Assembly (NCBI GenBank): GCA_028714455.1
Contig: JAQTMG010000002.1
Location: 38,047 to 102,046, forward strand
Length of the DNA: 64,000 nucleotides
From: Patescibacteria group bacterium
GTDB lineage: Bacteria; Patescibacteriota; Patescibacteriia; CAIXNZ01
Direction: 5' to 3'
Shown: piece by piece, positions 1 to 64,000 of the stretch
Numbering within the stretch: the first letter of the stretch is position 1
How the letters are laid out: each line of letters begins with the position of its first letter
Notes under the pieces: generated by a model
Seen by the model: only the letters and a program-made list of their open reading frames with translations
The model's database searches: none
Told to the model about the DNA's origin: nothing
Made by a program: the position numbers and the translations under genes

Positions 1-134
1 GCGGATTTTCGCCGGAGGAAATTAATTTGGCCTTGAGAAATAGTTTGGTTTCGGTAAGTTTGGGTAAAAGAATTTTAAGAGCTGAAACCGCGGCTATAGT
101 AAGTTGTGGAATAATCGGGAATTTTTATTATTAA
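1..134 (+). CDS. rsmE: 16S rRNA m3U1498 methyltransferase RsmE, 3' end (truncated by window)
   Basis: Frame from nt 3 reads GFSPEE...VSLGKRILRAETAAIV, the C-terminal RsmE motif; TAA at 132-134. Confidence 0.9.
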   Translation, partial: GFSPEEINLALRNSLVSVSLGKRILRAETAAIVSCGIIGNFYY

Positions 135-138
135 TTTT

Positions 139-693
139 TTGTGTATGAGATTTACGATAGGAGATTTTGACTCGTTAATTTCAAAAGATAAAATAAAAAT
201 TAGAAAAGTTGACGATAAACTTAAAAGTTTAATTAAAGAAATCTCTAAAGGATTAGATTATTTTTACGGTGTATATAAATATAAGAATCGATATTCTGGA
301 TTTTTTTCGAAGACTAGGGATAGAAAAATATTTTTTAATCTCCAAATTAACAGTGAGGACTTGAGTTTAGAGTTTCAAGTTGAAAGTAAGCCATTAATTT
401 TGAAATTTATAAAAAATGTAAAGATAGAAACAATAAAAAATCTTAAAGAAATAGGAGACTGCGAGATTGTCGTTTGGGATAATGGCAAAAAAGTAATTAA
501 ATTATATCCGGAATACCTAGATGATTTAACAATAAAATTTTTGATAAATAAAATTAAAACAACAAAAAATCCGATTATTAAGATTAGAAAGATTTATTCA
601 AGAGAAAATCAAGTCTTGAGATCAGATAAATTAGCAGATAGTATTTTGAAAGATATAAAGCAAATGGAAGATTTTTATAGTAAAATGTTTTAA
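139..693 (+). CDS. hypothetical protein
   Basis: 184-aa Lys/Ile-rich ORF, AT-rich, no recognised motif. Confidence 0.6.
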   Translation: MCMRFTIGDFDSLISKDKIKIRKVDDKLKSLIKEISKGLDYFYGVYKYKNRYSGFFSKTRDRKIFFNLQINSEDLSLEFQVESKPLILKFIKNVKIETIKNLKEIGDCEIVVWDNGKKVIKLYPEYLDDLTIKFLINKIKTTKNPIIKIRKIYSRENQVLRSDKLADSILKDIKQMEDFYSKMF

Positions 694-735
694 ACGACTA
701 TTCGTATATTAGTAATTATTCGTAATTCGTATCAC

Positions 736-990
736 ATGCATGATTTACACGAGGCGGATAAAATTTTAAAAGTAATTTTAGATTACGGCCAAAAGAATAA
801 TTTAAGAAAAATTACAAAAGCAGTGATTGATTTAGGCAGTATGGTTGAACACGGAGAAGAGCTTTTACCAGCTAATGTTGAATTTAATATCAAAATGCTG
901 GCGCAGGGCACGATTGCCGAAAATTTGGAAACTATTATAAACAAAACTCATGGCGATAGCTGGGTTCTGAAAGAGATAGAAGGGGAATAG
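736..990 (+). CDS. hypA: HypA-like nickel metallochaperone lacking the zinc finger
   Basis: N-terminal MHD, GTIAEN, C-terminal LKEIEGE match the HypA pattern; no CxxC. Confidence 0.65.
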   Translation: MHDLHEADKILKVILDYGQKNNLRKITKAVIDLGSMVEHGEELLPANVEFNIKMLAQGTIAENLETIINKTHGDSWVLKEIEGE

Positions 991-1084
991 GTGATAAATT
1001 CCAAAACACAAATTCCAAATTCCAAAAAATTTGATTGCGAATTATTTGATATAATTATTATTTAATTTTTGCTATAATTAATAT

Positions 1085-2278
1085 ATGCAATTAAAAAGCA
1101 TTGAACAGATTAAAAACCTTAAAAATAAACGCGTTTTAGTGCGCGTTGATTATAATGTTGACATTGAAAAGGGAAAAGTAACTGAACCAGAAAGAATTAT
1201 CCGAAGTTTTCCGACAATAAATTTTTTAGTGAAAAATAAGGCCAAGGTGATTTTAATGTCGCACCTGGGTCGGCCTGATGGCAAGAAGAATTTAAAGTAC
1301 ACCTTAAAACCGGTTGCGATTTTTTTGGATCATCAGACGAAAAAGCCTGTCCATTTTGCCCACGACTGCATAGGTAATAGTGTTAAGGAGAGGATAGATA
1401 AAATGTTGCCCGGGCAAATTTTGCTTTTAGAAAATTTACGATTTTATAGCGGGGAAGAAAAAAATGACGCAAAATTTGCCCGCGAACTCGCTTCACTGGC
1501 TGACATTTACGTCAATGACGCTTTTGCGGTTTGTCACCGAGCCCACGCCTCGGTTGCGGCGATTACAAAATATTTGCCCTCTTACGCCGGCTATAATTTA
1601 ATTGATGAGGTGGAAAATTTGAGTAAAGTTCTCAAAGGGTATAACAGGCCGGCCGTAGCCGTGATTGGCGGCGTCAAGATTTCCACCAAAATTAAAGTCT
1701 TGGAGAATTTTTTGAAAAATTACGACAAAGTGTTAATTGGTGGCGCTCTGGCCAATAATTTTTTCGCCGCGCTCAAATATAAAATTGGCAGATCGGTTTA
1801 TGAACCGGATTACGTTAATTTTTCCAAGAGCTTGCTGGATAGATACAAGGGGAAGATAGTTTTGCCCCAGGATTTAATTATAACCAGTAAATTAGATAAA
1901 AATAGCAAAACAGAAAAAGTCAAAGTGTCAGAATTAAATAAATTGAAGAAAAAGAATTTTATAATCGCTGACATCGGCAATAGAACGGAACTTTATTTCG
2001 AGAGTTTCATTAAATCAGCCGAAACTTTTGTCTGGAATGGCGCCATGGGCGTTTTTGAAATTCCGCAATTTTCCCACGGCAGTGATTATTTGGCCAAGAT
2101 TATGGCCATGCAGGCGAGAGGCGATGCTTTTGGTGTGGTCGGCGGAGGTGAAACAATCATGTTAATTAAAAGAAATCATCTGGAATCCTGGTTTGATTTT
2201 GTTTCCACTGGCGGGGGAGCAATGCTGGAGTTTCTGGAAGGGAAGGTGCTTCCTGGTATTAAACCCCTGCTAAAATAA
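1085..2278 (+). CDS. pgk: phosphoglycerate kinase
   Basis: RVDYNV, SHLGRP, LLENLRF, STGGGAMLEFLEG motifs. Confidence 0.97.
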   Translation: MQLKSIEQIKNLKNKRVLVRVDYNVDIEKGKVTEPERIIRSFPTINFLVKNKAKVILMSHLGRPDGKKNLKYTLKPVAIFLDHQTKKPVHFAHDCIGNSVKERIDKMLPGQILLLENLRFYSGEEKNDAKFARELASLADIYVNDAFAVCHRAHASVAAITKYLPSYAGYNLIDEVENLSKVLKGYNRPAVAVIGGVKISTKIKVLENFLKNYDKVLIGGALANNFFAALKYKIGRSVYEPDYVNFSKSLLDRYKGKIVLPQDLIITSKLDKNSKTEKVKVSELNKLKKKNFIIADIGNRTELYFESFIKSAETFVWNGAMGVFEIPQFSHGSDYLAKIMAMQARGDAFGVVGGGETIMLIKRNHLESWFDFVSTGGGAMLEFLEGKVLPGIKPLLK

Positions 2279-2322
2279 GAGATGCGGAACCACTAATTTA
2301 TTTTCACTAATAACACGAATTG

Positions 2323-2694
2323 ATGGGGGAAATATTTTATAAAGATTTAAGTTACAGAATAATTGGATTAGTTTTTGAGGTATTTAATAATTTAGGATTT
2401 GGTTACAGAGAAAAGTATTATCAGCGGGCATTAGCTGAAGAATTAAAGAATTCAAAAATTAATTATAAAAAGGAGGTTCCCGTAAGACTTTTTTATAAAA
2501 ATAGATTGATTGGCAAATATATTATTGATTTCGTTATTGAAGATAAAATAATACTTGAAATTAAGATAGCGAAAGAATTTTACACTAAAGATATTAAACA
2601 GCTACTCGGATATCTTAAAGCGAAAAATTTAAAATTAGGGATGTTGATAATATTTACCAAAGATGGAATAAAATATCGAAGAATTGTCAATTGA
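2323..2694 (+). CDS. GxxExxY protein (PD-(D/E)xK-like family)
   Basis: GFGYREKYYQRAL, DFVIEDKIILEIK, QLLGYL. Confidence 0.9.
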   Translation: MGEIFYKDLSYRIIGLVFEVFNNLGFGYREKYYQRALAEELKNSKINYKKEVPVRLFYKNRLIGKYIIDFVIEDKIILEIKIAKEFYTKDIKQLLGYLKAKNLKLGMLIIFTKDGIKYRRIVN

Positions 2695-2746
2695 TGAGTA
2701 TATTAGTGTTATTCGTGATCTTGATTTGTGATCCATCAAACAATTT

Positions 2747-2971
2747 ATGGGCACAAGAAATTTAAAGGATCTCGAAAATATCGAAAAACATTTAGATCAC
2801 ATCAAGTCATTGTTAAATCCAGAAGATTCACCATATATTTGCGATACGATTGTTACAAATATTGGAGATGAGATGCTCGTTGATTTGATAATGGATATGC
2901 TGATTAATATGGGTTATAAGAATAAAATGATTTTAAAAGTAGCGAAAATAATAAAACAAATACAAGCTTAA
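2747..2971 (+). CDS. hypothetical protein
   Basis: 74-aa ORF between co-oriented genes. Confidence 0.5.
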   Translation: MGTRNLKDLENIEKHLDHIKSLLNPEDSPYICDTIVTNIGDEMLVDLIMDMLINMGYKNKMILKVAKIIKQIQA

Positions 2972-3000
2972 TATTAAATTAAATAATTAATTAAAAAATT

Positions 3001-3777
3001 ATGAACACATGTTGCGTTAAATTTAAAGAGAATCCGGTTCTCTTTATCTTAATCACTGTTCTTCTAATTTGCGTGATCGCGGTTTTGATTTTTTGGGCCA
3101 TGAATCTGTACAAACAGAATTATTACATTGGCAAAAACCCCCAGATTGATCGCACCATTACAATCATGGGAGAGGGTAAGGTGACGGCGATTCCTGACAT
3201 AGCTAATGTCACGCTGGGAATGCAAAATACCAACCTAAATATTCAGGTTGCCCAGAAGAAAAATTCAGATACCATGAATGCTCTTATCGCGCAGTTGACC
3301 GCGCTTGGCATATCAAAAGATGATATTCAGACGACAAATTACAATATCTATCCGCAGTATGATTATTCAAGCTCCAGACAAACCTTAACCGGTTATACTG
3401 TCTCTCAAGATGTGACAGTTAAAATCAGACAAACTGATAAAGTTGACCAGGTTTTGAAAATCGCCGGCGATTTGAAGCTTAATCAAGTTGGTGGTTTGTC
3501 TTTTGCCATTGATAATCCCGAAACATACAGACAACAAGCCAGAATTTTGGCCCTGCAAAATGCCAAGGACAAGGCCGAAGCGCTTGCCAAAATTATGGGC
3601 GTGAATTTGGGTAAGGTAATTTCATTTGCAGAAAGTTCAAATGGCGTTACTCCTTATCCGATGATGGTTAGCGATAAAGCAGTTTCCGGAATTGGCGGAG
3701 GCGGGACAGCGCCGTCTGTTTCAGTTGGCAGCCAGGATATCATCATAGACGCTTCAATAGTTTACGAGTTAAATTAA
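3001..3777 (+). CDS. SIMPL (DUF541) domain protein
   Basis: N-terminal TM helix, GEGKVTAIPDIA, IQTTNYNIYPQY, AKDKAEALA. Confidence 0.9.
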   Translation: MNTCCVKFKENPVLFILITVLLICVIAVLIFWAMNLYKQNYYIGKNPQIDRTITIMGEGKVTAIPDIANVTLGMQNTNLNIQVAQKKNSDTMNALIAQLTALGISKDDIQTTNYNIYPQYDYSSSRQTLTGYTVSQDVTVKIRQTDKVDQVLKIAGDLKLNQVGGLSFAIDNPETYRQQARILALQNAKDKAEALAKIMGVNLGKVISFAESSNGVTPYPMMVSDKAVSGIGGGGTAPSVSVGSQDIIIDASIVYELN

Positions 3778-3782
3778 ACTGA

Positions 3783-5042
3783 ATGTTTAATAACAAAAGA
3801 ATAAAAAAAATTGAGGCACTGGAAATTTTGGATTCACGCGGCAATCCGACTCTTGAAGTTAAAGTTATTTTGAAAAATGGCTTGACAGGCACGGCCATGG
3901 TGCCTTCGGGCGCTTCAAAGGGCAGTCATGAGGCGATAGAATTGCGCGACAATGATAAGAAACGATATGGCGGTCAGGGCGTGCTAAAAGCGATCAAGCA
4001 CGTGAATGTCGAACTTAACGCTTTATTGAAAAATACTGACGTGACTGATCAACAAGATATTGACCGCCTGATGATTCATCTGGATGATACGGAGAATAAG
4101 GCAAATATCGGCGCTAACGCCATGCTTGGCGTTTCTCTGGCCTGTGCCAAGGCAGGTGCCAATTCAGAAAATATGCCGCTTTATAAATATCTGCGACACG
4201 TTTATAAAATCCATTACAAATCATTTCATTTACCCAGACCAATGATGAATGTGCTTAATGGCGGTAAGCACGCTGATTGGGCGACTGATGTTCAGGAATT
4301 CATGATTATACTCAAGGCCAATTCAATGGCCAAGAGGGTTCAGATCGGCAGCGAGATATTTCATTCTCTGGCTGGTATTCTCAAGGAGAAGGGGTATGAA
4401 AATTTAGTGGGTGACGAGGGCGGCTTTGCTCCCAAATTGAAAAAGAATGAGATGGCTTTGGATTTTTTGGTCGCGGCTATAAAGAAAGCAGGATATAAAC
4501 TGGGCAAGGAAGTTGATCTGGGCATTGATTGCGCGGCCTCTGAATTTTACACGCCGTCAAAAAAAATCTATAAGTTGAATGGCAAAAAGTTTACCTCAAC
4601 CCGACTCGTTAATTTGTATAGAAAATGGGTCAAGAAATATAAACTGATTTCGATCGAAGACGGACTTGCCGAAGATGATTGGCAATCGTGGCGAGTGCTC
4701 ACAAAAAAGCTGGGCGGAAAATGTATGTTAATCGGTGATGACCTTTTTGTGACAGACAGCGAGCGTCTGCAAAAGGGGATTAATATTCAGGCCGCCAACG
4801 CAATTTTGATAAAGCCGAACCAGATCGGTACCCTGACCGAGACAGTCGCGACTATTTACACCGCCAAGATGAATAATTATAAAGTTATTATTTCTCACCG
4901 AAGCGGCGAGACCTGCGACAGTTTTATTTCGGATTTAGCCGTGGCAGTTAATGCTGAATTTATAAAGGCGGGTTCATTGAGCCGAGGAGAAAGGGTAGCG
5001 AAATATAACCGGCTTTTGGAAATCGAGAAAGAATTAGCTTAA
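3783..5042 (+). CDS. eno: enolase
   Basis: EILDSRGNPT, VGDEGGFAP, LIKPNQIGT, SHRSGET. Confidence 0.97.
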   Translation: MFNNKRIKKIEALEILDSRGNPTLEVKVILKNGLTGTAMVPSGASKGSHEAIELRDNDKKRYGGQGVLKAIKHVNVELNALLKNTDVTDQQDIDRLMIHLDDTENKANIGANAMLGVSLACAKAGANSENMPLYKYLRHVYKIHYKSFHLPRPMMNVLNGGKHADWATDVQEFMIILKANSMAKRVQIGSEIFHSLAGILKEKGYENLVGDEGGFAPKLKKNEMALDFLVAAIKKAGYKLGKEVDLGIDCAASEFYTPSKKIYKLNGKKFTSTRLVNLYRKWVKKYKLISIEDGLAEDDWQSWRVLTKKLGGKCMLIGDDLFVTDSERLQKGINIQAANAILIKPNQIGTLTETVATIYTAKMNNYKVIISHRSGETCDSFISDLAVAVNAEFIKAGSLSRGERVAKYNRLLEIEKELA

Positions 5043-5088
5043 TCAAATAGTAAAAAAGTCTGCCGTAAAAGCGGGCTTTTTTATTTAC

Positions 5089-5175
5089 GCCCATTGTCAT
5101 TCCGAATGTAATGAGGAATCTATAACATGTAGTGGATTCTTCGCTCCGCTCTGAATGACGGAGAGGGCAATGGGC
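5089..5175. repeat. REP-like stem-loop, family A copy 1
   Basis: GTCATTCCGAATGTAATGAGGAATCT...GATTCTTCGCTCCGCTCTGAATGAC; also at 24039 and 48335. Confidence 0.85.
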
Positions 5176-5183
5176 TTGTCCTG

Positions 5184-5212
5184 TTGACAAAATCATATTT
5201 TTGCCCTATACT
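5184..5212 (+). promoter_or_regulatory. sigma70-type promoter
   Basis: TTGACA-N17-TATACT. Confidence 0.75.
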
Positions 5213-5387
5213 GTAAAATCATGAACCTTAAAAATATCTCTTGAAAAAGGACAAGGGATTAGAAATATTGACCTCCGGTTATTGTTATTCCCAAACCCAA
5301 GTCGCCAAAAAAAAGAAGAGGCGAGAAAAGAAAGATGGGGAACGGGAACAATAACTCAAACCGGCATTAATTTGCCAAGGAGGTCTC

Positions 5388-5579
5388 ATGCTGAGATATT
5401 CCAAGCTAAGCAAAGAGGAGCTTAGGGAGTTGAAGGCTAAGTCGATGTCAGAAGAGGATGTAAAGAGAATGCGCAAACTTGATGAAGAGACTAGCTGGAT
5501 CCTTTCTATGCATCAAATCAGTGAAGTACACGGCGAAGAACGAGCGTCCGGTAAAGCGAAGCTAAAACGCAAGAGATAA
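5388..5579 (+). CDS. small charged hypothetical protein (SD-class unit)
   Basis: AAGGAGG SD, upstream promoter, downstream hairpin terminator 5591-5620. Confidence 0.7.
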   Translation: MLRYSKLSKEELRELKAKSMSEEDVKRMRKLDEETSWILSMHQISEVHGEERASGKAKLKRKR

Positions 5580-5627
5580 CTTTTGCGCTCAAGGCCTGCT
5601 GTAAAAAGCGGGCCTTTTTTATTTGTG

Positions 5628-5840
5628 AAAATAGGAACTGTAGGAACTACAGGAGCTAAGGGTAGAAAAGGGCTATAAGAGCTGTATGAACTAAAGGCCA
5701 AAATGAGCTAAATGTTGATAGGTTAACAGGTCCTTTTGAACCTTTTAACCTATAGTTCCTATTATCATATAGCTCCCTTTTTCTTTTGGTTCCTATAGTT
5801 CCTATTACCCCTATTTCCATATAGTTCTTTTAGCTCATAT
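5628..5840. repeat. inverted array of degenerate 9-mers (TAGGAACTA ... TAGTTCCTA)
   Basis: Left arm repeats AGGAACT/AGGAGCT/AGAGCT, right arm repeats TAGTTCCT/TAGCTC; related array at 58833-58968. Confidence 0.75.
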
Positions 5841-5892
5841 AATCAAATGGGTTATTTGAAAATATGGGCAATTTGAGGTAAAATAAATACAT

Positions 5893-7464
5893 ATGAATAA
5901 GACAGAAAAAGTAAAAAATCTGCCTTTTGTTTTGGTTATTTTGGACGGCTGGGGTATTGCGCCAGCCAGCCCAAGTAATTCTATTTCCTTGGCTAAAAAG
6001 CCCAACGTGGACTATTTTTTGAAGCACTACCCAAATACGCAGCTCATCGCTTCGGGAGAAAAAGTCGGTCTTAAGAAAAATGAAGATGGAAATTCAGAAG
6101 CTGGGCATATGAATATCGGTGCTGGCAGAATTGTGAAGCAAGATCAGATCATGATTTCGGCAATGATAAAAAATAAAAGTTTCTTCAAAAATCCTGCTTT
6201 ACTTGAAGCGGTTAAGCATGCCCGCAAATTCAAATCAAACATTCATATAATGGGGCTTTTATCAAATGGCGAAAGCGCCCATTCTGATCCGGAACATCTT
6301 TTTGCGCTCCTGGAATTTTTACACAAACAAAAATTTCACAAGATTTATTTGCACATTTTTACTGACGGCCGCGATTCGCCGCCGCATGCGGCTGCGCGCC
6401 TGATGAACAAGCTGATTAATAATTTTAAAAATAGCGAGACCATTTCCACTGTCATGGGCCGATTTTACGCCATGGATCGCATTAAAAAATGGAATAGGAC
6501 AGAAGCAGCTTATAACGCCATGGTCATGGGTGACGGTTTGGTTTCTGATAATCCTTATAAAGCAGTTTCCGAAGCCTATAATCGTGGTGAGACAGATGAA
6601 TTCATTATTCCCACAATAATCAGAAATCCGAAAAAGAACCCGAAATTTATTAGTAATAATGATTCGGTTATATTTTTCAACCTGCGGTCTGATCGAGCGC
6701 GCCAAATCACCAAGCCATTTGTCCAGAAAAATTTTGAGAATGAAAATCCGGGCGCTTTCAAAAGGCATAAAGTTTTAAAAAATCTTAAATTCGTGGCGCT
6801 AACTAATTTCGGGCCAGACCTCGATGATATAAAAAATGTTTATGAGGGCCAGGAACTTGTTAATACTTTACCTTTCGCGCTAAAAGATATTAGGCAGGAA
6901 TACCTGGCCGAGCGCGAAAAATACGCACACGTAACTTACTTTTTTAATGGCGGCCATAATAGGCCTGTTAATGGCGAAATTTGGAGGCAAGTAAAATCAG
7001 AAGGCGCTCAAAATTACGAGACCTTTCCACAGATGTCAATTGTGACTTTGACTGATATAGTTTGCCAGGATGTTAAATCAAATGATTTTGATTTTATTAC
7101 AGTAAATTTTGCCAACGCCGACATGCTTGGTCATACTGGTAATATTGCGGCAGCTATTAAGGCGGTTGAATATATTGACAGTTGCTTGGGAAAAATTTAT
7201 AAAGCTTTAGAGAAAAAGAAAGGCACGCTAATGATTACGGCTGATCATGGCAATGCCGAAGAGATGATGAATATTAAAACACACGAGAAAGATACGGAAC
7301 ATAGTACAAATCCCGTGCCGCTGATAATTATTCATCCAGGTTTAACCAAGAAAAAATTAAAATTAAGAAAAGGTATATTGGGTGATGTGGCGCCAACAAT
7401 TTTGGCGTTGATGGGCCTAAAAGAGCCAAAGGAAATGACCGGGCGATCGCTGATTGTTAGTTGA
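5893..7464 (+). CDS. gpmI: 2,3-bisphosphoglycerate-independent phosphoglycerate mutase, copy 1
   Basis: LDGWG, GNSEAGH, DGRD, ADMLGHTG, TADHGNAE. Confidence 0.95.
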   Translation: MNKTEKVKNLPFVLVILDGWGIAPASPSNSISLAKKPNVDYFLKHYPNTQLIASGEKVGLKKNEDGNSEAGHMNIGAGRIVKQDQIMISAMIKNKSFFKNPALLEAVKHARKFKSNIHIMGLLSNGESAHSDPEHLFALLEFLHKQKFHKIYLHIFTDGRDSPPHAAARLMNKLINNFKNSETISTVMGRFYAMDRIKKWNRTEAAYNAMVMGDGLVSDNPYKAVSEAYNRGETDEFIIPTIIRNPKKNPKFISNNDSVIFFNLRSDRARQITKPFVQKNFENENPGAFKRHKVLKNLKFVALTNFGPDLDDIKNVYEGQELVNTLPFALKDIRQEYLAEREKYAHVTYFFNGGHNRPVNGEIWRQVKSEGAQNYETFPQMSIVTLTDIVCQDVKSNDFDFITVNFANADMLGHTGNIAAAIKAVEYIDSCLGKIYKALEKKKGTLMITADHGNAEEMMNIKTHEKDTEHSTNPVPLIIIHPGLTKKKLKLRKGILGDVAPTILALMGLKEPKEMTGRSLIVS

Positions 7465-7541
7465 TTAGTTTATTGGTTTAATGGTAAAATTCGGACCAAT
7501 TTCCTAATTAACAAATAAACCAGTAAACAATTCGTTAAATT

Positions 7542-9131
7542 ATGACTAAACTAAAAAATAAACCCGTAGCGCTCTTAATACTTGATGGTTTTGGCATTGC
7601 GCCGCCAGCTCCGGGCAACGCCATTAGCCAGGCCAAAAAACCAAATATTGATAAATACATAGCCACCTATCCTTCAATGGCGCTGGTTGCTTCTGGCGAT
7701 TCGGTCGGTCTTTCCTGGGGGGAGATGGGCACTTCAGAAATCGGTCATCAAAATATAGGTTCAGGCATGATTGTCTATCAGTGGTTGCCCAGAATCAATA
7801 AAGCGATTTCTGACGGCACGTTTTTAAAAAACGAAGCATTTTTAAAAGCCGCGGCGCACGTTAAGAAAAATAAATCAAAGCTGCACCTCTTCGGCTTGGT
7901 CTCATCGGGCGGAGTTCATTCGCACATTGATCATTTATATTCTTTACTGCAATTTGCCAGCCGGCAAAAAATAAATGAAGTTTACATTCACGTGATTCTC
8001 GACGGCCGTGATAGCATTTACAACACGGGCAAAGGTTTTGTTGAAGAACTGTTAAATAAAATTAAAGAATTAAGAGTTAACGCGAAAATCGCCGACATAT
8101 CAGGCCGTTTTTACGCCATGGACCGCGATAATCATTGGGAAAGAACCGAAAAAGCCTTTAACGCCATGGTTAAGGGGGAGAGCGATGAAAAATTTGAAGA
8201 TCCGATTAAAGCCGTAGAGAGTTCTTACAAAAAAAAGGTTTACGATGAAGAATTTGTGCCGGCGGTAATTACAAAAAAAGGCAAACCAGTCGGTTTGATT
8301 GAAGATAAAGACGCCGTGATTTTTTTCAATTTCCGCGCCGATCGAGCCAGACAGATTTCCGAGGCGTTTATACTGCCGGAATTTGATAAATTTCCTCGTC
8401 CTGATTTTTCCAAATTGTTTTTTGTGGGCATGACGCAATACGATAAAGATTTACCACTTGACGCCTTTGCTTTCGCGCCGATTGAAATAAAAAAACCTTT
8501 GGCTAAAATTTTGAGCGACGCGGGTCTGAAGCAGTTGCATATAGCTGAAACAGAAAAATACGCTCACGTGACCTATTTTTTCAATGGCGGCGTGGAAGAG
8601 CCATTTCCTGGCGAGGATCGCATTGTTATTCCTTCGCCGCGCGTGCCCTCTTTTGATCAAAAACCCGAGATGTCCGCTTATAAAGTTACGGACGAAATCG
8701 TGAAAGCTGTTTCAGAAAACAAATATGATTTTATCGTGGCCAATTTTGCCAATACCGATATTGTGGCCCACACCGGTAACCTGAAAGCGACAATTGAGGC
8801 CGCCGAAGTGGTTGATAAATGCGTGGGCAAAATAATAAATTTGATTTTAAGCAAAAACGGCGTTGTTTTTTTGACTGCCGATCACGGCAATGGCGAAGAA
8901 TTACAAAACATCAAAACAGGGGAAATGGATAAGGAACACAGTACTAATCCCGTGCCGTTTATAATCATTGGTCATCAGTGGGAAGGCAAAAACCTTGGCC
9001 TGCCAGACAGCGTAGGCGGCGATTTAAGCTTAGTTACGCCTTCCGGTGTCTTAGCCGATGTAGCGCCCACGATTTTGAAGGTAATGGGCTTTAAACCCTC
9101 GAGTGAAATGACAGGAACGCCATTGATTTAG
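7542..9131 (+). CDS. gpmI: 2,3-bisphosphoglycerate-independent phosphoglycerate mutase, copy 2
   Basis: LDGFG, MGTSEIGH, AETEKYAHVTYFFNGG, TADHGN. Confidence 0.95.
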   Translation: MTKLKNKPVALLILDGFGIAPPAPGNAISQAKKPNIDKYIATYPSMALVASGDSVGLSWGEMGTSEIGHQNIGSGMIVYQWLPRINKAISDGTFLKNEAFLKAAAHVKKNKSKLHLFGLVSSGGVHSHIDHLYSLLQFASRQKINEVYIHVILDGRDSIYNTGKGFVEELLNKIKELRVNAKIADISGRFYAMDRDNHWERTEKAFNAMVKGESDEKFEDPIKAVESSYKKKVYDEEFVPAVITKKGKPVGLIEDKDAVIFFNFRADRARQISEAFILPEFDKFPRPDFSKLFFVGMTQYDKDLPLDAFAFAPIEIKKPLAKILSDAGLKQLHIAETEKYAHVTYFFNGGVEEPFPGEDRIVIPSPRVPSFDQKPEMSAYKVTDEIVKAVSENKYDFIVANFANTDIVAHTGNLKATIEAAEVVDKCVGKIINLILSKNGVVFLTADHGNGEELQNIKTGEMDKEHSTNPVPFIIIGHQWEGKNLGLPDSVGGDLSLVTPSGVLADVAPTILKVMGFKPSSEMTGTPLI

Positions 9132-9167
9132 AAATAGGAAATATGAAATACGAAATACGGAAAAGGT

Positions 9168-9539
9168 ATGAATAATTATATAAAATTCGAAGATTTGGAT
9201 GTTTATAAAATATCAAGAGAACTTTCGGGGGTTTCATGGGAAATTTTTCAAGCGTTAAATTCAGAGCAAAAATATATATTCGGCAAGCAATTTGTTACGG
9301 CAGTTGATTCGATAGGGGCAAACATTGCCGAAGGTTATGGTAGATATCATTATTTGGACAAAATAAGATTTTATTACAATGCCAGAGCATCTCTTTTTGA
9401 ATCTAAACATTGGGTAGATTTATTGCATGAAAGAAAAGTGATAGATGTTTCGAATCATAATTTACTTTTAGAAAAATTTAATTTACTGAATGCTAAATTG
9501 AATAATTTCATTAAAGCTACTTTGGAAAAATCCAAATAA
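9168..9539 (+). CDS. four helix bundle protein (23S rRNA intervening-sequence protein family)
   Basis: FEDLDVY, SIGANIAEGYGR, ARASLFE. Confidence 0.9.
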   Translation: MNNYIKFEDLDVYKISRELSGVSWEIFQALNSEQKYIFGKQFVTAVDSIGANIAEGYGRYHYLDKIRFYYNARASLFESKHWVDLLHERKVIDVSNHNLLLEKFNLLNAKLNNFIKATLEKSK

Positions 9540-9580
9540 ATTATTCCATTCACTTATTTCTAATTTCGTATTTCATCGTT

Positions 9581-10444
9581 ATGCCAGAGCTGCCAGAGGT
9601 AGAAACAATAAAACGCGGTTTAGCAAAAAACATAGTGGGCAAAACCATAGCTGATTTTGATTGTGATTGGAAAAAAATGTTAAATAGACCACTTTCTGAA
9701 TATAAAAAGGTTTTGAAAAGTTTGAAAGTTGAAAATGTAAAAAGACGCGCCAAGTTAACAATCATAAATTTATCAAGGGACTGGAATATCTTGGTTCATT
9801 TGAAATTAACCGGCCAATTGGTTTTTGGCAGTAAGACTAGATGTGTGGTCGGCGGCCATCCGATCAAAGAAGGTTTTGATTGTCTGCCTAATAAATTTAC
9901 GCACGCCAATTTTACTTTTAGCGATAAAAGCCATTTATATTTTAATGATATTCGTAAATTCGGCTGGCTTCACCTTTTGACTGATACTGAATTGGAAAAA
10001 GAAATTGAAAAAATGAAGCTGGGCATTGAGCCATTTGATAAAAACTTTACTTTGGGATATTTGAAAATTTTATTAAAAAGAAGGCCGAATATGAAAATTA
10101 AGCAATTTTTACTTGACCAGTCATTGATTTCCGGGCTTGGCAATATTTATAGCGATGAAGTTGATTTTTACGCGCATGTGCGGCCCATGAGGCAGGTAAA
10201 AACTTTAAGTGAAAAAGAAATTAGTTTGATTTACGCGGGTATCAAAAAGATTTTAGCTGCTTCTATAAAAGCCCAGGGCACGACTTTTAGCAATTATCGC
10301 AATGCCAACGGGGAAGCGGGTGCTTATTCTAAGCAACTTAAGGTTTATGGCAAATATGGCGAGCCCTGCCCAGGCGGCGGCAAGATTGTGCGGGTGCGTA
10401 TAGCTGGTCGCTCCGCCTCATATTGCCCTAAGTGTCAGAAATAA
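9581..10444 (+). CDS. mutM: formamidopyrimidine-DNA glycosylase
   Basis: MPELPEVET, HLKLTG, GLGNIYSDE, C-terminal CPKCQ. Confidence 0.95.
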   Translation: MPELPEVETIKRGLAKNIVGKTIADFDCDWKKMLNRPLSEYKKVLKSLKVENVKRRAKLTIINLSRDWNILVHLKLTGQLVFGSKTRCVVGGHPIKEGFDCLPNKFTHANFTFSDKSHLYFNDIRKFGWLHLLTDTELEKEIEKMKLGIEPFDKNFTLGYLKILLKRRPNMKIKQFLLDQSLISGLGNIYSDEVDFYAHVRPMRQVKTLSEKEISLIYAGIKKILAASIKAQGTTFSNYRNANGEAGAYSKQLKVYGKYGEPCPGGGKIVRVRIAGRSASYCPKCQK

Positions 10445-10487
10445 TTGTTTAAAATTAGCCAAATATTGTTGTTAACCTTGTGTTTTT

Positions 10488-10505
10488 GGTTAACATATGT
10501 TAACC
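10488..10505. promoter_or_regulatory. perfect 18-bp palindrome, candidate operator
   Basis: GGTTAACATATGTTAACC just upstream of the HTH gene; extra half-site TGTTAACC near 10470. Confidence 0.6.
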
Positions 10506-10514
10506 TTTATCTAT

Positions 10515-10781
10515 ATGGAAAAGAATAATAAAAAACTATATTATACAACCGCGGAAGTGGCAAATTTGTTGGGCGTAAGCCGCATAGCGGTATTTAAAAA
10601 GATTAAGTCGGGTAAGATCAAGGCCTCTAAAATGGGTCGAAATTATTTAATTTCGAAAGATCAGCTTCCGGAAATTTTTGGAGAGAAACTTACCGATAGG
10701 CAGAAGCACTTAATAACCGAAGCTGTTTCAAAGACAGTCAAGGATTATGGAGAAACTTTAAGATTATTAGGTCAAGAATAA
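10515..10781 (+). CDS. excisionase-like HTH DNA-binding protein (putative antitoxin)
   Basis: YYTTAEVANLLGVSRIAVFKKIKSGKIKA; adjacent to the Doc gene. Confidence 0.8.
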   Translation: MEKNNKKLYYTTAEVANLLGVSRIAVFKKIKSGKIKASKMGRNYLISKDQLPEIFGEKLTDRQKHLITEAVSKTVKDYGETLRLLGQE

Positions 10782-10782
10782 T

Positions 10783-11211
10783 ATGATAATGCTCGATGTC
10801 GCAACGGTAGAATTTATGGCCTTTCGCCTGGCGAGAGAAATTATGAAATATAATGAGCCTATCCCAGATTTCGGCACTCGATTTCCTAATATTTTAGAGA
10901 GTTGTCTTGTTACGCCATTCCAAACTTTCGACGGAAAAGATCTATATGAAGGCTTGATCGGGAAATCAAGCTTTTTATTTTATTTAATGATTAAGAATCA
11001 TCCTTTTCAGAATGGCAACAAGAGAATCGCGATAACCACACTTTTAACTTTTTTATATTTAAACAGTAAGTGGATTGAGGTGGATAGCAAAGAATTATAT
11101 AATTTTGCAAGATGGGTGGCGGAAAGCAATCCGAAATTAAAAAATGAAACTGTTAAAGCGGTAGAAAAATTTATCGAGACATATTTAGTTGATTTTAGTT
11201 TGGCAAAATAA
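10783..11211 (+). CDS. Fic/Doc family toxin
   Basis: HPFQNGNKR Doc-type motif. Confidence 0.9.
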   Translation: MIMLDVATVEFMAFRLAREIMKYNEPIPDFGTRFPNILESCLVTPFQTFDGKDLYEGLIGKSSFLFYLMIKNHPFQNGNKRIAITTLLTFLYLNSKWIEVDSKELYNFARWVAESNPKLKNETVKAVEKFIETYLVDFSLAK

Positions 11212-11215
11212 AAAT

Positions 11216-11608
11216 ATGCCTAAAATAAAAAAAACCGAAGAAGAGTGGAAAAAGAGTTTAACGCCGCAGCAATATCATGTTTTGCGCGAGTCAGGCACAG
11301 AGCCGCCGTTTACTGGCAAGTATGTAAAAACAAACGACAAGGGAATGTATATTTGCGCGGCTTGCGGCAATGAATTATTTCCCTCAAGCACAAAATTTGA
11401 ATCAGAGTGCGGTTGGCCCAGTTTTTATGAAGCGGTAGATAACAAAAAAATAATTTTACGCCCAGATACCAGTCATGGCATGAATAGAATGGAAGTTTTG
11501 TGCGCCAATTGCGGTAGCCATTTGGGTCATCTTTTTGAAGGCGAAAATACACCGACAGGGAAAAGATATTGCATTAATTCACTGGCGTTGGATTTTAAGA
11601 AAAAGTAA
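11216..11608 (+). CDS. msrB: peptide methionine-R-sulfoxide reductase
   Basis: GTEPPFTG, CGWPSF, HLGHLF, RYCINS. Confidence 0.95.
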   Translation: MPKIKKTEEEWKKSLTPQQYHVLRESGTEPPFTGKYVKTNDKGMYICAACGNELFPSSTKFESECGWPSFYEAVDNKKIILRPDTSHGMNRMEVLCANCGSHLGHLFEGENTPTGKRYCINSLALDFKKK

Positions 11609-11632
11609 TTTTATTAATAATTAAATATATTT

Positions 11633-12250
11633 ATGAAAAAAATTATTTTCGTGCTCTGCCTTAGTTTGCTTTTAGCTGGCTGCGCAAATAACGGGTCCCA
11701 GACCAGTGCTCAAGGTCAGCCAGTTTCTGGCTCGATTGAGGATTTAATTAAATTGGGCAAAAATTACAGATGCGAGCTCCAATTTAAAGAAGGTGATCAG
11801 ATAACATCCGGCACTACCTATCTGTCAGGCAGTTCCGCCCGAACTGATTATCAGATGAAATCAGGCACCCAAACTATTAATAGCCACGCTATTATGACTA
11901 GTACAACCATTTATTCTTGGGTAGATGAAATGCCTGCTCAGGCGCTCAAAATCAGTCAAGCCGACTTAAAGCAGTTCCAGAGCCAGGCTCAAACAACCTC
12001 GCCGAGCGTCAGCAGCTATCAGAATAAATATGATTATAAATGCTATTCATGGACTCCCGATCAGTCCAAATTTACGCCGCCAGCCGGAATTAAATTTACT
12101 GATTATTCTGCTTTCCTCAAACAGCTTCAGGGTCAGCTGCCAAATTTAAATGTCAGCACACCAGGTACTTCTAATCTTTGCGCGAGTTGTAACGCTATCA
12201 CTGATACAAATACAAAAGCAATGTGTAAACAACAGTTAGGCTGTAAATAA
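11633..12250 (+). CDS. putative lipoprotein
   Basis: Lipobox LLAGC; Cys-containing C-terminus. Confidence 0.75.
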   Translation: MKKIIFVLCLSLLLAGCANNGSQTSAQGQPVSGSIEDLIKLGKNYRCELQFKEGDQITSGTTYLSGSSARTDYQMKSGTQTINSHAIMTSTTIYSWVDEMPAQALKISQADLKQFQSQAQTTSPSVSSYQNKYDYKCYSWTPDQSKFTPPAGIKFTDYSAFLKQLQGQLPNLNVSTPGTSNLCASCNAITDTNTKAMCKQQLGCK

Positions 12251-12305
12251 AAAACTGCCAAAATAAAAAGACCGCTGTCAATCAGCGGCCTTTTTTATTT
12301 GTAAA

Positions 12306-12722
12306 CTAAATTATGAGCGCAATAATTATGCCGATTAGAATTCCAGCCAAGGCTTGCATGTAAGTATGGCCCAGCCGTTCTTCTAGATGAGGATATTTAT
12401 CTTCCTCATAATCTGGCAAATCTTTAATTAGCATATTCAGAACCTTGCCGTGGTTGCCTAAATATCTGCGCAAACCAACAGCGTCTCTGATGGTTATAAA
12501 AGCAAAAATTAAGGCAAGGGCAAAAGCGGCTGAAAGCCAGCCAGTTTGCAGGCCGACTTCTGTCGCCAAAGCCGCCACGATAGCTGAATGAGAAGAAGGC
12601 ATACCGCCATAAGAATTGAAATTGCTCCAGGAAAATTCGCCCTTAGCAGAATCAATAATCACTTTGATTAATTGGGCGATGATGAGGGCGAGAATTGGTG
12701 CGAGGAGAAGTTTGTAGGACAT
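12306..12722 (-). CDS. divergent PAP2 family protein (DUF212)
   Basis: GGMPSSHSA, DAVGLRR, ERLGHT. Confidence 0.9.
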   Translation of the reverse strand: MSYKLLLAPILALIIAQLIKVIIDSAKGEFSWSNFNSYGGMPSSHSAIVAALATEVGLQTGWLSAAFALALIFAFITIRDAVGLRRYLGNHGKVLNMLIKDLPDYEEDKYPHLEERLGHTYMQALAGILIGIIIALII

Positions 12723-12767
12723 AGAATTAGAAATATGAAATATGAATTATGAAATATGGAATTGGAT

Positions 12768-12859
12768 GGGCGAAAATGGCCATCCTGCGCCGTATCGCAG
12801 GATTGTAGAGACGCGGTGCACCGCGTCTCTACGGCGTTTTACGCCAGCCATTTTCGCCC
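12768..12859. repeat. GTAG-type REP nested in an outer inverted repeat
   Basis: GGGCGAAAATGGC...GTAGAGACGCGG-CCGCGTCTCTAC...GCCATTTTCGCCC. Confidence 0.8.
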
Positions 12860-12916
12860 TTTTTGTTTGGATAAATTTATGATATTATGATTTCATTATA
12901 GCAAATATAATTTTAT

Positions 12917-13957
12917 ATGAAAAAATTTATAATTTTGTTAATTTTGGCGATTTTAGTGGCGGTCATTTTATGGACGCTTAAGATTACTTTCATTTCGCAA
13001 AGCGGTAGTGGTATAGTCAAACAATTTGATATTAAAGAAGGGGTAGGCGTGCATCAAATCAGTCATGACTTAAAAAAGGCCAAACTGATTGACAGCTCTT
13101 TTGTTTTTGAAACCTATCTGTGGTTTATTCACGGCGGCAATAAAATTTTGGCTGGCCAGCACTCAATTAATGATAAATGGAGCGCTAGAACATTGTGCCG
13201 AGCTTTAATTACGGGCAGCGATTTGGAAAATGAAACAACTATAAAAATTCTTGAGGGCTGGGATTTACGCGATATCGCTGACTATTTTGAAAAGCAAGGC
13301 ATTGCTAAACAAGAAGATTTTTATGATATTGTGGGAACACCAACAATAAATTATGATTTGAATAAAAGTTTGGAAAAGCCAGTTGATTTTTCAACAACTT
13401 ATCCGATTCTTTCGGCTAAGCCGAAAAATTATAGCTATGAGGGATTTTTGTTTCCCGATACTTATCGGATTTTCAAAAACTCCAGCGTAAAAGTAGTCGT
13501 GGAAAAAATGATCAGCAATTTTCAGAAAAAAATAAGTAGCCAGATGATTTCAGACATGAATGCGGCTGGCAGAAATCTTTATGATGTAATTACCTTGGCC
13601 TCAATAATTGAAAAAGAAGAAAAGTCGCTTGAAGATAAAAAAATAGTGGCTGGCATTTATTATAATCGTCTGAAAATCGGCATGGCATTACAAGCCGATC
13701 CGACAGTGAATTATATTACTGGCAAGCAAAGCGGCGGACCCAGCCAGGTTGATTTAGAAAGCAAAAATTTATATAACACTTACAAATACCGCGGTTTACC
13801 GCCCGGACCGATTTGTAATCCCGGCCTTGATTCGATTATGGCCGCCATTTATCCGACTAAAAGCAGCTATTTATATTTTTACAACGGACCAGACGGCAAG
13901 CTTTATTCGGCCAAGACGCTCGAGGAACACAATAATAACATCTGGCTTCATCATTAA
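12917..13957 (+). CDS. mltG: endolytic transglycosylase MltG
   Basis: EGFLFPDTY, LASIIEKE, LQADPTV, YNTYKYRGLPPGPICNPG. Confidence 0.93.
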   Translation: MKKFIILLILAILVAVILWTLKITFISQSGSGIVKQFDIKEGVGVHQISHDLKKAKLIDSSFVFETYLWFIHGGNKILAGQHSINDKWSARTLCRALITGSDLENETTIKILEGWDLRDIADYFEKQGIAKQEDFYDIVGTPTINYDLNKSLEKPVDFSTTYPILSAKPKNYSYEGFLFPDTYRIFKNSSVKVVVEKMISNFQKKISSQMISDMNAAGRNLYDVITLASIIEKEEKSLEDKKIVAGIYYNRLKIGMALQADPTVNYITGKQSGGPSQVDLESKNLYNTYKYRGLPPGPICNPGLDSIMAAIYPTKSSYLYFYNGPDGKLYSAKTLEEHNNNIWLHH

Positions 13958-13971
13958 TTTAATTTACAAAT

Positions 13972-14550
13972 ATGATTGATAAAAAATTTTTCACCAAATT
14001 AAAAAAAGAATACGATTCTTATGACATTGGCCGCCGCATAATCATACGACACTCCAATGATATCTTGAAATTTGCCAAGCAGGCGATTTTCGCCCTGCAT
14101 CGGGAAAATCTGAAAGAGGCCGACAAAACTTTAGCCGAAGCCGAAAAACTTTTTGAGTATTTGCAGACGAAAATTGACGAGGAGGAGGGTTTAAAATATG
14201 AGGGCGCTTATTTAGCGGCAGTCGAAGAATTTATTGAGGCTAAACTTTTTGAGCAATATATTAAGACCGGGAAAATTGGCGAGATTAAGGGTTATAAATT
14301 TGAAGCCGAAAGTTATCTGGGCGGCGTTTGCGATTTCACGGGCGAAGTTGTGCGCCGAGCCATATTTTTAGCTACTCATCGCCGTTATAAAGAAGTTGAG
14401 AAGTGCCAGCAAGTCATTGATGAGGTTATTCACGAATTGATTCAATTTAATTTGATCGGCAGTTTAAGGCCGAAGTATGATCAGGCCAAAAATAATTTGA
14501 GGAAAATTGAGGAGATTATGTACGATCTGGAAATAAAGAAAAGAAATTAG
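13972..14550 (+). CDS. translin family protein
   Basis: AIFALHR, EEFIEA, YLGGVCDFTGEVVRRA, LRPKYD resemble translin/TRAX motifs. Confidence 0.8.
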   Translation: MIDKKFFTKLKKEYDSYDIGRRIIIRHSNDILKFAKQAIFALHRENLKEADKTLAEAEKLFEYLQTKIDEEEGLKYEGAYLAAVEEFIEAKLFEQYIKTGKIGEIKGYKFEAESYLGGVCDFTGEVVRRAIFLATHRRYKEVEKCQQVIDEVIHELIQFNLIGSLRPKYDQAKNNLRKIEEIMYDLEIKKRN

Positions 14551-14643
14551 CCCTTCGACTTAGCTTAAGGCAGGATTAAGCACGGAAATTAGGTAGAAAA
14601 AATATAGAAAAAGGGCTCGACGATTGCGTCGAGCCCTTTGAGT

Positions 14644-15804
14644 TTATCTGGCAGTACAGATGGCCTTTTGGTGATCGTTGATGACGGCCAGGTCACCGCC
14701 CATTGCTGTCTGCAGAGCGTTCAGGGCGCCGTAGATAACGCCGATTTTGATATTGGCGTCATTCTGCTTATCCCTCCAGTTGTATTTCTTGCCATAGATC
14801 TTGATCAGATCGCAGATCAGGTGGTAGAAGGTGTTCAGCTTGTTCGGGCCAGTGCAGTAGACCTTTTTCAGCTTGGCCAGTTCTTCCTTAACTTTGGCGC
14901 GCAGTTCTTCATTCGATTTGAAACGGGGGATAAGCGCTTCTAGCCATTCGCAAAGACCCTCGGTTGTGAATTGAATTTTTTGCGATTCCGCAACCGGTTT
15001 TTGAATCTCAACGAGTTTTTGTTTGGCTTCGGCGCTGTTGGTCACTGATGCTTCGGCGGGTTGTTTGATAACTACTTCTTTGACCTCGACAGTTTCAATA
15101 ACTTTTTGCGTGGGCAAATCGGGCAGTGAAAGGACTTCCAGCTCAACCTTTTCCCCAAGGTCGAATTCTTTTGGCGTTATCTCTTGAAGTTTTCGAGCGA
15201 AGTGGGTATCAATTAGCGTGAGTAGGTAGGACGGCAGTTTGCTCATGCTCTGATGAATGTGATTTTTGAGTTCATCGGCCGAGCATTTGATTTGCCGTTC
15301 GATGAGCAGATTTACCACTGCCTGAAGCTCCTGATAAAAAACAAATTCAAGACGATCTGTTCTGCTAAAGTCCTGCATTTCCCGAGAGTCAGACATAAAC
15401 TCATCGATGAAAGCGCGAATGACCATGCCCCTATCTATTTCTTTCCTGGATTCCGCATCTGATGACTCCCTCTCTTTAATTAACTGATCTAGGGTGTTTA
15501 TCTGACCCCACATATAAAGGTCCTGGTCATCCTCAAACACGCTGGTAAATATGTCGGGGTTGGTGATGTTGTAGCCCTTTAGTAAAATTCCCGCGAGCTC
15601 AAGCGCCTCCCACATAGTCACCCAGCCGCCGTAATTGATAAGGTCTTGCTTAACCTTATCCCAGACGCGCCTGAAAGTATAAATAGCGAGCTTCTGGTCA
15701 TCATATTGTAGATCATTGAGGATTCTAGCGGCGTCACCATCTTCCATCCTGTCGCTGAAAAACTGTCCGAAAAGTTCGCGTCTGCTTCTATTGGTAAGTG
15801 CCAT
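14644..15804 (-). CDS. hypothetical protein (SD-class unit)
   Basis: 386 aa; AAGGAGG SD; TTGACA-N17-TAAATT at 15912-15884; terminator hairpin near 14610-14640. Confidence 0.75.
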   Translation of the reverse strand: MALTNRSRRELFGQFFSDRMEDGDAARILNDLQYDDQKLAIYTFRRVWDKVKQDLINYGGWVTMWEALELAGILLKGYNITNPDIFTSVFEDDQDLYMWGQINTLDQLIKERESSDAESRKEIDRGMVIRAFIDEFMSDSREMQDFSRTDRLEFVFYQELQAVVNLLIERQIKCSADELKNHIHQSMSKLPSYLLTLIDTHFARKLQEITPKEFDLGEKVELEVLSLPDLPTQKVIETVEVKEVVIKQPAEASVTNSAEAKQKLVEIQKPVAESQKIQFTTEGLCEWLEALIPRFKSNEELRAKVKEELAKLKKVYCTGPNKLNTFYHLICDLIKIYGKKYNWRDKQNDANIKIGVIYGALNALQTAMGGDLAVINDHQKAICTAR

Positions 15805-15999
15805 TTTCGCCTCCTTATGCAGCTAGGGTTTATGAACTATTAACTTTTATATTTTAAGGAACTCTTTTGATTCCTGATATACAAATTTATCACAAAATTT
15901 AAGTATTGTCAATAATGCAGATTGTTTGGAAAAAACGGCGGGATTGTGTTTTTTGCCCGATATTTGGTAAAATGTTGATATAATAAATAACGCAAATTT

Positions 16000-16347
16000 A
16001 TGGCAGAATTAACAAAAATAAGTCCCGACAGGATCGCTGGCGTAGACAAAGAAAAACTAATTATCTTGGAAGACATTTCAGATGACATAAGGAAGGTGCT
16101 GTTGAGCGCAGAGGCATTGGAAAAAGCGCAACTACTAGAGGTTGATAATCCGTTAAAGAGAAGAGAGGTGCTTGGTGACTGTCTAGTTAAATATCAGAAA
16201 GGTCTAGATATGATTAGGGAGCAAATTCGAAATAACACAAGATGGAAACTGCCTAAAGAGAGTTTAGCCAACGAAGAAATATATATCACGGAACGCATGG
16301 ATTACCTTGAGGGGATTTTGCACAAATTGCCAAAGCAGGTGCATTAA
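16000..16347 (+). CDS. hypothetical protein
   Basis: 115-aa helical ORF. Confidence 0.55.
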   Translation: MAELTKISPDRIAGVDKEKLIILEDISDDIRKVLLSAEALEKAQLLEVDNPLKRREVLGDCLVKYQKGLDMIREQIRNNTRWKLPKESLANEEIYITERMDYLEGILHKLPKQVH

Positions 16348-16364
16348 TAATTTAAGCTGATTTG

Positions 16365-16922
16365 ATGGACGAGAGGATAGAAAAATTACTTTTGGGGCTC
16401 GAAGAATTAAATAAAGCCGGCGGCCAGTGGAATATTTCTCACACGACTGGCCAGTTTTTGTATGATTTGATTATCGATAAAAAACCAGAAGTAATTGTTG
16501 AAGTCGGCGCTTCCAACGGCTATTCCACTATCTGGTTGGCTGTGGCTGCCAGAAAAATTAATGCCAAAGTCATAACCTTTGAATTCGTGCCAGAAAAAGT
16601 TCGTGATTTGGTTTCTAATTTGCAAAAAGCAGGACTCATTCAATACGTACAAACAGTTCCGGATGATGCCAATAAAAGATTGGGGGAGTTGGAAGAAAAA
16701 ATTGATTTTGTTTTTTTAGATGGCAGAAAAAATGAATATCTGCAACAACTAAAAATGCTTGAACCAAAATTAAATTCAGGTGCGATAATTGCTGCTGATA
16801 ATGTGATTTCACATAAACACGCGCTAGAAGATTATCTTTATTATGTTACCAATGAAAATAAATATCGGAGCGAGCTAAAAGATATCGGGACTGGACTGGA
16901 AATTAGTTATTTATTATCTTGA
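16365..16922 (+). CDS. class I SAM-dependent O-methyltransferase
   Basis: VEVGASNGYSTIWL, DFVFLDG, AADNV. Confidence 0.88.
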   Translation: MDERIEKLLLGLEELNKAGGQWNISHTTGQFLYDLIIDKKPEVIVEVGASNGYSTIWLAVAARKINAKVITFEFVPEKVRDLVSNLQKAGLIQYVQTVPDDANKRLGELEEKIDFVFLDGRKNEYLQQLKMLEPKLNSGAIIAADNVISHKHALEDYLYYVTNENKYRSELKDIGTGLEISYLLS

Positions 16923-16980
16923 CACACTTCAATATAGTTGTTAACTTTAAGTTAATGAGTCACATAAAAAGGAGGGAAAA

Positions 16981-17313
16981 ATGGGAGAGCAAAAGAAAGA
17001 ACCGACTATTGAAGAGCTCATGAAAATCATTGAGGATCAAGGAGAGCAGCTCAAAGCACTTAGGGAAGAAGTGGAAAAACTTAAAAATCGGCCTCCCCGG
17101 ATTGAGGAGCATCACCATCACAACGAAGGAGGCGGAGGAGACCTAGTAATTGAGTATGGTCTGCCCAATGCGCCACGTAAACATCTGATTATTTTCAAAA
17201 ACGGCACCGTGTCCATCTGTGACGGTGAGGAACTAGCTTCAAATCGCATCAAGCAAGCCAAGCCAGGTGAAATTGAAAGCGTTTGGGAAATGAAAAAGCG
17301 GACAGTAAAATAA
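16981..17313 (+). CDS. hypothetical protein with coiled coil and His tract (SD-class unit)
   Basis: TTGACA-N17-TAACTT at 16919-16947, AAGGAGG SD, terminator 17322-17349. Confidence 0.7.
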   Translation: MGEQKKEPTIEELMKIIEDQGEQLKALREEVEKLKNRPPRIEEHHHHNEGGGGDLVIEYGLPNAPRKHLIIFKNGTVSICDGEELASNRIKQAKPGEIESVWEMKKRTVK

Positions 17314-17412
17314 TTGCTATGAAGGGCTCGAATTAACCGAGCCCTTTTTCTTTACAAAAAATTTATTATATGTTAAGTTAGGATATAAATTTGTTCCTTG
17401 AAAGGAGAAAAA

Positions 17413-18396
17413 ATGGAAAGATATATTCCAAAGCATTGCGTTTGGGAAACGACGTTAAGATGTAATTTGAAATGCTTGCATTGCGGTTCAAGAGCAGGCA
17501 AATGTCGCGATCAAGAGCTAAATCATGACGAAGCCATCTTGTTGATCAATGACTTGAAAGAACTTGGTTGCGAGAGAATTATTCTTGGCGGCGGCGAGCC
17601 GCTACTGCGCAAAGATTTTGCCAATTTGGTTTGGCATATTAAAGAAATGGGTATGAGACCCTGCTTGATTTCGAATGGTTTGATTTTGCCCCAGAAAATT
17701 AAATTGCTGGCAAGTTTGCCGCTTTATGCCGTAGCCATTAGCTTAGACGGTTTAGAAAAAACGCATAATTATTTGCGGCAGAATCAAAAAAGTTTTAGCC
17801 AGGTCATTAAGTCGTTTCACTCTCTATCTAATTTGTTTATTGATGTTTATGCCATTAGCCAGATTAATCGTTTCAATTTTTCAGAACTGGAAGATCTTTA
17901 TGAACTTATTTCGCATTTGCATATTGATGGCTGGCAAATCCAATTGACCAATGACATGGGCAGGGCCGAGGATTTAAAGGATTTTAGGCTTAGTCGCAAA
18001 CAGCTCGTTAAATTGGTTGATTTCATTGTCAGGTACAAAAATGGTCCGCTGAAGATTTATCCTGGCGATGACATTGGCTATTATTGCCGCGGCCAATTTC
18101 AATTCCAAGGTTGTCAGGGTGGAATTCAAGTTATTGGCGTTGAGGCCAATGGCAATGTCAAGCCATGTTTAAGCATGCAAAAAGACAACCGATTTGTCGG
18201 CGGAAACATTCGCGAAAAAAGTCTGAAAGAAATTTGGCACGATCCCAATTTCGCGGCCATCAATCGTAAAGCACACAAGCTCGCTGGTAAATGCGCTTCT
18301 TGCGCACATGCCCGCCAATGTCGGGGTGGTTGCGTGGGCACGGTCATGTCATTTGATTCTTTGGGAACTTATCCATTTTGCATAAGGACAAGGTAA
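17413..18396 (+). CDS. radical SAM / SPASM domain protein
   Basis: CNLKCLHC, GGEP, C-terminal CQGG...PC...CASC...CRGGC. Confidence 0.92.
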   Translation: MERYIPKHCVWETTLRCNLKCLHCGSRAGKCRDQELNHDEAILLINDLKELGCERIILGGGEPLLRKDFANLVWHIKEMGMRPCLISNGLILPQKIKLLASLPLYAVAISLDGLEKTHNYLRQNQKSFSQVIKSFHSLSNLFIDVYAISQINRFNFSELEDLYELISHLHIDGWQIQLTNDMGRAEDLKDFRLSRKQLVKLVDFIVRYKNGPLKIYPGDDIGYYCRGQFQFQGCQGGIQVIGVEANGNVKPCLSMQKDNRFVGGNIREKSLKEIWHDPNFAAINRKAHKLAGKCASCAHARQCRGGCVGTVMSFDSLGTYPFCIRTR

Positions 18397-18435
18397 AATC
18401 TTGTCCTTTTTTATTTAAACAAGTATGATTAAAGT

Positions 18436-18903
18436 ATGAAAATAAAAATAATTGCCATTTCCAAAGATAAATTTGATTACATTAATGACGGTGTAATCGA
18501 TTATGTGGCGCGCCTGAAAAAGTATGCTGATGTGGACATTTTGAATTTGAAAGAAGAAGCGATAAAGAGTCAGCCAATTGATGATATTTTAGAAAAAGAA
18601 GGCGAAAAGATTTTAGCCAAATTAGATGATGAATATTATAATATCGCTTTGCACAGAATGGGCCAGGGAAAAACCAGTTTTGAATTTGCCAAATTAATTG
18701 AAGATGTGCGCGATTTTAAGGGCGGCAAGATTTGTTTTATTATCGGCGGTCCGCTCGGACTTTCACAAAAAGTTTTGGCGAGCGTTGATTTGACCCTTTC
18801 ATTATCAAGAATGACGCTTACTCATCAGATGACGCGGCTGGTACTTTTAGAACAAATCTATCGTGGGTTTGAAATTTTGGCTGGCACTGAATATAATAAA
18901 TAA
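18436..18903 (+). CDS. rlmH: 23S rRNA m3Psi1915 methyltransferase
   Basis: FIIGGPLGL, SRMTLTHQMTRLVLLEQIYRG. Confidence 0.95.
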   Translation: MKIKIIAISKDKFDYINDGVIDYVARLKKYADVDILNLKEEAIKSQPIDDILEKEGEKILAKLDDEYYNIALHRMGQGKTSFEFAKLIEDVRDFKGGKICFIIGGPLGLSQKVLASVDLTLSLSRMTLTHQMTRLVLLEQIYRGFEILAGTEYNK

Positions 18904-18917
18904 ATTCTTCATATTTT

Positions 18918-19499
18918 ATGGCTATTAATAATATCGAAATTGAAATACAAGTTAATATTGGAAATATCAAACCACTATTGAATTTTCTTGAGTTAAGGGC
19001 GATTTTTCAGGCCGAAAAAAGACAGATTGATGAATATTTTTCCCCAATCCATGATGATTTTTTAGCAGTCAGGCCAGTTAGGGAATGGCTACGTTTGCGC
19101 GATGCCAACGGCAAATGTTCATTAAATTATAAAAATTGGCATTTTGATGCTAGCGGAAAAAGCAACTATTGCGATGAATTTGAAACCGGAATTGACAAAT
19201 TTGAGCCGGTTAAGAAGATGTTGAATGTTCTCAATTTTAAATCAATCATTACGGTTGAAAAGTTGAGAAAAATTTGGACTTTTAAGGACTATGAAATTGC
19301 CATAGATTCCGTTAAGAATTTGGGTGATTTTGTGGAGATTGAATATATTGGGAATGATGATCGTGTTGAACCGCAAAAAATAACAGATGAAATGATTAAC
19401 TTTTTGAAAAATTTAGAATGCGGAAAAATTACTAGAAACTATGTTGGGTATCCTTTTCAATTGCTTTTTCCTGATGAAGTAAAATACGATATTTTATGA
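18918..19499 (+). CDS. CYTH domain protein (class IV adenylate cyclase-like)
   Basis: IEIEI, WLRLR, EKLR, LGDFVEIE. Confidence 0.85.
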   Translation: MAINNIEIEIQVNIGNIKPLLNFLELRAIFQAEKRQIDEYFSPIHDDFLAVRPVREWLRLRDANGKCSLNYKNWHFDASGKSNYCDEFETGIDKFEPVKKMLNVLNFKSIITVEKLRKIWTFKDYEIAIDSVKNLGDFVEIEYIGNDDRVEPQKITDEMINFLKNLECGKITRNYVGYPFQLLFPDEVKYDIL

Positions 19500-20188
19500 G
19501 AAAATTTAACCAGACAATTGTAATTTCAGTTGGCGGATCATTAATTTGTCCCGAGAGTATTGATGTGGATTTTTTAAAAGATTTTAAAAAGGTTATTTTA
19601 GATTACATCAAAGAAGATAATCGGGTGATTTTGGTTGCCGGTGGAGGAAAAATTTGCCGAAAATATAATGAGGCAGTCAAACAATTAGAAGATAATTTAT
19701 TAGCCGAACAACTCGATGCCATGGGAATTAGAGCCACAAAATTAAATGCCGAGCTGGTCAGATTGGCTTTTGGCGAATTAGCTTATAATAAAATTTTAGA
19801 TGCACCAGATGAAAAAGTTATTAGCGATAAACAAGTTATTGTGGCTGGCGGCTGGAAACCTGGCGCCTCTTCAGACAATATGGCCGTGAATTTGGCTAAA
19901 TTTTTTGGCGCTAAAAAAGTCATTAACTTGAGCAATATAGATTATGTTTATGACAAAAATCCCAAAGAGTTTAAAGACGCCAAGCCGATTCCGAAAATGA
20001 CTTGGCCTGAATTTTTTCAACTAGTGGGTGAAGATTGGAAACCTGGCATGAACGCGCCATTTGATCCGATTGCCAGCAAATTAGCGCAAGAATTAAAATT
20101 GGAAGTGGCTGTTTTAAACGGAAAGAATACTAATAATCTTATGAGTTATTTGAAAGAGGAAAAATTTATAGGAACGATAATATCTTAA
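19496..20188 (+). CDS. pyrH: UMP kinase, archaeal type
   Basis: ISVGGS, GGGKICRKY, GWKPG.SSD, DYVYDKNPK, PFDPIA. Confidence 0.9.
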   Translation: MRKFNQTIVISVGGSLICPESIDVDFLKDFKKVILDYIKEDNRVILVAGGGKICRKYNEAVKQLEDNLLAEQLDAMGIRATKLNAELVRLAFGELAYNKILDAPDEKVISDKQVIVAGGWKPGASSDNMAVNLAKFFGAKKVINLSNIDYVYDKNPKEFKDAKPIPKMTWPEFFQLVGEDWKPGMNAPFDPIASKLAQELKLEVAVLNGKNTNNLMSYLKEEKFIGTIIS

Positions 20189-20196
20189 GAAAAAAT

Positions 20197-21078
20197 TTAT
20201 AACAATGAGTTAGCATCAAATTTCGGCGTGTAATTTTTGTCAGCCGATTCCAGTTCCTGAAAGTAACCGCCAGCAAATTTTAAATCTTCATAATATTTTT
20301 TAATCTCATTATATTCTACGGATGAGATTTTTTTATTTAGTTCAGGATATTGATCGGCTAAATACATCGGGTAGTATTGGCTCATTAAACTAACCCAAAC
20401 TTTATCGCCAAAATTTTCCTTGATTGATTTCAGAATCCGTTTGGAATCTTCAATCTGGTCCGGCAAAATTAAGTGTCTGATGATAACGCCTTTTTTGATT
20501 AAGCCGTTTGAACCTAGTTTAACCTCGCCAATCTGATTTACCATCTCGGTAATGGCGTTAAGGGCGGTTTTAAGGTAGTTTGGGGCCTTGGAATAGCGAA
20601 TGGCTAATTCATTATTATAATATTTAAAATCAGGCAAATAAATGTCGACCAAACCGTTTAGTTGTTTTAAGGTTTCAACTTTTTCATAAGCATTGGAATT
20701 CCAAACGATTGGCAATTTTGTCTTGGCTTTTATTTCAGGTAGTAGCTTAATTAGCAGATGAGAATAGGGTGTCGGGGTGACAAAGTTTAAATTATGAGCG
20801 CCCTGTTTTTTTAATTTTAAACAAAGATCGATAAAATCATTCTCGCTAACTATTTTTCCTTGTCCCAATTGGGAAATTTGGTAATTTTGGCAATAAACAC
20901 ACTTGAGGTTGCAATGGGAAAAGAAAATCGCGCCAGAACCAATAGCGCCGGAAATGCATGGTTCTTCCCATTTATGAAGCTGAATATGGGCAATTTTAAA
21001 ATCAGCCGGGGCCTGGCAGACACCGAAAGAGTTTATTCTATCGGCACTACAGTTGTGCGGGCAAAGGTTACATTTCAT
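20197..21078 (-). CDS. PflX-like radical SAM protein
   Basis: CNLCPHNC, WEEPCISG, CNLKCVYCQN, DIYLPDFKY, IIRHLILP. Confidence 0.9.
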   Translation of the reverse strand: MKCNLCPHNCSADRINSFGVCQAPADFKIAHIQLHKWEEPCISGAIGSGAIFFSHCNLKCVYCQNYQISQLGQGKIVSENDFIDLCLKLKKQGAHNLNFVTPTPYSHLLIKLLPEIKAKTKLPIVWNSNAYEKVETLKQLNGLVDIYLPDFKYYNNELAIRYSKAPNYLKTALNAITEMVNQIGEVKLGSNGLIKKGVIIRHLILPDQIEDSKRILKSIKENFGDKVWVSLMSQYYPMYLADQYPELNKKISSVEYNEIKKYYEDLKFAGGYFQELESADKNYTPKFDANSLL

Positions 21079-21219
21079 ATTTATTTAGTATAAAGCTTTA
21101 AATATTTTTGTAAACTTGCCAAAATAATTAAAAAGCCTTAAGATTAAGGCGCCGAAAGGCTTGATAATAAAGAATTCCAGTTCGGACCTTGAAAATAAAA
21201 TAATAAAAAGGAGGAAGTA

Positions 21220-22722
21220 ATGGGAAAAGGAAGTAGGGGTAATAGAGGGAGAGGAAAGTTCAGTCTGCCGCCTTCGTTGAGAGCTCTTCCGCCCAGATTT
21301 GACAGAAAGCCAGATCTTGTTTTGGTAAGTGAACCTAAGTCGAGGATATTCAAACCGCTGAAGATAGACAGTTCGCCAAAAAAAGTTTTTATTTTGGATA
21401 CCTCGGTTCTTATCCACGATCCTGAATCAATCGAATATCTGGCCGGTAACGGCAATCTGGTGGTGGTCTTGTCCTGCGTTATTCAGGAGCTGGATCATTT
21501 AAAGATGTCGGAGAATGATGCCGTGGCGCGGGCATCTCGGGAAGCGACCCGAAAAATGGAAAAATATCAGTTGAGAGGTAATTGCCGGCGCGGCGTAAAA
21601 GCCGACAGAGGCGGTTACATCATTTTCGTGGAAGCCGATTTGGATAATCTTTTTGTGGCCGATTCGATCTTGATTGAATACGCCCGATCGCAAGTCATCA
21701 AGGAATTAAGGGCGCAGTCGGTCATCATCGTCAGTAAAGACACCAACTTGCGCTTGGCGGCCAGAACCAAGGGCGTAACCGCGGAAGATTACAACACTGA
21801 CAAGGTATCGAATCCCGAGAGCTTGTTGCCCGGCTTCTCTGAATTTAAAGTTCCCCTGAATGAGGTAGAGTTTAAAAAAGGAGAATGCGGTCGTGAAAAA
21901 GAAAGGAAATTTGTCTTGATGCTGGACGACAGTATCCTCGCGCAGCACATTGACGTGAACAAGCTCAAGGAAAATAACTGCTGTAAAATAATTCTGGCCA
22001 ATGGAAATGTATTGTATACGATTTTCAAGAAAAGCCTGGGCGCCTTTTCGCTTTTTCACAGAGATTTCAAAAGGATAAAGCCGAAAAATGACGAACAGAC
22101 ATTTGCTCTGGCCCTGCTTTTCGACCCGACCATAGAGCTGGTGGCTTTGCCGGGTCCAGCCGGCACGGGCAAAACTTTACTGTCGCTTTTGGCGGGCTAT
22201 GTACAGCTTGACGATCTTTATCGCAAAATACTAGTGCTTCGCCCGATTGAGACAGTGGGCCGAGATCTCGGTTCTTTGCCCGGCGACCAGAGTGAAAAAT
22301 TCGCGCCTTGGCAGCTGCCGATTATTGACAATTTTAATTTAATTCTGGGCGTGAATGAGAATGAAAGGCCGAGGAAGGGTAGAGAAACCAGGAGTGATGA
22401 TTTTGAGCAATACAACCAGCTGGAGATTTCGCCCTACATCTATATCAGGGGCAGAAGCATAAAGGGTGAATTCATGATCGTTGACGAGGCTCAAAATATT
22501 CCGCCCAAAGATCTTAAGACAATCGTGTCCCGAGCCGGACAGAACACCAAGGTCGTGGTTATCGGTGACCCGGAACAAATCGATCACCATTATCTTGACC
22601 GGAGTTCCAACGGTTTGATCGTATTGATAAAGAAGATGATCGGCTTGCCGCTTTTTGGCTCGGTCACTTTGAAAACAAGCGAAAGGTCAGAGCTTTCTGG
22701 CCTGATAGCTAGCTTAATGTAA
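21220..22722 (+). CDS. PhoH2-type PIN + PhoH ATPase protein
   Basis: LDTSVL PIN motif, GPAGTGKT, RGRS, DEAQN, GDPEQID. Confidence 0.92.
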   Translation: MGKGSRGNRGRGKFSLPPSLRALPPRFDRKPDLVLVSEPKSRIFKPLKIDSSPKKVFILDTSVLIHDPESIEYLAGNGNLVVVLSCVIQELDHLKMSENDAVARASREATRKMEKYQLRGNCRRGVKADRGGYIIFVEADLDNLFVADSILIEYARSQVIKELRAQSVIIVSKDTNLRLAARTKGVTAEDYNTDKVSNPESLLPGFSEFKVPLNEVEFKKGECGREKERKFVLMLDDSILAQHIDVNKLKENNCCKIILANGNVLYTIFKKSLGAFSLFHRDFKRIKPKNDEQTFALALLFDPTIELVALPGPAGTGKTLLSLLAGYVQLDDLYRKILVLRPIETVGRDLGSLPGDQSEKFAPWQLPIIDNFNLILGVNENERPRKGRETRSDDFEQYNQLEISPYIYIRGRSIKGEFMIVDEAQNIPPKDLKTIVSRAGQNTKVVVIGDPEQIDHHYLDRSSNGLIVLIKKMIGLPLFGSVTLKTSERSELSGLIASLM

Positions 22723-22761
22723 TCATAAGCCCTTCCGCAAAAACGGAAGGGCTTTTTCTAT

Positions 22762-22790
22762 ATCCGCAGCAGCTTTTGGCGCAGGCGGAT
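22762..22790. repeat. REP-like palindrome, family B
   Basis: ATCCGCAGCAGCTTTTGGCGCAGGCGGAT between terminator and TTGACA; related to 37791 and 39190. Confidence 0.55.
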
Positions 22791-22828
22791 TTGACAAAAA
22801 TTATACTCCTGCTATACTGTATTTATAA

Positions 22829-22928
22829 CCGCAGACAATAGGTTTTCGCAAGATGTAAATCCTATCGAGGTTGTAAAATCAATAATTGATTTTTTATCGT
22901 ATTGTCTGTGGGAAACCGCAGATTTTTT
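22829..22928 (+). ncRNA. L10 ribosomal protein leader
   Basis: CCGCAGACAATAGG...TAAATCCTATCGAGG matches the L10-leader core; upstream of rplJ, after TTGACA-N16-TATACT. Confidence 0.75.
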
Positions 22929-23022
22929 TGTTTTAGATATTGGAGATTGGTGACTGGAGATTAGCGAAAGGAAAAATCCATTCCCTAATCTCTAATCCCT
23001 AATAAACTAATATCAAATAAAT

Positions 23023-23547
23023 ATGCCAAAAACTAAAGTACAAAAGAAGGAAATATTAGACGAACTAGTGGAAAAGCTCGGCAAGTTTAAGGCCGCTGTT
23101 TTTACTGATTATAAGGGCCTAACCGTGGCCGAAGCCAAAGAAGTTCGTAAGATGGCCAAGAAACAAAATGCCGAATACATCGTGGCCAAAAAGACCCTGA
23201 TTCAAAAAGCATTAGAACAAGTAGGCATTAAGGATATTGATGTAAAGAAAATGCAGGGTAATGTTTCATTAATCATTGGTTTTGAAGATGAAATCGGACC
23301 AGCCAAGGTTGCGGCTGAATTTGGCAGAAAACACGAGAGCCTGAAAATGATCGGCGGTATCATGGAAAACAAGTTTATTGATTTGGATCAGGTAATCGCT
23401 TTATCAAAGATTCCGCCCAAGATGGAATTGCTGACTCAATTAGTTGGCAGTCTGCAATCGCCGATTCGTGGTTTTGCCACTGTCTTGGCAGGCAATCTGC
23501 GCGGACTTTTAACCGCTTTGAACGCGATTAAAGAACAAAAAGTTTAA
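23023..23547 (+). CDS. rplJ: 50S ribosomal protein L10
   Basis: DYKGLTV, VAKKTL, followed by rplL. Confidence 0.95.
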   Translation: MPKTKVQKKEILDELVEKLGKFKAAVFTDYKGLTVAEAKEVRKMAKKQNAEYIVAKKTLIQKALEQVGIKDIDVKKMQGNVSLIIGFEDEIGPAKVAAEFGRKHESLKMIGGIMENKFIDLDQVIALSKIPPKMELLTQLVGSLQSPIRGFATVLAGNLRGLLTALNAIKEQKV

Positions 23548-23628
23548 ACGGCTTTGGGCTTAGAGCCTTGAGCTCGGTGCCCTTAGCTCGTAGCATTCAA
23601 TTATTATTAATAATTTATAAATAAAACT

Positions 23629-24027
23629 ATGGCAGAAAAAAAAGAAGTTACTGTCCCAGCTAAATTTAAATCTTTAGTTGAGGAAATCGAAAAAATGTCA
23701 GTGCTTGACCTCGCTGAATTAGTCAAAATTTTGGAAGACAAGTTCGGCGTTTCAGCCGCTGCGCCAATGGCAGTCATGGCCGGCCCGGCAGCCGCCGCTC
23801 CAGCCGCCGAAGCTAAATCAGAATTCAATGTTGAACTGGCTTCAGCCGGTGACAATAAGATCGGCGTGATTAAGGCCCTGAAAGACATTACCGGTCTTGG
23901 ACTGAAAGAGGCAAAAGATATGGTTGACGGCGCTCCAAAGATGATTAAGGAAAAGGTGAAGAAAGACGAGGCAGAAGCTATGAAGAAAAAGCTTGAAGAG
24001 GCTGGCGCTAGTGTTAATCTGAAATAA
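23629..24027 (+). CDS. rplL: 50S ribosomal protein L7/L12
   Basis: [25 protein letters not shown]. Confidence 0.97.
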
Positions 24028-24038
24028 AAAGTACAAAA

Positions 24039-24130
24039 AACCACCCTGTCATTCCGAATGTAATGAGGAATCTAGAACTTAATAATAAAAGTAATAGATC
24101 CTTCGCTACGCTCTGGATGACAGGGTGGTT
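24039..24130. repeat. REP-like stem-loop, family A copy 2
   Basis: AACCACCCTGTCATTCCGAATG...GCTCTGGATGACAGGGTGGTT between convergent genes. Confidence 0.85.
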
Positions 24131-26368
24131 TTATTTTATATGTGTGAGGTCGATTGAGTAGATTTGGTTGTTATTGACCAGATACATTTTTTTGTCTTTT
24201 TCTGACACATCAAAAGCTCGCAGGCCGTCAAATTTTGAACTGTAGTATTGGGTAATCAACTGGCCCTCTTTATCCAGCACGACAACTCTATTATTTTTCG
24301 GTTCCATGACGTAAATGTAATTTGTGCCATCGCTGGTTAAAAGCTGGGTTGGCGCTTCAAGGCCCGGGTCAAGGTTTTTTATGTCAAAAGTTTTTTGCGC
24401 GCCCTTGTTGAATTTATCAATCTTGCCCGTAGAATCAAGCAGCCAGATATTTGAATCAATGCCTAGCGACAAGATATTTTTCATGTCAAAAGGATTTTTT
24501 AGCCAGGTAGCGCCCGCGTCGTAGCCGGTTTCGCTCGAGGTGTATCTGTAAATTTGATTGTTAGACAAGTCAGCGGCATAGAGTCGGCCATTGTAAAAGG
24601 CAAAAGCAATAATTTTTCCTTTGGCCGGCAAGGTTAGGTCGATGGGCATGAAAGAACCGTTTTTGTGTTCCACAAAGCCGTTTTTATCCTGATAGGCGAG
24701 TATCTGATTGCCCGCGACTTTCACTTTAGTAATTTTGCCGATAGCTGACAAATTAGAAGTAAACGCATCTTGTTGTTTATTGGCTAAATTATATCGAAAG
24801 ACAGAGTTATTGTTGGAATCAAAGGCCAAGAGGAAGCCACTATAAAAAATTAGATTGGCGATGTTGGGTTTATTTTCCTCGCTCAAGTTAGCCAGTAGAG
24901 TCGGTTCTTCAATATCAACGATGTGGCGAAGTTTGGCAATGACCGCCTGGATTTCAGAATTTAAATTTTGATAGCTTTCTTTTTGCTTTTGCGAATTGAT
25001 GGGCAGGGTGGCCAGAATATTTTGCGCCTCCTCGATTTCGGTTCTGGCCTTGGCCTCGTCACCGATAATGATGTCTGACTCGGCCTGGGCCTTTTTTATC
25101 TCTATCTGGTCAACTATGCTTTGAAAAGCCGGATTATCAGTCGAATTATTTTTCACTTGTTTGAAATAAGCGGTTGAAAAAAGGAAGAGAATGACAAAAG
25201 CGATAACCACGGCTATGAGCAGTTTGGAAAAACGCGGTATTTTGGCCAATTGAGTTTTGAGATAAATAAGTTTTAAACGCAGCCAGAGCTTGGTTTTTTC
25301 CATTTTTTCGCCGTAGAAAGGAGTTCTCTGCAATGTTTTTCGAAACGACTTATTTAATTTCAGTTTGAGACTGCCCAGAGGCGCTTTGGTGGCTTCAAAG
25401 GCGCCGGTTTCGTCGTTCAAACTGGGCAGAGCCGGTTGCTTAGCAGCCATTTTACGCTCCTGCAGATTTTTTTCCATTGAATCCCACATTTTTTTGAGCG
25501 GAATCATGATGGCTCCGCCAAAACCCTTGGCAATCGACCAGAACGAGGGCGAGAGTAGTTTTTCGGTCGAGCTCTCTGTCTTGGTCAGATCGGAAATGGA
25601 AGTCACTGATTTTGGTATGGCTGATTGCGCTTCGTGTTCGCTGGAAGAATTTTTTACGATAATGGCCGCGAAGTTTTGGCCCTCGGTTTGGAGCAAAGAA
25701 TTTTTAAAATATTCAGCGGCCTTGTGAATGGGCAGGGAAGTGATGGTCTTTTGAATTCTTTCCAGCGTGACAAAATTCAGGAAACTGCTGTTGGAAAGAA
25801 ATAAATAGTCGGGCGGGTTTAATTCGCCTTCCATGAAATTGGAAAAGAGTTTGTGCGCGTTATCTGTTTTAATTTCATCGGAACTTTTTGTTTGCCTCAA
25901 GTCAATGGTCTTGTAATCCTGCTTGGTTTTATGAACCAGGTATAAAGAGATGTCATTGGAATAGGAAACGCAGAGCTTATTATGGTGCAGCACGCCCACG
26001 GCCAGATTTATTTTTTCCTTGATCGTGTTTTCATTCAAACTGCCGACCAGATAAAATTTCTTTTCCGCGATCAGCTGGTTAAATCTTTGGTTCACGCGTT
26101 CCAGGGCGCTCTCAAACGCGGCCGCGATGTCCTCACTATTTTCATCTGTCTCGCCGTAATACGATTCTTCCAGCGCGTCAATCAGCTGCGTGATAATGTA
26201 GGGGTTTTCCCGGCTGGGTACATTAATTTCAATAATGCCAAAAAGACGACCCATTTGGTCTTCCAGCGCCAGATTCGGCTCACTAATAAAAAGCTTGCAG
26301 GTCGAAGCCGCCCTGCTGCCGTAATAATTTATAAATATGTTGGCAAACTGACTGCTAAATTCAGGCAT
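24131..26368 (-). CDS. membrane-anchored hypothetical protein with C-terminal beta-propeller-like repeats
   Basis: 745 aa, central TM helix, NHL-like YAADLSNNQIY / YVMEPKNNRVVVLD. Confidence 0.75.
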   Translation of the reverse strand: MPEFSSQFANIFINYYGSRAASTCKLFISEPNLALEDQMGRLFGIIEINVPSRENPYIITQLIDALEESYYGETDENSEDIAAAFESALERVNQRFNQLIAEKKFYLVGSLNENTIKEKINLAVGVLHHNKLCVSYSNDISLYLVHKTKQDYKTIDLRQTKSSDEIKTDNAHKLFSNFMEGELNPPDYLFLSNSSFLNFVTLERIQKTITSLPIHKAAEYFKNSLLQTEGQNFAAIIVKNSSSEHEAQSAIPKSVTSISDLTKTESSTEKLLSPSFWSIAKGFGGAIMIPLKKMWDSMEKNLQERKMAAKQPALPSLNDETGAFEATKAPLGSLKLKLNKSFRKTLQRTPFYGEKMEKTKLWLRLKLIYLKTQLAKIPRFSKLLIAVVIAFVILFLFSTAYFKQVKNNSTDNPAFQSIVDQIEIKKAQAESDIIIGDEAKARTEIEEAQNILATLPINSQKQKESYQNLNSEIQAVIAKLRHIVDIEEPTLLANLSEENKPNIANLIFYSGFLLAFDSNNNSVFRYNLANKQQDAFTSNLSAIGKITKVKVAGNQILAYQDKNGFVEHKNGSFMPIDLTLPAKGKIIAFAFYNGRLYAADLSNNQIYRYTSSETGYDAGATWLKNPFDMKNILSLGIDSNIWLLDSTGKIDKFNKGAQKTFDIKNLDPGLEAPTQLLTSDGTNYIYVMEPKNNRVVVLDKEGQLITQYYSSKFDGLRAFDVSEKDKKMYLVNNNQIYSIDLTHIK

Positions 26369-26484
26369 ACTATAATAATTGACTTGTTTTTTATAAATGT
26401 ATTATACTAAAGATAGGGAAAATTTGAAAGGGTTTTACGCCTTTTCCGCCCATAATCATTGGCGCGGTAAAAAGACCTCAAAAT

Positions 26485-27075
26485 ATGCTTGAACAATTAT
26501 TTGGTTCACAATCTCGAGTCCGGCTCTTACAGATATTTTTGGCTAATCCGGATGAGAAATATTTTGTCAGAGAGCTGACCCGTTCTTTGAATTCCCAGAT
26601 AAACGCTGTCCGAAGGGAGCTGGAAAATCTGGAAGATTTAGGCGTGATTAAAATTTCTGAAGAAATTGAGGAAAAAAAGAATCAAAAAAAGAAATATTAT
26701 AAGGTGAACACTGATTTTATACTTTATCATGAATTGAAATCTATTTTTCAAAAGGCCCAATTTTTATTGGAAAAGAGATTCGCCAAATCAGTGCGCAAAA
26801 TCGGCAAGGTTTACTTTTTGGCCCTCACTGGCTCATTTGTGGGCAAAAAAGATGTGCCTATTGATATCATCGCCGTAGGTAGTCTGGGCAAGAAGAAATT
26901 TGAAAAGATAATTAGGAGTTTTCAAAAAGATCTGAAGAGGGAACTAAACTACACGCTTTTGGACAGGGAAGAATTTGATTACCGCCGCAGCGTGGCCGAC
27001 AGATTTTTGTACAACATTTTAGACAGCGACAAGATTGTTTTGATTGATGAGATTTTTAACCCGACTGAAGAATAA
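26485..27075 (+). CDS. winged-HTH regulator with nucleotidyltransferase-like C-terminus
   Basis: LFGSQSRVRLL, YFVRELTR, VRRELENL; LTGSFV...IDII. Confidence 0.75.
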   Translation: MLEQLFGSQSRVRLLQIFLANPDEKYFVRELTRSLNSQINAVRRELENLEDLGVIKISEEIEEKKNQKKKYYKVNTDFILYHELKSIFQKAQFLLEKRFAKSVRKIGKVYFLALTGSFVGKKDVPIDIIAVGSLGKKKFEKIIRSFQKDLKRELNYTLLDREEFDYRRSVADRFLYNILDSDKIVLIDEIFNPTEE

Positions 27076-27079
27076 AGCC

Positions 27080-27493
27080 ATGGTTTTATTTATCAATGCC
27101 GCCAAGGAAAAAGAACTTTCAGTTTATTTAATTGATAGGACTAAGATAAAAAATCGCCTCAAGCAAAAAGGCGATTTTAAAGTTTCAGAATATCTTTTGC
27201 TTTTGGTTGATAAACTGCTTAAGAAAAATAAAATTGGTTTTGGCGATCTAACTGGCATCATCACAGTCAGCGGCCCAGGACCTTTTACTTCAGTCAGAAT
27301 TGCAGTGGCAGTTGCCAACACTTTATCGTATTCGTTAAAAATTCCAGTTGTTGGTATAGAGTTTAAAAAACGTCAAAGCGAAGAGCAAATTATTAAGCAG
27401 GGTTTATCAGCACTTAAAAAAACCAAAATTGGTTCATATATAAAACCGGTTTACGGGGGAGAGGCAAACATAACCAGACCAAAGAAAAGATAA
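27080..27493 (+). CDS. tsaB: tRNA t6A biosynthesis protein TsaB (short form)
   Basis: GPGPFTSVRIAVAVANTL. Confidence 0.85.
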   Translation: MVLFINAAKEKELSVYLIDRTKIKNRLKQKGDFKVSEYLLLLVDKLLKKNKIGFGDLTGIITVSGPGPFTSVRIAVAVANTLSYSLKIPVVGIEFKKRQSEEQIIKQGLSALKKTKIGSYIKPVYGGEANITRPKKR

Positions 27494-27503
27494 GGAGGTA
27501 CTA

Positions 27504-27692
27504 ATGGCGATTGAGATCGATTGTGATTGCGGTAAAAGCTATTTAGTCGGACCACAAATGCTGACCGTTGAGAAAACAAAAGATGGTCCAATAGTCACAT
27601 TTACTTGTCCGCATTGTAGGGAAAAGCAGATGGCCCTCGCTAGAGAGATCAAGGAAAAGGAGGAATATAAAAATGGCAAGAAAAAGACCTGA
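27504..27692 (+). CDS. small zinc-ribbon protein
   Basis: CDCG...CPHC; AAGGAGG SD. Confidence 0.7.
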   Translation: MAIEIDCDCGKSYLVGPQMLTVEKTKDGPIVTFTCPHCREKQMALAREIKEKEEYKNGKKKT

Positions 27693-27915
27693 TCAAACAG
27701 CGAGTTCATTATTGAAAGGCAGACAGAGAATAAAAGACATACTTCTGAAGGCAGGAAAAGAGAGGAGGGTCGTTGATGCATCTGAGCTTTTTCCCGATTG
27801 CGGAGCTGATCGGGATAATGACATTTTAAGAACAGAAGTTCCACCAAAAATTCCATGCTGCATCGGTGTTAATGGGCCGCCATATAAACGCCTATTCCCA
27901 AAGCCAAGTTGTTAA
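27673..27915 (+). CDS. small hypothetical protein
   Basis: AAGGAGG SD; terminator 27901-27930. Confidence 0.55.
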   Translation: MARKRPDQTASSLLKGRQRIKDILLKAGKERRVVDASELFPDCGADRDNDILRTEVPPKIPCCIGVNGPPYKRLFPKPSC

Positions 27916-27954
27916 CAGCTTGGCTTTTTTATTTGATTCCAAGTTAATTTTGCC

Positions 27955-28056
27955 TGTGGATAGAGTGGTTGACGCGTATATTGCGGTGGGGTATAATGTA
28001 ATCAATGAGGGGAAAAGTGGATAAATGTGGGGATAACCCCGAAGAAGTGTGGATAA
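27955..28056 (+). promoter_or_regulatory. mraZ promoter with GTGG repeats (MraZ boxes)
   Basis: TTGACG...TATAAT plus GTGG repeated at ~10-nt spacing; one TGTGGATAA at 28048-28056. Confidence 0.65.
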
Positions 28057-28078
28057 GTCACTTTAGCTTAAAATCTTT

Positions 28079-28510
28079 ATGTTTATCGGCGAATATCAGC
28101 ACAATTTGGACGAGAAGGGACGACTGGCAGTACCAGCCAAGTTTCGCGCAACATTGGCTAAAGGCGCCGTGGTGACCAGGGGATTGGATAACTGTTTATT
28201 TGTCTACACTGCTTCTGAATGGGAAAAGCTGGCCGTTAAATTGGCTGCTTTGCCAATTAATAAAGCTAACACCCGCGCTTTTGCCCGCTTCATGCTAGCC
28301 AGCGCCATGGACGTACAGTTGGATAAACAGGGCAGAATAATTTTGCCAGAGTATTTGAGGCAGTACGCTTATCTCCGAAAAAAATCAATTGTGGCCGGTT
28401 TATATAATCATCTGGAAATCTGGGACGAAGATACTTGGAATAAATATAAGAAGGGAACTGAAAAGCAGAGTGGCAAGATCGCTGAAGCACTGGACGGACT
28501 GGGTGTTTAA
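28079..28510 (+). CDS. mraZ: transcriptional regulator MraZ
   Basis: MFIGEYQHNLDEKGRL, DKQGRI. Confidence 0.97.
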   Translation: MFIGEYQHNLDEKGRLAVPAKFRATLAKGAVVTRGLDNCLFVYTASEWEKLAVKLAALPINKANTRAFARFMLASAMDVQLDKQGRIILPEYLRQYAYLRKKSIVAGLYNHLEIWDEDTWNKYKKGTEKQSGKIAEALDGLGV

Positions 28511-28725
28511 TTTCTTTACAAATTATTGCAGTCGCGGAATATTCTATTTTTCGCTCCGCGCTGAATAAATATAATGTTTGTTTACGGCATTCATTATAGG
28601 CATCATTTCGATGTCTTAACAAAGTAATAATTTGCCAAAAACAAGCAGGGTTTTATCCAGGAGAGAAATGGCTATGCTTATCCTATTTCTCTCCTGTAAA
28701 AGCTTTTGTAAATTTTAGGAAAACA

Positions 28726-29655
28726 ATGTCTTTAAACCACACGCCGGTTTTACTCGAAGAAGCAATAAGGTATCTTGACCCCAAACCGGGTGAAAATTTT
28801 ATTGATGGCACTCTGGGCGCCGGCGGACACGCGCGAGCGATTTTAGAACACACAACGCCAGGCGGCAAACTTTTGGCCATTGATCTAGATATCAAAGCGA
28901 TTGAGCTGGCTAAAAATAATTTAACAGAATTCGCGGACAGAGTTTTATATACCAATGACAACTTTAAAAATTTAGAGAAGATAGCCAATGAATCTGAAAT
29001 TTCTGAATTTGACGGCATCTTGCTGGACCTCGGCTTATCAAGTATGGAACTCAATGACGAGAAAAGGGGATTTTCTTTCTCTAAAGATTCATTTCTGGAC
29101 ATGCGCTTTGGCAGCGGCGGTTTAACCGCGGCTGATGTCATTAATAAATATTCCGAGAATGAATTGATTAGAATTTTCAAGACTTACGGCGAAGAGAGGC
29201 ATGCCAAATTGATTGCGGCTGAAATCGTCAGACAGAGAAAAATCGGAAAAATTACCACCACGAATCAGCTAGTTAACATAATTGAAAAAGTTTATCAGGG
29301 AAAAGCCCGTCCGAAAATAAACGTGGCGACCAAAGTTTTTCAGGCCTTGAGAATAGAAGTGAACGGAGAACTAGAGAATTTGAAGCAAGTCTTACCCGTA
29401 GCTCTGAAGATTTTAAAAAAGGGCGGACGACTCGGCGTGATTTCCTTTCACTCGCTTGAAGACAGAATTGTCAAAGAATTTTTCAAAAAAGAAGCAAAAG
29501 ATTGTCTTTGTCCGCCGCAGGTTCCGGTTTGCGTCTGCGGTCACAAAGTAAGTTTGAAAATTTTAACCAAGAAAGTAATTATTCCATCAAACAAGGAATT
29601 AATAAATAATCCCAGAAGCAGAAGCGCCAAATTGCGCGCGGCCATTAAGCTCTAA
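28726..29655 (+). CDS. rsmH: 16S rRNA m4C1402 methyltransferase
   Basis: HTPVLL, DGTLGAGGH, FQALRIEVN, ISFHSLEDR, NPRSRSAKLR. Confidence 0.97.
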   Translation: MSLNHTPVLLEEAIRYLDPKPGENFIDGTLGAGGHARAILEHTTPGGKLLAIDLDIKAIELAKNNLTEFADRVLYTNDNFKNLEKIANESEISEFDGILLDLGLSSMELNDEKRGFSFSKDSFLDMRFGSGGLTAADVINKYSENELIRIFKTYGEERHAKLIAAEIVRQRKIGKITTTNQLVNIIEKVYQGKARPKINVATKVFQALRIEVNGELENLKQVLPVALKILKKGGRLGVISFHSLEDRIVKEFFKKEAKDCLCPPQVPVCVCGHKVSLKILTKKVIIPSNKELINNPRSRSAKLRAAIKL

Positions 29656-29659
29656 ATCT

Positions 29660-30019
29660 ATGACGAAATTTATGCTGGGCGGCAGATTTTCACATCTGGA
29701 TCGCACTACCAAAACTAGCGTGTTTAGCGAACAGGTACACAACAAGATGATTTTAGTTTTGCTCGTGGCCGCGATTTTTATGTGCTTTTTTGTTTATCTC
29801 TGGCAGGTTAATGGCATGGCTACCAAGGGTTATAAGATAAAAGATCTACAGACGAGAGTCTATGATTTGAAAGACCAGAATAAAAAATTAGAATTGCAAG
29901 TCGCTGATTTGCGCTCCAGCGCCAGAATTTCGGAGAAAATTAAGGAAATGAATTTAGTAGAAGTGGTCAGAATTGAATATCTTATTGATAATAGCGGTTC
30001 AGTGGCGGTTAATCGATAA
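29660..30019 (+). CDS. ftsL: FtsL-like cell division protein
   Basis: Single TM plus coiled coil, directly after rsmH. Confidence 0.65.
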   Translation: MTKFMLGGRFSHLDRTTKTSVFSEQVHNKMILVLLVAAIFMCFFVYLWQVNGMATKGYKIKDLQTRVYDLKDQNKKLELQVADLRSSARISEKIKEMNLVEVVRIEYLIDNSGSVAVNR

Positions 30020-30473
30020 ATTAAATACTCAAATAAAAATCGCCGAGAAAATCGGCGGTTTTTTTTGTCATCAAGTGATGGAATTGAATTGTTTTGAGCT
30101 TTTAATATACTTTTTGCTAAATATTGTTCGTACTGATTATCTGTTCTTTTTGTAACCAAAAAGAACCAAAAAGTTTTGGGGTCGCAAATGCGCTAGTGCA
30201 TATAGCTCGTTTTATCGCGACGCCCGTGACGCTTAGTTGCGCCCCCAAACCCCAGGGAGCTTTTAACAACTTTCTTTCGACAAAATTATTATTAGCTTGT
30301 ACTGAGCGAATAAAAAGCGCCGAAGGGCTCCCCAGACCCCTCCGGAGCTTTTAATACGTTTTCACGGGGCTTTATTTTATGCAAAAATAAAAAATACCGC
30401 CGGTTGTTAGCCAGCGGTATTGTTTTTATTTCATCCCAATGTAATAATGGTAACGAAACTTTTTTATAATTAA

Positions 30474-31589
30474 ATGCTGACTAACTTAAAAAAATCAAAT
30501 AAATCAGGCGCGCGCCTCGGCAGATTAAAAACAGCTCACGGCCCCATCAAGACGCCATTTTTTATGCCCATCGCCACCAAGGCTGCCGTGAAGAATCTGT
30601 CAGTCGAGGATTTAAATTGCCTCGGCGCGCCAATCATCTTGGCCAACACTTATCATCTGTATCTGCAGCCAGGCGAAAAGCTGATTAAAAAGGCTGGTGG
30701 CCTGCACAAGTTCATGAATTGGCCGCATCCGATTTTAACCGACTCCGGCGGTTATCAGGTTTTTTCTTTGTCAAAAATAAATAAAATTAAAGCCGACGGC
30801 GTGGAATTCCAGTCGCATCTGGACGGCTCGAAACATTTTTTAACGCCAGAAAAATCAATTCAGATTCAGCAGGATTTGGGCTCTGACATCATGATGGCTT
30901 TTGACGTTTGTCCGGCTGGCGAGGCCAAACAAAAAATAATCAGCGAAGCCTGTGCCACAACTTTTGACTGGGCCAAGCGCTGTTTTAAAACCTGGCAAAA
31001 AACAAAAAAGAAGCAGCAACTTTTTGGCATAATTCAGGGCGGGATTTATAAAAAGTTGCGCGATCAAAGTTTAAAACAAATAACCGGCTTGGATTTTTCC
31101 GGCTTTGCCATTGGCGGTTTGGCCGTGGGCGAAGAGAGAAAGGATATGTATAAAATTTTGGAATATATCGCGCCAAAATTGCCTGAAAATAAACCGCGCT
31201 ATCTGATGGGCCTGGGTCGGCCAGAAGAAATTGTTTTCGCGGTCAAGCAGGGGATTGACATGTTTGATTGCGTTATCCCGACTCGCGAAGCGCGCCATGG
31301 CCGGCTCTACCAATTTTGTTCGCTAAAACAAAAAGGCGCCATCAAACTTTTCGACAACCTGGCTTATCAGACATTGAATATAAAGAATGAAAAATATAAA
31401 ATGGAATTTTCCCCGATTGATAAAAATTCTAAAAATGAGTTACTTAGAAAATACTCCAAATCATATTTGCACCATTTATTTAAAACACAAGAGGGCTTGG
31501 GCTTGAGATTGGCTACGTTGAATAATCTGGAATTTTATTTGCGTCTAATGGATCAAGTCCAAGGGGCAATAAAAAATGACAGGCTTTAA
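30474..31589 (+). CDS. tgt: tRNA-guanine transglycosylase
   Basis: TPFFMP, NTYHL, TDSGGYQVFSL, DMFDCVIPTR. Confidence 0.96.
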   Translation: MLTNLKKSNKSGARLGRLKTAHGPIKTPFFMPIATKAAVKNLSVEDLNCLGAPIILANTYHLYLQPGEKLIKKAGGLHKFMNWPHPILTDSGGYQVFSLSKINKIKADGVEFQSHLDGSKHFLTPEKSIQIQQDLGSDIMMAFDVCPAGEAKQKIISEACATTFDWAKRCFKTWQKTKKKQQLFGIIQGGIYKKLRDQSLKQITGLDFSGFAIGGLAVGEERKDMYKILEYIAPKLPENKPRYLMGLGRPEEIVFAVKQGIDMFDCVIPTREARHGRLYQFCSLKQKGAIKLFDNLAYQTLNIKNEKYKMEFSPIDKNSKNELLRKYSKSYLHHLFKTQEGLGLRLATLNNLEFYLRLMDQVQGAIKNDRL

Positions 31590-31651
31590 TATTGACAAAA
31601 AAATATTTTATTGCTAAGTTGAAGTCAAACTTCAAAAAGGAGGAGCTTAAA

Positions 31652-32026
31652 ATGAATGGAGAAGAAGGATTGAAATTGCAATTACTTTGTGCGCTGAAGC
31701 ACATCAGAACTTTAAAAGCGAGAACGGACGATGGGGAATCGTACAAAACTGGCGACATGACTAGAGTGGCTAACACCATCGGAATTGTCGTTGAAGATGT
31801 GGGCCCGAACGAAGATTTCGTGCTTGTTTACATGGCCAAAAAAATTGTCGCGCCCAAAATTTCCGGTTCGGGAACCAATTTTGTCCCGGGAGAAAACGTT
31901 TACTACGATTCGCAGGCGCACAAAGTGACGACTTCGAGCTCGGGCAACGTTCTCTGCGGCAAAGCCCTGGAGTCAGCCAGTGATTCGGCAAGCGAAGTTC
32001 TGATCGAGCTCATCGTGTTTGCGTAG
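31652..32026 (+). CDS. DUF2190 family (phage capsid cement-like) protein
   Basis: F.PGENVYYD...VTT..SGN.LCGKALE pattern; start set by AGGAGG SD and TTGACA-N17-TAAGTT (31592-31620). Confidence 0.65.
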   Translation: MNGEEGLKLQLLCALKHIRTLKARTDDGESYKTGDMTRVANTIGIVVEDVGPNEDFVLVYMAKKIVAPKISGSGTNFVPGENVYYDSQAHKVTTSSSGNVLCGKALESASDSASEVLIELIVFA

Positions 32027-32086
32027 AATCGCAATTTATCAAACCAAGGCGGAGCAGAAATGCTTCGCCTTTTAATTTTAGGAGAG

Positions 32087-32201
32087 GCGAAAACGGCCCA
32101 TTACGTAGAGACGCGACATGCCGCGTCTCTACAACGGTTTTTTTGCACGCCGTAGAGACACGGCGCGCCGTGTCTCTACAACGGTCGTGGGCCGTTTTCG
32201 C
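32087..32201. repeat. GTAG-type REP doublet inside an outer inverted repeat
   Basis: GCGAAAACGGCCCA [GTAGAGAC..GTCTCTAC x2] TGGGCCGTTTTCGC. Confidence 0.82.
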
Positions 32202-32306
32202 GAATCGATTATTGACTTTTTTTATTTTTTGAATTATGCTAAGTTATTAAGATGTTCTCTAATAAAAGTCCCATCCAGGGGCAATAAAAAAGGGGGTGAT
32301 AATTTG

Positions 32307-32747
32307 GTGAATGAAAAGTTGAAGTTGAGACAGCAGGCTTTGTTTTTGGTGGGCGGTTCGTATAAGGGAGAAAACGCTAAATTGATTTTGGCAAAGATCA
32401 GACAAGCGCTGGAAGATGGCTCGATTCATATTGAAGAGTTGGGCGTAACGCTGGAACAACTCAAGGAAGCCGAAGAGAAAATCAAAAAAGAGACTCTGCC
32501 CCGCGTTCAGGAAATGTCAGAAGCAGAGGCTAAGGATTTGGCCAGTGGTTTTGGCAAGTTGTGGCAGCAATATCAAACCGAAGCGGACGCGGATCAGAAA
32601 AAAGAGATTTTGGCTCTAATGAAAACCATGTGGCCACGCCTGGTTCATGGGGTTAAGGCTCGCCTGATTGTTTACGCCGATCTTGGCCTCGAAGACGCCG
32701 GAGAATATTTCGTAATTTCAGACGTCATGCACCAAGGCGGAAAATAA
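32307..32747 (+). CDS. hypothetical protein (SD-class unit)
   Basis: AGGGGGTGA SD before in-frame GTG; terminator 32748-32775. Confidence 0.65.
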   Translation: MNEKLKLRQQALFLVGGSYKGENAKLILAKIRQALEDGSIHIEELGVTLEQLKEAEEKIKKETLPRVQEMSEAEAKDLASGFGKLWQQYQTEADADQKKEILALMKTMWPRLVHGVKARLIVYADLGLEDAGEYFVISDVMHQGGK

Positions 32748-32829
32748 AGTCCTCTTAATCTTGAGAGGACTTTTTATATTGACAAAAATAGAATAATTTG
32801 TTAAGTTTTTGTTATCAAGGGAGGTCAAA

Positions 32830-33009
32830 ATGGTACACGAAAAAGATCTTATTCTGGCGATCAAGCAAGTTGTCGGGTTGGATCGGCGAGAAATCCTTTT
32901 GAGCAGGCTGAAGGGCATCCATCCGGTTGATGACAAATTTTCCGGAGAACAGCTTGACAAAATCTTCGACGGTATGCCCGATTTAAGAAAGATTTTTCGC
33001 GAAGGATAA
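32830..33009 (+). CDS. small hypothetical protein (SD-class unit)
   Basis: TTGACA-N17-TAAGTT (32779-32807), GGGAGG SD, terminator after stop. Confidence 0.65.
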   Translation: MVHEKDLILAIKQVVGLDRREILLSRLKGIHPVDDKFSGEQLDKIFDGMPDLRKIFREG

Positions 33010-33065
33010 GTTCCCGGTTTTACTGGGAACTTTTTTTATTGCCTGAAATTTGATAAAATTAAGCC

Positions 33066-33428
33066 ATGGCAAAGGAGTCGATTTTTAAACTTATTGGCCT
33101 GCTTTTACTCGACGAGTTAAAAGCGATTTTGTATTTTCCGCTCTGGTGGTATTCAAGGGGTTTTTTAAATTTAATCAAAGCGGGCGGCAGCTGGATAATA
33201 AATTTTGACAAGACGCTGGGTTTCACCATCTGGCTGAAAAATCTGTTTGTGCCTATGTTTGGCCAGCGCGACCTCGCGGGCCGTCTCATCAGCTTTCTAC
33301 TGCGTCTGGTGCAGATTATTTTCAGGGGGATTTTATTGTTGATATTTATCATGATCGTTATCATTATATTTATCTTGTGGCTGGCTTTGCCGTTTTTTAT
33401 TATCTATGAAATAATTCTTCAGCTCTAA
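33066..33428 (+). CDS. membrane protein
   Basis: YFPLWWYS, KNLFVPMFGQ, TM helices; overlaps the Clp start. Confidence 0.75.
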   Translation: MAKESIFKLIGLLLLDELKAILYFPLWWYSRGFLNLIKAGGSWIINFDKTLGFTIWLKNLFVPMFGQRDLAGRLISFLLRLVQIIFRGILLLIFIMIVIIIFILWLALPFFIIYEIILQL

Positions 33429-36166
33429 TGCCAAACAACGAAGAAAATTTAAAGTTTCTAAGCTGCGGTCAGTGCGGAGGCTTAGGCGTTTATAACGGCA
33501 AAAAATGCCACCTCTGCATGAGCCGGGGAATTGTCGCTTATCTGGACGGCTATATTTTGTACTGGGGCGAGAAAATAGATTCTGGCTTTTTAGCGCTTTA
33601 TAAAGTTGAACGGTTTATCACCAAAGCCGTTTACGTTATTTTATTCGCGCTGGCTTTGCTCGGGATTTTGTCACTAGTCTCTGCCGTCTACTCTGTCGGC
33701 TATCTAAATATTTTGAGCCTTATTTTCTGGGAAAGCAGAAGCGTTTACTTGCTTTACTTTTGGCTTTCTCTGCTGGTTGATTTTTATCTTATTTATTATT
33801 TTTCGCTGGGGAGAGAGAGTAGGGACAAGATTAAACCTAAAAAATTTAAAGAATCAAAAGAAGCTTTTGGTCCGCTCATTTTAGATTGGAGCGAGATAGC
33901 GAAGATGAATAAAAGATTTTTGATTGACGTATCCAAATCAATGAGTGAGGAGGCCATGAGCGTGGTTGAAAAATCTTTTGAACTGGCCAGAAAGTACAGG
34001 GCCAAAGAGGTGCAGCCGATTCATTTTTTGATTGCCTGCCTGGTCGTTTCCGACGAGGCGCAGAAAATGTTTGTGCGCCTGGGCGTAGATTTTCCCGCTC
34101 TCTCGCAAAAGCTCGGCGCGGTCGCTTCGGCCGAAGCTCACGAACAAGGGCAAGCGATTTTTTCACCTAATTCGGAGAAAGTGCTTTTACGCTCATACAG
34201 ACGCGCCTATTTTTATGGTGGAGCGGAAGTGTCTGTGCGTGATATCGCGGTGGAAGCGATTTTTGCCGACCAGCTGATCGCGGACGCTCTTTCTGACCTG
34301 AACGTGACGGCGCAAAAAGTGGAAAACGTTTCACTCTGGTTTGCCATGAACAAGGAGCTGAAAAAGCAGTGGTTTATTTATCGCGCTTCCAGCCGTTTGA
34401 AATCCAAGGCGGGCATTGACAGGGCCATGACCGCTTTACAAACCCCACTTCTTAATCGTTTTTCGGAAGATTTAACCAGACTGGCCAAAATGGCCTATCT
34501 ACCTTTGTGCGTTGACCGCGAGAAAGAGTTTAATAGTATTTTCCAGGTGCTTGAAGGCAGTTCGCAAAAAGGCATCATTTTAGTCGGCGAGGCGGGCGTG
34601 GGCAAAACCGCCATGATCGAGGGCTTGGCCCAGAGAATGATTGCCGACGACGTGCCTAAATTTTTGGCTGACAAAAGACTGGTTAGTTTGAGCGTGTCCA
34701 GAATTTTAGCCGGCGCTTCCTTGAGTCAAGCGCAGGAGCGCATGTATCTGTGCCTGAATCAGATTATCAGAGCGCGCAACGTGGTTTTATTTATCGACAA
34801 CATTCACGAATTAGTGCCCGAGCTGATCGAAATTTTAGCCGAAGCCATTTCTAAGAATTTATTTATTTGTCTGGCCAGCACCAATCCGCTGGATTATAAA
34901 AGGGTGATCGAGCCAACCGGACTTGGGCATTTTTTGAAAAAAATCCAGATCAATGAGCCGGAAGAAAACGTGGCCATCCAGATTTTGGAAGGCAGAGTGG
35001 GCTATGTCGAAGCGAAAAATAACGTCTTTTTTTCTTATGACGCGATTGAACAGGCTGTGAAGCTTACTGACCGATACGAGCACGATCAATTTTTGCCTTT
35101 TAAGGCGTTAAATTTAATTGAGGAGGCTGGAGTTTGGGCTAAAAATAATAAAGGCGCTAACGCTATGGTGACTGGCAATGACGTGGCCACCTTGATTTCC
35201 GATAAGCTCGGAGTTAAGGCGGCCGAAATAACCCAGAGCGAGGGCGAGAGATTGGAGCGTCTCGAACAAGTCATTCATGAAAGAATTGTGGGCCAGGCTG
35301 AAGCCGTGAACGCCGTGGCCAACAGTTTGCGCCGAGCCAGGGCAGAACTGCGCGAGGTGAACAGGCCGATTGCCAATCTTTTATTTTTGGGTCCCACTGG
35401 CACGGGCAAGACAGAACTCGCCAAAACTATTGCCGAGGTTTATTTTGGCAATGAAGATAATATGATTCGCCTGGATATGTCAGAGTATCAGGAACAAAGC
35501 GGCTTAAACCGTTTAATCGGCGCGCCGCCCGGCTATGAGGGCGCCGCTTCTGGCGGTCAACTGACCGAAGCCGTGCGGCAAAAACCTTTTAGCATCGTGC
35601 TCTTGGATGAATTGGAAAAAGCGCATCCTGACATTTTAAATTTGTTTTTGCAGGTGATGGAAGACGGCCGCCTGACTGATGCCAGTGGCAAAACAATTGA
35701 TTTTACTAATGTAATTTTAATCGCCACTTCTAACGCTCAAACTTCATTTATCCAGGAAAAAATAAAAGAGGGCGTTTCACTCGAAGAAATTAAAAAAGAG
35801 CTTTTGGAATCGGAATTAAAAAAATATTTTAAACCCGAATTCATCAACAGATTTGACAATATCATCGTGTTTAAGCCGCTGGATATTGATGATGTTAAGC
35901 AGGTAGCCAGGCTCATGCTGGCCAAGGTGGCCAAACAACTTGAGGCCAAGGGCATTAATTTTAGCGTGACCGAAGTGGGGATTAGCGAACTAGCCCGGGC
36001 CGGTTTTGATCCGCAATACGGCGCTAGACCGCTGCGCCGCGCTATCTCGGAAAAAGTCGACAATGCCTTGGCAAGCTATCTGATTGCTGGTAAAATCGGA
36101 AAAAGAGATAACGTGATTTATGACCAGGGGGGAATAATTCGGGTGGAGAAAGCCAGAGAAATATAA
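33428..36166 (+). CDS. ClpA/B/C-type AAA+ ATPase with N-terminal Zn finger and TM helices
   Basis: GEAGVGKT and GPTGTGKT Walker A, LDELEKAHP, GARPLRR. Confidence 0.92.
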   Translation: MPNNEENLKFLSCGQCGGLGVYNGKKCHLCMSRGIVAYLDGYILYWGEKIDSGFLALYKVERFITKAVYVILFALALLGILSLVSAVYSVGYLNILSLIFWESRSVYLLYFWLSLLVDFYLIYYFSLGRESRDKIKPKKFKESKEAFGPLILDWSEIAKMNKRFLIDVSKSMSEEAMSVVEKSFELARKYRAKEVQPIHFLIACLVVSDEAQKMFVRLGVDFPALSQKLGAVASAEAHEQGQAIFSPNSEKVLLRSYRRAYFYGGAEVSVRDIAVEAIFADQLIADALSDLNVTAQKVENVSLWFAMNKELKKQWFIYRASSRLKSKAGIDRAMTALQTPLLNRFSEDLTRLAKMAYLPLCVDREKEFNSIFQVLEGSSQKGIILVGEAGVGKTAMIEGLAQRMIADDVPKFLADKRLVSLSVSRILAGASLSQAQERMYLCLNQIIRARNVVLFIDNIHELVPELIEILAEAISKNLFICLASTNPLDYKRVIEPTGLGHFLKKIQINEPEENVAIQILEGRVGYVEAKNNVFFSYDAIEQAVKLTDRYEHDQFLPFKALNLIEEAGVWAKNNKGANAMVTGNDVATLISDKLGVKAAEITQSEGERLERLEQVIHERIVGQAEAVNAVANSLRRARAELREVNRPIANLLFLGPTGTGKTELAKTIAEVYFGNEDNMIRLDMSEYQEQSGLNRLIGAPPGYEGAASGGQLTEAVRQKPFSIVLLDELEKAHPDILNLFLQVMEDGRLTDASGKTIDFTNVILIATSNAQTSFIQEKIKEGVSLEEIKKELLESELKKYFKPEFINRFDNIIVFKPLDIDDVKQVARLMLAKVAKQLEAKGINFSVTEVGISELARAGFDPQYGARPLRRAISEKVDNALASYLIAGKIGKRDNVIYDQGGIIRVEKAREI

Positions 36167-36167
36167 T

Positions 36168-37751
36168 ATGTCATACGCCATAGGATTTATAGCCGCTTTT
36201 ATTCTGTCGATAGCTTTTACTCTTTTAGTAAAAAAAATAGCGCTCAAAATAAAGCTGATAGATTTTCCCGACTTCAAAAGGAAAATTCACAAAACCCCGA
36301 TTCCGCTTCTGGGCGGGCTGGCGGTTTTTTTTAGTTTCGCGCTCATTTTAGTCTACTACGCTTTTTTTACAGATTTGATTTTATTTGATTTTATCGTGCC
36401 CAAATACGTGCTGGGCATAATCTTGGCCGGTCTGGTTGTCATAGCCGGGGGAATTTTAGATGATAAATTTAATTTAAAACCAAGATACCAAATCATTTTT
36501 CCGATTGTCGCCACGCTAATAATAATCGGGAGCGGAATCGGCATCTCGCACATCAGAAATCCGTTTGGTGGCATCATCAGTTTTAACAACTGGCAATTGA
36601 TTTTGTTCTGGCTGCATGGCACGCCGTATAAAATTACTCTCCTGGCCGATCTTTTCACTTTTATCTGGCTTTTGGGCATGATGTACACCACCAAACTCTT
36701 GGACGGTCTTGACGGTTTGGTTTCCGGAGTCACGGTTATCGGTTGCCTGGTGATTGCTTTTGTGGCCTTGAGCAAAACCGTCGCTCAACCCAATACGGCT
36801 TTAATCGCGTTAATTCTGGCGGGGGCGTTCGCGGGTTTTTTACTTTTTAATTTTAATCCGGCCAAGATATTTTTAGGCGAAGGCGGCAGTTTGTTTGCCG
36901 GCCTGATGCTCGGCACCCTGGCCATCATCTCCGGTTCCAAAGTCGCCACCACTCTTTTAATTCTCGGCGTGCCGATTCTGGATGTGATCTGGGTAATTTT
37001 GAGAAGAATTTTTTATCACCGACCAATCAGTTTTGCCGATAAAACACATCTGCACTTCCGCCTGCTGGACATTGGTTTTTCCCAGCGCCAGGCCGTCATA
37101 TTTATTTACGTCCTGACCGCTTTATTTGGCGGCGCATCTCTGTTCTTGCAATCCTTTGGGAAAATGATAGAATTAATTATACTCTCGGTGTTCATGCTGG
37201 TTTTAGCCGTTACTTTAGTTGTGATTTATAAAAATAAGAATAATAATCTCGGGCCTGTCTCGAAAAGCAAGTCCGTAACTTTAAGAAAAAATATGAATAA
37301 AAAAAATTTAAAAATCCTGGTTCCAGTTGCCGTTGTTTTGATTTTTATCGCGCTGGTCGCGTGCGTCTATTTTTATTATGTCCAATCGGCCATGGCCACG
37401 GTTACGATTCGGGGACACGTGATAAAGGCGCAGGTAGCTGACAGTCCCGAAGAGCAAGCGCTAGGATTGTCCGGTAAGAAAAACTTGGGCGACAATAGCG
37501 GCTTGCTTTTTGTTTATTCGGACAGTCGCTACAGGACTTTCTGGATGAAAGACATGAAATTCCCCATAGACATAATTTGGATTAACGACAATAAAATTGT
37601 CTACATCGAAAAAAATGCTCCGGTCCCGGCCGATCCTGAAAACCCAGCTATTTTTACCAAGGGCGAGGTGAATAGGGTTCTCGAAGTCAAGGCCGGCTGG
37701 ACTGATAAAAATAACATTCAGGTCGGCGATGAGGTTGGTATAAAGTTTTAA
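36168..37751 (+). CDS. WecA/TagO-type glycosyl-1-phosphate transferase fused to a DUF192 domain
   Basis: LDD, DGLDGL, FNFNPAKIFLGEGG; C-terminal GLSG...FWMKDMKFPIDIIWI, VLEV.AG. Confidence 0.85.
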   Translation: MSYAIGFIAAFILSIAFTLLVKKIALKIKLIDFPDFKRKIHKTPIPLLGGLAVFFSFALILVYYAFFTDLILFDFIVPKYVLGIILAGLVVIAGGILDDKFNLKPRYQIIFPIVATLIIIGSGIGISHIRNPFGGIISFNNWQLILFWLHGTPYKITLLADLFTFIWLLGMMYTTKLLDGLDGLVSGVTVIGCLVIAFVALSKTVAQPNTALIALILAGAFAGFLLFNFNPAKIFLGEGGSLFAGLMLGTLAIISGSKVATTLLILGVPILDVIWVILRRIFYHRPISFADKTHLHFRLLDIGFSQRQAVIFIYVLTALFGGASLFLQSFGKMIELIILSVFMLVLAVTLVVIYKNKNNNLGPVSKSKSVTLRKNMNKKNLKILVPVAVVLIFIALVACVYFYYVQSAMATVTIRGHVIKAQVADSPEEQALGLSGKKNLGDNSGLLFVYSDSRYRTFWMKDMKFPIDIIWINDNKIVYIEKNAPVPADPENPAIFTKGEVNRVLEVKAGWTDKNNIQVGDEVGIKF

Positions 37752-37790
37752 AAATAAACAGAAAAGGCCGCTCGATATCGGGCGGTTTTT

Positions 37791-37857
37791 TTATCCGCCG
37801 AAGCTTTCTCGTACGCCGTAGCTTTAGCAAAGGCGTAAGCGGAGGCGGAATTTGACA
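37791..37857. repeat. 67-bp direct repeat copy 1 (nested REP-like, family B)
   Basis: 65/67 identical to 39190-39256. Confidence 0.9.
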
Positions 37858-37918
37858 ATTATTGTAATTTTTGATATATTTTGCCATTGGTTATTAAAAA
37901 CAAAAAAGGAGGAAGAAA

Positions 37919-38545
37919 ATGAATGTCATCGCCTTCTTGGTTCTGCTTTTGTTCTACGTTCTCATCTTCGCGCGGCTCGAGGCGGAGATTGAGGGAGAAT
38001 TTGGCTGGGCAGCCAAACTGCCGACGGCCAGATATCGCCTGAAAGGCGAGGCGCTCGAATATCGCGCGTTTGCGTCGGCTGACACCAGCTGGGTTGAGAT
38101 TGACAGATCCACGATGCGGGGCAAATTCTTTTCAGCTTATATCGGATTCCTTGGCGGCAAGGATTTTACCTGGTATCACCGAGTCGTCGATCTACTTCAG
38201 CTCTTTGTCGCCCACCTGATTATTTATCTGTGCTTTGGTTCTGAACCCAAGTGGGTCTTGGAAGTCCGCGCCGTGGCCACGCTTTTTCTGATCTGGAGTT
38301 TGGAAGATACGTTCTATTTCTTTGTGAACCCGAGGTTTGGGTTTAAGAAGTACAATCCGGAAAGCATCGGATGGCATAAAGATTGGCTGACCATCGGCGG
38401 AATCAGGATTGGAGACAAAGGCATGATGGGTTTGCTGGCTGGCGGCGCCATCCTATTTGTTCTTTCCCTTTTCCTCCACTGGCTTGTCGTCAACGTCATG
38501 CCGGCCGCCCTGTATATTAATGAGGCGGTGAAAAATATTTTTTGA
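37919..38545 (+). CDS. membrane hypothetical protein (SD-class unit)
   Basis: TM helices; TTGACA-N17-TATATT; AAGGAGG SD. Confidence 0.75.
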   Translation: MNVIAFLVLLLFYVLIFARLEAEIEGEFGWAAKLPTARYRLKGEALEYRAFASADTSWVEIDRSTMRGKFFSAYIGFLGGKDFTWYHRVVDLLQLFVAHLIIYLCFGSEPKWVLEVRAVATLFLIWSLEDTFYFFVNPRFGFKKYNPESIGWHKDWLTIGGIRIGDKGMMGLLAGGAILFVLSLFLHWLVVNVMPAALYINEAVKNIF

Positions 38546-38714
38546 TCGCGCTTGATAAACCGTTCGAACCTTCGGGCGGTTTTTTATTGACAAAAATGGA
38601 AATTTAAGTTAAGTTGTTTTTATATAAACAGGGGCTTTTTCCGCGTGGCGGAAGAAGAAACAATGGCTCTTTAAAACATTCAGACCCGGACGGGTCAAAG
38701 AACGGAGGTTCAGA

Positions 38715-39149
38715 ATGGACAAGAAGGCGAAGGCGTTGAAGAGGATTTTAAGCGAGTTTCCCTGGCTTTGGGCGCTAAGCAACGTTTGGTCCGCAAAACA
38801 CGATAGTGTCACGGTTTATCGTGGCGGAAACCCAGGCGAAGAAAAGTTTCGCAGATTTATCTTTGAAATGTTTTTCTTCTGCCAGGAAGAACATAAAAAT
38901 CTTGTCTCCGAATTCAAAATCTTCATCAAATACGACGGTTGTAGCGAGAGCTTTGTTATGATTACTCCGACCCAGGGAATGCCGTTGTTTTTGGGTTATT
39001 ACGATTCTTTTTTTGCAAGAGCCTCTGTACCGGGTGCGCATTGCGTATGTATTACATACAAAGATGGAAACGAGAGAAAATATATGCTATTCCTGCTTCC
39101 CGAAAATTGGCGGGGAATCGCTAAAGCCGCCTGCGAAGTTTGCTGCTAG
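38715..39149 (+). CDS. hypothetical protein (SD-class unit)
   Basis: TTGACA-N17-TAAGTT (38587-38615), GGAGG SD, terminator. Confidence 0.7.
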   Translation: MDKKAKALKRILSEFPWLWALSNVWSAKHDSVTVYRGGNPGEEKFRRFIFEMFFFCQEEHKNLVSEFKIFIKYDGCSESFVMITPTQGMPLFLGYYDSFFARASVPGAHCVCITYKDGNERKYMLFLLPENWRGIAKAACEVCC

Positions 39150-39189
39150 AATTTATAAACCGCTTGGCTTATGCTGGGCGGTTTTTTCT

Positions 39190-39256
39190 TTATCCGCCGT
39201 AGCTTTCTCGTACGCCTTAGCTTTAGCAAAGGCGTAAGCGGAGGCGGAATTTGACA
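39190..39256. repeat. 67-bp direct repeat copy 2
   Basis: 65/67 identical to 37791-37857. Confidence 0.9.
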
Positions 39257-39332
39257 TTATTTTTAAAATACGCTATCATATTTTCATAAGATTTAGCTCG
39301 GTACTAATCTTTTTTATTTTTAATTTAAGGTT

Positions 39333-39653
39333 ATGTCTAGAATAGCTGTGATTAAAACAGGCGGCAAACAATACAAGGTGAAAGAAGGCGATAAATTTGA
39401 TATTGAAAAACTTATTGGCAAGGAGGGCGATAAAGTCAGCTTTGACCAGATTTTATTGATTGCTGATGAAGATGGCAAAAGCGTTGAACTCGGTAAGCCA
39501 TTTTTAAGCGGCAAAAAAGTTGAAGCCAAAATTGAAAAACAATTTAAAGATGACAAAGTAATGGTGATAAAGTTTAAGAATAAGACCAGATACCGCAGAA
39601 AAAAAGGTCATCGCCAAAATAAAACCCTGATTACGATAAGCAAGATCTCGTAA
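39333..39653 (+). CDS. rplU: 50S ribosomal protein L21
   Basis: AVIKTGGKQYKV, GHRQ. Confidence 0.96.
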   Translation: MSRIAVIKTGGKQYKVKEGDKFDIEKLIGKEGDKVSFDQILLIADEDGKSVELGKPFLSGKKVEAKIEKQFKDDKVMVIKFKNKTRYRRKKGHRQNKTLITISKIS

Positions 39654-39684
39654 AAAAACGCCCCGCTCCGCGGGGTGTTTTTAT

Positions 39685-40284
39685 TTACATTTCTTTTCTA
39701 TTTTTAATGGCGCTGGAAAGGGTGATTTCGTCTGTATATTCCAGATCAGAGCCGACTGGCATACCGCGCGCCAGGCGGGTTATTTTTACTTTAAACGATT
39801 TTAAAAGATTATTCAGATAAATCATGGTGGCTTCGCCCTCCATATCGGGATTAAACGCCAAAATAATTTCAGCCACCTTGTTTTTTTGCAGTTTGGCCAA
39901 TAAGTCATCAAATTTTAGGCGGTCAGGTGTCATGCCCGAGAGCGGATCAAGCACGCCGCCCAAGACATGATAAACGCCCTTGAATTCTCCAGTATTTTCC
40001 ACGGCCGCCAGATCATGCGGCTCGGCTATGATGCAGATTAACTTATGGTCCCGATTTTTGTCAGCACAAATAGCGCAAGGATCTTTTTCCGAGATATTAT
40101 GGCAGATCGAACATTTAACAACAGAATTATTAATCTGGTTTAGAGAAAGAGCAAATTCGTCAATCTCATTTTTATTTTGTTTCAGCAAAAAATAAACCAG
40201 GCGCTCGGCTGTCTTGGGTCCGATGCCAGGCAGTTTGCAAAACTGATCGATTAAATCTTGAATTGGTTTGGGAAACTTGATCAT
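39685..40284 (-). CDS. recR: recombination protein RecR
   Basis: LPGIGPKTAERL, C4 zinc finger, YHVLGG, TRLARG.PVG.DLEY. Confidence 0.96.
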   Translation of the reverse strand: MIKFPKPIQDLIDQFCKLPGIGPKTAERLVYFLLKQNKNEIDEFALSLNQINNSVVKCSICHNISEKDPCAICADKNRDHKLICIIAEPHDLAAVENTGEFKGVYHVLGGVLDPLSGMTPDRLKFDDLLAKLQKNKVAEIILAFNPDMEGEATMIYLNNLLKSFKVKITRLARGMPVGSDLEYTDEITLSSAIKNRKEM

Positions 40285-40506
40285 GGTTGAGGGTTAATGG
40301 TGGAGAGTAGAGAGTTTGGTTGAGAGTGATTGGTTGAGCGAACCCAATATCTAATAACCAATTACTCAACGCCTCACGCTCCACTCTGTACGCTCTACTA
40401 TTTCATTATTTTATCTGAAAAAAATCATTTTTACAAGCTGGTCCTTGATATATTTTTAATTATTTGATAATATTTGAGACATAAAATCAAAACGAGGGGG
40501 TTTAAA

Positions 40507-40614
40507 ATGAAGTACGCACTTATTGGTTTGTTTGGTGGGAGCGCACTCGTCATCATTTTCTTTATTGCCAGGCGCATCAAAGAGAGCGGCAAATATAATG
40601 ACCTGGTAAAATGA
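40507..40614 (+). CDS. 35-aa single-TM small protein, not in the ORF track
   Basis: MKYALIGLFGGSALVIIFFIARRIKESGKYNDLVK; GAGGGG SD; TTGATA-N17-TAATAT; terminator 40621-40648. Confidence 0.65.
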   Translation: MKYALIGLFGGSALVIIFFIARRIKESGKYNDLVK

Positions 40615-40748
40615 ACCCGCGGCTCTGGGCTTAGCCCAGAGCTTTTCTTATTGACAAAATTATTTATCTGTGATACATTTTTATATTCAGTTTTTTAAAA
40701 GAAAGAATAATAATTTTAAACCGCCCAAAAGGGCAAAGGAGGCATTCG

Positions 40749-41198
40749 ATGACCCTGGTTTTGTTGATGGTTTTCGCAATCGGCTTGGTTACGCTGATGG
40801 TGGTCACTCGCAAAAAGCGCGGCATCAACCAGGTCAGCGGGTTTTCCGCGACCAATCTTTACCGCGCGGTGGTTGACCCGGCCGAGCTCAAAGAGCGGGC
40901 CCGGACCATCAAAATCATGAACAAACGCCTGCGCTGGGCCAGACATCGGTTGGAACAGCCGCACCTGTGCAAAAAGGCCAAGCTGAAACGCGCCCTTCGG
41001 TATATCCAGGAAGCGCATCGGCATGAATTGTCCGAGATCCGATCCTGCGCTCGCACGCTGGTGAACCTGTTTGGCCGGTATGCCGATGCCAAGATCAGGC
41101 ACCAGCTGGACATGACGCTGAAACCGTCCGCACCCGCCCCGCTGACCAGCAAAAGCAAAGTCGAGGAACTCATCGTTTCCCTGGCCAACGCGGCCTAA
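40749..41198 (+). CDS. basic hypothetical protein with N-terminal TM (SD-class unit)
   Basis: TTGACA-N17-TACATT at 40651; AAGGAGG SD; terminator near 41208-41240. Confidence 0.65.
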   Translation: MTLVLLMVFAIGLVTLMVVTRKKRGINQVSGFSATNLYRAVVDPAELKERARTIKIMNKRLRWARHRLEQPHLCKKAKLKRALRYIQEAHRHELSEIRSCARTLVNLFGRYADAKIRHQLDMTLKPSAPAPLTSKSKVEELIVSLANAA

Positions 41199-41241
41199 TC
41201 TCAACGTAAAGAGGGTTGAATCTTCAACCCTCTTTTTTTGT

Positions 41242-42645
41242 TTAAAATTGTATTTCCGGAGCAAAGTTCGGCGGCGGCGAGTTAAAGCTTTTGTGCTCCA
41301 AATCGCGGAAGCTGACTTTTTGCTCATCAAAGAATAATTTTATAATGCCAGTCGGGCCGTTTCGGTGTTTGGCAATATGAATCTCGGCCACATTTTTTCT
41401 GTCTAGCTCTAGGTCGGGTTTATAAACTGATTCGCGGTAAATAAACATGACAATGTCAGCGTCTTGTTCAATTGAGCCAGATTCTCGCAGATCAGATAAT
41501 TTTGGGATAGGCGGATTTCTTGATTCCACGCCTCGATTTAACTGCGAGAGCGCTAGAACAGGCACGTTTAATTCCTTGGCGATCTGTTTTAAGCCGCGGG
41601 AAATTTCAGAAATTTCCTGGACTCGATTATCTGTTCTAAAGGCGCCTTCCATTAATTGCAAATAATCAATGACAATTAAGCCCAGACCGTGTTCCATTTG
41701 CAAACGTCGAGCCTTGGTTCGGATATCCATAATCGTGGCTACGGCCGTGTCATCAATATAAATAGGGGATTCTGACAAAACGCCCATGGCGTGTCCGATT
41801 CTGGGAAAATCATCATCTTCATCTCGGTCAGAAAGCTTGCCAGTTCTCATTTTCCATAAATCAACGTTGGCTTCGGCGCAAAGCAAGCGGTCAACCAGCT
41901 GCTCCTTGGACATTTCCAGTGAAAATAAGCCGACTGGCACTTTATGTTTGGTCGCCACGCCTCGGGCGATATCCAGGGCTAAAGAAGTTTTACCGACAGA
42001 AGGTCTGGCTGCCAAAATAATCAAATCGGATTTTTGCAAGCCGGCCAGATGATTGTCTAGATCCTTGAAGCCGGTGGGAATACCGCGCAACTTGCCTCTC
42101 TCTTTGTGCAGTTCGTCGATTCTTTCAAATGTTTCATTTAAAATATTTGTAATCGGCACAAACATCTGTTTCTGATGACTTTGGGAAACGGAAAATATTT
42201 TCTGCTCGGCTTTATCCAAAATATTTCTAACCTCGTCTTCTTCGTTATAGCCCATCTCCGCCATCTCGCTGGCCGCTTTGATCAAGTTGCGCAAGGTGGC
42301 TTTTTTTTGAACTATCTCGGCGTAATTAACCACGTGGCTTGAGGTCGGCACGGCATTGCTCAAAGAAATCAAATAGGTTCGACCGCCGATTTCTTCCAGC
42401 TTGCCTTTTTCTTCCAAGCGATTGGCCAGAGTCAATAAATCAATGGGTTCGCGTTTAGCATACAAATCAATCATGGCCTCAAAAATTATTCTGTGTTTGT
42501 CAAAATAAAAATCTTCAGCCTCAACAATGTCAGCCACTCTGATGATGGCGTCTTTATCAATTAAAAGCGAGCCGATTAATGATTGCTCGGCTTCACCGTT
42601 TTGAGGCGGTAATTTTTGGAGTATTTCCTGGTCTTTCTTGGACAT
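41242..42645 (-). CDS. dnaB: replicative DNA helicase
   Basis: AARPSVGKT, IDYLQLM, LSQLNR, DLRESGSIEQDAD, KHRNGP. Confidence 0.97.
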   Translation of the reverse strand: MSKKDQEILQKLPPQNGEAEQSLIGSLLIDKDAIIRVADIVEAEDFYFDKHRIIFEAMIDLYAKREPIDLLTLANRLEEKGKLEEIGGRTYLISLSNAVPTSSHVVNYAEIVQKKATLRNLIKAASEMAEMGYNEEDEVRNILDKAEQKIFSVSQSHQKQMFVPITNILNETFERIDELHKERGKLRGIPTGFKDLDNHLAGLQKSDLIILAARPSVGKTSLALDIARGVATKHKVPVGLFSLEMSKEQLVDRLLCAEANVDLWKMRTGKLSDRDEDDDFPRIGHAMGVLSESPIYIDDTAVATIMDIRTKARRLQMEHGLGLIVIDYLQLMEGAFRTDNRVQEISEISRGLKQIAKELNVPVLALSQLNRGVESRNPPIPKLSDLRESGSIEQDADIVMFIYRESVYKPDLELDRKNVAEIHIAKHRNGPTGIIKLFFDEQKVSFRDLEHKSFNSPPPNFAPEIQF

Positions 42646-42655
42646 AAGATATGGA

Positions 42656-42723
42656 TAACCACGAAATTTTATTCACGAAAAACACTAAATTTTCGTGAGT
42701 TTTTGTGTAATATTTTCGTGGTT
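42656..42723. repeat. inverted degenerate CACGAAA/TTTCGTG repeat pair with no cargo gene
   Basis: AACCACGAAA...CACGAAA...CACTAAA / TTTCGTG...TTTCGTGGTT. Confidence 0.7.
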
Positions 42724-42850
42724 CATCTTTCAGCTATTTTATCTTAACCATTTTAGCAAACTTTGACAAGTAATTAAATGTTTAGAAGTTGTTGACAAAA
42801 ATGTGGATTTTGGATAAGCTTTTTTTATCAATAAAGTATAAGGAGGACAG

Positions 42851-43240
42851 ATGAGTGAATGTCAGAATTTGGCCTTGAATTTAAGCCAGGAAGTGTTACT
42901 CGAGAAGCAAAGAGAGGCAAGGAAGCGACAGGAAAAGGTCGGTAAGCTCTTTGAGAAGGCGACGAAAATTCTGCGTAAGGCCGGATACGATGGCAAAACG
43001 GCGCGGGAATTGGTGTTATTCATCACGAACCTGATTGTTCACCTTGGAATATCCAGAAGCAGTTTTGAAAAGGCTCATTTCAAGTTGAGTGATCAGGGCG
43101 CAACGCGCATGGGAAAAAAAATTATTTTCCAGATACTTGATTTGATCGAGGAAGGGAAAAAAAATGGGAAGCTTCTTGAGAAGCTCGAGGTGGAGATCGA
43201 TGAGCTGAAAGCGGTAATCGAAAAATTAGGGCAGATGTAA
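42851..43240 (+). CDS. hypothetical protein (SD-class unit)
   Basis: TTGACA-N17-TAAGCT (42792-42820); AAGGAGG SD. Confidence 0.7.
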   Translation: MSECQNLALNLSQEVLLEKQREARKRQEKVGKLFEKATKILRKAGYDGKTARELVLFITNLIVHLGISRSSFEKAHFKLSDQGATRMGKKIIFQILDLIEEGKKNGKLLEKLEVEIDELKAVIEKLGQM

Positions 43241-43322
43241 TTCTGCCCTTTTCATTTGACAAAAATGACATTTTTAGATAAGATTTTTCTAGCTCTTTTA
43301 AAAAAAGAAAAAAGGAGGAAAG

Positions 43323-44807
43323 ATGATTAAAAGGTATGTTAACAAAAAAATCGAGGAAATCTGGGCACTTGGGAAAAAGTATGAGCTGTGGCTCATGCTT
43401 GAGCTGACTGTTATCAGGATCAGGTGCGCAATGGGTATGTTTCCAAAATATACCCATGAAAAAATTTGTGACGCCTTAGGTGAGATTGAATTTGGTGACA
43501 AGCAAATCGCCGAAATTGCAGAGATTGAGAAAAAGACAAAGCATGACCTCAATGCTTTTATCGAGTGGATAAAAGCACGTCTGCCCGTTGATCTTCGCAT
43601 GTACATACATTGGAAGATGACATCATATGATACTGAAGAAGCGCCGTTTAGCCTGATGCTGCTCGAATCCTTTGATCTTGTAATTCAGCAATGTGATCAT
43701 CTTTGCGACGTGCTTCATGAAATGGTCTATAAATACCGCTATGTGCCCATGCTTGGACGCACGCACGGTCAGGAAGCCAAACTCCAGTCCTTTGGTCTGC
43801 GCGCTCTGCGCTGGTACCTTGCGCTGGATGAAGCACGACAGCAGCTTCTTGATTCGCAGAAAGAAATTAAGCTTTCAAAGCTAAGCGGTGCGATCGGCAA
43901 CTACCAGGGGATCACTCCAGAAGAAGAGGACGCAGTGCTGCGTTCGCTCGGACTCAAGCCTTTTGTTGGCGCATCACAGATTATGCCTCGTATTTTGCAC
44001 CAACCTCTTGTCAATGCCTTGCTTATGATCGTGGGCAGTTTGACTCAGATTGCCGAAGATATCAGAATCGCGGCGCGCAGCGGACTGCCGCTCATGCAGG
44101 AATTTTTTGACAAGGGCCAGATGGGATCATCGGCCATGCCCCACAAAAAAAATACCATCACCTGTGAAAATCAAATCGGCACGTGGCGCATGGCCAAAGG
44201 CTATGGCAATATGCTAAGAGATTGCATGTTAACTTGGGAAGAGCGTGCTATTGAGCAATCCTGTGTCGAGCGTGTTGCCTGGCCAGATCTTTTCCATGTA
44301 GTTATGCAGTCTTTCAAAAACATGGCAAGCGTGCTCGAACGCCTGCAGGTTTTCCCAGATCATATGATGCTGGAAATCGACAACTCGCACGGCTGCTATG
44401 CCTCGGAAGAAGCAAAAGAGCTGCTCAAGGAATTTGGCCTGATCGATGAGGCTTACAAAATTGTGCAGCTCGCCGCGGCCAATGTCCATGAGCATGGCCA
44501 GGTTCTGAGCGATTACAGAAAGCAGCTGCAGGCCAGTTCGGTCGAAGGATATCCGGATATCGATGATGCTGTGCTGCTCGGCAAGCATTACCGAAGTGAA
44601 GAAGTCGACTCGATCAATCGAGTGATCTCGCAGGGCGATCTGCGCCCCGCAGAGGCGCTTGGGCACAGCGAAGAGACAGTCAGCGCCTGGAATAAAAAAC
44701 TCAAGGAAATCTTTGCTGACCCGAAAAAGCTGGAAAAGTGGAACGAGGTTTTTACCATCACCTTCCAGCTGCGTAACGAATCATTTATTTTTGAAACGCA
44801 CAAGTAA
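43323..44807 (+). CDS. purB: adenylosuccinate lyase
   Basis: TKHD, GRTHGQ, SGAIGNY, GSSAMPHKKN. Confidence 0.93.
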   Translation: MIKRYVNKKIEEIWALGKKYELWLMLELTVIRIRCAMGMFPKYTHEKICDALGEIEFGDKQIAEIAEIEKKTKHDLNAFIEWIKARLPVDLRMYIHWKMTSYDTEEAPFSLMLLESFDLVIQQCDHLCDVLHEMVYKYRYVPMLGRTHGQEAKLQSFGLRALRWYLALDEARQQLLDSQKEIKLSKLSGAIGNYQGITPEEEDAVLRSLGLKPFVGASQIMPRILHQPLVNALLMIVGSLTQIAEDIRIAARSGLPLMQEFFDKGQMGSSAMPHKKNTITCENQIGTWRMAKGYGNMLRDCMLTWEERAIEQSCVERVAWPDLFHVVMQSFKNMASVLERLQVFPDHMMLEIDNSHGCYASEEAKELLKEFGLIDEAYKIVQLAAANVHEHGQVLSDYRKQLQASSVEGYPDIDDAVLLGKHYRSEEVDSINRVISQGDLRPAEALGHSEETVSAWNKKLKEIFADPKKLEKWNEVFTITFQLRNESFIFETHK

Positions 44808-44851
44808 AAAATAAGCCCCCGTACCAAGTGGTAGGGGGCTTTTTAGTTTGT

Positions 44852-46627
44852 TCAGTGTTTGGCAAAACCGCGGTTGATTTTGTCGACAAAGATGACTGAA
44901 AGTCCTGTCTGGCCAAAGAGCTCGATGACTTTGGGAAGTTCTTTCCCGTCAGCCACCACCACTCCGCCTTTGCAGCCCGCGTCAATCAGCAGCTCCGTGC
45001 CTTCGCGGTTGTCATATTTGGCAATAAAGAGGCTCAAACCTCCCAGCGTAGCCAATACTCCTTTCGGTTTGCCAACTTTCTGACAATAGTATGCGTATTC
45101 GATGAATTCCCCGTCTGCATTATCAATGAAATCAGACATATCTTCCAGGTTTGGTTCCGGGCTGCTTGCGTATGGGAAAAACGCATCAGAGGCAAACATG
45201 GAACCGTCCGTGTCATGTCCTGCTCGGGTCGCTCTTTCCAGGCAGAGGCGCACGCAAGTGATTCTATCCTGTTGGCCGCAACCGAGCGCGATGAGCGCGC
45301 TGTCCTTGGCCAGGGCTACGGTGTTGGAACTCGCGTTCCAACAGATTGCCCAGGCGATGAGCAGGTTTTCGAGGTCAGCAGCTTCGACGGCTGGTCCGAC
45401 AGATGTCTCGTATGAATCCATGGTTAGGACGTAAGGATAGACTCTCTGGCGCAGGAACCCGCCACGTACCGGCTTATACATCCAGGCGTCGTTCGGCAGA
45501 GTCGGGTTGATCAAGGCCGGGTTGGAAAGTAGGCGCCTTTTTTTGGCTTTCATGAGTTCGCAGGTGTTTGCGGAAAATTCAGGCGCGATGATCAGGTCAA
45601 GACCCCAACGCTCGCGGCCGAGATTGAAATCGGCCGGCGGCTTGTGCAGGGCCTTGCCGAGTTCGTCACTGATAGGGAAGTTGGTGATGACCTCGCCGCC
45701 CATGACAGCGACTTTGTCGCCGATGAGCGCTTTGAAAATGGCTCGTGCCGGATCATGCCAGTCGATGGCCGCACCACATGGGTTGCCGTGTTTGCCGGCA
45801 ATGACGATGTAGGGCACTTTGCCGAAATTCCGGCGAAATGCCTCGACCAACACGCACATAATCTGGAGTACGCCGTTGCCGTCGGCCATGGCAATGTAGC
45901 TGGGATCACCGACCTCGACTTTGAATTTGTCCAGAGCCAGCGGATCGTCATTGCCAAAGGAAAAAAGCGTGGCCGGATTTTGGCATTTGTTCTCGCCATA
46001 GGCCAGATCGAGCGCTTTTTTGCCCACATTTCCGTCGATATCACCGTCGCTGTGATAGCGCGCCGAATCCAGGCAATATTTGGCGACTTCGCCTTCTGCC
46101 TTGGCGCGCAGGCGCTGAATGCTTTCGGGCTTGAGTTCGTTGTTGTTGGCCCGAAGTTCGTCCAGCACCCAGCCTCTGTCCGCCGGGTCGCAGATGACGA
46201 TGCGACCGCCTTTGGCAGCCGAACGCACCATGGTCGGCCCGCCGATGTCAGTCATCTCAATGACCGATTCAATGGTTGCATCTGGCTTGGCGATGGCGTT
46301 AGCCAGCGGATAAAAATCGCAGCAGACCAGATCGATGTAGGGCAGCCCGAGATTTTCCATTTCTTCCAGGTCAATATTATAACGTGCCAGCAGACTGGCA
46401 TGGAGTTCTCGCGAGAGCGTGACCACACGGTGACCCAGGATTGCTTTGCCACCGACTAATTCGGCCACATCAGTGACTTTGAGACCAGCTTCTTTTAGAA
46501 CCTTGGCCGTGCCGCCCGAAGAAAGAATTCTCCAGCCCATTATGCTTAGATCTTGGGCAAACCCCTTAATTCCGGCTTTGTTGAAAACCGAGATCAAAGC
46601 AAACTTATCTCCTTTTTCAAAAATCAT
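44852..46627 (-). CDS. purH: bifunctional AICAR transformylase / IMP cyclohydrolase (divergent)
   Basis: ALISV, SSGGTA, DIGGPTMVRSAAK, YGEN, KHGNPCG, ASDAFFP. Confidence 0.9.
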   Translation of the reverse strand: MIFEKGDKFALISVFNKAGIKGFAQDLSIMGWRILSSGGTAKVLKEAGLKVTDVAELVGGKAILGHRVVTLSRELHASLLARYNIDLEEMENLGLPYIDLVCCDFYPLANAIAKPDATIESVIEMTDIGGPTMVRSAAKGGRIVICDPADRGWVLDELRANNNELKPESIQRLRAKAEGEVAKYCLDSARYHSDGDIDGNVGKKALDLAYGENKCQNPATLFSFGNDDPLALDKFKVEVGDPSYIAMADGNGVLQIMCVLVEAFRRNFGKVPYIVIAGKHGNPCGAAIDWHDPARAIFKALIGDKVAVMGGEVITNFPISDELGKALHKPPADFNLGRERWGLDLIIAPEFSANTCELMKAKKRRLLSNPALINPTLPNDAWMYKPVRGGFLRQRVYPYVLTMDSYETSVGPAVEAADLENLLIAWAICWNASSNTVALAKDSALIALGCGQQDRITCVRLCLERATRAGHDTDGSMFASDAFFPYASSPEPNLEDMSDFIDNADGEFIEYAYYCQKVGKPKGVLATLGGLSLFIAKYDNREGTELLIDAGCKGGVVVADGKELPKVIELFGQTGLSVIFVDKINRGFAKH

Positions 46628-46831
46628 TGTCCCTCCTTTTGGTTTTGATTTAGTTTTCCAAACACTTTATATTTTAACTTTAGTTTTTAGCTAAAGATTG
46701 TAAAGAACCGATGGCTGTACCTTAAACAAAATTTTGATAAATGTCAATGTTTATATTGACAAAACACATTAGAGTTGGTAAGGTCATTTCAGATTTTGTT
46801 CTATAAAAAAAGGAAAAAAGGAGGAAAAAGA

Positions 46832-48289
46832 ATGGCAAAGATCCCAAAGGGGCTTGAGTCCCCGGAATTCGGTGGTCTAAAATTGATTTCAGACGGTAAG
46901 GTCAGGGGCACGTATGTTTTTAAGGATCAACATCCAAGCCCTTTAGTGCAATTGGCGACTGACCGCATTAGCATTTTTAATTTCATCCTCAACGCCAAAG
47001 TGCCACAAAAGGGAGAGATTCTGACGGCTATGACTATTTTCTGGCTGGAAAAGGTGCTGAAAAATTTCAAATCGCATCTTGATTTTTTTGGATCGTCTTG
47101 CGGAATTATGCTGCCTGTCGGCGCATATCGTGAGGATCCCGACTTGTGGAAAAGGGTCTTGATAATCCAAAATTTGATTCTGCCGCCGATTGAGGCCATT
47201 GTCCGCGGTTATTTGACCGGCTCTGGCTGGAAATCGTACCAAAAGTCAGGTGAATGCTACGGCCACAAGTTGCCCGAGGGACTCTGGGATGGAGCTAAAT
47301 TGCCATTTCCCATTTTTACGCCCACGGAAAAATCCGAGGACGATGCGCCAATCAGCCATGAAGAAGTGGTCAAGCGGTTTGGCGGCACCATGGAAAGAGT
47401 GTCCATGCAGGCCTACTGGCAGGCATTGGACTTCGCCATTTCGCGTGGCATTATCCTGGCCGATACTAAATTCGAGATGACCAACGATGGCATCATCGGC
47501 GATGAGGTAATCACACCTGATTCCAGCCGCTTCTGGGATTTGAAGGAGTGGCAGAAACTCGTCGCGGAAAAGAAATCGCCGACCTCATTGGACAAAGAGT
47601 TTGTCCGGAAGTGGGGCAAGAGCGTGGGCATTCATGAGCTTGATCCCAAAAGCCTGGAACACATCGCTCGGGTGGAATCAATCCTTGTACCCACGGACGT
47701 CATTGAGAACACCAGGCGCATCTATCGCTACATTTTCTGGCGCTTGACTGGCAAAAAATTGGAAGTCTTCCAGAGCGAAGTGATGAACATTCCCGACGTC
47801 AGTATGCCCAGGGTCAAGATCGCTATCGTCATCGGCAGCCAATCAGATCTTCTTCAGTGCCAACCAGGCAGGGATTTTCTGCTCGGCCAAATGCAGAGGG
47901 GAAATTGCAACGTTGATTTCAATATCATCAGCTGCCACAGAAATCCAAAAGAGCTGCTCGGCTTTGTTCAAGAAGAGTCGACACCAGATGTTGTTATCGC
48001 CGGAGCTGGCATGGCCGCGGCTTTACCCGGTATCTTAAAATCTCTGTACGTCTCTGGAGGAAAGGCTGTGCCAGTCATCGGTGTAGCCTTTGAAGGCAAG
48101 AATAATGCCGAAACATTGGCAGCCCAACTCTCAATCGAAAAGCTGCCCGGCAGTCCAGTAATTCTCGGTCCGGATGGAGTATTTACCGGAGGGGAAGGAT
48201 TTATGGCTGCTTGCAAGTACGCGCTGGAAAGTGAATTTCAGCCCGAGGCGCCGAAAGAACAGAAGAAGGCATGCCTTCACATGAAATAA
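46832..48289 (+). CDS. purC: SAICAR synthetase fused to a C-terminal PurE (AIR carboxylase/mutase) domain
   Basis: GKVR, TDRIS, ADTKFE, TPDSSRFW, DKEFVR; then GSQSD, SCHRNP, AGAGMAAALPG, PVIGV. Confidence 0.9.
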   Translation: MAKIPKGLESPEFGGLKLISDGKVRGTYVFKDQHPSPLVQLATDRISIFNFILNAKVPQKGEILTAMTIFWLEKVLKNFKSHLDFFGSSCGIMLPVGAYREDPDLWKRVLIIQNLILPPIEAIVRGYLTGSGWKSYQKSGECYGHKLPEGLWDGAKLPFPIFTPTEKSEDDAPISHEEVVKRFGGTMERVSMQAYWQALDFAISRGIILADTKFEMTNDGIIGDEVITPDSSRFWDLKEWQKLVAEKKSPTSLDKEFVRKWGKSVGIHELDPKSLEHIARVESILVPTDVIENTRRIYRYIFWRLTGKKLEVFQSEVMNIPDVSMPRVKIAIVIGSQSDLLQCQPGRDFLLGQMQRGNCNVDFNIISCHRNPKELLGFVQEESTPDVVIAGAGMAAALPGILKSLYVSGGKAVPVIGVAFEGKNNAETLAAQLSIEKLPGSPVILGPDGVFTGGEGFMAACKYALESEFQPEAPKEQKKACLHMK

Positions 48290-48334
48290 AGAATCTTAAA
48301 ACGGCGATCATCTGGTCGCCGTTTTTTCTTTTTG

Positions 48335-48420
48335 CGCGCTCCGTCATTCCGAATGTGATGAGGAATCTATTACTCCAAAAAGTCATAGATCCTTCGCTTC
48401 GCTCTGGATGACGGAGCGCG
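48335..48420. repeat. REP-like stem-loop, family A copy 3
   Basis: CGCGCTCCGTCATTCCGAATG...GCTCTGGATGACGGAGCGCG. Confidence 0.85.
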
Positions 48421-48440
48421 TTTCTGTTAAAATAAAGTTC

Positions 48441-50519
48441 ATGAAAGAATATAAACTCAAAAAAGAAAATACTTGCCCGCTTAATTCCAAAATTGATTAT
48501 AAAAATGAATTAAATGAGGAACAATTAAATGTAGTTTTGAATGGGGAAGGGCCATGTTTGGTTTTGGCTGGGGCTGGCAGTGGCAAGACCAGAACCCTGG
48601 TTTATCGCGTGGCCTATCTGGTTGAAAAGGGGATTGACCCGAAAAATATTTTGTTGGTTACTTTTACCAATAAAGCGGCTCGGGAAATGCTTAATCGCGT
48701 GGAAACTCTTTTGAAATGCCAGCCCAAGGGACTCTGGGGCGGGACTTTTCATCACATCGGCAACATGATTTTGCGTCGTTATGCCAAGATTTTGGGTTAT
48801 GCTAATAATTTTAATATCTTAGACGAAGAAGATTCTAAGAATTTGCTCAAAGCCGTGATGGGTGAGATGCAGATTAATTACAAAGAAAAATATTTTCCCA
48901 AAGCCGATTTGATTTTAAACATTATTTCTTTTGCTTCTAATTCCCAGAAACCAATTTTGGATGTGATTACTGACAAATATAATTATCTGGACCCAAAGTT
49001 AATTCCGGTTATCGAAGCTATTGAAAGAGAATACCAGAAAAAGAAGCTCAAAAGTAATGTCATGGATTTTGATGATTTACTGACCAACTGGCTTAAGCTT
49101 TTGAAAAAAGATAAAAACGCCAAGGAAAAATTGTCAGCCCAATTCAAATATATTTTGGTCGATGAATATCAGGATACCAATAAAATCCAGAGCGAAATTA
49201 TTTATGAACTTTCGTCCGCTCACAATAATGTTTTAGTGGTGGGTGATGATTGTCAGAGTATTTATTCTTTCCGCGCCGCTGATATAAATAATATCTTGGA
49301 TTTTCCAAATAGATTACCGAAAACAAAGATTTTCAAATTAGTAACTAATTATCGTAGCTCGCACCAGATTTTGGATTTGGCTAATCACAGCATCGGTAAC
49401 AATTTAAACCAGTACAAAAAAGAATTGCAGACAATCAGAGAGGGCGCGGTTAAACCGGCGCTGGTGCCAACCAAAGATTCTTATCAGCAGGCGGATTTTA
49501 TTTGCCAACGAATTTTAGAACTTCAAGAAGAGGGTGAGTCGCTTAATGACATGGCGATTTTGTTCCGCTCCTCGTTTCAAGTCATGGAAATGGAATTGGA
49601 ATTAAATAAAAGAAATATACCTTATGTCATGCGCGGCGGCATCAGGTTTTTTGAACAGGCGCATATTAAGGATGTGGTGGCCTATTTAAAGATCTTTGCC
49701 AATTTTAAGGATGAACTCTCCTGGAAACGCGTTTTATTGCTTTATGAAGGTATTGGGCCGTCAAATGCCGAGAGAATCTGGCAGGAAGTCATTAAGTACA
49801 GTGATTTGAAAAAAGCCGTGGCCGAACTTCTAAACTTACCGTTTTCAGTCAAAGTCACGCGCAGTTTAGAGCAATTAAATTTTCTTTTGGAAATTTTGCT
49901 CAAGCAGGAAAAAGATTTTATTGCCACAGCCATTAGGCAGATTTTGAAAAATAATTACGAAGATTACATTAAGAATAATTTTGAAAATGCCAAAGATAGA
50001 ATTGAGGACCTGGTCCAACTGGCCAATTTTGCTTTGACTTATGAAAAACTGGAGGACTTTTTGTCTGATGTCACGCTGTCTGAAAGTTTTAAGGGCGAGA
50101 CAGTGGAAAATTATGGAGAGGGTCCCGATGAACAAATTGTTTTGAGTACAATTCACCAGGCCAAGGGTTTGGAATGGAAGCATGTTTTTATTCTGGGCTT
50201 GGTTGAGGGACAATTTCCGCATTACAAAATTTATGATCGGCCGCAGGAGATTGAAGAGGAGCGCAGATTATTTTATGTGGCTGTCACGAGAGCCAAGGAT
50301 GAACTTTATTTAACTTATCCGATTATTTCCACTTCGTATTTAACTGGCACAAATATAAACCGACCTTCAATTTTTGTGACAGAATTAGATTCAAAATTAT
50401 TTGAGGAATGGCGGGTGGATGATGATAACGATTATACCGATGACGATATTGATTATGACGCGGAAAATCCGTTTTCAGGACACGAGTTTCTGAAAACAAT
50501 TAGATATGATGATAAATAA
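48441..50519 (+). CDS. UvrD/PcrA family ATP-dependent DNA helicase
   Basis: AGAGSGKT, DEYQDTN, TIHQAKGLE, EERRLFYVAVTRA. Confidence 0.95.
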   Translation: MKEYKLKKENTCPLNSKIDYKNELNEEQLNVVLNGEGPCLVLAGAGSGKTRTLVYRVAYLVEKGIDPKNILLVTFTNKAAREMLNRVETLLKCQPKGLWGGTFHHIGNMILRRYAKILGYANNFNILDEEDSKNLLKAVMGEMQINYKEKYFPKADLILNIISFASNSQKPILDVITDKYNYLDPKLIPVIEAIEREYQKKKLKSNVMDFDDLLTNWLKLLKKDKNAKEKLSAQFKYILVDEYQDTNKIQSEIIYELSSAHNNVLVVGDDCQSIYSFRAADINNILDFPNRLPKTKIFKLVTNYRSSHQILDLANHSIGNNLNQYKKELQTIREGAVKPALVPTKDSYQQADFICQRILELQEEGESLNDMAILFRSSFQVMEMELELNKRNIPYVMRGGIRFFEQAHIKDVVAYLKIFANFKDELSWKRVLLLYEGIGPSNAERIWQEVIKYSDLKKAVAELLNLPFSVKVTRSLEQLNFLLEILLKQEKDFIATAIRQILKNNYEDYIKNNFENAKDRIEDLVQLANFALTYEKLEDFLSDVTLSESFKGETVENYGEGPDEQIVLSTIHQAKGLEWKHVFILGLVEGQFPHYKIYDRPQEIEEERRLFYVAVTRAKDELYLTYPIISTSYLTGTNINRPSIFVTELDSKLFEEWRVDDDNDYTDDDIDYDAENPFSGHEFLKTIRYDDK

Positions 50520-50557
50520 AAACCCGCCTTTGCAATTAAGCATTGGCGGGCATTTGC

Positions 50558-51247
50558 TTATTCAGGTTTTGGAATATGAACGGGGACTTCGGAGAGCATT
50601 TCGGAAAGCATCCAGCCGGCCACGGCTTCCTTATCTTCATGCGAAACACCCCATGTGCCGAGGAATCCATGAAAGCAAGCTCTTTGGCTGACCTGAACAT
50701 TTTCATCTGGGTTTTTGAATTTCCAATTACTGATATTGCCTCCGCAATAAAAGAGCTTCATGGCATATTCGGTCCAGGGGTTCCTGTGCCTAAACTCGTC
50801 AGGACAGGCTCTGGTCAGAGCAACTTCGTTGGTCAGGCCGCCGAGCGGCTGTGGCACACCTTCAAAAAGCATTTTTTTGTTTTGTTCCACGATTTCTTTC
50901 TCTCGTAGCTCCGCTCTCTTCAGTGCCTCGCCATCGGCCAGGCCGTTTTCTCTTGCATAGTTGATGAAATCAAGGCCGGCGACTTCGAGCAGCTTGTCGA
51001 TTTTGACCAGAAAGATTCGTCTTTTGCGGTTATCTCTCATGGACGTCACGGCATTAAGCTCGTCTTTGTTCACTGCAATAAAAGCAATGGGCGAAACTTG
51101 ATTTGTAACCAGCACGACAGGGAAGAATCCTTGGGGAACGCTTTCCCAGTCCAGCTTGAGGTCAAAAGGTGAGGCAAGCGCTTCTTTTTGGAGCCACTGT
51201 TCAACTGTTTGGTCTGATGGTCCGATCACAAAGTCCTTCATTTTCAA
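50558..51247 (-). CDS. hypothetical protein (SD-class unit)
   Basis: AAGGAGG SD; TTGACA-N17-TAGTAT; C-terminal HEDKEAVAGWMLSE. Confidence 0.7.
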   Translation of the reverse strand: MKMKDFVIGPSDQTVEQWLQKEALASPFDLKLDWESVPQGFFPVVLVTNQVSPIAFIAVNKDELNAVTSMRDNRKRRIFLVKIDKLLEVAGLDFINYARENGLADGEALKRAELREKEIVEQNKKMLFEGVPQPLGGLTNEVALTRACPDEFRHRNPWTEYAMKLFYCGGNISNWKFKNPDENVQVSQRACFHGFLGTWGVSHEDKEAVAGWMLSEMLSEVPVHIPKPE

Positions 51248-51304
51248 TCTCCTCCTTTTTTATTTTGATTTTAAATACTAACATAATATAATTGCAATGT
51301 CAAT

Positions 51305-51772
51305 ATGGCTCTAGAAAAATATAAGCAAAAAAGAAAATTCAAATCCACGCCAGAACCAAAGGGCAAAGCACTCAAAAAGCTTCAGCAACGTTTTGTGATT
51401 CATGAACATCATGCCAGCCATTTGCATTATGATTTTCGCCTGGAAATGGAATCAAAAATTGACAGCGGCGAGATTGTCTTGAAATCCTGGGCCGTGCCCA
51501 AGAATTTGCCGGAAAAGGTAGGGGAGAGGCGCTTGGCTGTTGAAGTTGAAGATCATCCAGTTGATTACATAAATTTTTATGGAGTAATACCTGAAGGTAA
51601 TTATGGCGCTGGCACTGTTAAAATTTGGGACAATGGTAAATATGATTTGATTCGGCGGACAGAAAAAGAAATTGAATTTATTTTGCATGGCAAAAAACTT
51701 AATGGGCCTTATGTTTTGGTCAAAACGCATTTTAGCAAAAATTCCTGGTTGATAATCAAATTGAAAGAATAA
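51305..51772 (+). CDS. standalone LigD 3'-phosphoesterase domain protein
   Basis: HHASHLHYDFRLE, SWAVPK, RLAVEVEDHP, YGAGTV.IWD. Confidence 0.92.
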   Translation: MALEKYKQKRKFKSTPEPKGKALKKLQQRFVIHEHHASHLHYDFRLEMESKIDSGEIVLKSWAVPKNLPEKVGERRLAVEVEDHPVDYINFYGVIPEGNYGAGTVKIWDNGKYDLIRRTEKEIEFILHGKKLNGPYVLVKTHFSKNSWLIIKLKE

Positions 51773-51814
51773 AAAAATTGTCACCCTGAGCTTAGTCGAA
51801 GGGCGACAATTTTT
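51773..51814. repeat. REP-like palindrome, family C
   Basis: AAAATTGTCACCCTGAGCTTAGTCGAAGGGCGACAATTTT; related reversed copy near 14551. Confidence 0.6.
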
Positions 51815-51971
51815 ATTGCCAGATTGATGCTTTAGTTCGGCTACGCTCACTATAAACTTTTAGGCTTGTCCTGAACATGCCGAGGACTTCAGCATGACAA
51901 TCTGGGCAGAAATTAGTATAATATAGATATAAATTCATAATTTCATATTTCTTATTTCATAATTTATATTT

Positions 51972-52472
51972 ATGCTCAATATTGAAATCCAACACGGCAA
52001 TTTAATTAAAGTTCAAGCCGATGCCATTGTCAATCCAACCAATTCTTTCGGCTGGATGGGCGGAGGTTCGGCCAGTGCTATTAAGAAAGCAGAGGGAAAT
52101 AAAATTGAGGACGAGATTAAGGCCCAAGCGCCGCTGGAAATCGGCACGGCCATTGCCACGCCAGCCGGCGAATTGCCTTACAAAGCGATTATTCACTCGC
52201 CAGTTGTTGTTTCGCCGACTGATACGGCTAAGCCTTATGATGTGGCCATGGCGGTTTCTGGCGCTTTACTTTTAGCCGATGACAAAGGTTTTAAAACCAT
52301 TGCCATGCCGGGCATGGGCACCGGTGTGGGCAATTTTCCGATTAAAGACGCGGCCAAAGTCATGATCGCTGAAATAAAAAAGTTTAAGCCGATTAATTTA
52401 GAAAAAATAATTTTGATTGATGAAAATGACGAATTGGCCAAGGCCTGGAAAGATGAACTGGAGAAAAAATAA
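51972..52472 (+). CDS. macro domain protein
   Basis: DAIVNPTN, MGGG, PGMGTGVG. Confidence 0.9.
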   Translation: MLNIEIQHGNLIKVQADAIVNPTNSFGWMGGGSASAIKKAEGNKIEDEIKAQAPLEIGTAIATPAGELPYKAIIHSPVVVSPTDTAKPYDVAMAVSGALLLADDKGFKTIAMPGMGTGVGNFPIKDAAKVMIAEIKKFKPINLEKIILIDENDELAKAWKDELEKK

Positions 52473-52515
52473 AATTTTACAAATAAAAAGCGGGTGCCTA
52501 GCGTCCGCTTTTTTA

Positions 52516-53049
52516 TTATTTATATGATAATTTTTTTCCTCTAATTACCGCGCACTCGCTATATTTATGTAAGCTTTTACGCTTTTGATTTTGAATATGA
52601 ATAACTTTATAGCCAAGTGATTTTAATTTATCAGAAAGCAGCATACGATGGCAATTCCAGTATAATAATTCGGCGCACATAATGGCCGCGTTGCCTCCTT
52701 TAACTTCTTTTAGCAATTTTTTGAAGCCGTTTTGAAATCCCTTGGTTTGCATGTAAATTGCGTAATTGCGGAACCAGCTGGAGCGCCAGCAAGCGCCTTG
52801 TTTATTTTTTACTTTGGCTAATTCTTTTTTGGCGCGATAGCCACCCAATTCTTGGCCGAGCCAGAGATATTTTATTTCATTTTTTTTCAGAGTTCGTTTG
52901 AGAATGTACTGGTTGAATTGGGGGTTATAAGCTGAACCAGGGAATCGGCGCACGTCAATCAATTCTGAAATTTTATATGCCTTAAGAATGTCAATGAATT
53001 CTTTCATCGGATGGGTTGAGTGACCGATTGTGAAAACCGTTTTTGTCAT
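52516..53049 (-). CDS. DUF488 family protein
   Basis: TIGHS, DVRRFPGS, ELGG.R, MCAE..YW.CHR. Confidence 0.9.
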   Translation of the reverse strand: MTKTVFTIGHSTHPMKEFIDILKAYKISELIDVRRFPGSAYNPQFNQYILKRTLKKNEIKYLWLGQELGGYRAKKELAKVKNKQGACWRSSWFRNYAIYMQTKGFQNGFKKLLKEVKGGNAAIMCAELLYWNCHRMLLSDKLKSLGYKVIHIQNQKRKSLHKYSECAVIRGKKLSYK

Positions 53050-53111
53050 AACTTAATTTTAACATAATTTGTCAAAGAAAAAAGTCCCGCGGAGCGGGAC
53101 TTTGAATTTGG

Positions 53112-53567
53112 CTACATCGCTCGATAAGCCTTAGCGAACTTGCGAAGCCTTTTCAGTCTTTTCTCGATGTTTCTGGCATCTGCCCTGTTCATTTTTAGAG
53201 CGGCTTTGAGTGCCTGTATTTCACCGTACAGAGAATCCGCCTTTTCTTTCAGCGCTATTGCCCAGGCTTCTTTTTCAGTCAGCAGGTCTTTTGCCTGGCA
53301 GTAGTACTTGATATTCTGCCAGTATTCTTTGATTACCTTTTTGTGGTAATCGTATTTCACCATCCTTATTTCCAATTCATAATACCAAACCTTGTTTTCC
53401 CACATCTTGCCGATGATCTTTCCCATCTTGAAGGCGTCGCCCAATTGTTTAAGCGATAGCTCTTGGCGTATTAATCCGATAGATGGGTCGTCGTAGTCAT
53501 AGCCTTTTTGAAAAATCGCCCTGTCTCCGATTTTGAATTGCCGCCTCTTAGCCTTCTTACTCGCCAA
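53112..53567 (-). CDS. hypothetical protein (SD-class unit)
   Basis: AAGGAGGTG SD, TTG start, TTGACA-N16-TATACT, terminator. Confidence 0.7.
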   Translation of the reverse strand: MASKKAKRRQFKIGDRAIFQKGYDYDDPSIGLIRQELSLKQLGDAFKMGKIIGKMWENKVWYYELEIRMVKYDYHKKVIKEYWQNIKYYCQAKDLLTEKEAWAIALKEKADSLYGEIQALKAALKMNRADARNIEKRLKRLRKFAKAYRAM

Positions 53568-53661
53568 TTTACACCTCCTTTAATTTTTTCTTTAGTATAT
53601 CATTTGAAAAATTATTGTCAAAAGAAAAAAAGCGTCCCGATGAGCGGGGCGCTTTTTGATT

Positions 53662-54000
53662 TTACGCTTCATGCCTTTTTAATTCCTTGAGCCTGCCTTT
53701 AGCCAGAATTTTCAGTTCATCGGTCGGGGCATGAATGATCCAGTATTGGAGACGAATCGGGTCGTCTGCGGCGGAAATTGCCTTTTGCGCGGCTTGCTCT
53801 TGCAATTTTTGGTCGCACGAGATCATGCCCACCAAAATAGCTTCTTCATAAAACCGAGCAAGCGCCAGAGCTTTTTTAAGCGCTTCCTCTCTCTGCGGAC
53901 CAGTAACACCCTCGGTCAGTTCGATACACTTGGTAAAATTATCAGCCTGTTCGAGTATGTTATGAAAAGCGGCTATCTCCGGACTTATCTCCGATCCCAT
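53662..54000 (-). CDS. helical hypothetical protein (SD-class unit)
   Basis: AAGGAGG SD before ATG 54000; TTGACA-N16-TAAGGT. Confidence 0.7.
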   Translation of the reverse strand: MGSEISPEIAAFHNILEQADNFTKCIELTEGVTGPQREEALKKALALARFYEEAILVGMISCDQKLQEQAAQKAISAADDPIRLQYWIIHAPTDELKILAKGRLKELKRHEA

Positions 54001-54110
54001 TTTGCCCTCCTTTGTTTTAAAATCTATATCACACCTTAGCAAAAATAGAGATTTTGTCAAGTGAGTTTTTGCAAAAGAAAAACCCCCGCGAGATCGCGAG
54101 GGTTGGGGGA

Positions 54111-54686
54111 TTAAAGTTTGGGAAGCTGTTTTGGCACTGGTTCGCCAATTTGGGCCCAGATCCGTTCCTCTGCTTCTAGCGCGAGAGGCGTTAAACTCGC
54201 CGGAGCATGTTTCACTGCCCCGCGAATCTGCCTTGCGTTTCCCGCTGCCGCTGCCAGCTCGATGAACTTTTTCCAGTAGATTTCGGGAGTGGACAGCATG
54301 TAAAGAGAGTCGTCAAGCTTTTCCATGCTCGGCGCTCTCTTGACGCACTCATCCGCCGCCCGGCGCCTTTTCTCCGCCGCTTTAAAATAATCGTGTTCGG
54401 GGACGTCCTGTCCCGGCAGCATTTGAACCAGCCAATGCCAGAATTCAAATCCAAGATCCGGTTCTTCGTAGTTTTCGAGCAGGGAAAGACATTTTTGCCT
54501 GGCCATAAACTGCATTTTGTCGGTTACGTAATGGCGCTTTGTTTGCTCGTACGCCCAGCGCGCTTCGAGCGGAGTGGTCGCGGCATTGATGCACGCCCAC
54601 AGAGCATTGATATAGGTCGCCTCGAGCTGCAATTTTCTTTCCTCCAGGTTAAGAATCTCTTGCTTCAGCTCATCGAAATTCGACAT
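54111..54686 (-). CDS. helical hypothetical protein (SD-class unit)
   Basis: AAGGAGG SD; TTGACA-N17-TAAGTT (54753-54725). Confidence 0.7.
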   Translation of the reverse strand: MSNFDELKQEILNLEERKLQLEATYINALWACINAATTPLEARWAYEQTKRHYVTDKMQFMARQKCLSLLENYEEPDLGFEFWHWLVQMLPGQDVPEHDYFKAAEKRRRAADECVKRAPSMEKLDDSLYMLSTPEIYWKKFIELAAAAGNARQIRGAVKHAPASLTPLALEAEERIWAQIGEPVPKQLPKL

Positions 54687-54749
54687 TTTTATCCTCCTTT
54701 TATTTTAGGAACAATTGATTTAATAACTTATCAGAAAATTTTCGTTTTG

Positions 54750-55550
54750 TCAACCGCGCGCCATTTTATAGACGTTGGCCAGCAGCATGGCGATGGTCAT
54801 GGGTCCGACGCCGCCGGGGACAGGGGAACGATAGGCGACAACCTTATCAACTTCCGGATCAACGTCACCCACGGTTTTACCAGCGATTTTATTAATGCCA
54901 ACATCGATGATTGTCGAATTTTTCTTGACCATGTCGGTTTTGATAGATTTTGGTTTGCCTACGGCGACGATGAGAATATCGGCACTTGAGCTCTGAGCTT
55001 TGAGCTCTGAGCTCGAAGCTTTGGGCGAAAGGTAAGAAACATTACATTCGCGCATTAACGGTTTAAACGGTTCAGCGAATTTTTCAGAGTTTGATAAAAT
55101 CACAACTTTTTTATTTTTCAAATTTTCACCAGTACTTTTAATCAGTTCAATAATGCCCGAAACCGTCGGTGAAATAATTTTTGACTGCGGTTGAAAGCCA
55201 TCCACGTCTTTTTCCGGCGAAATCCTGGCTATTATTTTATCAGTGTCAAAGTTTTTGGGCAGAGGCAGCTGAATCAAGATGCCGGTAATCTGCTCATCCT
55301 TATTTAAAAAATCAATGACTTCAAATATTTTTTCTTCGCCGCAATCCTCTGACAAAAAATAACTGGAAAATTCAATGCCAACCTCAAGGCAGGCTTTGGC
55401 TTTTAATTTTATATAAAGTTCAGATGAGGGATCATTGCCAATTAAAATAGAAGCCAGAGCTGGTTTTTTGTCCATTTGAATTATTTTGCCGCGAAGTTCT
55501 AATTTAATTTTTTCGGCCAGAATTTTGCCGTCAATGAGTTTGGCTGACAT
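54750..55550 (-). CDS. folD: methylenetetrahydrofolate dehydrogenase/cyclohydrolase
   Basis: LIDGK, GILIQLPLP, EKDVDG, IDVGIN, PVPGGVGPMT. Confidence 0.95.
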   Translation of the reverse strand: MSAKLIDGKILAEKIKLELRGKIIQMDKKPALASILIGNDPSSELYIKLKAKACLEVGIEFSSYFLSEDCGEEKIFEVIDFLNKDEQITGILIQLPLPKNFDTDKIIARISPEKDVDGFQPQSKIISPTVSGIIELIKSTGENLKNKKVVILSNSEKFAEPFKPLMRECNVSYLSPKASSSELKAQSSSADILIVAVGKPKSIKTDMVKKNSTIIDVGINKIAGKTVGDVDPEVDKVVAYRSPVPGGVGPMTIAMLLANVYKMARG

Positions 55551-55612
55551 AGGGCTTTTGGCTTTGGGCTCTGGGCAAAAAGCTCTATGCTCTATGCTCG
55601 TGGCCCATGGCA

Positions 55613-56857
55613 TTAATATTTTAAATCCTTATAGATAGGGAATTGGTGCGTGAGTTGTGCCACCTGTTTTTTGGCTTTTTCCTGAATTATCGCATCTTCA
55701 TGATTTTTTAGAAGTTCAGAGATTAAATTTCCGATTATCTTCATCTCTTTTTCTTTCATGCCTCGCGTGGTCAGAGCTGGCGTGCCCAGGCGCAGACCAG
55801 AGGGGTCGGCGGCTTTTCTCGCGTCAAAAGGAATCAGATTTTTATTAGTGTAAATGCCGACTCGAGCCAGAATTTCCTCGGCCTGCTGTCCGCCAAGACG
55901 CAGATTTGTCAGTTTTAGCAAAATCAGATGCGTGTCTGTGCCGCCCGAAACAAGTTCAAAGCCGTTATTAATCAGAGTGGCGGCCAAAACACTGGCATTT
56001 TTTATGACCTGCTGTTGATATTTTTTAAAGGTCGGTTTCATGGCCTCCGCAAAACAAACGGCTTTAGCCGCGATAATATTTTCCAGCGGACCGCCCTGAA
56101 TACCAGGAAAAACGGCCTTGTCTATTTTTTCAGCCAAATATTTTTTGCACAAGATAAATCCGCCGCGCGGACCGGCCAGCGTTTTGTGCGTGGTGCTGGT
56201 AATAACATCGGCGTAGGGAATAGGATCGGGATGAAGTTTGGCCACGACCAGTCCGGCAAAATGCGCCATGTCAACCATTAATTTGGCGTTGACCGCGTCA
56301 GCTATTTTTTTAAATTTTTCAAAATCAATCTGGCGCGCGTAAGCGGAACCGCCGGCGATGATCAGCTTTGGCGCCTCGCGCTGGGCGATTTCCAAAACAT
56401 TACCATAGTTTATTTCTTCGGTGTTTTTATCAACGCCATAAAAAGCAACTTTGTAGATTTTGCCTGAAAAATTTAAATGCGAGCCGTGGGAAAGATGGCC
56501 GCCTTGCGCCAGATTCATGGCCAAAATCTTGTCGCCTGGATTTAAGAGCGCCAGATAAACCGCCATATTGGCCTGACTGCCAGAATGCGGCTGAACATTG
56601 ACATGCTCGGCGCCAAAAAGTTTTTTGGCTCGTTCGATAGCCAAACTCTCGGCTTCATCAATGAATTGATTGCCGCTGTAATATCTTTTGCCGATTTGTC
56701 CCTCTGAATATTTATTCATCAAAACACTGCCGCTCGCTTCTAAAACCGCTTGCGAGGCGTAGTTTTCAGAGGCGATCATTTCCAGCCCGTCTTTTTGGCG
56801 AGCCAGCTCTTTTTGAACCGCGGCGTAAACCTGTTTGTCTGTTTTTAGATATTTCAT
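55613..56857 (-). CDS. glyA: serine hydroxymethyltransferase
   Basis: [34 protein letters not shown]. Confidence 0.97.
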
Positions 56858-56888
56858 AATTTTTAAAATTATATCCTAAAATTAGGCA

Positions 56889-57220
56889 AAATAAAAGGGG
56901 CATCACGATGATGCCCCGGGAGACGAGGAACCCTATATTGATCAACCAGCTTAGCTGGCTTATTTCGGGGAGGGTGTGGTCGCACCCTCCTCACCAAAAA
57001 GAAGAACGAGTACAGGGAGGTGAACGAACCTATTTTAACCAGCTTTGGCTGGCTTGTTTTCGGGAGGGTGGTTTGGTTCACCCTCCCGCCTTTGAAGAGA
57101 GACTGAAAAAGACCGAACTTATTCGAACCTGCATTCGCAGGATTGCTTTCGGCCCGAACTGGCGTTCGGGCCAGATACCCGAGAGGCAAGAGCTAACCAA
57201 GTCACCACCCAGGACCGGAT
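56889..57220 (-). ncRNA. putative ~330-nt structured RNA with three double-hairpin modules, family unidentified
   Basis: TGCTATAAT extended -10 at 57235-57227; six internal hairpins; terminator GGGGCATCA-TGATGCCCC plus U-tract at 56917-56889. Confidence 0.7.
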
Positions 57221-57240
57221 AGCTTTATTATAGCAAAAGT

Positions 57241-57249
57241 TTATCCACA
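57241..57249 (+). promoter_or_regulatory. consensus DnaA box
   Basis: TTATCCACA just upstream of the putative ncRNA -10 box. Confidence 0.45.
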
Positions 57250-57250
57250 G

Positions 57251-58825
57251 CTACAAGCTTTTCATCATGTATGTATTTTGTCGGCGATAACCAAGCTTCT
57301 TGTAATATTGTCGCACACCAATGCCAGAAATGACAGCGATTTTTTTAAAGCCTGCTTTTTTGGCGATTTTTTCCGCAGCAGCGATCAATTGGCGTCCTAA
57401 ACCAGCGTGTTGAACCGCGTGCCCTTTGCTTTTTAGCGGAATCAGTTCGCCATAGGTGTGAACTTCACGAATTAAGGCAACGTCTTTTAATTCGGGCAAC
57501 GCGTCTGATAATTTTTCATCAACATTTTTTGGCAATCTTAAACGCAGGAAAGCGAATAATGTTTTTTTATCTTTTGATTCGCAGCTCAAAAAATATTCCA
57601 GACCCTCGGAAGCTTTGTACTTCTTAATTCTATATTCTATATTCTTTATTCTAAATTCTTTATTTCTCGCTTCGCGGCAACGAATGCATTGGCAGAATTC
57701 GCCTGTTTTTTGAAAGCGTTCGTTAATGAGCTGGCGCAGATTGGAAATTTTATTGCCAGCCACAATGCTCTCGGAAGGAATGTCGCGGATAATTCTGCTT
57801 AGGCGCACATAAGGCGGAATTATTTTTTTTATCTTAACTAAAAGATTTAAAAGTTGTTTGTCAGAATAAGGCTTGAATTTGCCGGCTTTGTACCATTTAT
57901 AAATCTTGGCAGTATCAGTCACGACGCAAGGATAAATTTTTAACATGTCTGGCTGATAATTTTGGTCACGAAATAATTGATTGAACATTTTGAAATCTTT
58001 GGCAGGAGTTGAAGTCGGCAAATTTGGCATCATGTGGTAAGAAATTTTAAAACCCGCATCCTTGAGTAATTTTGTCGCCTCAATTATTTCTTTGGTTAAA
58101 TGACCGCGTTTTGTTAATTTTAATATTTTATCGTCAATGGTTTGCACACCCAATTCCACTCTGGTGGCGCCCAGTTCGCGCATTCTTTTGATTTCGGGAA
58201 TGGAAATATAATCAGGCCGAGTTTCCAGAGTTATGCCAATAACTCGAAACTTCGCCGTTTCATTCAATTTTTGGGCTGAAGCTAGGTTTTTGGCAGTTCT
58301 CTGGTTAAAAGCCTCAAAACATCTCTTAATAAACCAAGTCTGATATTTATGCGGCAAATAAGTCCAGGTGCCGCCCATGATAATTAATTCGCATTTGTCA
58401 GTATCATGCCCGGTCATGGCTAAAGCTCTTAAACGCATTTGCACCTGCTTGAAAGGATCGAATCGGCATAAAATTGCCCTCATAACTGCTGGTTCATTAG
58501 ATAAATAAGATTTAGGCATTTTCTTTTCATTGGGGCAAAAAACACATTCGCCCGGGCACTTGTAGGGTTTGGTTAAAATGGCCACGACTGCCACGCCAGA
58601 AAGTGTGCGTATTTCGCGCTTTTTAAGCAGCTTTTTCAGGGCTAAATGCCCATTTCCAGATTTGACTAATTTGTGATAAGCTGAAAGGAGTTTGATGCGC
58701 TTTGGCGAGGGGATTTTAAAGCCACTTGCTAGTTTTTTAACTAAATAATTTAACTCCCGCTGGGTGGTGGGTCTGGATTTGATTAACTGCTGAACAATAA
58801 TTTTTTCTATATTGGATTGTTTCAT
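57251..58825 (-). CDS. elp3: Elp3-family radical SAM / acetyltransferase (tRNA U34 carboxymethylation)
   Basis: RTLSGVAVV, CPGECVFCP, ETRPD, ELGVQT, LKIYP, CQCIRCRE, QHAGLG, VISGIGVRQYY. Confidence 0.93.
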   Translation of the reverse strand: MKQSNIEKIIVQQLIKSRPTTQRELNYLVKKLASGFKIPSPKRIKLLSAYHKLVKSGNGHLALKKLLKKREIRTLSGVAVVAILTKPYKCPGECVFCPNEKKMPKSYLSNEPAVMRAILCRFDPFKQVQMRLRALAMTGHDTDKCELIIMGGTWTYLPHKYQTWFIKRCFEAFNQRTAKNLASAQKLNETAKFRVIGITLETRPDYISIPEIKRMRELGATRVELGVQTIDDKILKLTKRGHLTKEIIEATKLLKDAGFKISYHMMPNLPTSTPAKDFKMFNQLFRDQNYQPDMLKIYPCVVTDTAKIYKWYKAGKFKPYSDKQLLNLLVKIKKIIPPYVRLSRIIRDIPSESIVAGNKISNLRQLINERFQKTGEFCQCIRCREARNKEFRIKNIEYRIKKYKASEGLEYFLSCESKDKKTLFAFLRLRLPKNVDEKLSDALPELKDVALIREVHTYGELIPLKSKGHAVQHAGLGRQLIAAAEKIAKKAGFKKIAVISGIGVRQYYKKLGYRRQNTYMMKSL

Positions 58826-58832
58826 AATTAAG

Positions 58833-58968
58833 ATGAGCTATTTTAGAAGAGCTAAAAGAGCTAAATGTCGAGAAGAGCTATAGGTTTAAAGGTTAATAGG
58901 CAAGAATAAACCTTTTAGCCTATCACCATATAGTTCCTATAATCCTATAGCTCCTGTAGCTCCTATAA
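58833..58968. repeat. inverted degenerate 9-mer array
   Basis: AAGAGCTA repeats / TAGTTCCTA and TAGCTCCT repeats. Confidence 0.7.
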
Positions 58969-58972
58969 ACGC

Positions 58973-59674
58973 ATGAAGGAAGAAATCGCGTTAAAAATTT
59001 TAGCCAAGAACAAGGAGCTTTATAATGATATCGCTTCTGATTTTTCGCGCACGCGCGGCGCGGTCTGGCCTGAATTTGAGTATTTTAAAGGATATATCGC
59101 TAACGGTCAAGATATTCTGGATCTGGGTTGCGGCAATGGCCGGCTCTTGGAACTGCTTAAAGAATATCAGATTAATTATTTGGGTATTGATTACAGTCAG
59201 AAACTAATCGGTCAGGCCCAGCGTCTCTGGCCCGATAGCAAATTTTTAGTGGCGGATATTTTGAATCTGCCGCCGCTTAAGAAAAAGTTTGATTTGATTT
59301 TTTGCGTGGCGGTCTTGCACCACATTCCCTCAAAAAAATTTCGTTTGCAGGTTTTGAAAGAGATGAAAAATCTTTTGAAACCGGGCGGGAAATTGCTCAT
59401 GATCAATTGGAATTTATGGCAGACGCGCTACCTGAAATATATCATCAAATACACGCTTTTAAAAATGACTGACCCGCTCAATGAGGCAAACGGAATTAAA
59501 CACATGAATTTGGATTTGGGCGATGTTTTCATTCCCTGGCAGAAAAAACATTTGCGCTATGTCCATGCTTTTACCGAAATGGAAGTTGAATCGTTATTGA
59601 AAAAATCTGGGTTTGAAATTATAAAAAATGTTTCCAATAACAGAAACATAATTACGGTGGCGAAAGTAAAATAG
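58973..59674 (+). CDS. Trm9/ALKBH8-like class I SAM methyltransferase
   Basis: YNDIASDFSRTR..WP, DLGCGNG, AVLHH, DVFIPW, RYVHAF follow the Trm9 motif order. Confidence 0.75.
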   Translation: MKEEIALKILAKNKELYNDIASDFSRTRGAVWPEFEYFKGYIANGQDILDLGCGNGRLLELLKEYQINYLGIDYSQKLIGQAQRLWPDSKFLVADILNLPPLKKKFDLIFCVAVLHHIPSKKFRLQVLKEMKNLLKPGGKLLMINWNLWQTRYLKYIIKYTLLKMTDPLNEANGIKHMNLDLGDVFIPWQKKHLRYVHAFTEMEVESLLKKSGFEIIKNVSNNRNIITVAKVK

Positions 59675-59680
59675 AAAACA

Positions 59681-60247
59681 ATGGGGGATGAGTATTTTAA
59701 AAATAAATATCGTGTGCCATCAACACGTTTGGGTCATTGGAATTACGCGGATGGGGGATTTTATTATGTCACCATTTGCACAAAGGATAGGAAATGTTGT
59801 TTAGGCGAAATAAGAGGTAATAATGTTTATTTATCAAAAATTGGAGAGATTGTTTTGGATGAATGGTTGAAAACACAAAAATTAAGGCCAAATGTGGTTT
59901 TGGATGATTTTATTATCATGCCAAACCATATTCACGGAATTATTGTAATTAAAAATAACCAAACCGCCGTAGAGACGCATTGCAATGCGTCTCTACAACG
60001 AACGGAACAGAGACAAAACGCATTTGGCCCGCAAAGAAATAATTTGTCGTCAATTACTCGCGGCTTTAAAGGTTCTGTGGTGAGAAATTGTCGCGAGAAT
60101 AATTTTGATTTTGAATGGCAACCGCGATATTACGAACACATTATCAAAAACGACGAGGATTACGCTCGGATAAAAGGATATATTGCCAATAATCCGGTGA
60201 ATTGGGAATTTGATCGTGATAATCCCAAAACCTTTAAAATATCTTGA
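59681..60247 (+). mobile_element. REP-associated tyrosine (Y1/HUH) transposase
   Basis: YYVTICT, MPNHIHGII, WQPRYYEHII, YIANNP; internal GTAG palindrome 59969-59996. Confidence 0.9.
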
Positions 60248-60267
60248 ATTTTTGCTAAAATTAACAC

Positions 60268-61707
60268 ATGGAACTCAATAAAATCAAAAAAGTCCACATC
60301 ATCGGCATAGGCGGCATTGGTATTTCAGCTGTGGCCAAATTGCTTTTAAGTTTGGGTAAAAAAGTCAGCGGTTCTGATTTGGTTTCTTCTGACATTACTA
60401 GCACCCTAAAGAATTTTGGCGCTAATATCGTTATTGGGCCGCATAAAGCCATAAATGTGCCCAAAGATGTTGATTTGGTGTTATTTAGTGATGCTGTTCC
60501 ACTAGAAAACCCGGAACGAGCTCGGGGCTCGGGGCTCAAAGCTCAAAGCCTAAGTTATTTTCAATTTTTAGGCGAATTTAGTAAAGATAAATACACCATT
60601 GCCATTTCCGGTTGTCACGGCAAAACCACAACCACAGCTTTAGTTGGTTTGCTTTTGGAAGCAGGCGGTTTGGATCCGACCGTGATTGTGGGCAGTAAAG
60701 TGAAAAATTGGGATGGCAATTTGCGCCTTGGCGCCAGTAAATATTTTGTGGTTGAGGCCGATGAATACAAGGCCCATATGCTGCAACTAAATCCCAAAGC
60801 GATTATTTTAAACAACATTGAATTTGACCATCCGGATTTTTATAAGGACTTAAATCAATATATTGACGCTTTTAACCATTTCGTTTATAAACTGCCCGAG
60901 GATGGAATTTTTATTTACAACGCTGATGACCATAATATCGTTGACCAGATTGAAAAACCCGCCTGCGAGGTCCTGACTTTTGGTCTAGAAAATCCCTCGG
61001 TTGATTTAACCGTGAAAAGTATTAAGGTGGACCATGGCCGCCAGATTTTTAAACCGCTCTATAAAAATCAGGAACTGCGTGATTATAATTTGCAAGTGCC
61101 TGGCCGATTCAATATTTTGAACGCGCTTGGCGCAACCCTGTTAGCCCTGGAACTTGGCGTTAATCCTGACGTGATTAAAGATACCTTATCCAGATACACT
61201 GGCGCCTGGCGCAGATTTGAAGTAGTTGGCACAATTGATAATCTGACTGATGATAAAAACGGCGCCATTGTTATTTCTGATTATGCTCATCACCCGACTG
61301 AAATTGCCAAGACCATCAAAGCCACCAAAGAATTTTATCCAGACAGAAGACTGCTGGTTGCTTTCCAACCCCACCAGATTCAGCGAACAAAAGCTTTGTT
61401 CAATGAGTTTATTAAAACCTTTGCCCAAAGTCCGGCTGACATTGTTATTCTTTCGGAGATCTATGATGTGAGGGGTAGGGAAGAAAAAGATGTGACCAAA
61501 AGAGTCAGTTCGCAAGATCTTTTGGAAAAAATCGTTTTGGCTGAATCAAAAAAGCTCGTTGAAGGCGTCAAGGTTTCAGAATACTATTATGCCGCTGATT
61601 TAGTTGAAACCAAGGCCAAGATTTTGGAACTCGTGCAATCCAATGATGTGGTTTTGGTTTTGGGCGCTGGTGACATTGATAAAGTTGCCAGGGAACTTAT
61701 AAAATAA
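60268..61707 (+). CDS. murC: UDP-N-acetylmuramate--L-alanine ligase
   Basis: IGIGGIGISA, GCHGKTTTT, EADE, DYAHHPTEI, GAGDI. Confidence 0.96.
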   Translation: MELNKIKKVHIIGIGGIGISAVAKLLLSLGKKVSGSDLVSSDITSTLKNFGANIVIGPHKAINVPKDVDLVLFSDAVPLENPERARGSGLKAQSLSYFQFLGEFSKDKYTIAISGCHGKTTTTALVGLLLEAGGLDPTVIVGSKVKNWDGNLRLGASKYFVVEADEYKAHMLQLNPKAIILNNIEFDHPDFYKDLNQYIDAFNHFVYKLPEDGIFIYNADDHNIVDQIEKPACEVLTFGLENPSVDLTVKSIKVDHGRQIFKPLYKNQELRDYNLQVPGRFNILNALGATLLALELGVNPDVIKDTLSRYTGAWRRFEVVGTIDNLTDDKNGAIVISDYAHHPTEIAKTIKATKEFYPDRRLLVAFQPHQIQRTKALFNEFIKTFAQSPADIVILSEIYDVRGREEKDVTKRVSSQDLLEKIVLAESKKLVEGVKVSEYYYAADLVETKAKILELVQSNDVVLVLGAGDIDKVARELIK

Positions 61708-61713
61708 TTATTT

Positions 61714-62196
61714 ATGAAGGAAAAATTTGGACAAGAACCAAGATTTGTCAAAGATAAAGATAATCTTTTAATGCTACAAGAAGCTTTGAGATCTAAGAAT
61801 ATCGATAAAGATATTAAGCCCATTCTTGAGAAATTTTTTACTTTACCAATAACACCTCACCAAAGCTGCTATGGACATCCGGAAAAAGATAAAAGCCCAT
61901 ATTTAAGTTATGTCGAAGATGAAGCGCGAAATGAAAAAGATAAGCGTTTTCAGCAATTGCTTAAAGAAAAAATTTTAGAATTAACCAAGATAATCAATGG
62001 CAAAATCGGCGGAGAGGTTGTAAATATAGCCTTGGAAGAAGTTGATCATGGTGGTAGGGGCCCCAAAGATTATACGCTAAAGTTTGACGTCATTGATAAA
62101 AAGTTTTTTAAAGAAAACGGCAAGGAAATCCTGGACATTATTTGGCAAGAATTTTCAAAATATCTTGATAAAGCAGCGAGAGAATTAATTAAATAA
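61714..62196 (+). CDS. hypothetical protein
   Basis: 160 aa with QSCYGH motif; ends DKAARELIK like MurC. Confidence 0.65.
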   Translation: MKEKFGQEPRFVKDKDNLLMLQEALRSKNIDKDIKPILEKFFTLPITPHQSCYGHPEKDKSPYLSYVEDEARNEKDKRFQQLLKEKILELTKIINGKIGGEVVNIALEEVDHGGRGPKDYTLKFDVIDKKFFKENGKEILDIIWQEFSKYLDKAARELIK

Positions 62197-62219
62197 ATTA
62201 AATAATTTAATTCAAACTT

Positions 62220-62717
62220 ATGAAAACCAAATTACTTTTAGTCGCATTTGCCTGCGTGATTTTGGCTGGTTGCTCACTGATTCAGCCGGTCAATGTCAAT
62301 GTTAATGTGCCAGCCACTAACAATGTTGTCACCATTCCCAGTAACACTGTGCTGGATTTGAGCAATCAGGGTTTCACCAAAGTTCCGGATTATGTTTTTA
62401 ACATGACAAATTTGCAAGAGCTGAATATTTCCAATAATCAGATTACGGGTGCCATTCAATCTCAAATTGGACAACTTAAAAAACTTAAAATTCTTAATGC
62501 CAGCAACAATTTAATGACTGGCGTGCCAGCCGAAGTTGGCCAGCTCACAAATCTACAAATCCTAGATTTATCCAACAACCAGTTAACCGGTTTGCCCAAT
62601 GAACTTGGCAATTTGAAGAATTTGAAAACATTTAATATTTCAGGCAATAATTATTCTACTCAAGATCTGAATGGGATTATCCAGAAACTGCCAGCTAGCG
62701 TGAACATAATTAAATAA
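62220..62717 (+). CDS. leucine-rich repeat lipoprotein
   Basis: Lipobox ILAGC; LDLSNNQLTGLPNELGNL-type repeats. Confidence 0.9.
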   Translation: MKTKLLLVAFACVILAGCSLIQPVNVNVNVPATNNVVTIPSNTVLDLSNQGFTKVPDYVFNMTNLQELNISNNQITGAIQSQIGQLKKLKILNASNNLMTGVPAEVGQLTNLQILDLSNNQLTGLPNELGNLKNLKTFNISGNNYSTQDLNGIIQKLPASVNIIK

Positions 62718-62824
62718 AGTTTAATAATAAATAATCAAATTCCAGCCTTCGTTGGCTTGTGATTTGGTCATTATCGTTGAGTAAGTTAATTTTATTTTTT
62801 ATATAAATAACTAACAATCTTTTT

Positions 62825-63301
62825 ATGTCAGAGGATAGAAAAATGTTTAAGGCGGTTTGCACAGAATGCGGGCAAGCGTGCGAGGTGCCGTTTGAACCAA
62901 CAGGTGAAAAGCCGGTTTATTGCGCGGCTTGTTTTGCGAAAAGGCGAGGACAGCAACAAGGCCAGTCACAAGGCGGTCGCAAAATGTATTCTGCTGTTTG
63001 CGCTAAATGCGGCAAGCCCTGCCAGGTTTCATTTCAACCCACCCAAGGCAAACCAGTTTACTGCAGTCAGTGCTTTGGCCGAGGCAATGAAAGAGGCGGC
63101 GCAGGCAATCGTCCTGATCAATTGCAAATGATAAATTCCAAACTTGATAAAATCATCAATGCTTTGATTGTAGCCAAGATTATTAAGCCAGCTAAAGAAG
63201 TTAAGCCAGAAGTTAAGAAAGTGGAAGTGAAGAAATCAGCCAAAAAAGCGGCTAAGCCAGCGGCTAAAAAAATAGCTGCGAAAAAGAAAGGGAAGAAATA
63301 G
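62825..63301 (+). CDS. tandem CxxC-x17-CxxC domain protein with Lys/Ala-rich tail
   Basis: Two C..CG..C.V.F.P...KPVYC..CF units. Confidence 0.88.
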   Translation: MSEDRKMFKAVCTECGQACEVPFEPTGEKPVYCAACFAKRRGQQQGQSQGGRKMYSAVCAKCGKPCQVSFQPTQGKPVYCSQCFGRGNERGGAGNRPDQLQMINSKLDKIINALIVAKIIKPAKEVKPEVKKVEVKKSAKKAAKPAAKKIAAKKKGKK

Positions 63302-63313
63302 GTTATTGTTAAT

Positions 63314-64000
63314 ATGAAAATAGGTAGATGTTTGAATACAACCAAAGAGGAAATAGAAGCTAAAAAATTCAATATATTTATTGGCATTTCGCTTGGTAAT
63401 AAATATTTTACTAGGGAGAATATAAAAGGATATATTGACTGGGCCTTGGCAAATACCAAAGAAAAGGTTGCTATTTTAATTCCCGACAAAATTCACTCGG
63501 TAAATTATGAAGTTAAATCTGGCTACAAAAAAGAGCGAGCGGAAAAACTTGCCCATAAAGAAGGGGATAAGGTTTTGAAAATAGTTGAAAGTATTCTTGG
63601 TGAATTTGATAAAGCCCGACGCGGAATTGTAGACATCTTGACTTGGGACAAAATAGAGACGGAAGAGTATAAAAGGATGGTTAATGTTTTGCGCCAAGAA
63701 TTTTCAATCGATGATAAATTTAGAAGTTTGATTTTGGAAATTGTAAAAGAAAATGTTAAATCTGATAAATTAACTGAATCAGATTACGAAAAATTAGCAT
63801 CTTATCCACTTGAAGAACTGCCTATGCTCATAAGCGGGTTTGAATATAATGGCGTTAAATATGATTTGTTGCCATATCCCGGAATCTCAAAAATTGATTA
63901 TTTAGTACTTGATCTGCAAGAGGGCAAGAGCTTCCCAGATATTACCAGGAAATTAAATATTAAAAACAGGCTGGGACTTATTGAGGCATATGCAGAATAA
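63314..64000 (+). CDS. tRNA-dependent cyclodipeptide synthase (CDPS)
   Basis: IGISLGNKYF and YPLEELP motifs. Confidence 0.82.
   Translation: MKIGRCLNTTKEEIEAKKFNIFIGISLGNKYFTRENIKGYIDWALANTKEKVAILIPDKIHSVNYEVKSGYKKERAEKLAHKEGDKVLKIVESILGEFDKARRGIVDILTWDKIETEEYKRMVNVLRQEFSIDDKFRSLILEIVKENVKSDKLTESDYEKLASYPLEELPMLISGFEYNGVKYDLLPYPGISKIDYLVLDLQEGKSFPDITRKLNIKNRLGLIEAYAE

Follow-up and report, generated by a model that had tools for sequence, protein, structure and literature searches.

Gene units in the window

The 64-kb window, i.e., the whole stretch of DNA analysed, raises the question of why genes with a strong Shine-Dalgarno (SD) sequence stand among core genes that have none, and what reads that signal. 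A first-pass annotation had listed 22 such genes and described them as self-contained units of promoter, SD and terminator. All 22 listed starts proved to be real ORF starts with an SD located 4-9 nt upstream (19 GGAGG, two GGGGG at 32307 and 40507, and one AGGAGA at 17413). A -35/-10 pair was found upstream of 19 genes (none for 5388, 27504, and 27673), and a hairpin with a U-tract at ≤ -13 kcal/mol lies 3' of 18, in agreement with the claim that most genes have both signals. Besides these 18, gene 42851 has a hairpin terminator at 43228-43249, a hairpin is visible at 27673, and 17413 has only a weak one; none was seen at 27504. The units are self-contained for the most part, except that 27504 is paired with 27673 in one unit and 5388 lacks its own promoter. 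The 14 core genes checked (pgk, eno, two gpmI, rplJ, rplL, rplU, mraZ, recR, dnaB, uvrD, glyA, folD, and murC) had SD energies from 0 to -7 and were SD-less, as described. TTGACA promoters are indeed typical of the SD-led genes, but core genes use TTGACA too, far less often. The class was rightly called mostly orphan, with no Pfam family in 16/22 SD genes versus 8/53 others (p = 3e-6), and Pfam revealed no integrase among the 75 window proteins. The units (window positions) are listed below, together with their state in the sister species G001 and in the genome G002.

5388..5623, + strand: 63-aa orphan following eno; it has a terminator and an AGGAGG SD, and no promoter of its own was found
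14605..15912, - strand: unit with 386-aa orphan (14644-15804), TTGACA-17-TAAATT, AGGAGG, and terminator; the atlas search gave no usable match for the orphan
16919..17352, + strand: unit with 110-aa orphan (16981-17313), promoter, AGGAGG, and terminator abutting the next -35; absent at the corresponding G002 site
17351..18413, + strand: radical SAM/SPASM unit (17413-18396) with AGGAGA SD and weak terminator; absent at the corresponding G002 site
21116..22760, + strand: PIN-PhoH (PhoH2) unit, gene 21220-22722; both G001 and G002 have an orthologue in synteny (36% identity, AGGAGG kept)
27504..27932, + strand: pair of small SD-led ORFs, one of 62 aa with two CxxC motifs and the other an 80-aa orphan, with one common downstream hairpin; no own promoter found
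31592..32076, + strand: unit with 124-aa protein (31652-32026; weak PF09956 match), promoter, SD, and terminator; syntenic in G001
32212..32778, + strand: unit with 146-aa orphan (32307-32747) and GGGGG-type SD; the SD is AGGAGG in the G001 and G002 orthologues
32779..33039, + strand: unit with 59-aa orphan (32830-33009), its -35 directly after the preceding terminator
37819..37857, + strand: left copy of a 39-nt exact direct repeat (hairpin repeat and TTGACA) flanking the block of 37919 and 38715
37852..39184, + strand: two tandem units with 208-aa (37919) and 144-aa (38715) orphans, each with promoter, SD, and terminator; absent at the corresponding G002 site
39218..39256, + strand: right copy of the 39-nt repeat, its TTGACA being the -35 of the SD-less rplU promoter
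40445..41235, + strand: two tandem units with 35-aa (40507) and 149-aa (40749) orphans, between recR and dnaB; absent at the corresponding G002 site
42792..43267, + strand: unit with 129-aa orphan (42851-43240) and a 12-nt repeat beginning at both -35 boxes (42792 and 43256); G002 lacks the unit, and its purB is served directly by the first -35
43256..44847, + strand: purB-like lyase unit (43323-44807), sharing a bidirectional terminator with purH
44805..46704, - strand: purH unit (44852-46627), in 8/13 family genomes with the SD kept
46756..48335, + strand: purC-purE fusion unit (46832-48289); a different SD-led ORF occupies this slot in G002
50515..51303, - strand: unit with 229-aa orphan (50558-51247)
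53075..54753, - strand: three tandem units with orphans of 151 aa (53567), 112 aa (54000), and 191 aa (54686), every terminator abutting the next -35; the last two units are syntenic in G001 with the SD kept, and a search of 5.8 billion proteins found for the 191-aa orphan only itself among 111 candidates

The SD-led class genome-wide

Two gene grammars coexist in the 893-kb Patescibacteria genome to which the window belongs (G000): the core genes lack an SD, and about 150 accessory units stand alone and are AGGAGG-led. A GGAGG SD precedes 152 of the 897 called genes, about one gene in six, and all 152 ORFs are non-ribosomal; the signal is not confined to rpsU or ribosomal genes. SD energy is bimodal across the whole genome. 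AGGAGG peaks at -15 to -9 (69 genes) with no more than two genes per position elsewhere, and, the starts having been called SD-blind, this peak excludes chance as its source. Among genes with free upstream DNA, an exact TTGACA promoter was present in 66/117 SD-led genes versus 27/375 others; terminators follow 114/131 versus 164/428 genes. The bimodality and its link to orphan status, promoter type, and terminators therefore hold genome-wide, and the distinct, uniform second grammar that had been proposed from the window is borne out. The class is mostly orphan and evolves fast (pN 0.34 vs 0.14 in the core). Its codon dialect is distinct from that of the core (AUC 0.92); strand bias was rejected as the cause, the offset being present on both strands. 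High-expression codon bias was considered as another possible cause; codon usage of the ribosomal cluster differs from that of the class at Phe, Ile, Asn, and Asp and is the same at Tyr, Lys, and Glu. A CsrA regulon was rejected, csrA (PF02599) occurring in 0/5 genomes. The prfB frameshift SD site, wanted as a further control, was not found, and literature searches returned no description of an SD-led class with this grammar.

An ordinary explanation would be that monocistronic accessory genes must carry their full signals, whereas genes in operons rely on coupling. Free upstream DNA is indeed more frequent at SD-led units (117/152 vs 375/685 genes), but the contrast is still there when only genes with free upstream DNA are compared, and SD-less monocistronic core genes are already common in G000. 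In its other form, a hidden rRNA operon with a canonical tail would read the units. The bins of G001 and G033 each contain a second, partial 16S with such a tail; however, G000 has a single 16S, within a long contig, and the extra contig of G001 is probably a bin contaminant, because its 16S is about 85% and its proteins are 39-51% identical to the genus. A second rRNA type was rejected on this ground, and either ordinary form appears highly improbable.

The 16S tail and rpsU

The 16S tail is the variant UCUCC in 8/8 genomes read from the family of G000 and canonical in 18/21 genomes read from the taxonomic class. The SD of rpsU, a gene outside the window, is GGAGA in 9/9 family genomes with the variant tail and in 0/20 outgroups, 18 of which have a canonical-type GGUG; G031 and G033 are less clear cases. 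The extended rpsU SD co-varies with the anti-SD across the taxonomic class, and that of the family has co-varied to a perfect match with the variant tail. PMC9297842 suggested that no SD helix forms in such Parcubacteria; in this family, the suggestion is not borne out. Own-type AGGAGA is depleted within core coding sequences (113 observed, 191 expected), so the own 16S tail probably touches mRNA.

The SD-led class behaves differently from rpsU. GGAGG and GGAGA occur in it at 152:16 (p = 1e-22 vs non-coding background), although the own tail pairs better with the A than the G form (-10.5 vs -9.3); the anti-SD check called for by the first-pass annotation thus showed that the class SD fits the canonical anti-SD better than that of G000 itself. 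Since the rpsU SD followed the variant tail and the class SD did not, the latter was likely selected for pairing with a canonical CCUCC partner.

The own ribosome might nevertheless be the only reader, if mature ribosomes hide the anti-SD and those lacking bS21 read all SD-led mRNAs; G-U wobble would suffice, and the small RNA described below would have another role. The extended, co-varying rpsU SD, a Flavobacteriales hallmark (PMC7797042, PMC13000453), and the AGGAGA depletion favor such a bS21 switch. It gives, however, no reason for the 152:16 excess of G in A-rich leaders or for the G kept in diverged orthologues, and the acidic tail and tyrosine of Bacteroidetes occlusion were not seen in bS21, which has a basic C-terminus and, judged by eye, no Tyr at the equivalent position. 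The bS21 switch alone is considered unlikely.

A structured RNA with a CCUCCU loop

A candidate for the canonical partner is encoded outside the window:

G000:C4:15703-15846: ~140-nt structured RNA gene, divergent from dprA, with a consensus promoter, a CCUCCU loop, and a three-way junction

This RNA was detected in 35/61 genomes, 19 of them outside the seed, including genomes with few exact-pattern units; G060 has it, yet only 6/20 of its units are GGAGG, and among the 26 genomes where it was not found some have units. CCUCCU is present in 32/32 aligned matches, an invariance that is partly by construction as the model was seeded with CCUCC-bearing sequences. Compensatory change was observed in 30/32 pairs (0/500 shuffles). 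Neither an Rfam match nor a description in literature searches was found. The lowest-energy fold of the RNA in G000 and in 10/32 matches pairs the CCUCC motif internally, and loop exposure in the G000 RNA is unsupported by that fold. For 119 of 129 class leaders, the predicted pairing with the loop is stronger than that with the own tail (medians -13.6 vs -9.6), and the prediction is reversed for rpsU (loop -9.1, own tail -17.6). Co-variation of the loop flanks with unit SDs beyond the 6-nt core was not seen across lineages. The same promoter type drives the class units, rpsU, and the RNA in G000.

The best explanation, tentative at a probability of roughly 0.4, is that the units form an SD-gated accessory translational regulon masked by the CCUCCU-loop RNA, with rpsU escaping. 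The RNA would keep the units masked until it is removed or out-titrated. The own ribosome would still read the class SDs via G-U wobble, which may explain their ribosome-type spacing of 4-9 nt. The class G may be kept because the C of the RNA must pair with G, and a G-to-A change in a unit SD would escape control. The rpsU gene, using a perfect 11-nt SD for a putative Flavobacterium-like autoregulation, would escape the RNA since its SD is GGAGAU; core genes, having no SD, would be immune, and this immunity would allow one RNA to act as a global switch. Incoming SD-led DNA would be muted as well. As with phage PeSL modules, recombination at common terminator/-35 sequences and at the core genes on either side may be how units are gained, lost, and swapped.

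C-rich anti-SD small RNAs include RsaE/RoxS, cuckoo/CcsR, and 6C. The G000 RNA resembles them as a structured RNA with a CCUCCU motif complementary to SD sites. It differs in having no Rfam match and a three-way junction, and, in an SD-less genome, it could single out a whole gene class, its targets being predicted.

Conservation, gain, and loss of units

G001 was compared over 612 of about 900 kb. Its 41 SD-led orthologues have GGAGG in 31 cases and another GGAG in two, with eight not called, and 308/311 core orthologues are without GGAGG. Counting units with both flanks mapped, 27/67 units versus 248/295 core genes are at the same place in G001. The synteny check indicated that units are gained or lost one at a time. 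Six junction pairs comprised two with repeats ending or starting at a -35, one slot replacement, and three with no clear repeat. Flank similarity between units is limited to common junctions and a few repeat families, too little for one common mobile element behind all of them, which was rejected. The proposed cassette system fared no better, as no recombinase-driven one was seen; integron cassettes were rejected given no integrase in the window, no attC in the Rfam search, and promoter-bearing, dispersed units. The units lie among core chromosomal genes, outside phage or prophage.

The signals could also be a by-product of a common gene pool, namely phages and other Patescibacteria with canonical tails, from which portable morons turn over before their signals decay. 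The low positional conservation, the junction repeats and slot swaps, and the canonical tail in 18/21 genomes of the taxonomic class agree with this, as does one paralogue family with look-alike clusters in phages. However, silent-site divergence of the shared units is as saturated as that of the core (pS 0.78 vs 0.74), their SD is kept amid a diverged remainder of the leader, and unit GC3 tracks the resident genome. The best database relatives of PhoH2 are about 40% identical, revealing no close donor, and no viral contig relatives of the paralogue family were found with the query used. A DGR template for this family was not found by the test used. The portable-moron explanation is improbable, and the SD kept in orthologues with saturated silent sites already weakens it. 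The earlier suggestion of single-gene modules acquired with uniform signals is not supported in the sense of a recent acquisition; recently acquired islets were rejected, with donor-like composition, close outside homologues, and decaying signals all lacking.

Content of the class and a possible host target

The SD-led genes include second copies or mimics of DksA, ParB, and RNAP alpha-CTD, along with HD hydrolases, PhoH2, SLT, and M23. The set also has purF, purD, purC-E, purB, purH, and pyrF. Genes purM, purL, and prs were not found in G000 (rated 100% complete), an absence that rests on a draft genome, and drafts can miss genes. Other purine-pathway subsets are SD-led in relatives. The masked regulon leaves the incomplete purine pathway unexplained.

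Phage take-over and auxiliary metabolic genes are typically small, fast-evolving ORFans with universal signals, among them phoH, partial pur/pyr sets, and RNAP-directed proteins. The G000 units resemble them in content and signals and differ in being chromosomal and vertically inherited, with host delivery hypothetical. The units may accordingly be a payload written for the canonical ribosomes, perhaps also the RNA polymerase, of a bacterial host, reaching its cytoplasm as DNA or mRNA and functioning there as a phage take-over module does; in the home cell they would be kept silent by the variant 16S tail together with the small RNA. Several features would fit: the class SD ignores the own tail that rpsU follows, the units are self-contained with universal signals, their content (a partial purine set and the second copies or mimics) resembles host supplementation, and they combine fast evolution and a distinct codon dialect with an SD style that differs between lineages. 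Against it, the transfer route is only hypothetical, with the relaxase reported as missing from most Patescibacteria T4SS (PMC12102498), the unit promoter type also drives the own rpsU and small RNA, and GC3 follows the resident genome. Lgt is encoded and lipoboxes occur in both gene classes; the idea that host processing is signalled by an absent Lgt was therefore rejected. The missing purine genes, too, may reflect draft genomes. Code-25 sequences examined to test the host reading comprised 46 metagenome loci, 37 of them recoded (250 kb, mostly ribosomal operons), with one unit-like gene having 0 TGA among 7 Gly, about 1-in-8 by chance; no recoded genomes were listed in two overlapping phylum samples (151 and 71 genomes). 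A host-read payload is possible but doubtful, and we hold equally loosely to its full form, a dispersed virus-like take-over programme of ~150 genes for host ribosomes, delivered as DNA/mRNA and silenced at home.

Comparison with known systems

SD-poor translation with rpsU autoregulation has been described for Bacteroidia/Flavobacteriales (PMC7797042, PMC9976891, PMC13000453). As in these descriptions, G000 has an SD-less core, A/U-rich leaders, and an extended rpsU SD, and its family shares with Flavobacteriales a variant anti-SD to which the rpsU SD has a compensatory match of 11 nt. Unlike the Flavobacteriales described, where rpsU is almost the sole SD gene, G000 has ~150 further genes with a strong SD that has not co-varied; its bS21, as judged by eye, also appears to lack the occlusion signature reported for that group, and it has the CCUCCU-loop RNA.

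Phage morons are single-gene modules comparable to PeSL modules. In the T4-like phages described in PMC2839356 and PMC4122927, PeSL composites of terminator, sigma70 promoter, and SD bound single ORFans, which are inserted, deleted, or replaced by recombination between the composite elements. The G000 units likewise have terminator, promoter, and SD around single ORFans, with indels and replacements whose crossovers lie in these elements. Unlike the published PeSL, they are dispersed among core genes of a cellular chromosome, their elements are mostly non-homologous beyond the consensus, and their neighbours use another initiation grammar.

Implications

Whichever explanation holds, the rpsU/anti-SD co-variation described for Flavobacteriales is now found in a second lineage. 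How Patescibacteria, with their tiny, orphan-rich genomes, regulate genes and act on hosts is an open question, and here a simple sequence signature places roughly one gene in six, most of them dark matter, in a single class. On the sequence evidence, these mostly unknown SD-led genes are likely a separately switched programme, and of the kinds first proposed it may be one for a life stage or one for host ribosomes. If the host payload is real, the class would be a ready list of host-acting genes, marked genome-wide by their SD. If the masked regulon is real, one RNA would gate a whole accessory programme via its ribosome-binding sites, a switch that would be possible only in an SD-less genome.

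Two gene classes in the genome

The genome under study (893 kb in 16 contigs, completeness rating 100%) carries stand-alone genes led by a GGAGG-type Shine-Dalgarno (SD) sequence among SD-less core genes, and this system of SD-led units is real and family-wide. Of the genomes collected for comparison, the one with the nearest purB relative bears the label Candidatus Falkowbacteria, which places the genome under study in the Patescibacteria (CPR). A purpose-built hexamer model called 897 genes, so that gene counts carry its noise; the SDs assigned to rodA and murG, for example, turned out to be false. The first-pass annotation had ascribed a strong SD to 22 genes of the window, a promoter and terminator of their own to most of them, and no SD to core genes. 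All 22 starts proved real and SD-led, 19 with a -35/-10 pair and 20 with a clear terminator hairpin, and 14/14 core genes checked showed a weak SD or none. The bimodality of SD strength, proposed there as a check, was found genome-wide in SD energy. When starts were set without regard to SD, 69 genes had AGGAGG in a peak between -15 and -9, with no more than two per position elsewhere. An SD-aware search yielded 152 GGAGG-led ORFs, mostly spaced by 4-9 nt, for comparison with 685 SD-less genes.

Among genes with free upstream DNA, the exact TTGACA promoter preceded 66/117 units vs 27/375 SD-less genes. Terminators followed 114/131 vs 164/428, and convergent downstream neighbours 71/152 vs 116/685. 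Units were shorter (median 125 vs 253 aa) and had a higher GC3 (0.54 vs 0.43). The unit -10 box was TGnTAA(A/G)nT-like, and core promoters were TATAAT/TAAAAT-like; core starts were A/U-rich with U at -1, and 71/685 core genes looked leaderless vs 26-50 at control offsets. Synonymous codon use by itself separated the classes (AUC 0.92), on both strands.

The class was said to be mostly orphans with PhoH2, radical SAM and pur genes, which the searches bore out. A Pfam family was absent in 70 of 87 SD-led ORFs (including four not GGAGG) vs 16 of 75 SD-less genes drawn at random from 295, in 36/50 vs 12/63 proteins of at least 100 aa, and in 31/43 of an additional SD-led set. Confirmed members were purC-E, purB, purH, PhoH2 (no close donor found) and radical SAM proteins, joined by purF, purD, pyrF, Ppnp, a PnuC-like transporter, shikimate dehydrogenase-like, PALP and HD hydrolase enzymes, two helicases, a reverse transcriptase, and SLT and M23 members. 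DksA-, ParB- and alpha-CTD-domain proteins were also SD-led, with SD-less DksA and ParB paralogues present. Searches of this genome for purM/purL and prs found none; in relatives these genes were patchy and SD-led at 6/8 loci, and two ordinary prs genes were SD-less.

Other loci were SD-less genes for a cyclodipeptide synthase-like protein (PF16715, window 63314-64000) and a 2143-aa Rhs protein bearing Ntox44 at its tip (contig C2, L049:9-6437); a tandem gpmI (BPG-independent phosphoglycerate mutase) pair (window 5893-9131), tandem in relative G002 too; an AAA protein of Clp type whose N-terminal extension is long (window 33428-36166); a fusion of a glycosyltransferase-4 (MraY-like) protein with DUF192 (window 36168-37751); NiFe hydrogenase subunits adjoining the window (C2, L050:10859-18057) and a HypA-like gene (window 736-990); a tRNA-Gly(TCC)/tRNA-Pro(TGG) pair twice on C1 (5470-5642 and 72230-72388); tRNA-Ile(TAT) on C11; and a tandem duplication with 512-bp spacing (C1:153392-154126) bearing two short GGGGG-led ORFs per copy.

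Distribution and turnover of the units

The exact promoter-AGGAGG-ATG pattern occurred 18-49 times per genome in all 14 family genomes (this one and 13 relatives), where reversed-pattern controls gave 0, and 0-11 times in other genomes of the taxonomic class except G026 (28) and G056 (35). AGGAG followed by a base other than G totalled 60 in the family vs 424 for AGGAGG, and was the dominant form in both G048 and G060. Units in the sampled parts of G001, G026, G056 and G060 were SD-led; long genes there seldom had an SD, and unit GC3 exceeded the rest by 0.02-0.08.

The comparison with relative G001 covered 612 of about 900 kb. Counting units with both flanks mapped, 27/67 kept their position vs 248/295 core genes. 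Shared units and core genes were alike in silent-site saturation (pS 0.78 and 0.74), and protein change was faster in the units (pN 0.34 vs 0.14). Shared-unit GC3 tracked that of the genome in which the units reside, at 0.55 in the genome under study and 0.40 in G001 (389 kb). GGAGG preceded 31 of 41 unit orthologues in G001 and another GGAG two (eight were not called), and 308/311 core orthologues lacked an SD; unit leaders outside the SD were not alignable by eye.

Single insertion or loss, to be checked by synteny, was borne out against G002, where units 16981, 17413, 37919, 38715, 40507, 40749 and 42851 were absent, leaving short gaps, and the purC slot held a different SD-led ORF. A 39-nt repeat with TTGACA at its end brackets the 37919-38715 block, and a repeat beginning at two -35 boxes brackets unit 42851; three other G002 junctions showed no clear repeat. 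Such shuffling resembles that of phage PeSL modules (PMC2839356, PMC4122927), here without an integrase. Copies of a GC-rich hairpin repeat (window 37793-37857 and 39192-39256) adjoin -35 boxes, and related repeats ending in GGAGG-like letters sit in several unit leaders.

A scattered SD-led paralogue family, most copies of ~230 aa and most sharing one terminator, was located at:
C1:183484, SD-led paralogue
C2:34843, SD-led paralogue
C3:51239, SD-led paralogue
C4:1512, SD-led paralogue
C5:32240, SD-led paralogue
C5:47649, SD-led paralogue
C5:53467, SD-led paralogue

Their variable C-terminus is reminiscent of DGR targets; a search for a template repeat found none. A reverse transcriptase gene with an SD (C3:83864) is present, as is a bAvd-like gene (L045:18725).

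16S tail, rpsU and a CCUCCU-loop RNA

16S 3' tails were readable at 29 of 30 loci. The genome's own tail, GACCAUCUCCUUU, was found in 8/8 family genomes read, and the canonical tail in 18 of 21 non-family genomes, with C-to-U changes similar to the family's in G019, G031 and G033. A second, partial 16S with a canonical tail occurs in two bins (L109 in G001:C7, L112 in G033:C12), the one in G001 being probably a contaminant. The co-varying features are:
C4:22262 (L193:2262-2480), rpsU, whose divergent bS21 product escapes Pfam in this genus
C1:73483-74980, 16S rRNA with the variant tail

The rpsU SD region, AAAGGAGAUGG, matches the own tail perfectly over 11 nt. GGAGA lies upstream of rpsU in 9/9 family genomes (GGAGAU in 8) and 0/20 outgroups, 18 of which have canonical-type GGUG. 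Because the rpsU SD co-varies with the tail, as described for Flavobacteriales (PMC7797042, PMC13000453 and PMC9976891), the own tail appears functional, selecting A at that position. The class SD has G:A = 152:16 although A would pair better with the own tail; therefore, judging from these sequences, something carrying canonical CCUCC likely selects it. A switch through bS21 alone would leave this conserved G unaccounted for and is improbable; the same G makes it equally hard to credit that the units are by-product morons.

A candidate carrier of CCUCC is:
C4:15703-15846 (L165:1501-1644), ~140-nt small RNA, three-way junction, loop sequence CCUCCU, gene divergent from dprA

TTGACA-17-TATAAT lies upstream, and Rfam returned no family for it. 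A model built on 16 seeds picked by the motif matched 35/61 genomes (12/13 in the family; 19 were not seeds), with two copies in G035, and with search filters off also G060. Compensatory change was seen at 30/32 base pairs, and CCUCCU, the seeds being motif-chosen, in 32/32 aligned hits. Predicted pairing favoured the loop over the own tail for 119/129 class leaders; the rpsU leader was opposite, pairing better with the own tail. Loop flanks and unit SDs showed no co-variation, G060 has the RNA yet its units are mostly not GGAGG, and CCUCC was predicted paired inside the RNA in 10/32 folds, including that of this genome.

Interpretation

An SD-gated accessory regulon is tentatively favoured (probability about 0.4). 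The own ribosome would read unit SDs by wobble, which would explain their ribosome-type spacing, and the small RNA would mask them, which would explain the retained G; rpsU would escape masking, and the SD-less core would be immune. Units written for the ribosomes of a host would account for the retained G, for the incomplete pathways and for SD styles that vary between lineages, yet require some transfer route, against which the rarity of relaxases counts (PMC12102498), and this reading seems rather unlikely. In recoded (UGA=Gly) contigs (L257, L279, L287), one ribosomal-operon gene keeps an AAGGAG site despite an in-frame TGA, and L287:10590(-) is a TGA-free SD-led orphan.

The canonical anti-SD motif is missing in about half of Parcubacteria, in which no SD helix is supposed to form (PMC9297842), and a few CPR with variant 16S tails are listed in PMC10783764; the supplementary tables of these papers may include this family's tail. 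In the article texts and abstracts searched, no description of the gene class, the small RNA or rpsU co-variation in Patescibacteria was found; 10.1101/2022.03.25.485537 and PMC11452946 offered nothing decisive on the subject. The parts are of known kinds in an arrangement not found described, and the mechanism is directly testable.

Follow-up and report, generated by a model that had tools for sequence, protein, structure and literature searches.

A well-supported reading of the sequence is that the gap between elp3 and glyA in the source genome (G000; 893 kb, rated 100% complete) holds an uncatalogued, modular RNA gene that is restricted to one family of the ultra-small Patescibacteria. Its product is very probably an independent non-coding RNA. 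Within the window, that is the whole 64,000-nucleotide stretch of DNA that was analysed, the unit comprises 331 nt on the minus strand, with three two-hairpin modules between a promoter and a terminator (Table 1). The sequence-level basis comprises the unit's own promoter and terminator, one to four modules whose shape is kept, and pyrimidine linkers enriched in CUCCUU. The original prediction of a novel, independent, and multivalent non-coding RNA stands up well, given that no Rfam family matches, that the stems covary, that the module number varies, and that the motif complementary to the Shine-Dalgarno (SD) sequence, the anti-SD motif, is enriched.

Table 1. Features of the RNA locus and its neighbours (window coordinates unless a locus is named).
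Feature	Position	Strand	Remarks
elp3, tRNA U34 radical SAM/GNAT enzyme, upstream neighbour	57251..58825	-	TIGR01211, 582.6 bits (cut-off 350)
DnaA-box-like 9-mer TGTGGATAA in promoter spacer	57241..57249	-	position confirmed in the sequence
Extended -10 promoter TG-N-TATAAT	57227..57235	-	predicted start near 57221-57220
5' domain with GGUGGUG, CUCUUG, and a small hairpin	57173..57221	-	conserved within the genus only (loci L009, L010, L011)
Module 1	57115..57172	-	Pa 57172-57151, A-rich linker, Pb 57141-57128, AUA..UUC tail
Pyrimidine-rich linker 1	57089..57114	-	
Module 2	57026..57088	-	Pa 57088-57061, Pb 57052-57039, tail
Pyrimidine-rich linker 2	56991..57025	-	anti-SD-like CACCUCCC at 57022-57015
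Module 3	56928..56990	-	Pa 56990-56969, Pb 56958-56946, tail
Intrinsic terminator, 9-bp stem and T run	56887..56917	-	placed at 56917-56897
Separate -10 box TATAAT for glyA-folD	56868..56873	-	same distance in 3/3 genus members
glyA, downstream neighbour outside the RNA	55613..56857	-	ATG at 56857; NF000586, 604.5 bits; no upstream SD
folD-like gene	54750..55613	-	FolD models E 1e-69 yet below cut-offs; both Pfam domains
Second small RNA-like unit	L021 1215-1345	+	
Second small RNA-like unit	L029 3075-2950	-	
Second small RNA-like unit	L016 3025-2945	-	
Second small RNA-like unit	L022 3060-2980	-	

Every element named in advance, i.e. the promoter, the DnaA box, the three modules, UCACCUCCCU at 57023-57014, the terminator, and the second TATAAT, has been confirmed on the minus strand at the position originally given. 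For the fold of the region, -145.7 kcal/mol was calculated (z = -5.88), a value that none of 100 shuffles equalled, and a hand-written descriptor of the module matches exactly three times on both strands of the genome, always in the elp3-glyA gap. Linker 2 could pair alternatively with the 5' strand of the first hairpin (Pa) of module 2. The stem proposed to close the 5' and 3' ends of the RNA fared less well: it is weak across homologues (cognate -16.1 versus permuted -14.6 kcal/mol, p = 0.04), and in the window copy the 3' arm of this stem and the terminator share the terminator's first Gs. The elp3 gene itself is arranged head to head with a class I methyltransferase gene (window 57251-59674).

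While elp3 was found in all 14 genomes of the family, the homologue search that had been suggested as a check located a promoter-to-terminator unit of about 200-470 nt behind it in 13 of them. In the remaining genome (G013) elp3 runs directly into the glyA promoter, without the RNA. Together the family contains 29 modules, between one and four per genome with five genomes having a single one, and the modules are confined to one locus in each genome. All 13 units end in a GC-rich hairpin followed by a T-rich run, as read by eye, and -10-like hexamers are found at the same place; the starts were chosen from these boxes and are therefore not independent of them. Outside the family, none of 28 elp3 loci contains a module (best score 19.6 bits), and a second scan of the non-family elp3 loci gave none either, with a gap cut-off that hid the modules at their own loci and left G004 as the sole positive control. 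At six of the 28 loci glyA starts within ~25-160 nt. Because elp3 and glyA are thus adjacent outside the family too and none of the 28 loci has a module, the RNA seems to have been inserted into an older gap, and it looks like it arose there in the ancestor of one Patescibacteria family. A class-wide search with the module model (150 genomes, best 35 candidates each) gave no further tandem array among the 15 off-locus matches inspected, and its sensitivity is low, since it missed the known modules of G004. Used as a DNA query, the RNA of G012 has no homologue in G013 or in the sister family. A metagenome scan for glyA returned 80 distant loci with 52-62% identity, and a viral pattern scan returned 29 loci, of which the three best alignments lack a proper first hairpin. 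The elp3-glyA gap of the sister-family genome G016 (L172 1900-2170) is occupied by another kind of multi-hairpin unit, which has a terminator and a TTGACA promoter. There the module model reaches 23.7 bits on the strand opposite to the promoter and terminator of that unit; this gap may contain a distant homologue.

All modules follow one plan: the first hairpin, Pa, is variable and 7-14 bp long, 6-12 A-rich nucleotides link it to the second hairpin, Pb, and a tail follows. Conserved are the C-Y-R-G base of the Pb helix, the A-rich flanks, and AUA and UUC. The C-Y-R-G base is present in 22 of the 29 modules, this and the related counts being given as run with three rows (G011_1, G004_1, and G004_3) off register by one base; by eye, the helix base of G004_3 reads CTAG/CTAG. 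AUA occurs in 25 and UUC in 18 of 27 tails (13.4 and 9.2 expected, respectively; two of the 29 module rows were left out). Of the three hairpin-GAAA-hairpin modules originally described, the modules stand as described, but the GAAA is not conserved, being found within 10 nt before the second hairpin in only 12 of the 29 homologous modules. The covariation analysis that had been proposed alongside the homologue search revealed covarying stems. In the model-fitted alignment, which leans towards the model and includes four antisense fragments, each of the 14 pairs shows changes on both sides and 89.8% of the cells pair, a result not matched by any of 500 shuffles, and slid-register controls reach 51% pairing at most. 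Although the fitted alignment leans in this way, an unfitted alignment of five modules agrees with it (78.3% pairing, five of 14 pairs changed on both sides, 0 of 500 shuffles). RNAalifold found only three pairs on a plain MAFFT alignment because the stems are out of register there. The module model, which was built from five modules of two genomes, matches the sense strand in 18 of the 25 module loci, the five training modules counted in. Within one genome, the copies differ in their stem sequences yet still pair.

Permutation tests of further pairings left out four of 22 rows (three without a normal downstream linker and one near-duplicate) and used a module table with rows G010_2 and G010_3 off by one base. 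In these tests an alternative pairing between linker and Pa obtained p = 0.036, and pairing of GAA with UUC across Pb (p = 0.075) and of Pa with the upstream tract (p = 0.89) was not supported. In four genomes and genera (L021 1065-1130, L029 3252-3178, L032 1346-1392, and L013 3166-3072) the tip of Pb carries a conserved junction, NGG-CGGWAAA ... GCG/CGC ... GAA-CCN, and the junction of G012 contains an inserted hairpin with the loop CCUCCUUUC. As a search pattern, this junction gave noise in 401 genomes of the class and, in a wider contig set, 120 loci among the matches listed, of which three passed a second filter and none was motif-like. The 5' end of the G004 RNA has a near-exact tandem duplication of ~76 nt (L163 1470-1320). 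A leader or the mRNA of a small protein was ruled out because the 13 homologues have no conserved reading frame, their longest ORFs being without similarity (best local score 36).

In type III antitoxin, CRISPR, and TIGR arrays, the repeats are conserved in sequence and an effector or toxin gene lies next to them. With a mean column identity of 43% between the modules, and with elp3 and glyA as neighbours, an array of this kind was ruled out. The Patescibacteriota array cluster in the accessible part of bioRxiv 10.64898/2026.10.21.760802 has a period of 7 and is different from the RNA described here. It is decidedly unlikely that the transcript is a precursor in which the modules act as processing signals and which is cut into small RNAs of ~85-140 nt, each with a pyrimidine guide. 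The Pb starts are regularly spaced within the genus (86-100 nt, one 141), AU-rich single strands adjoin the hairpins, and motifs of RNase III and PNPase are present in the source genome, all of which would suit such processing. However, there is no linked effector or toxin gene next to elp3 and glyA, five genomes encode one module, and the linkers have no exact match in the genome longer than 13 nt.

The 9-mer in the promoter spacer corresponds to the DnaA box consensus. Perfect DnaA boxes number only 14 in the genome, and nine of the 13 homologues have a DnaA-type box no more than 75 nt from the assumed start, four in one orientation and five in the other. That the box adjoins the RNA could be taken to mean that the locus is not a functional RNA at all, but piled-up mobile hairpin DNA of the REP type or a site that acts as DNA, e.g. 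an origin. This explanation is extremely improbable, given that the modules are found at one locus per genome, that intragenomic copies have diverged in their stems with pairing kept, and that promoter, terminator, and strand asymmetry are maintained. A replication origin was rejected because there is a single box, because the GC skew does not turn here, and because dnaA is on another contig. Elsewhere in the window, four DnaA-box-like or GTGG repeats directly precede mraZ (27954-28055), and these are most likely MraZ operator repeats.

Searches with Rfam 15 yielded a single match in the 64-kb window, an ordinary ribosomal protein L10 leader (22811-22939, 52.3 bits). The RNA region itself has five chance-level matches of 14-18 bits, far below the cut-off, and 17 homologous or neighbouring loci gave none above it. 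The families that had been singled out for comparison (6S, glycine, ZMP/ZTP, THF, RNase P, and tmRNA) do not match the RNA. RNase P RNA and tmRNA are encoded elsewhere in the genome, on contigs C5 and C10. 6S RNA (RF00013) was not found in the source genome, and the RNA folds into multiple hairpins and not into a long rod with a central bubble. Searches of the same genome did not find small SRP RNA (RF00169), nor Ffh, Hfq, and Rho, for which the controls gave matches, nor CsrA (PF02599), which was found in three of 14 controls. The genome size and the negative searches for Ffh, Hfq, and Rho point to Patescibacteria. Eight of 13 family relatives gave a weak match, under the Pfam cut-off, to a divergent gene of the bS21 type (L345-L347); none was found in the three genus members, including G000.

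A tandem riboswitch for one-carbon metabolism, the other possibility raised originally, is not supported: the RNA persists without an adjacent glyA, and glyA has its own promoter. In G006 (95% complete) a convergent gene comes after the RNA, and glyA was not found; what lies between the RNA and glyA is, in G004, further genes plus a second small RNA-like unit and, in both G005 and G009, a second promoter-to-terminator unit; in G011 palindromic repeats fill the contig from the RNA to its end, and glyA was located on a different contig. The RNA is thus separated from glyA in at least four genomes. The TATAAT that had been assigned to glyA is present, and a glyA promoter is kept with or without the RNA: a TTGACA-spacer-TAnnnT promoter precedes glyA in eight of 13 family loci, including that of G013, although within the genus the glyA promoter consists of a -10 box only. 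Based on the sequences, the RNA is probably not a riboswitch of glyA, and we regard a tandem riboswitch or attenuator for glyA-folD of the glycine, ZTP, or THF type as very unlikely. It would be in line with the position of the RNA upstream of glyA, its tandem arrangement and terminal terminator, the -10-only promoter within the genus, the alternative pairing of linker and Pa, and a 5' segment that, by eye, could pair with the 5' arm of the terminator in the three genus members. In addition, CCGAAAGCAA resembles part of the glycine aptamer, a short CCGAA-AGCAA similarity. However, none of the five Rfam matches at E <= 10 is to a riboswitch model, the aptamer consensus and the invariant ligand cores of the glycine, ZTP, and THF riboswitches are absent, the glyA promoter lies behind the terminator, and neither the gene context nor a constant 5'-leader position is kept.

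The second small RNA-like unit before glyA was observed in G005, G009, G004, and G011. It has a CCAAG/CUUGG stem and its own promoter and terminator but no Rfam match, and a similar segment is found inside the RNA of G006. The repeats behind the RNA of G011 are two near-identical, REP-like long palindromes (L162 200-1), and a similar sequence precedes the small RNA of G004.

The anti-SD-like stretch noticed in one linker of the window copy is part of a wider signal. CUCCUU, the complement of the AAGGAG(G) SD sequence, is enriched across homologues, being present in nine of the 13 RNAs and in seven of eight genera, although CUCCU is absent from the window copy and from G004. Dinucleotide shuffles gave 2.0 such RNAs on average and seven at most in 300 trials. 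If C and U are shuffled within the pyrimidine runs, 2.8 RNAs are expected, and p = 0.0005 becomes ~0.03 once the 64 hexamers are allowed for, the genomes being kin and not independent. Among the 64 pyrimidine hexamers CUCCUU ranks joint first by RNAs and first by genera. Its position varies between the 5' end, a linker, and the inside of a loop, which fits independent retention, though kin genomes do not count as independent, and it is often predicted to be unpaired. The best seed of the window copy, CACCUCCC, is predicted to be only ~0.44 unpaired. In 10 of 11 loci the 16S tail of the family is AUCUCCUUUCU, and CCUCCU, found in seven of 13 RNAs, is a better fit to the SD of mRNAs than to that tail. 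Tsurumaki et al. reported, in the part of their article accessible to us, a canonical anti-SD in only 48% of the Parcubacteria (PMC9297842). The 16S 3' ends analysed here (L377-L387) have GGACCAUCUCCUUUCU in 10 of 11 cases, and one of the two G001 loci, possibly on a foreign contig, is canonical.

Only a minority of the genes could be recognised by such a motif. In the source genome 135 of 810 roughly called ORFs (~17%) are SD-led with the consensus AAAGGAGG, and the remainder have AU-rich starts. In the window (145-63298), ribosomal, glycolytic, cell-wall, and replication genes as well as glyA, folD, and elp3 are SD-free, and the SD-led genes, for the most part accessory ones, include purB, purH, a purC-purE fusion, and many orphans; PhoH and a ClpB-like gene also belong to the SD-led class. 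A Pfam family is missing in nine of 16 SD-led versus 11 of 51 SD-free window genes (Fisher p = 0.013). The genomes of the family have 89-206 AAGGAGG-N4-10-ATG sites versus 18-38 in three less complete sister-family genomes, and the highest number, 206, belongs to G013, which has no RNA at the elp3-glyA locus. All three purine genes (window 43323-48286) are SD-led; de novo purine genes are unusual for this group. Linker 2 of the window copy forms a predicted duplex of -21.1 kcal/mol with the purH start versus -3.9 kcal/mol with that of glyA. Its best start-region duplex (-38.4) beat all 12 shuffles; the best duplexes formed by the 5' domain, by linker 1, and by linker 3 stay inside the range of the 12 shuffles. 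No specific mRNA stands out from the shuffles as a target among the start regions of the genome, so that guide-like targeting of single mRNAs is unsupported. Upstream tracts reaching -6.5 or better were found for 15 of 28 modules versus 11.1 after shuffling within runs (p = 0.058), and the means differ with p = 0.004.

Taken as a whole, the mechanism that we tentatively favour, about which we are somewhat more doubtful than confident, is that of an Hfq-independent, multivalent anti-SD RNA, similar to the cuckoo RNAs or RsaE, whose modules bind a putative protein. The RNA would be transcribed independently and act in trans. Its linkers would be seeds that pair with AAAGGAGG in the SD-led mRNAs, a minority, and block loading of the 30S subunit, and SD-free core genes, e.g. 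glyA and folD, would escape this pairing. The modules could provide repeated docking sites for the putative protein, a chaperone or a nuclease, and hold the seeds single-stranded, and several seed-plus-module units might generate avidity in a cell without Hfq. DnaA, finally, might tie the RNA level to the replication state. However, the module is the strongest conserved feature, and it is not explained by base pairing. The main rival, possible though doubtful, is a pure protein sponge or scaffold with a CsrB-like logic, in which each module binds one copy of a putative protein and the linkers are mere unstructured spacers. Consistent with this, the module copy number varies from one to four, the stems vary freely around a fixed Pb base and flanks, four genomes share the additional junction at the Pb tip, and the window copy lacks CUCCU. 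Against it, the enrichment of CUCCUU survives shuffles that preserve the pyrimidine runs, and searches of G000 gave neither CsrA nor Hfq, Rho, or Ffh, the partners to be expected first. CsrB, CsrC, and RsmZ likewise have repeated, protein-binding-like units in variable copy number, but GGA loops are missing here.

The favoured anti-SD mechanism has its closest parallels in two known groups of RNAs, both compared here from the accessible parts of the articles. The cuckoo family (RSs0680/CcsR, ar14, and NfeR1) of the Alphaproteobacteria has a one-hairpin module with CCUCCUCCC in every hairpin loop (PMC4615179). It shares with the RNA adjacent modules in variable number (2-4 in cuckoo RNAs), an anti-SD motif, and stems of low conservation with many compensatory changes (PMC4615179). 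In contrast, the module here has two hairpins, its loops are not C-rich and do not each contain CCUCCUCCC, the letters that are fixed belong to a helix base and to A-rich flanks, and linkers hold the anti-SD motif, which some units and copies lack; the variable module number with covarying, variable stems is found in both. RsaE/RoxS and the other Rsa UCCC RNAs of the Firmicutes are Hfq-independent as well, with unpaired C-rich seeds that can pair with the SD and with their own promoter and terminator (PMC2790875). The candidate seed here is CUCCUU, present in nine of 13 RNAs, predicted to be unpaired in several, and absent from the window copy. A repeated two-hairpin module is not described for RsaE in the accessible part of that article, and RsaE lowers FolD (PMC2790875), whereas folD and glyA have no SD here; most mRNAs of the Firmicutes carry an SD, compared to ~17% here. 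Lacking both the loop motif and an Rfam score, the RNA belongs neither to the cuckoo nor to the RsaE family. No description of it was found in the article texts covered, mostly from non-subscription journals.

A broader proposal is that the multivalent anti-SD RNA is a class-wide translational silencer. Under control of DnaA, it would switch off the SD-led class as a whole, including incoming phage and other foreign mRNAs, and spare housekeeping genes, and its modules would load a new RNA chaperone or nuclease. Since the core genes are SD-free and the accessory, lineage-specific genes are SD-led, one anti-SD RNA could silence the entire SD-led class. We consider this proposal rather unlikely. 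The RNA is found in a narrow family (13 genomes), which limits its general importance. On the other hand, almost nothing was found on RNA-based regulation in Patescibacteria in the mostly non-subscription journals covered, and neither 6S RNA nor SRP, Hfq, CsrA, or Rho was found in the source genome. A module family that is expandable and conserved in shape points to a putative new RNA-binding partner, and with core genes SD-free and accessory genes SD-led, control of a whole mRNA class by one anti-SD RNA is simple to test.
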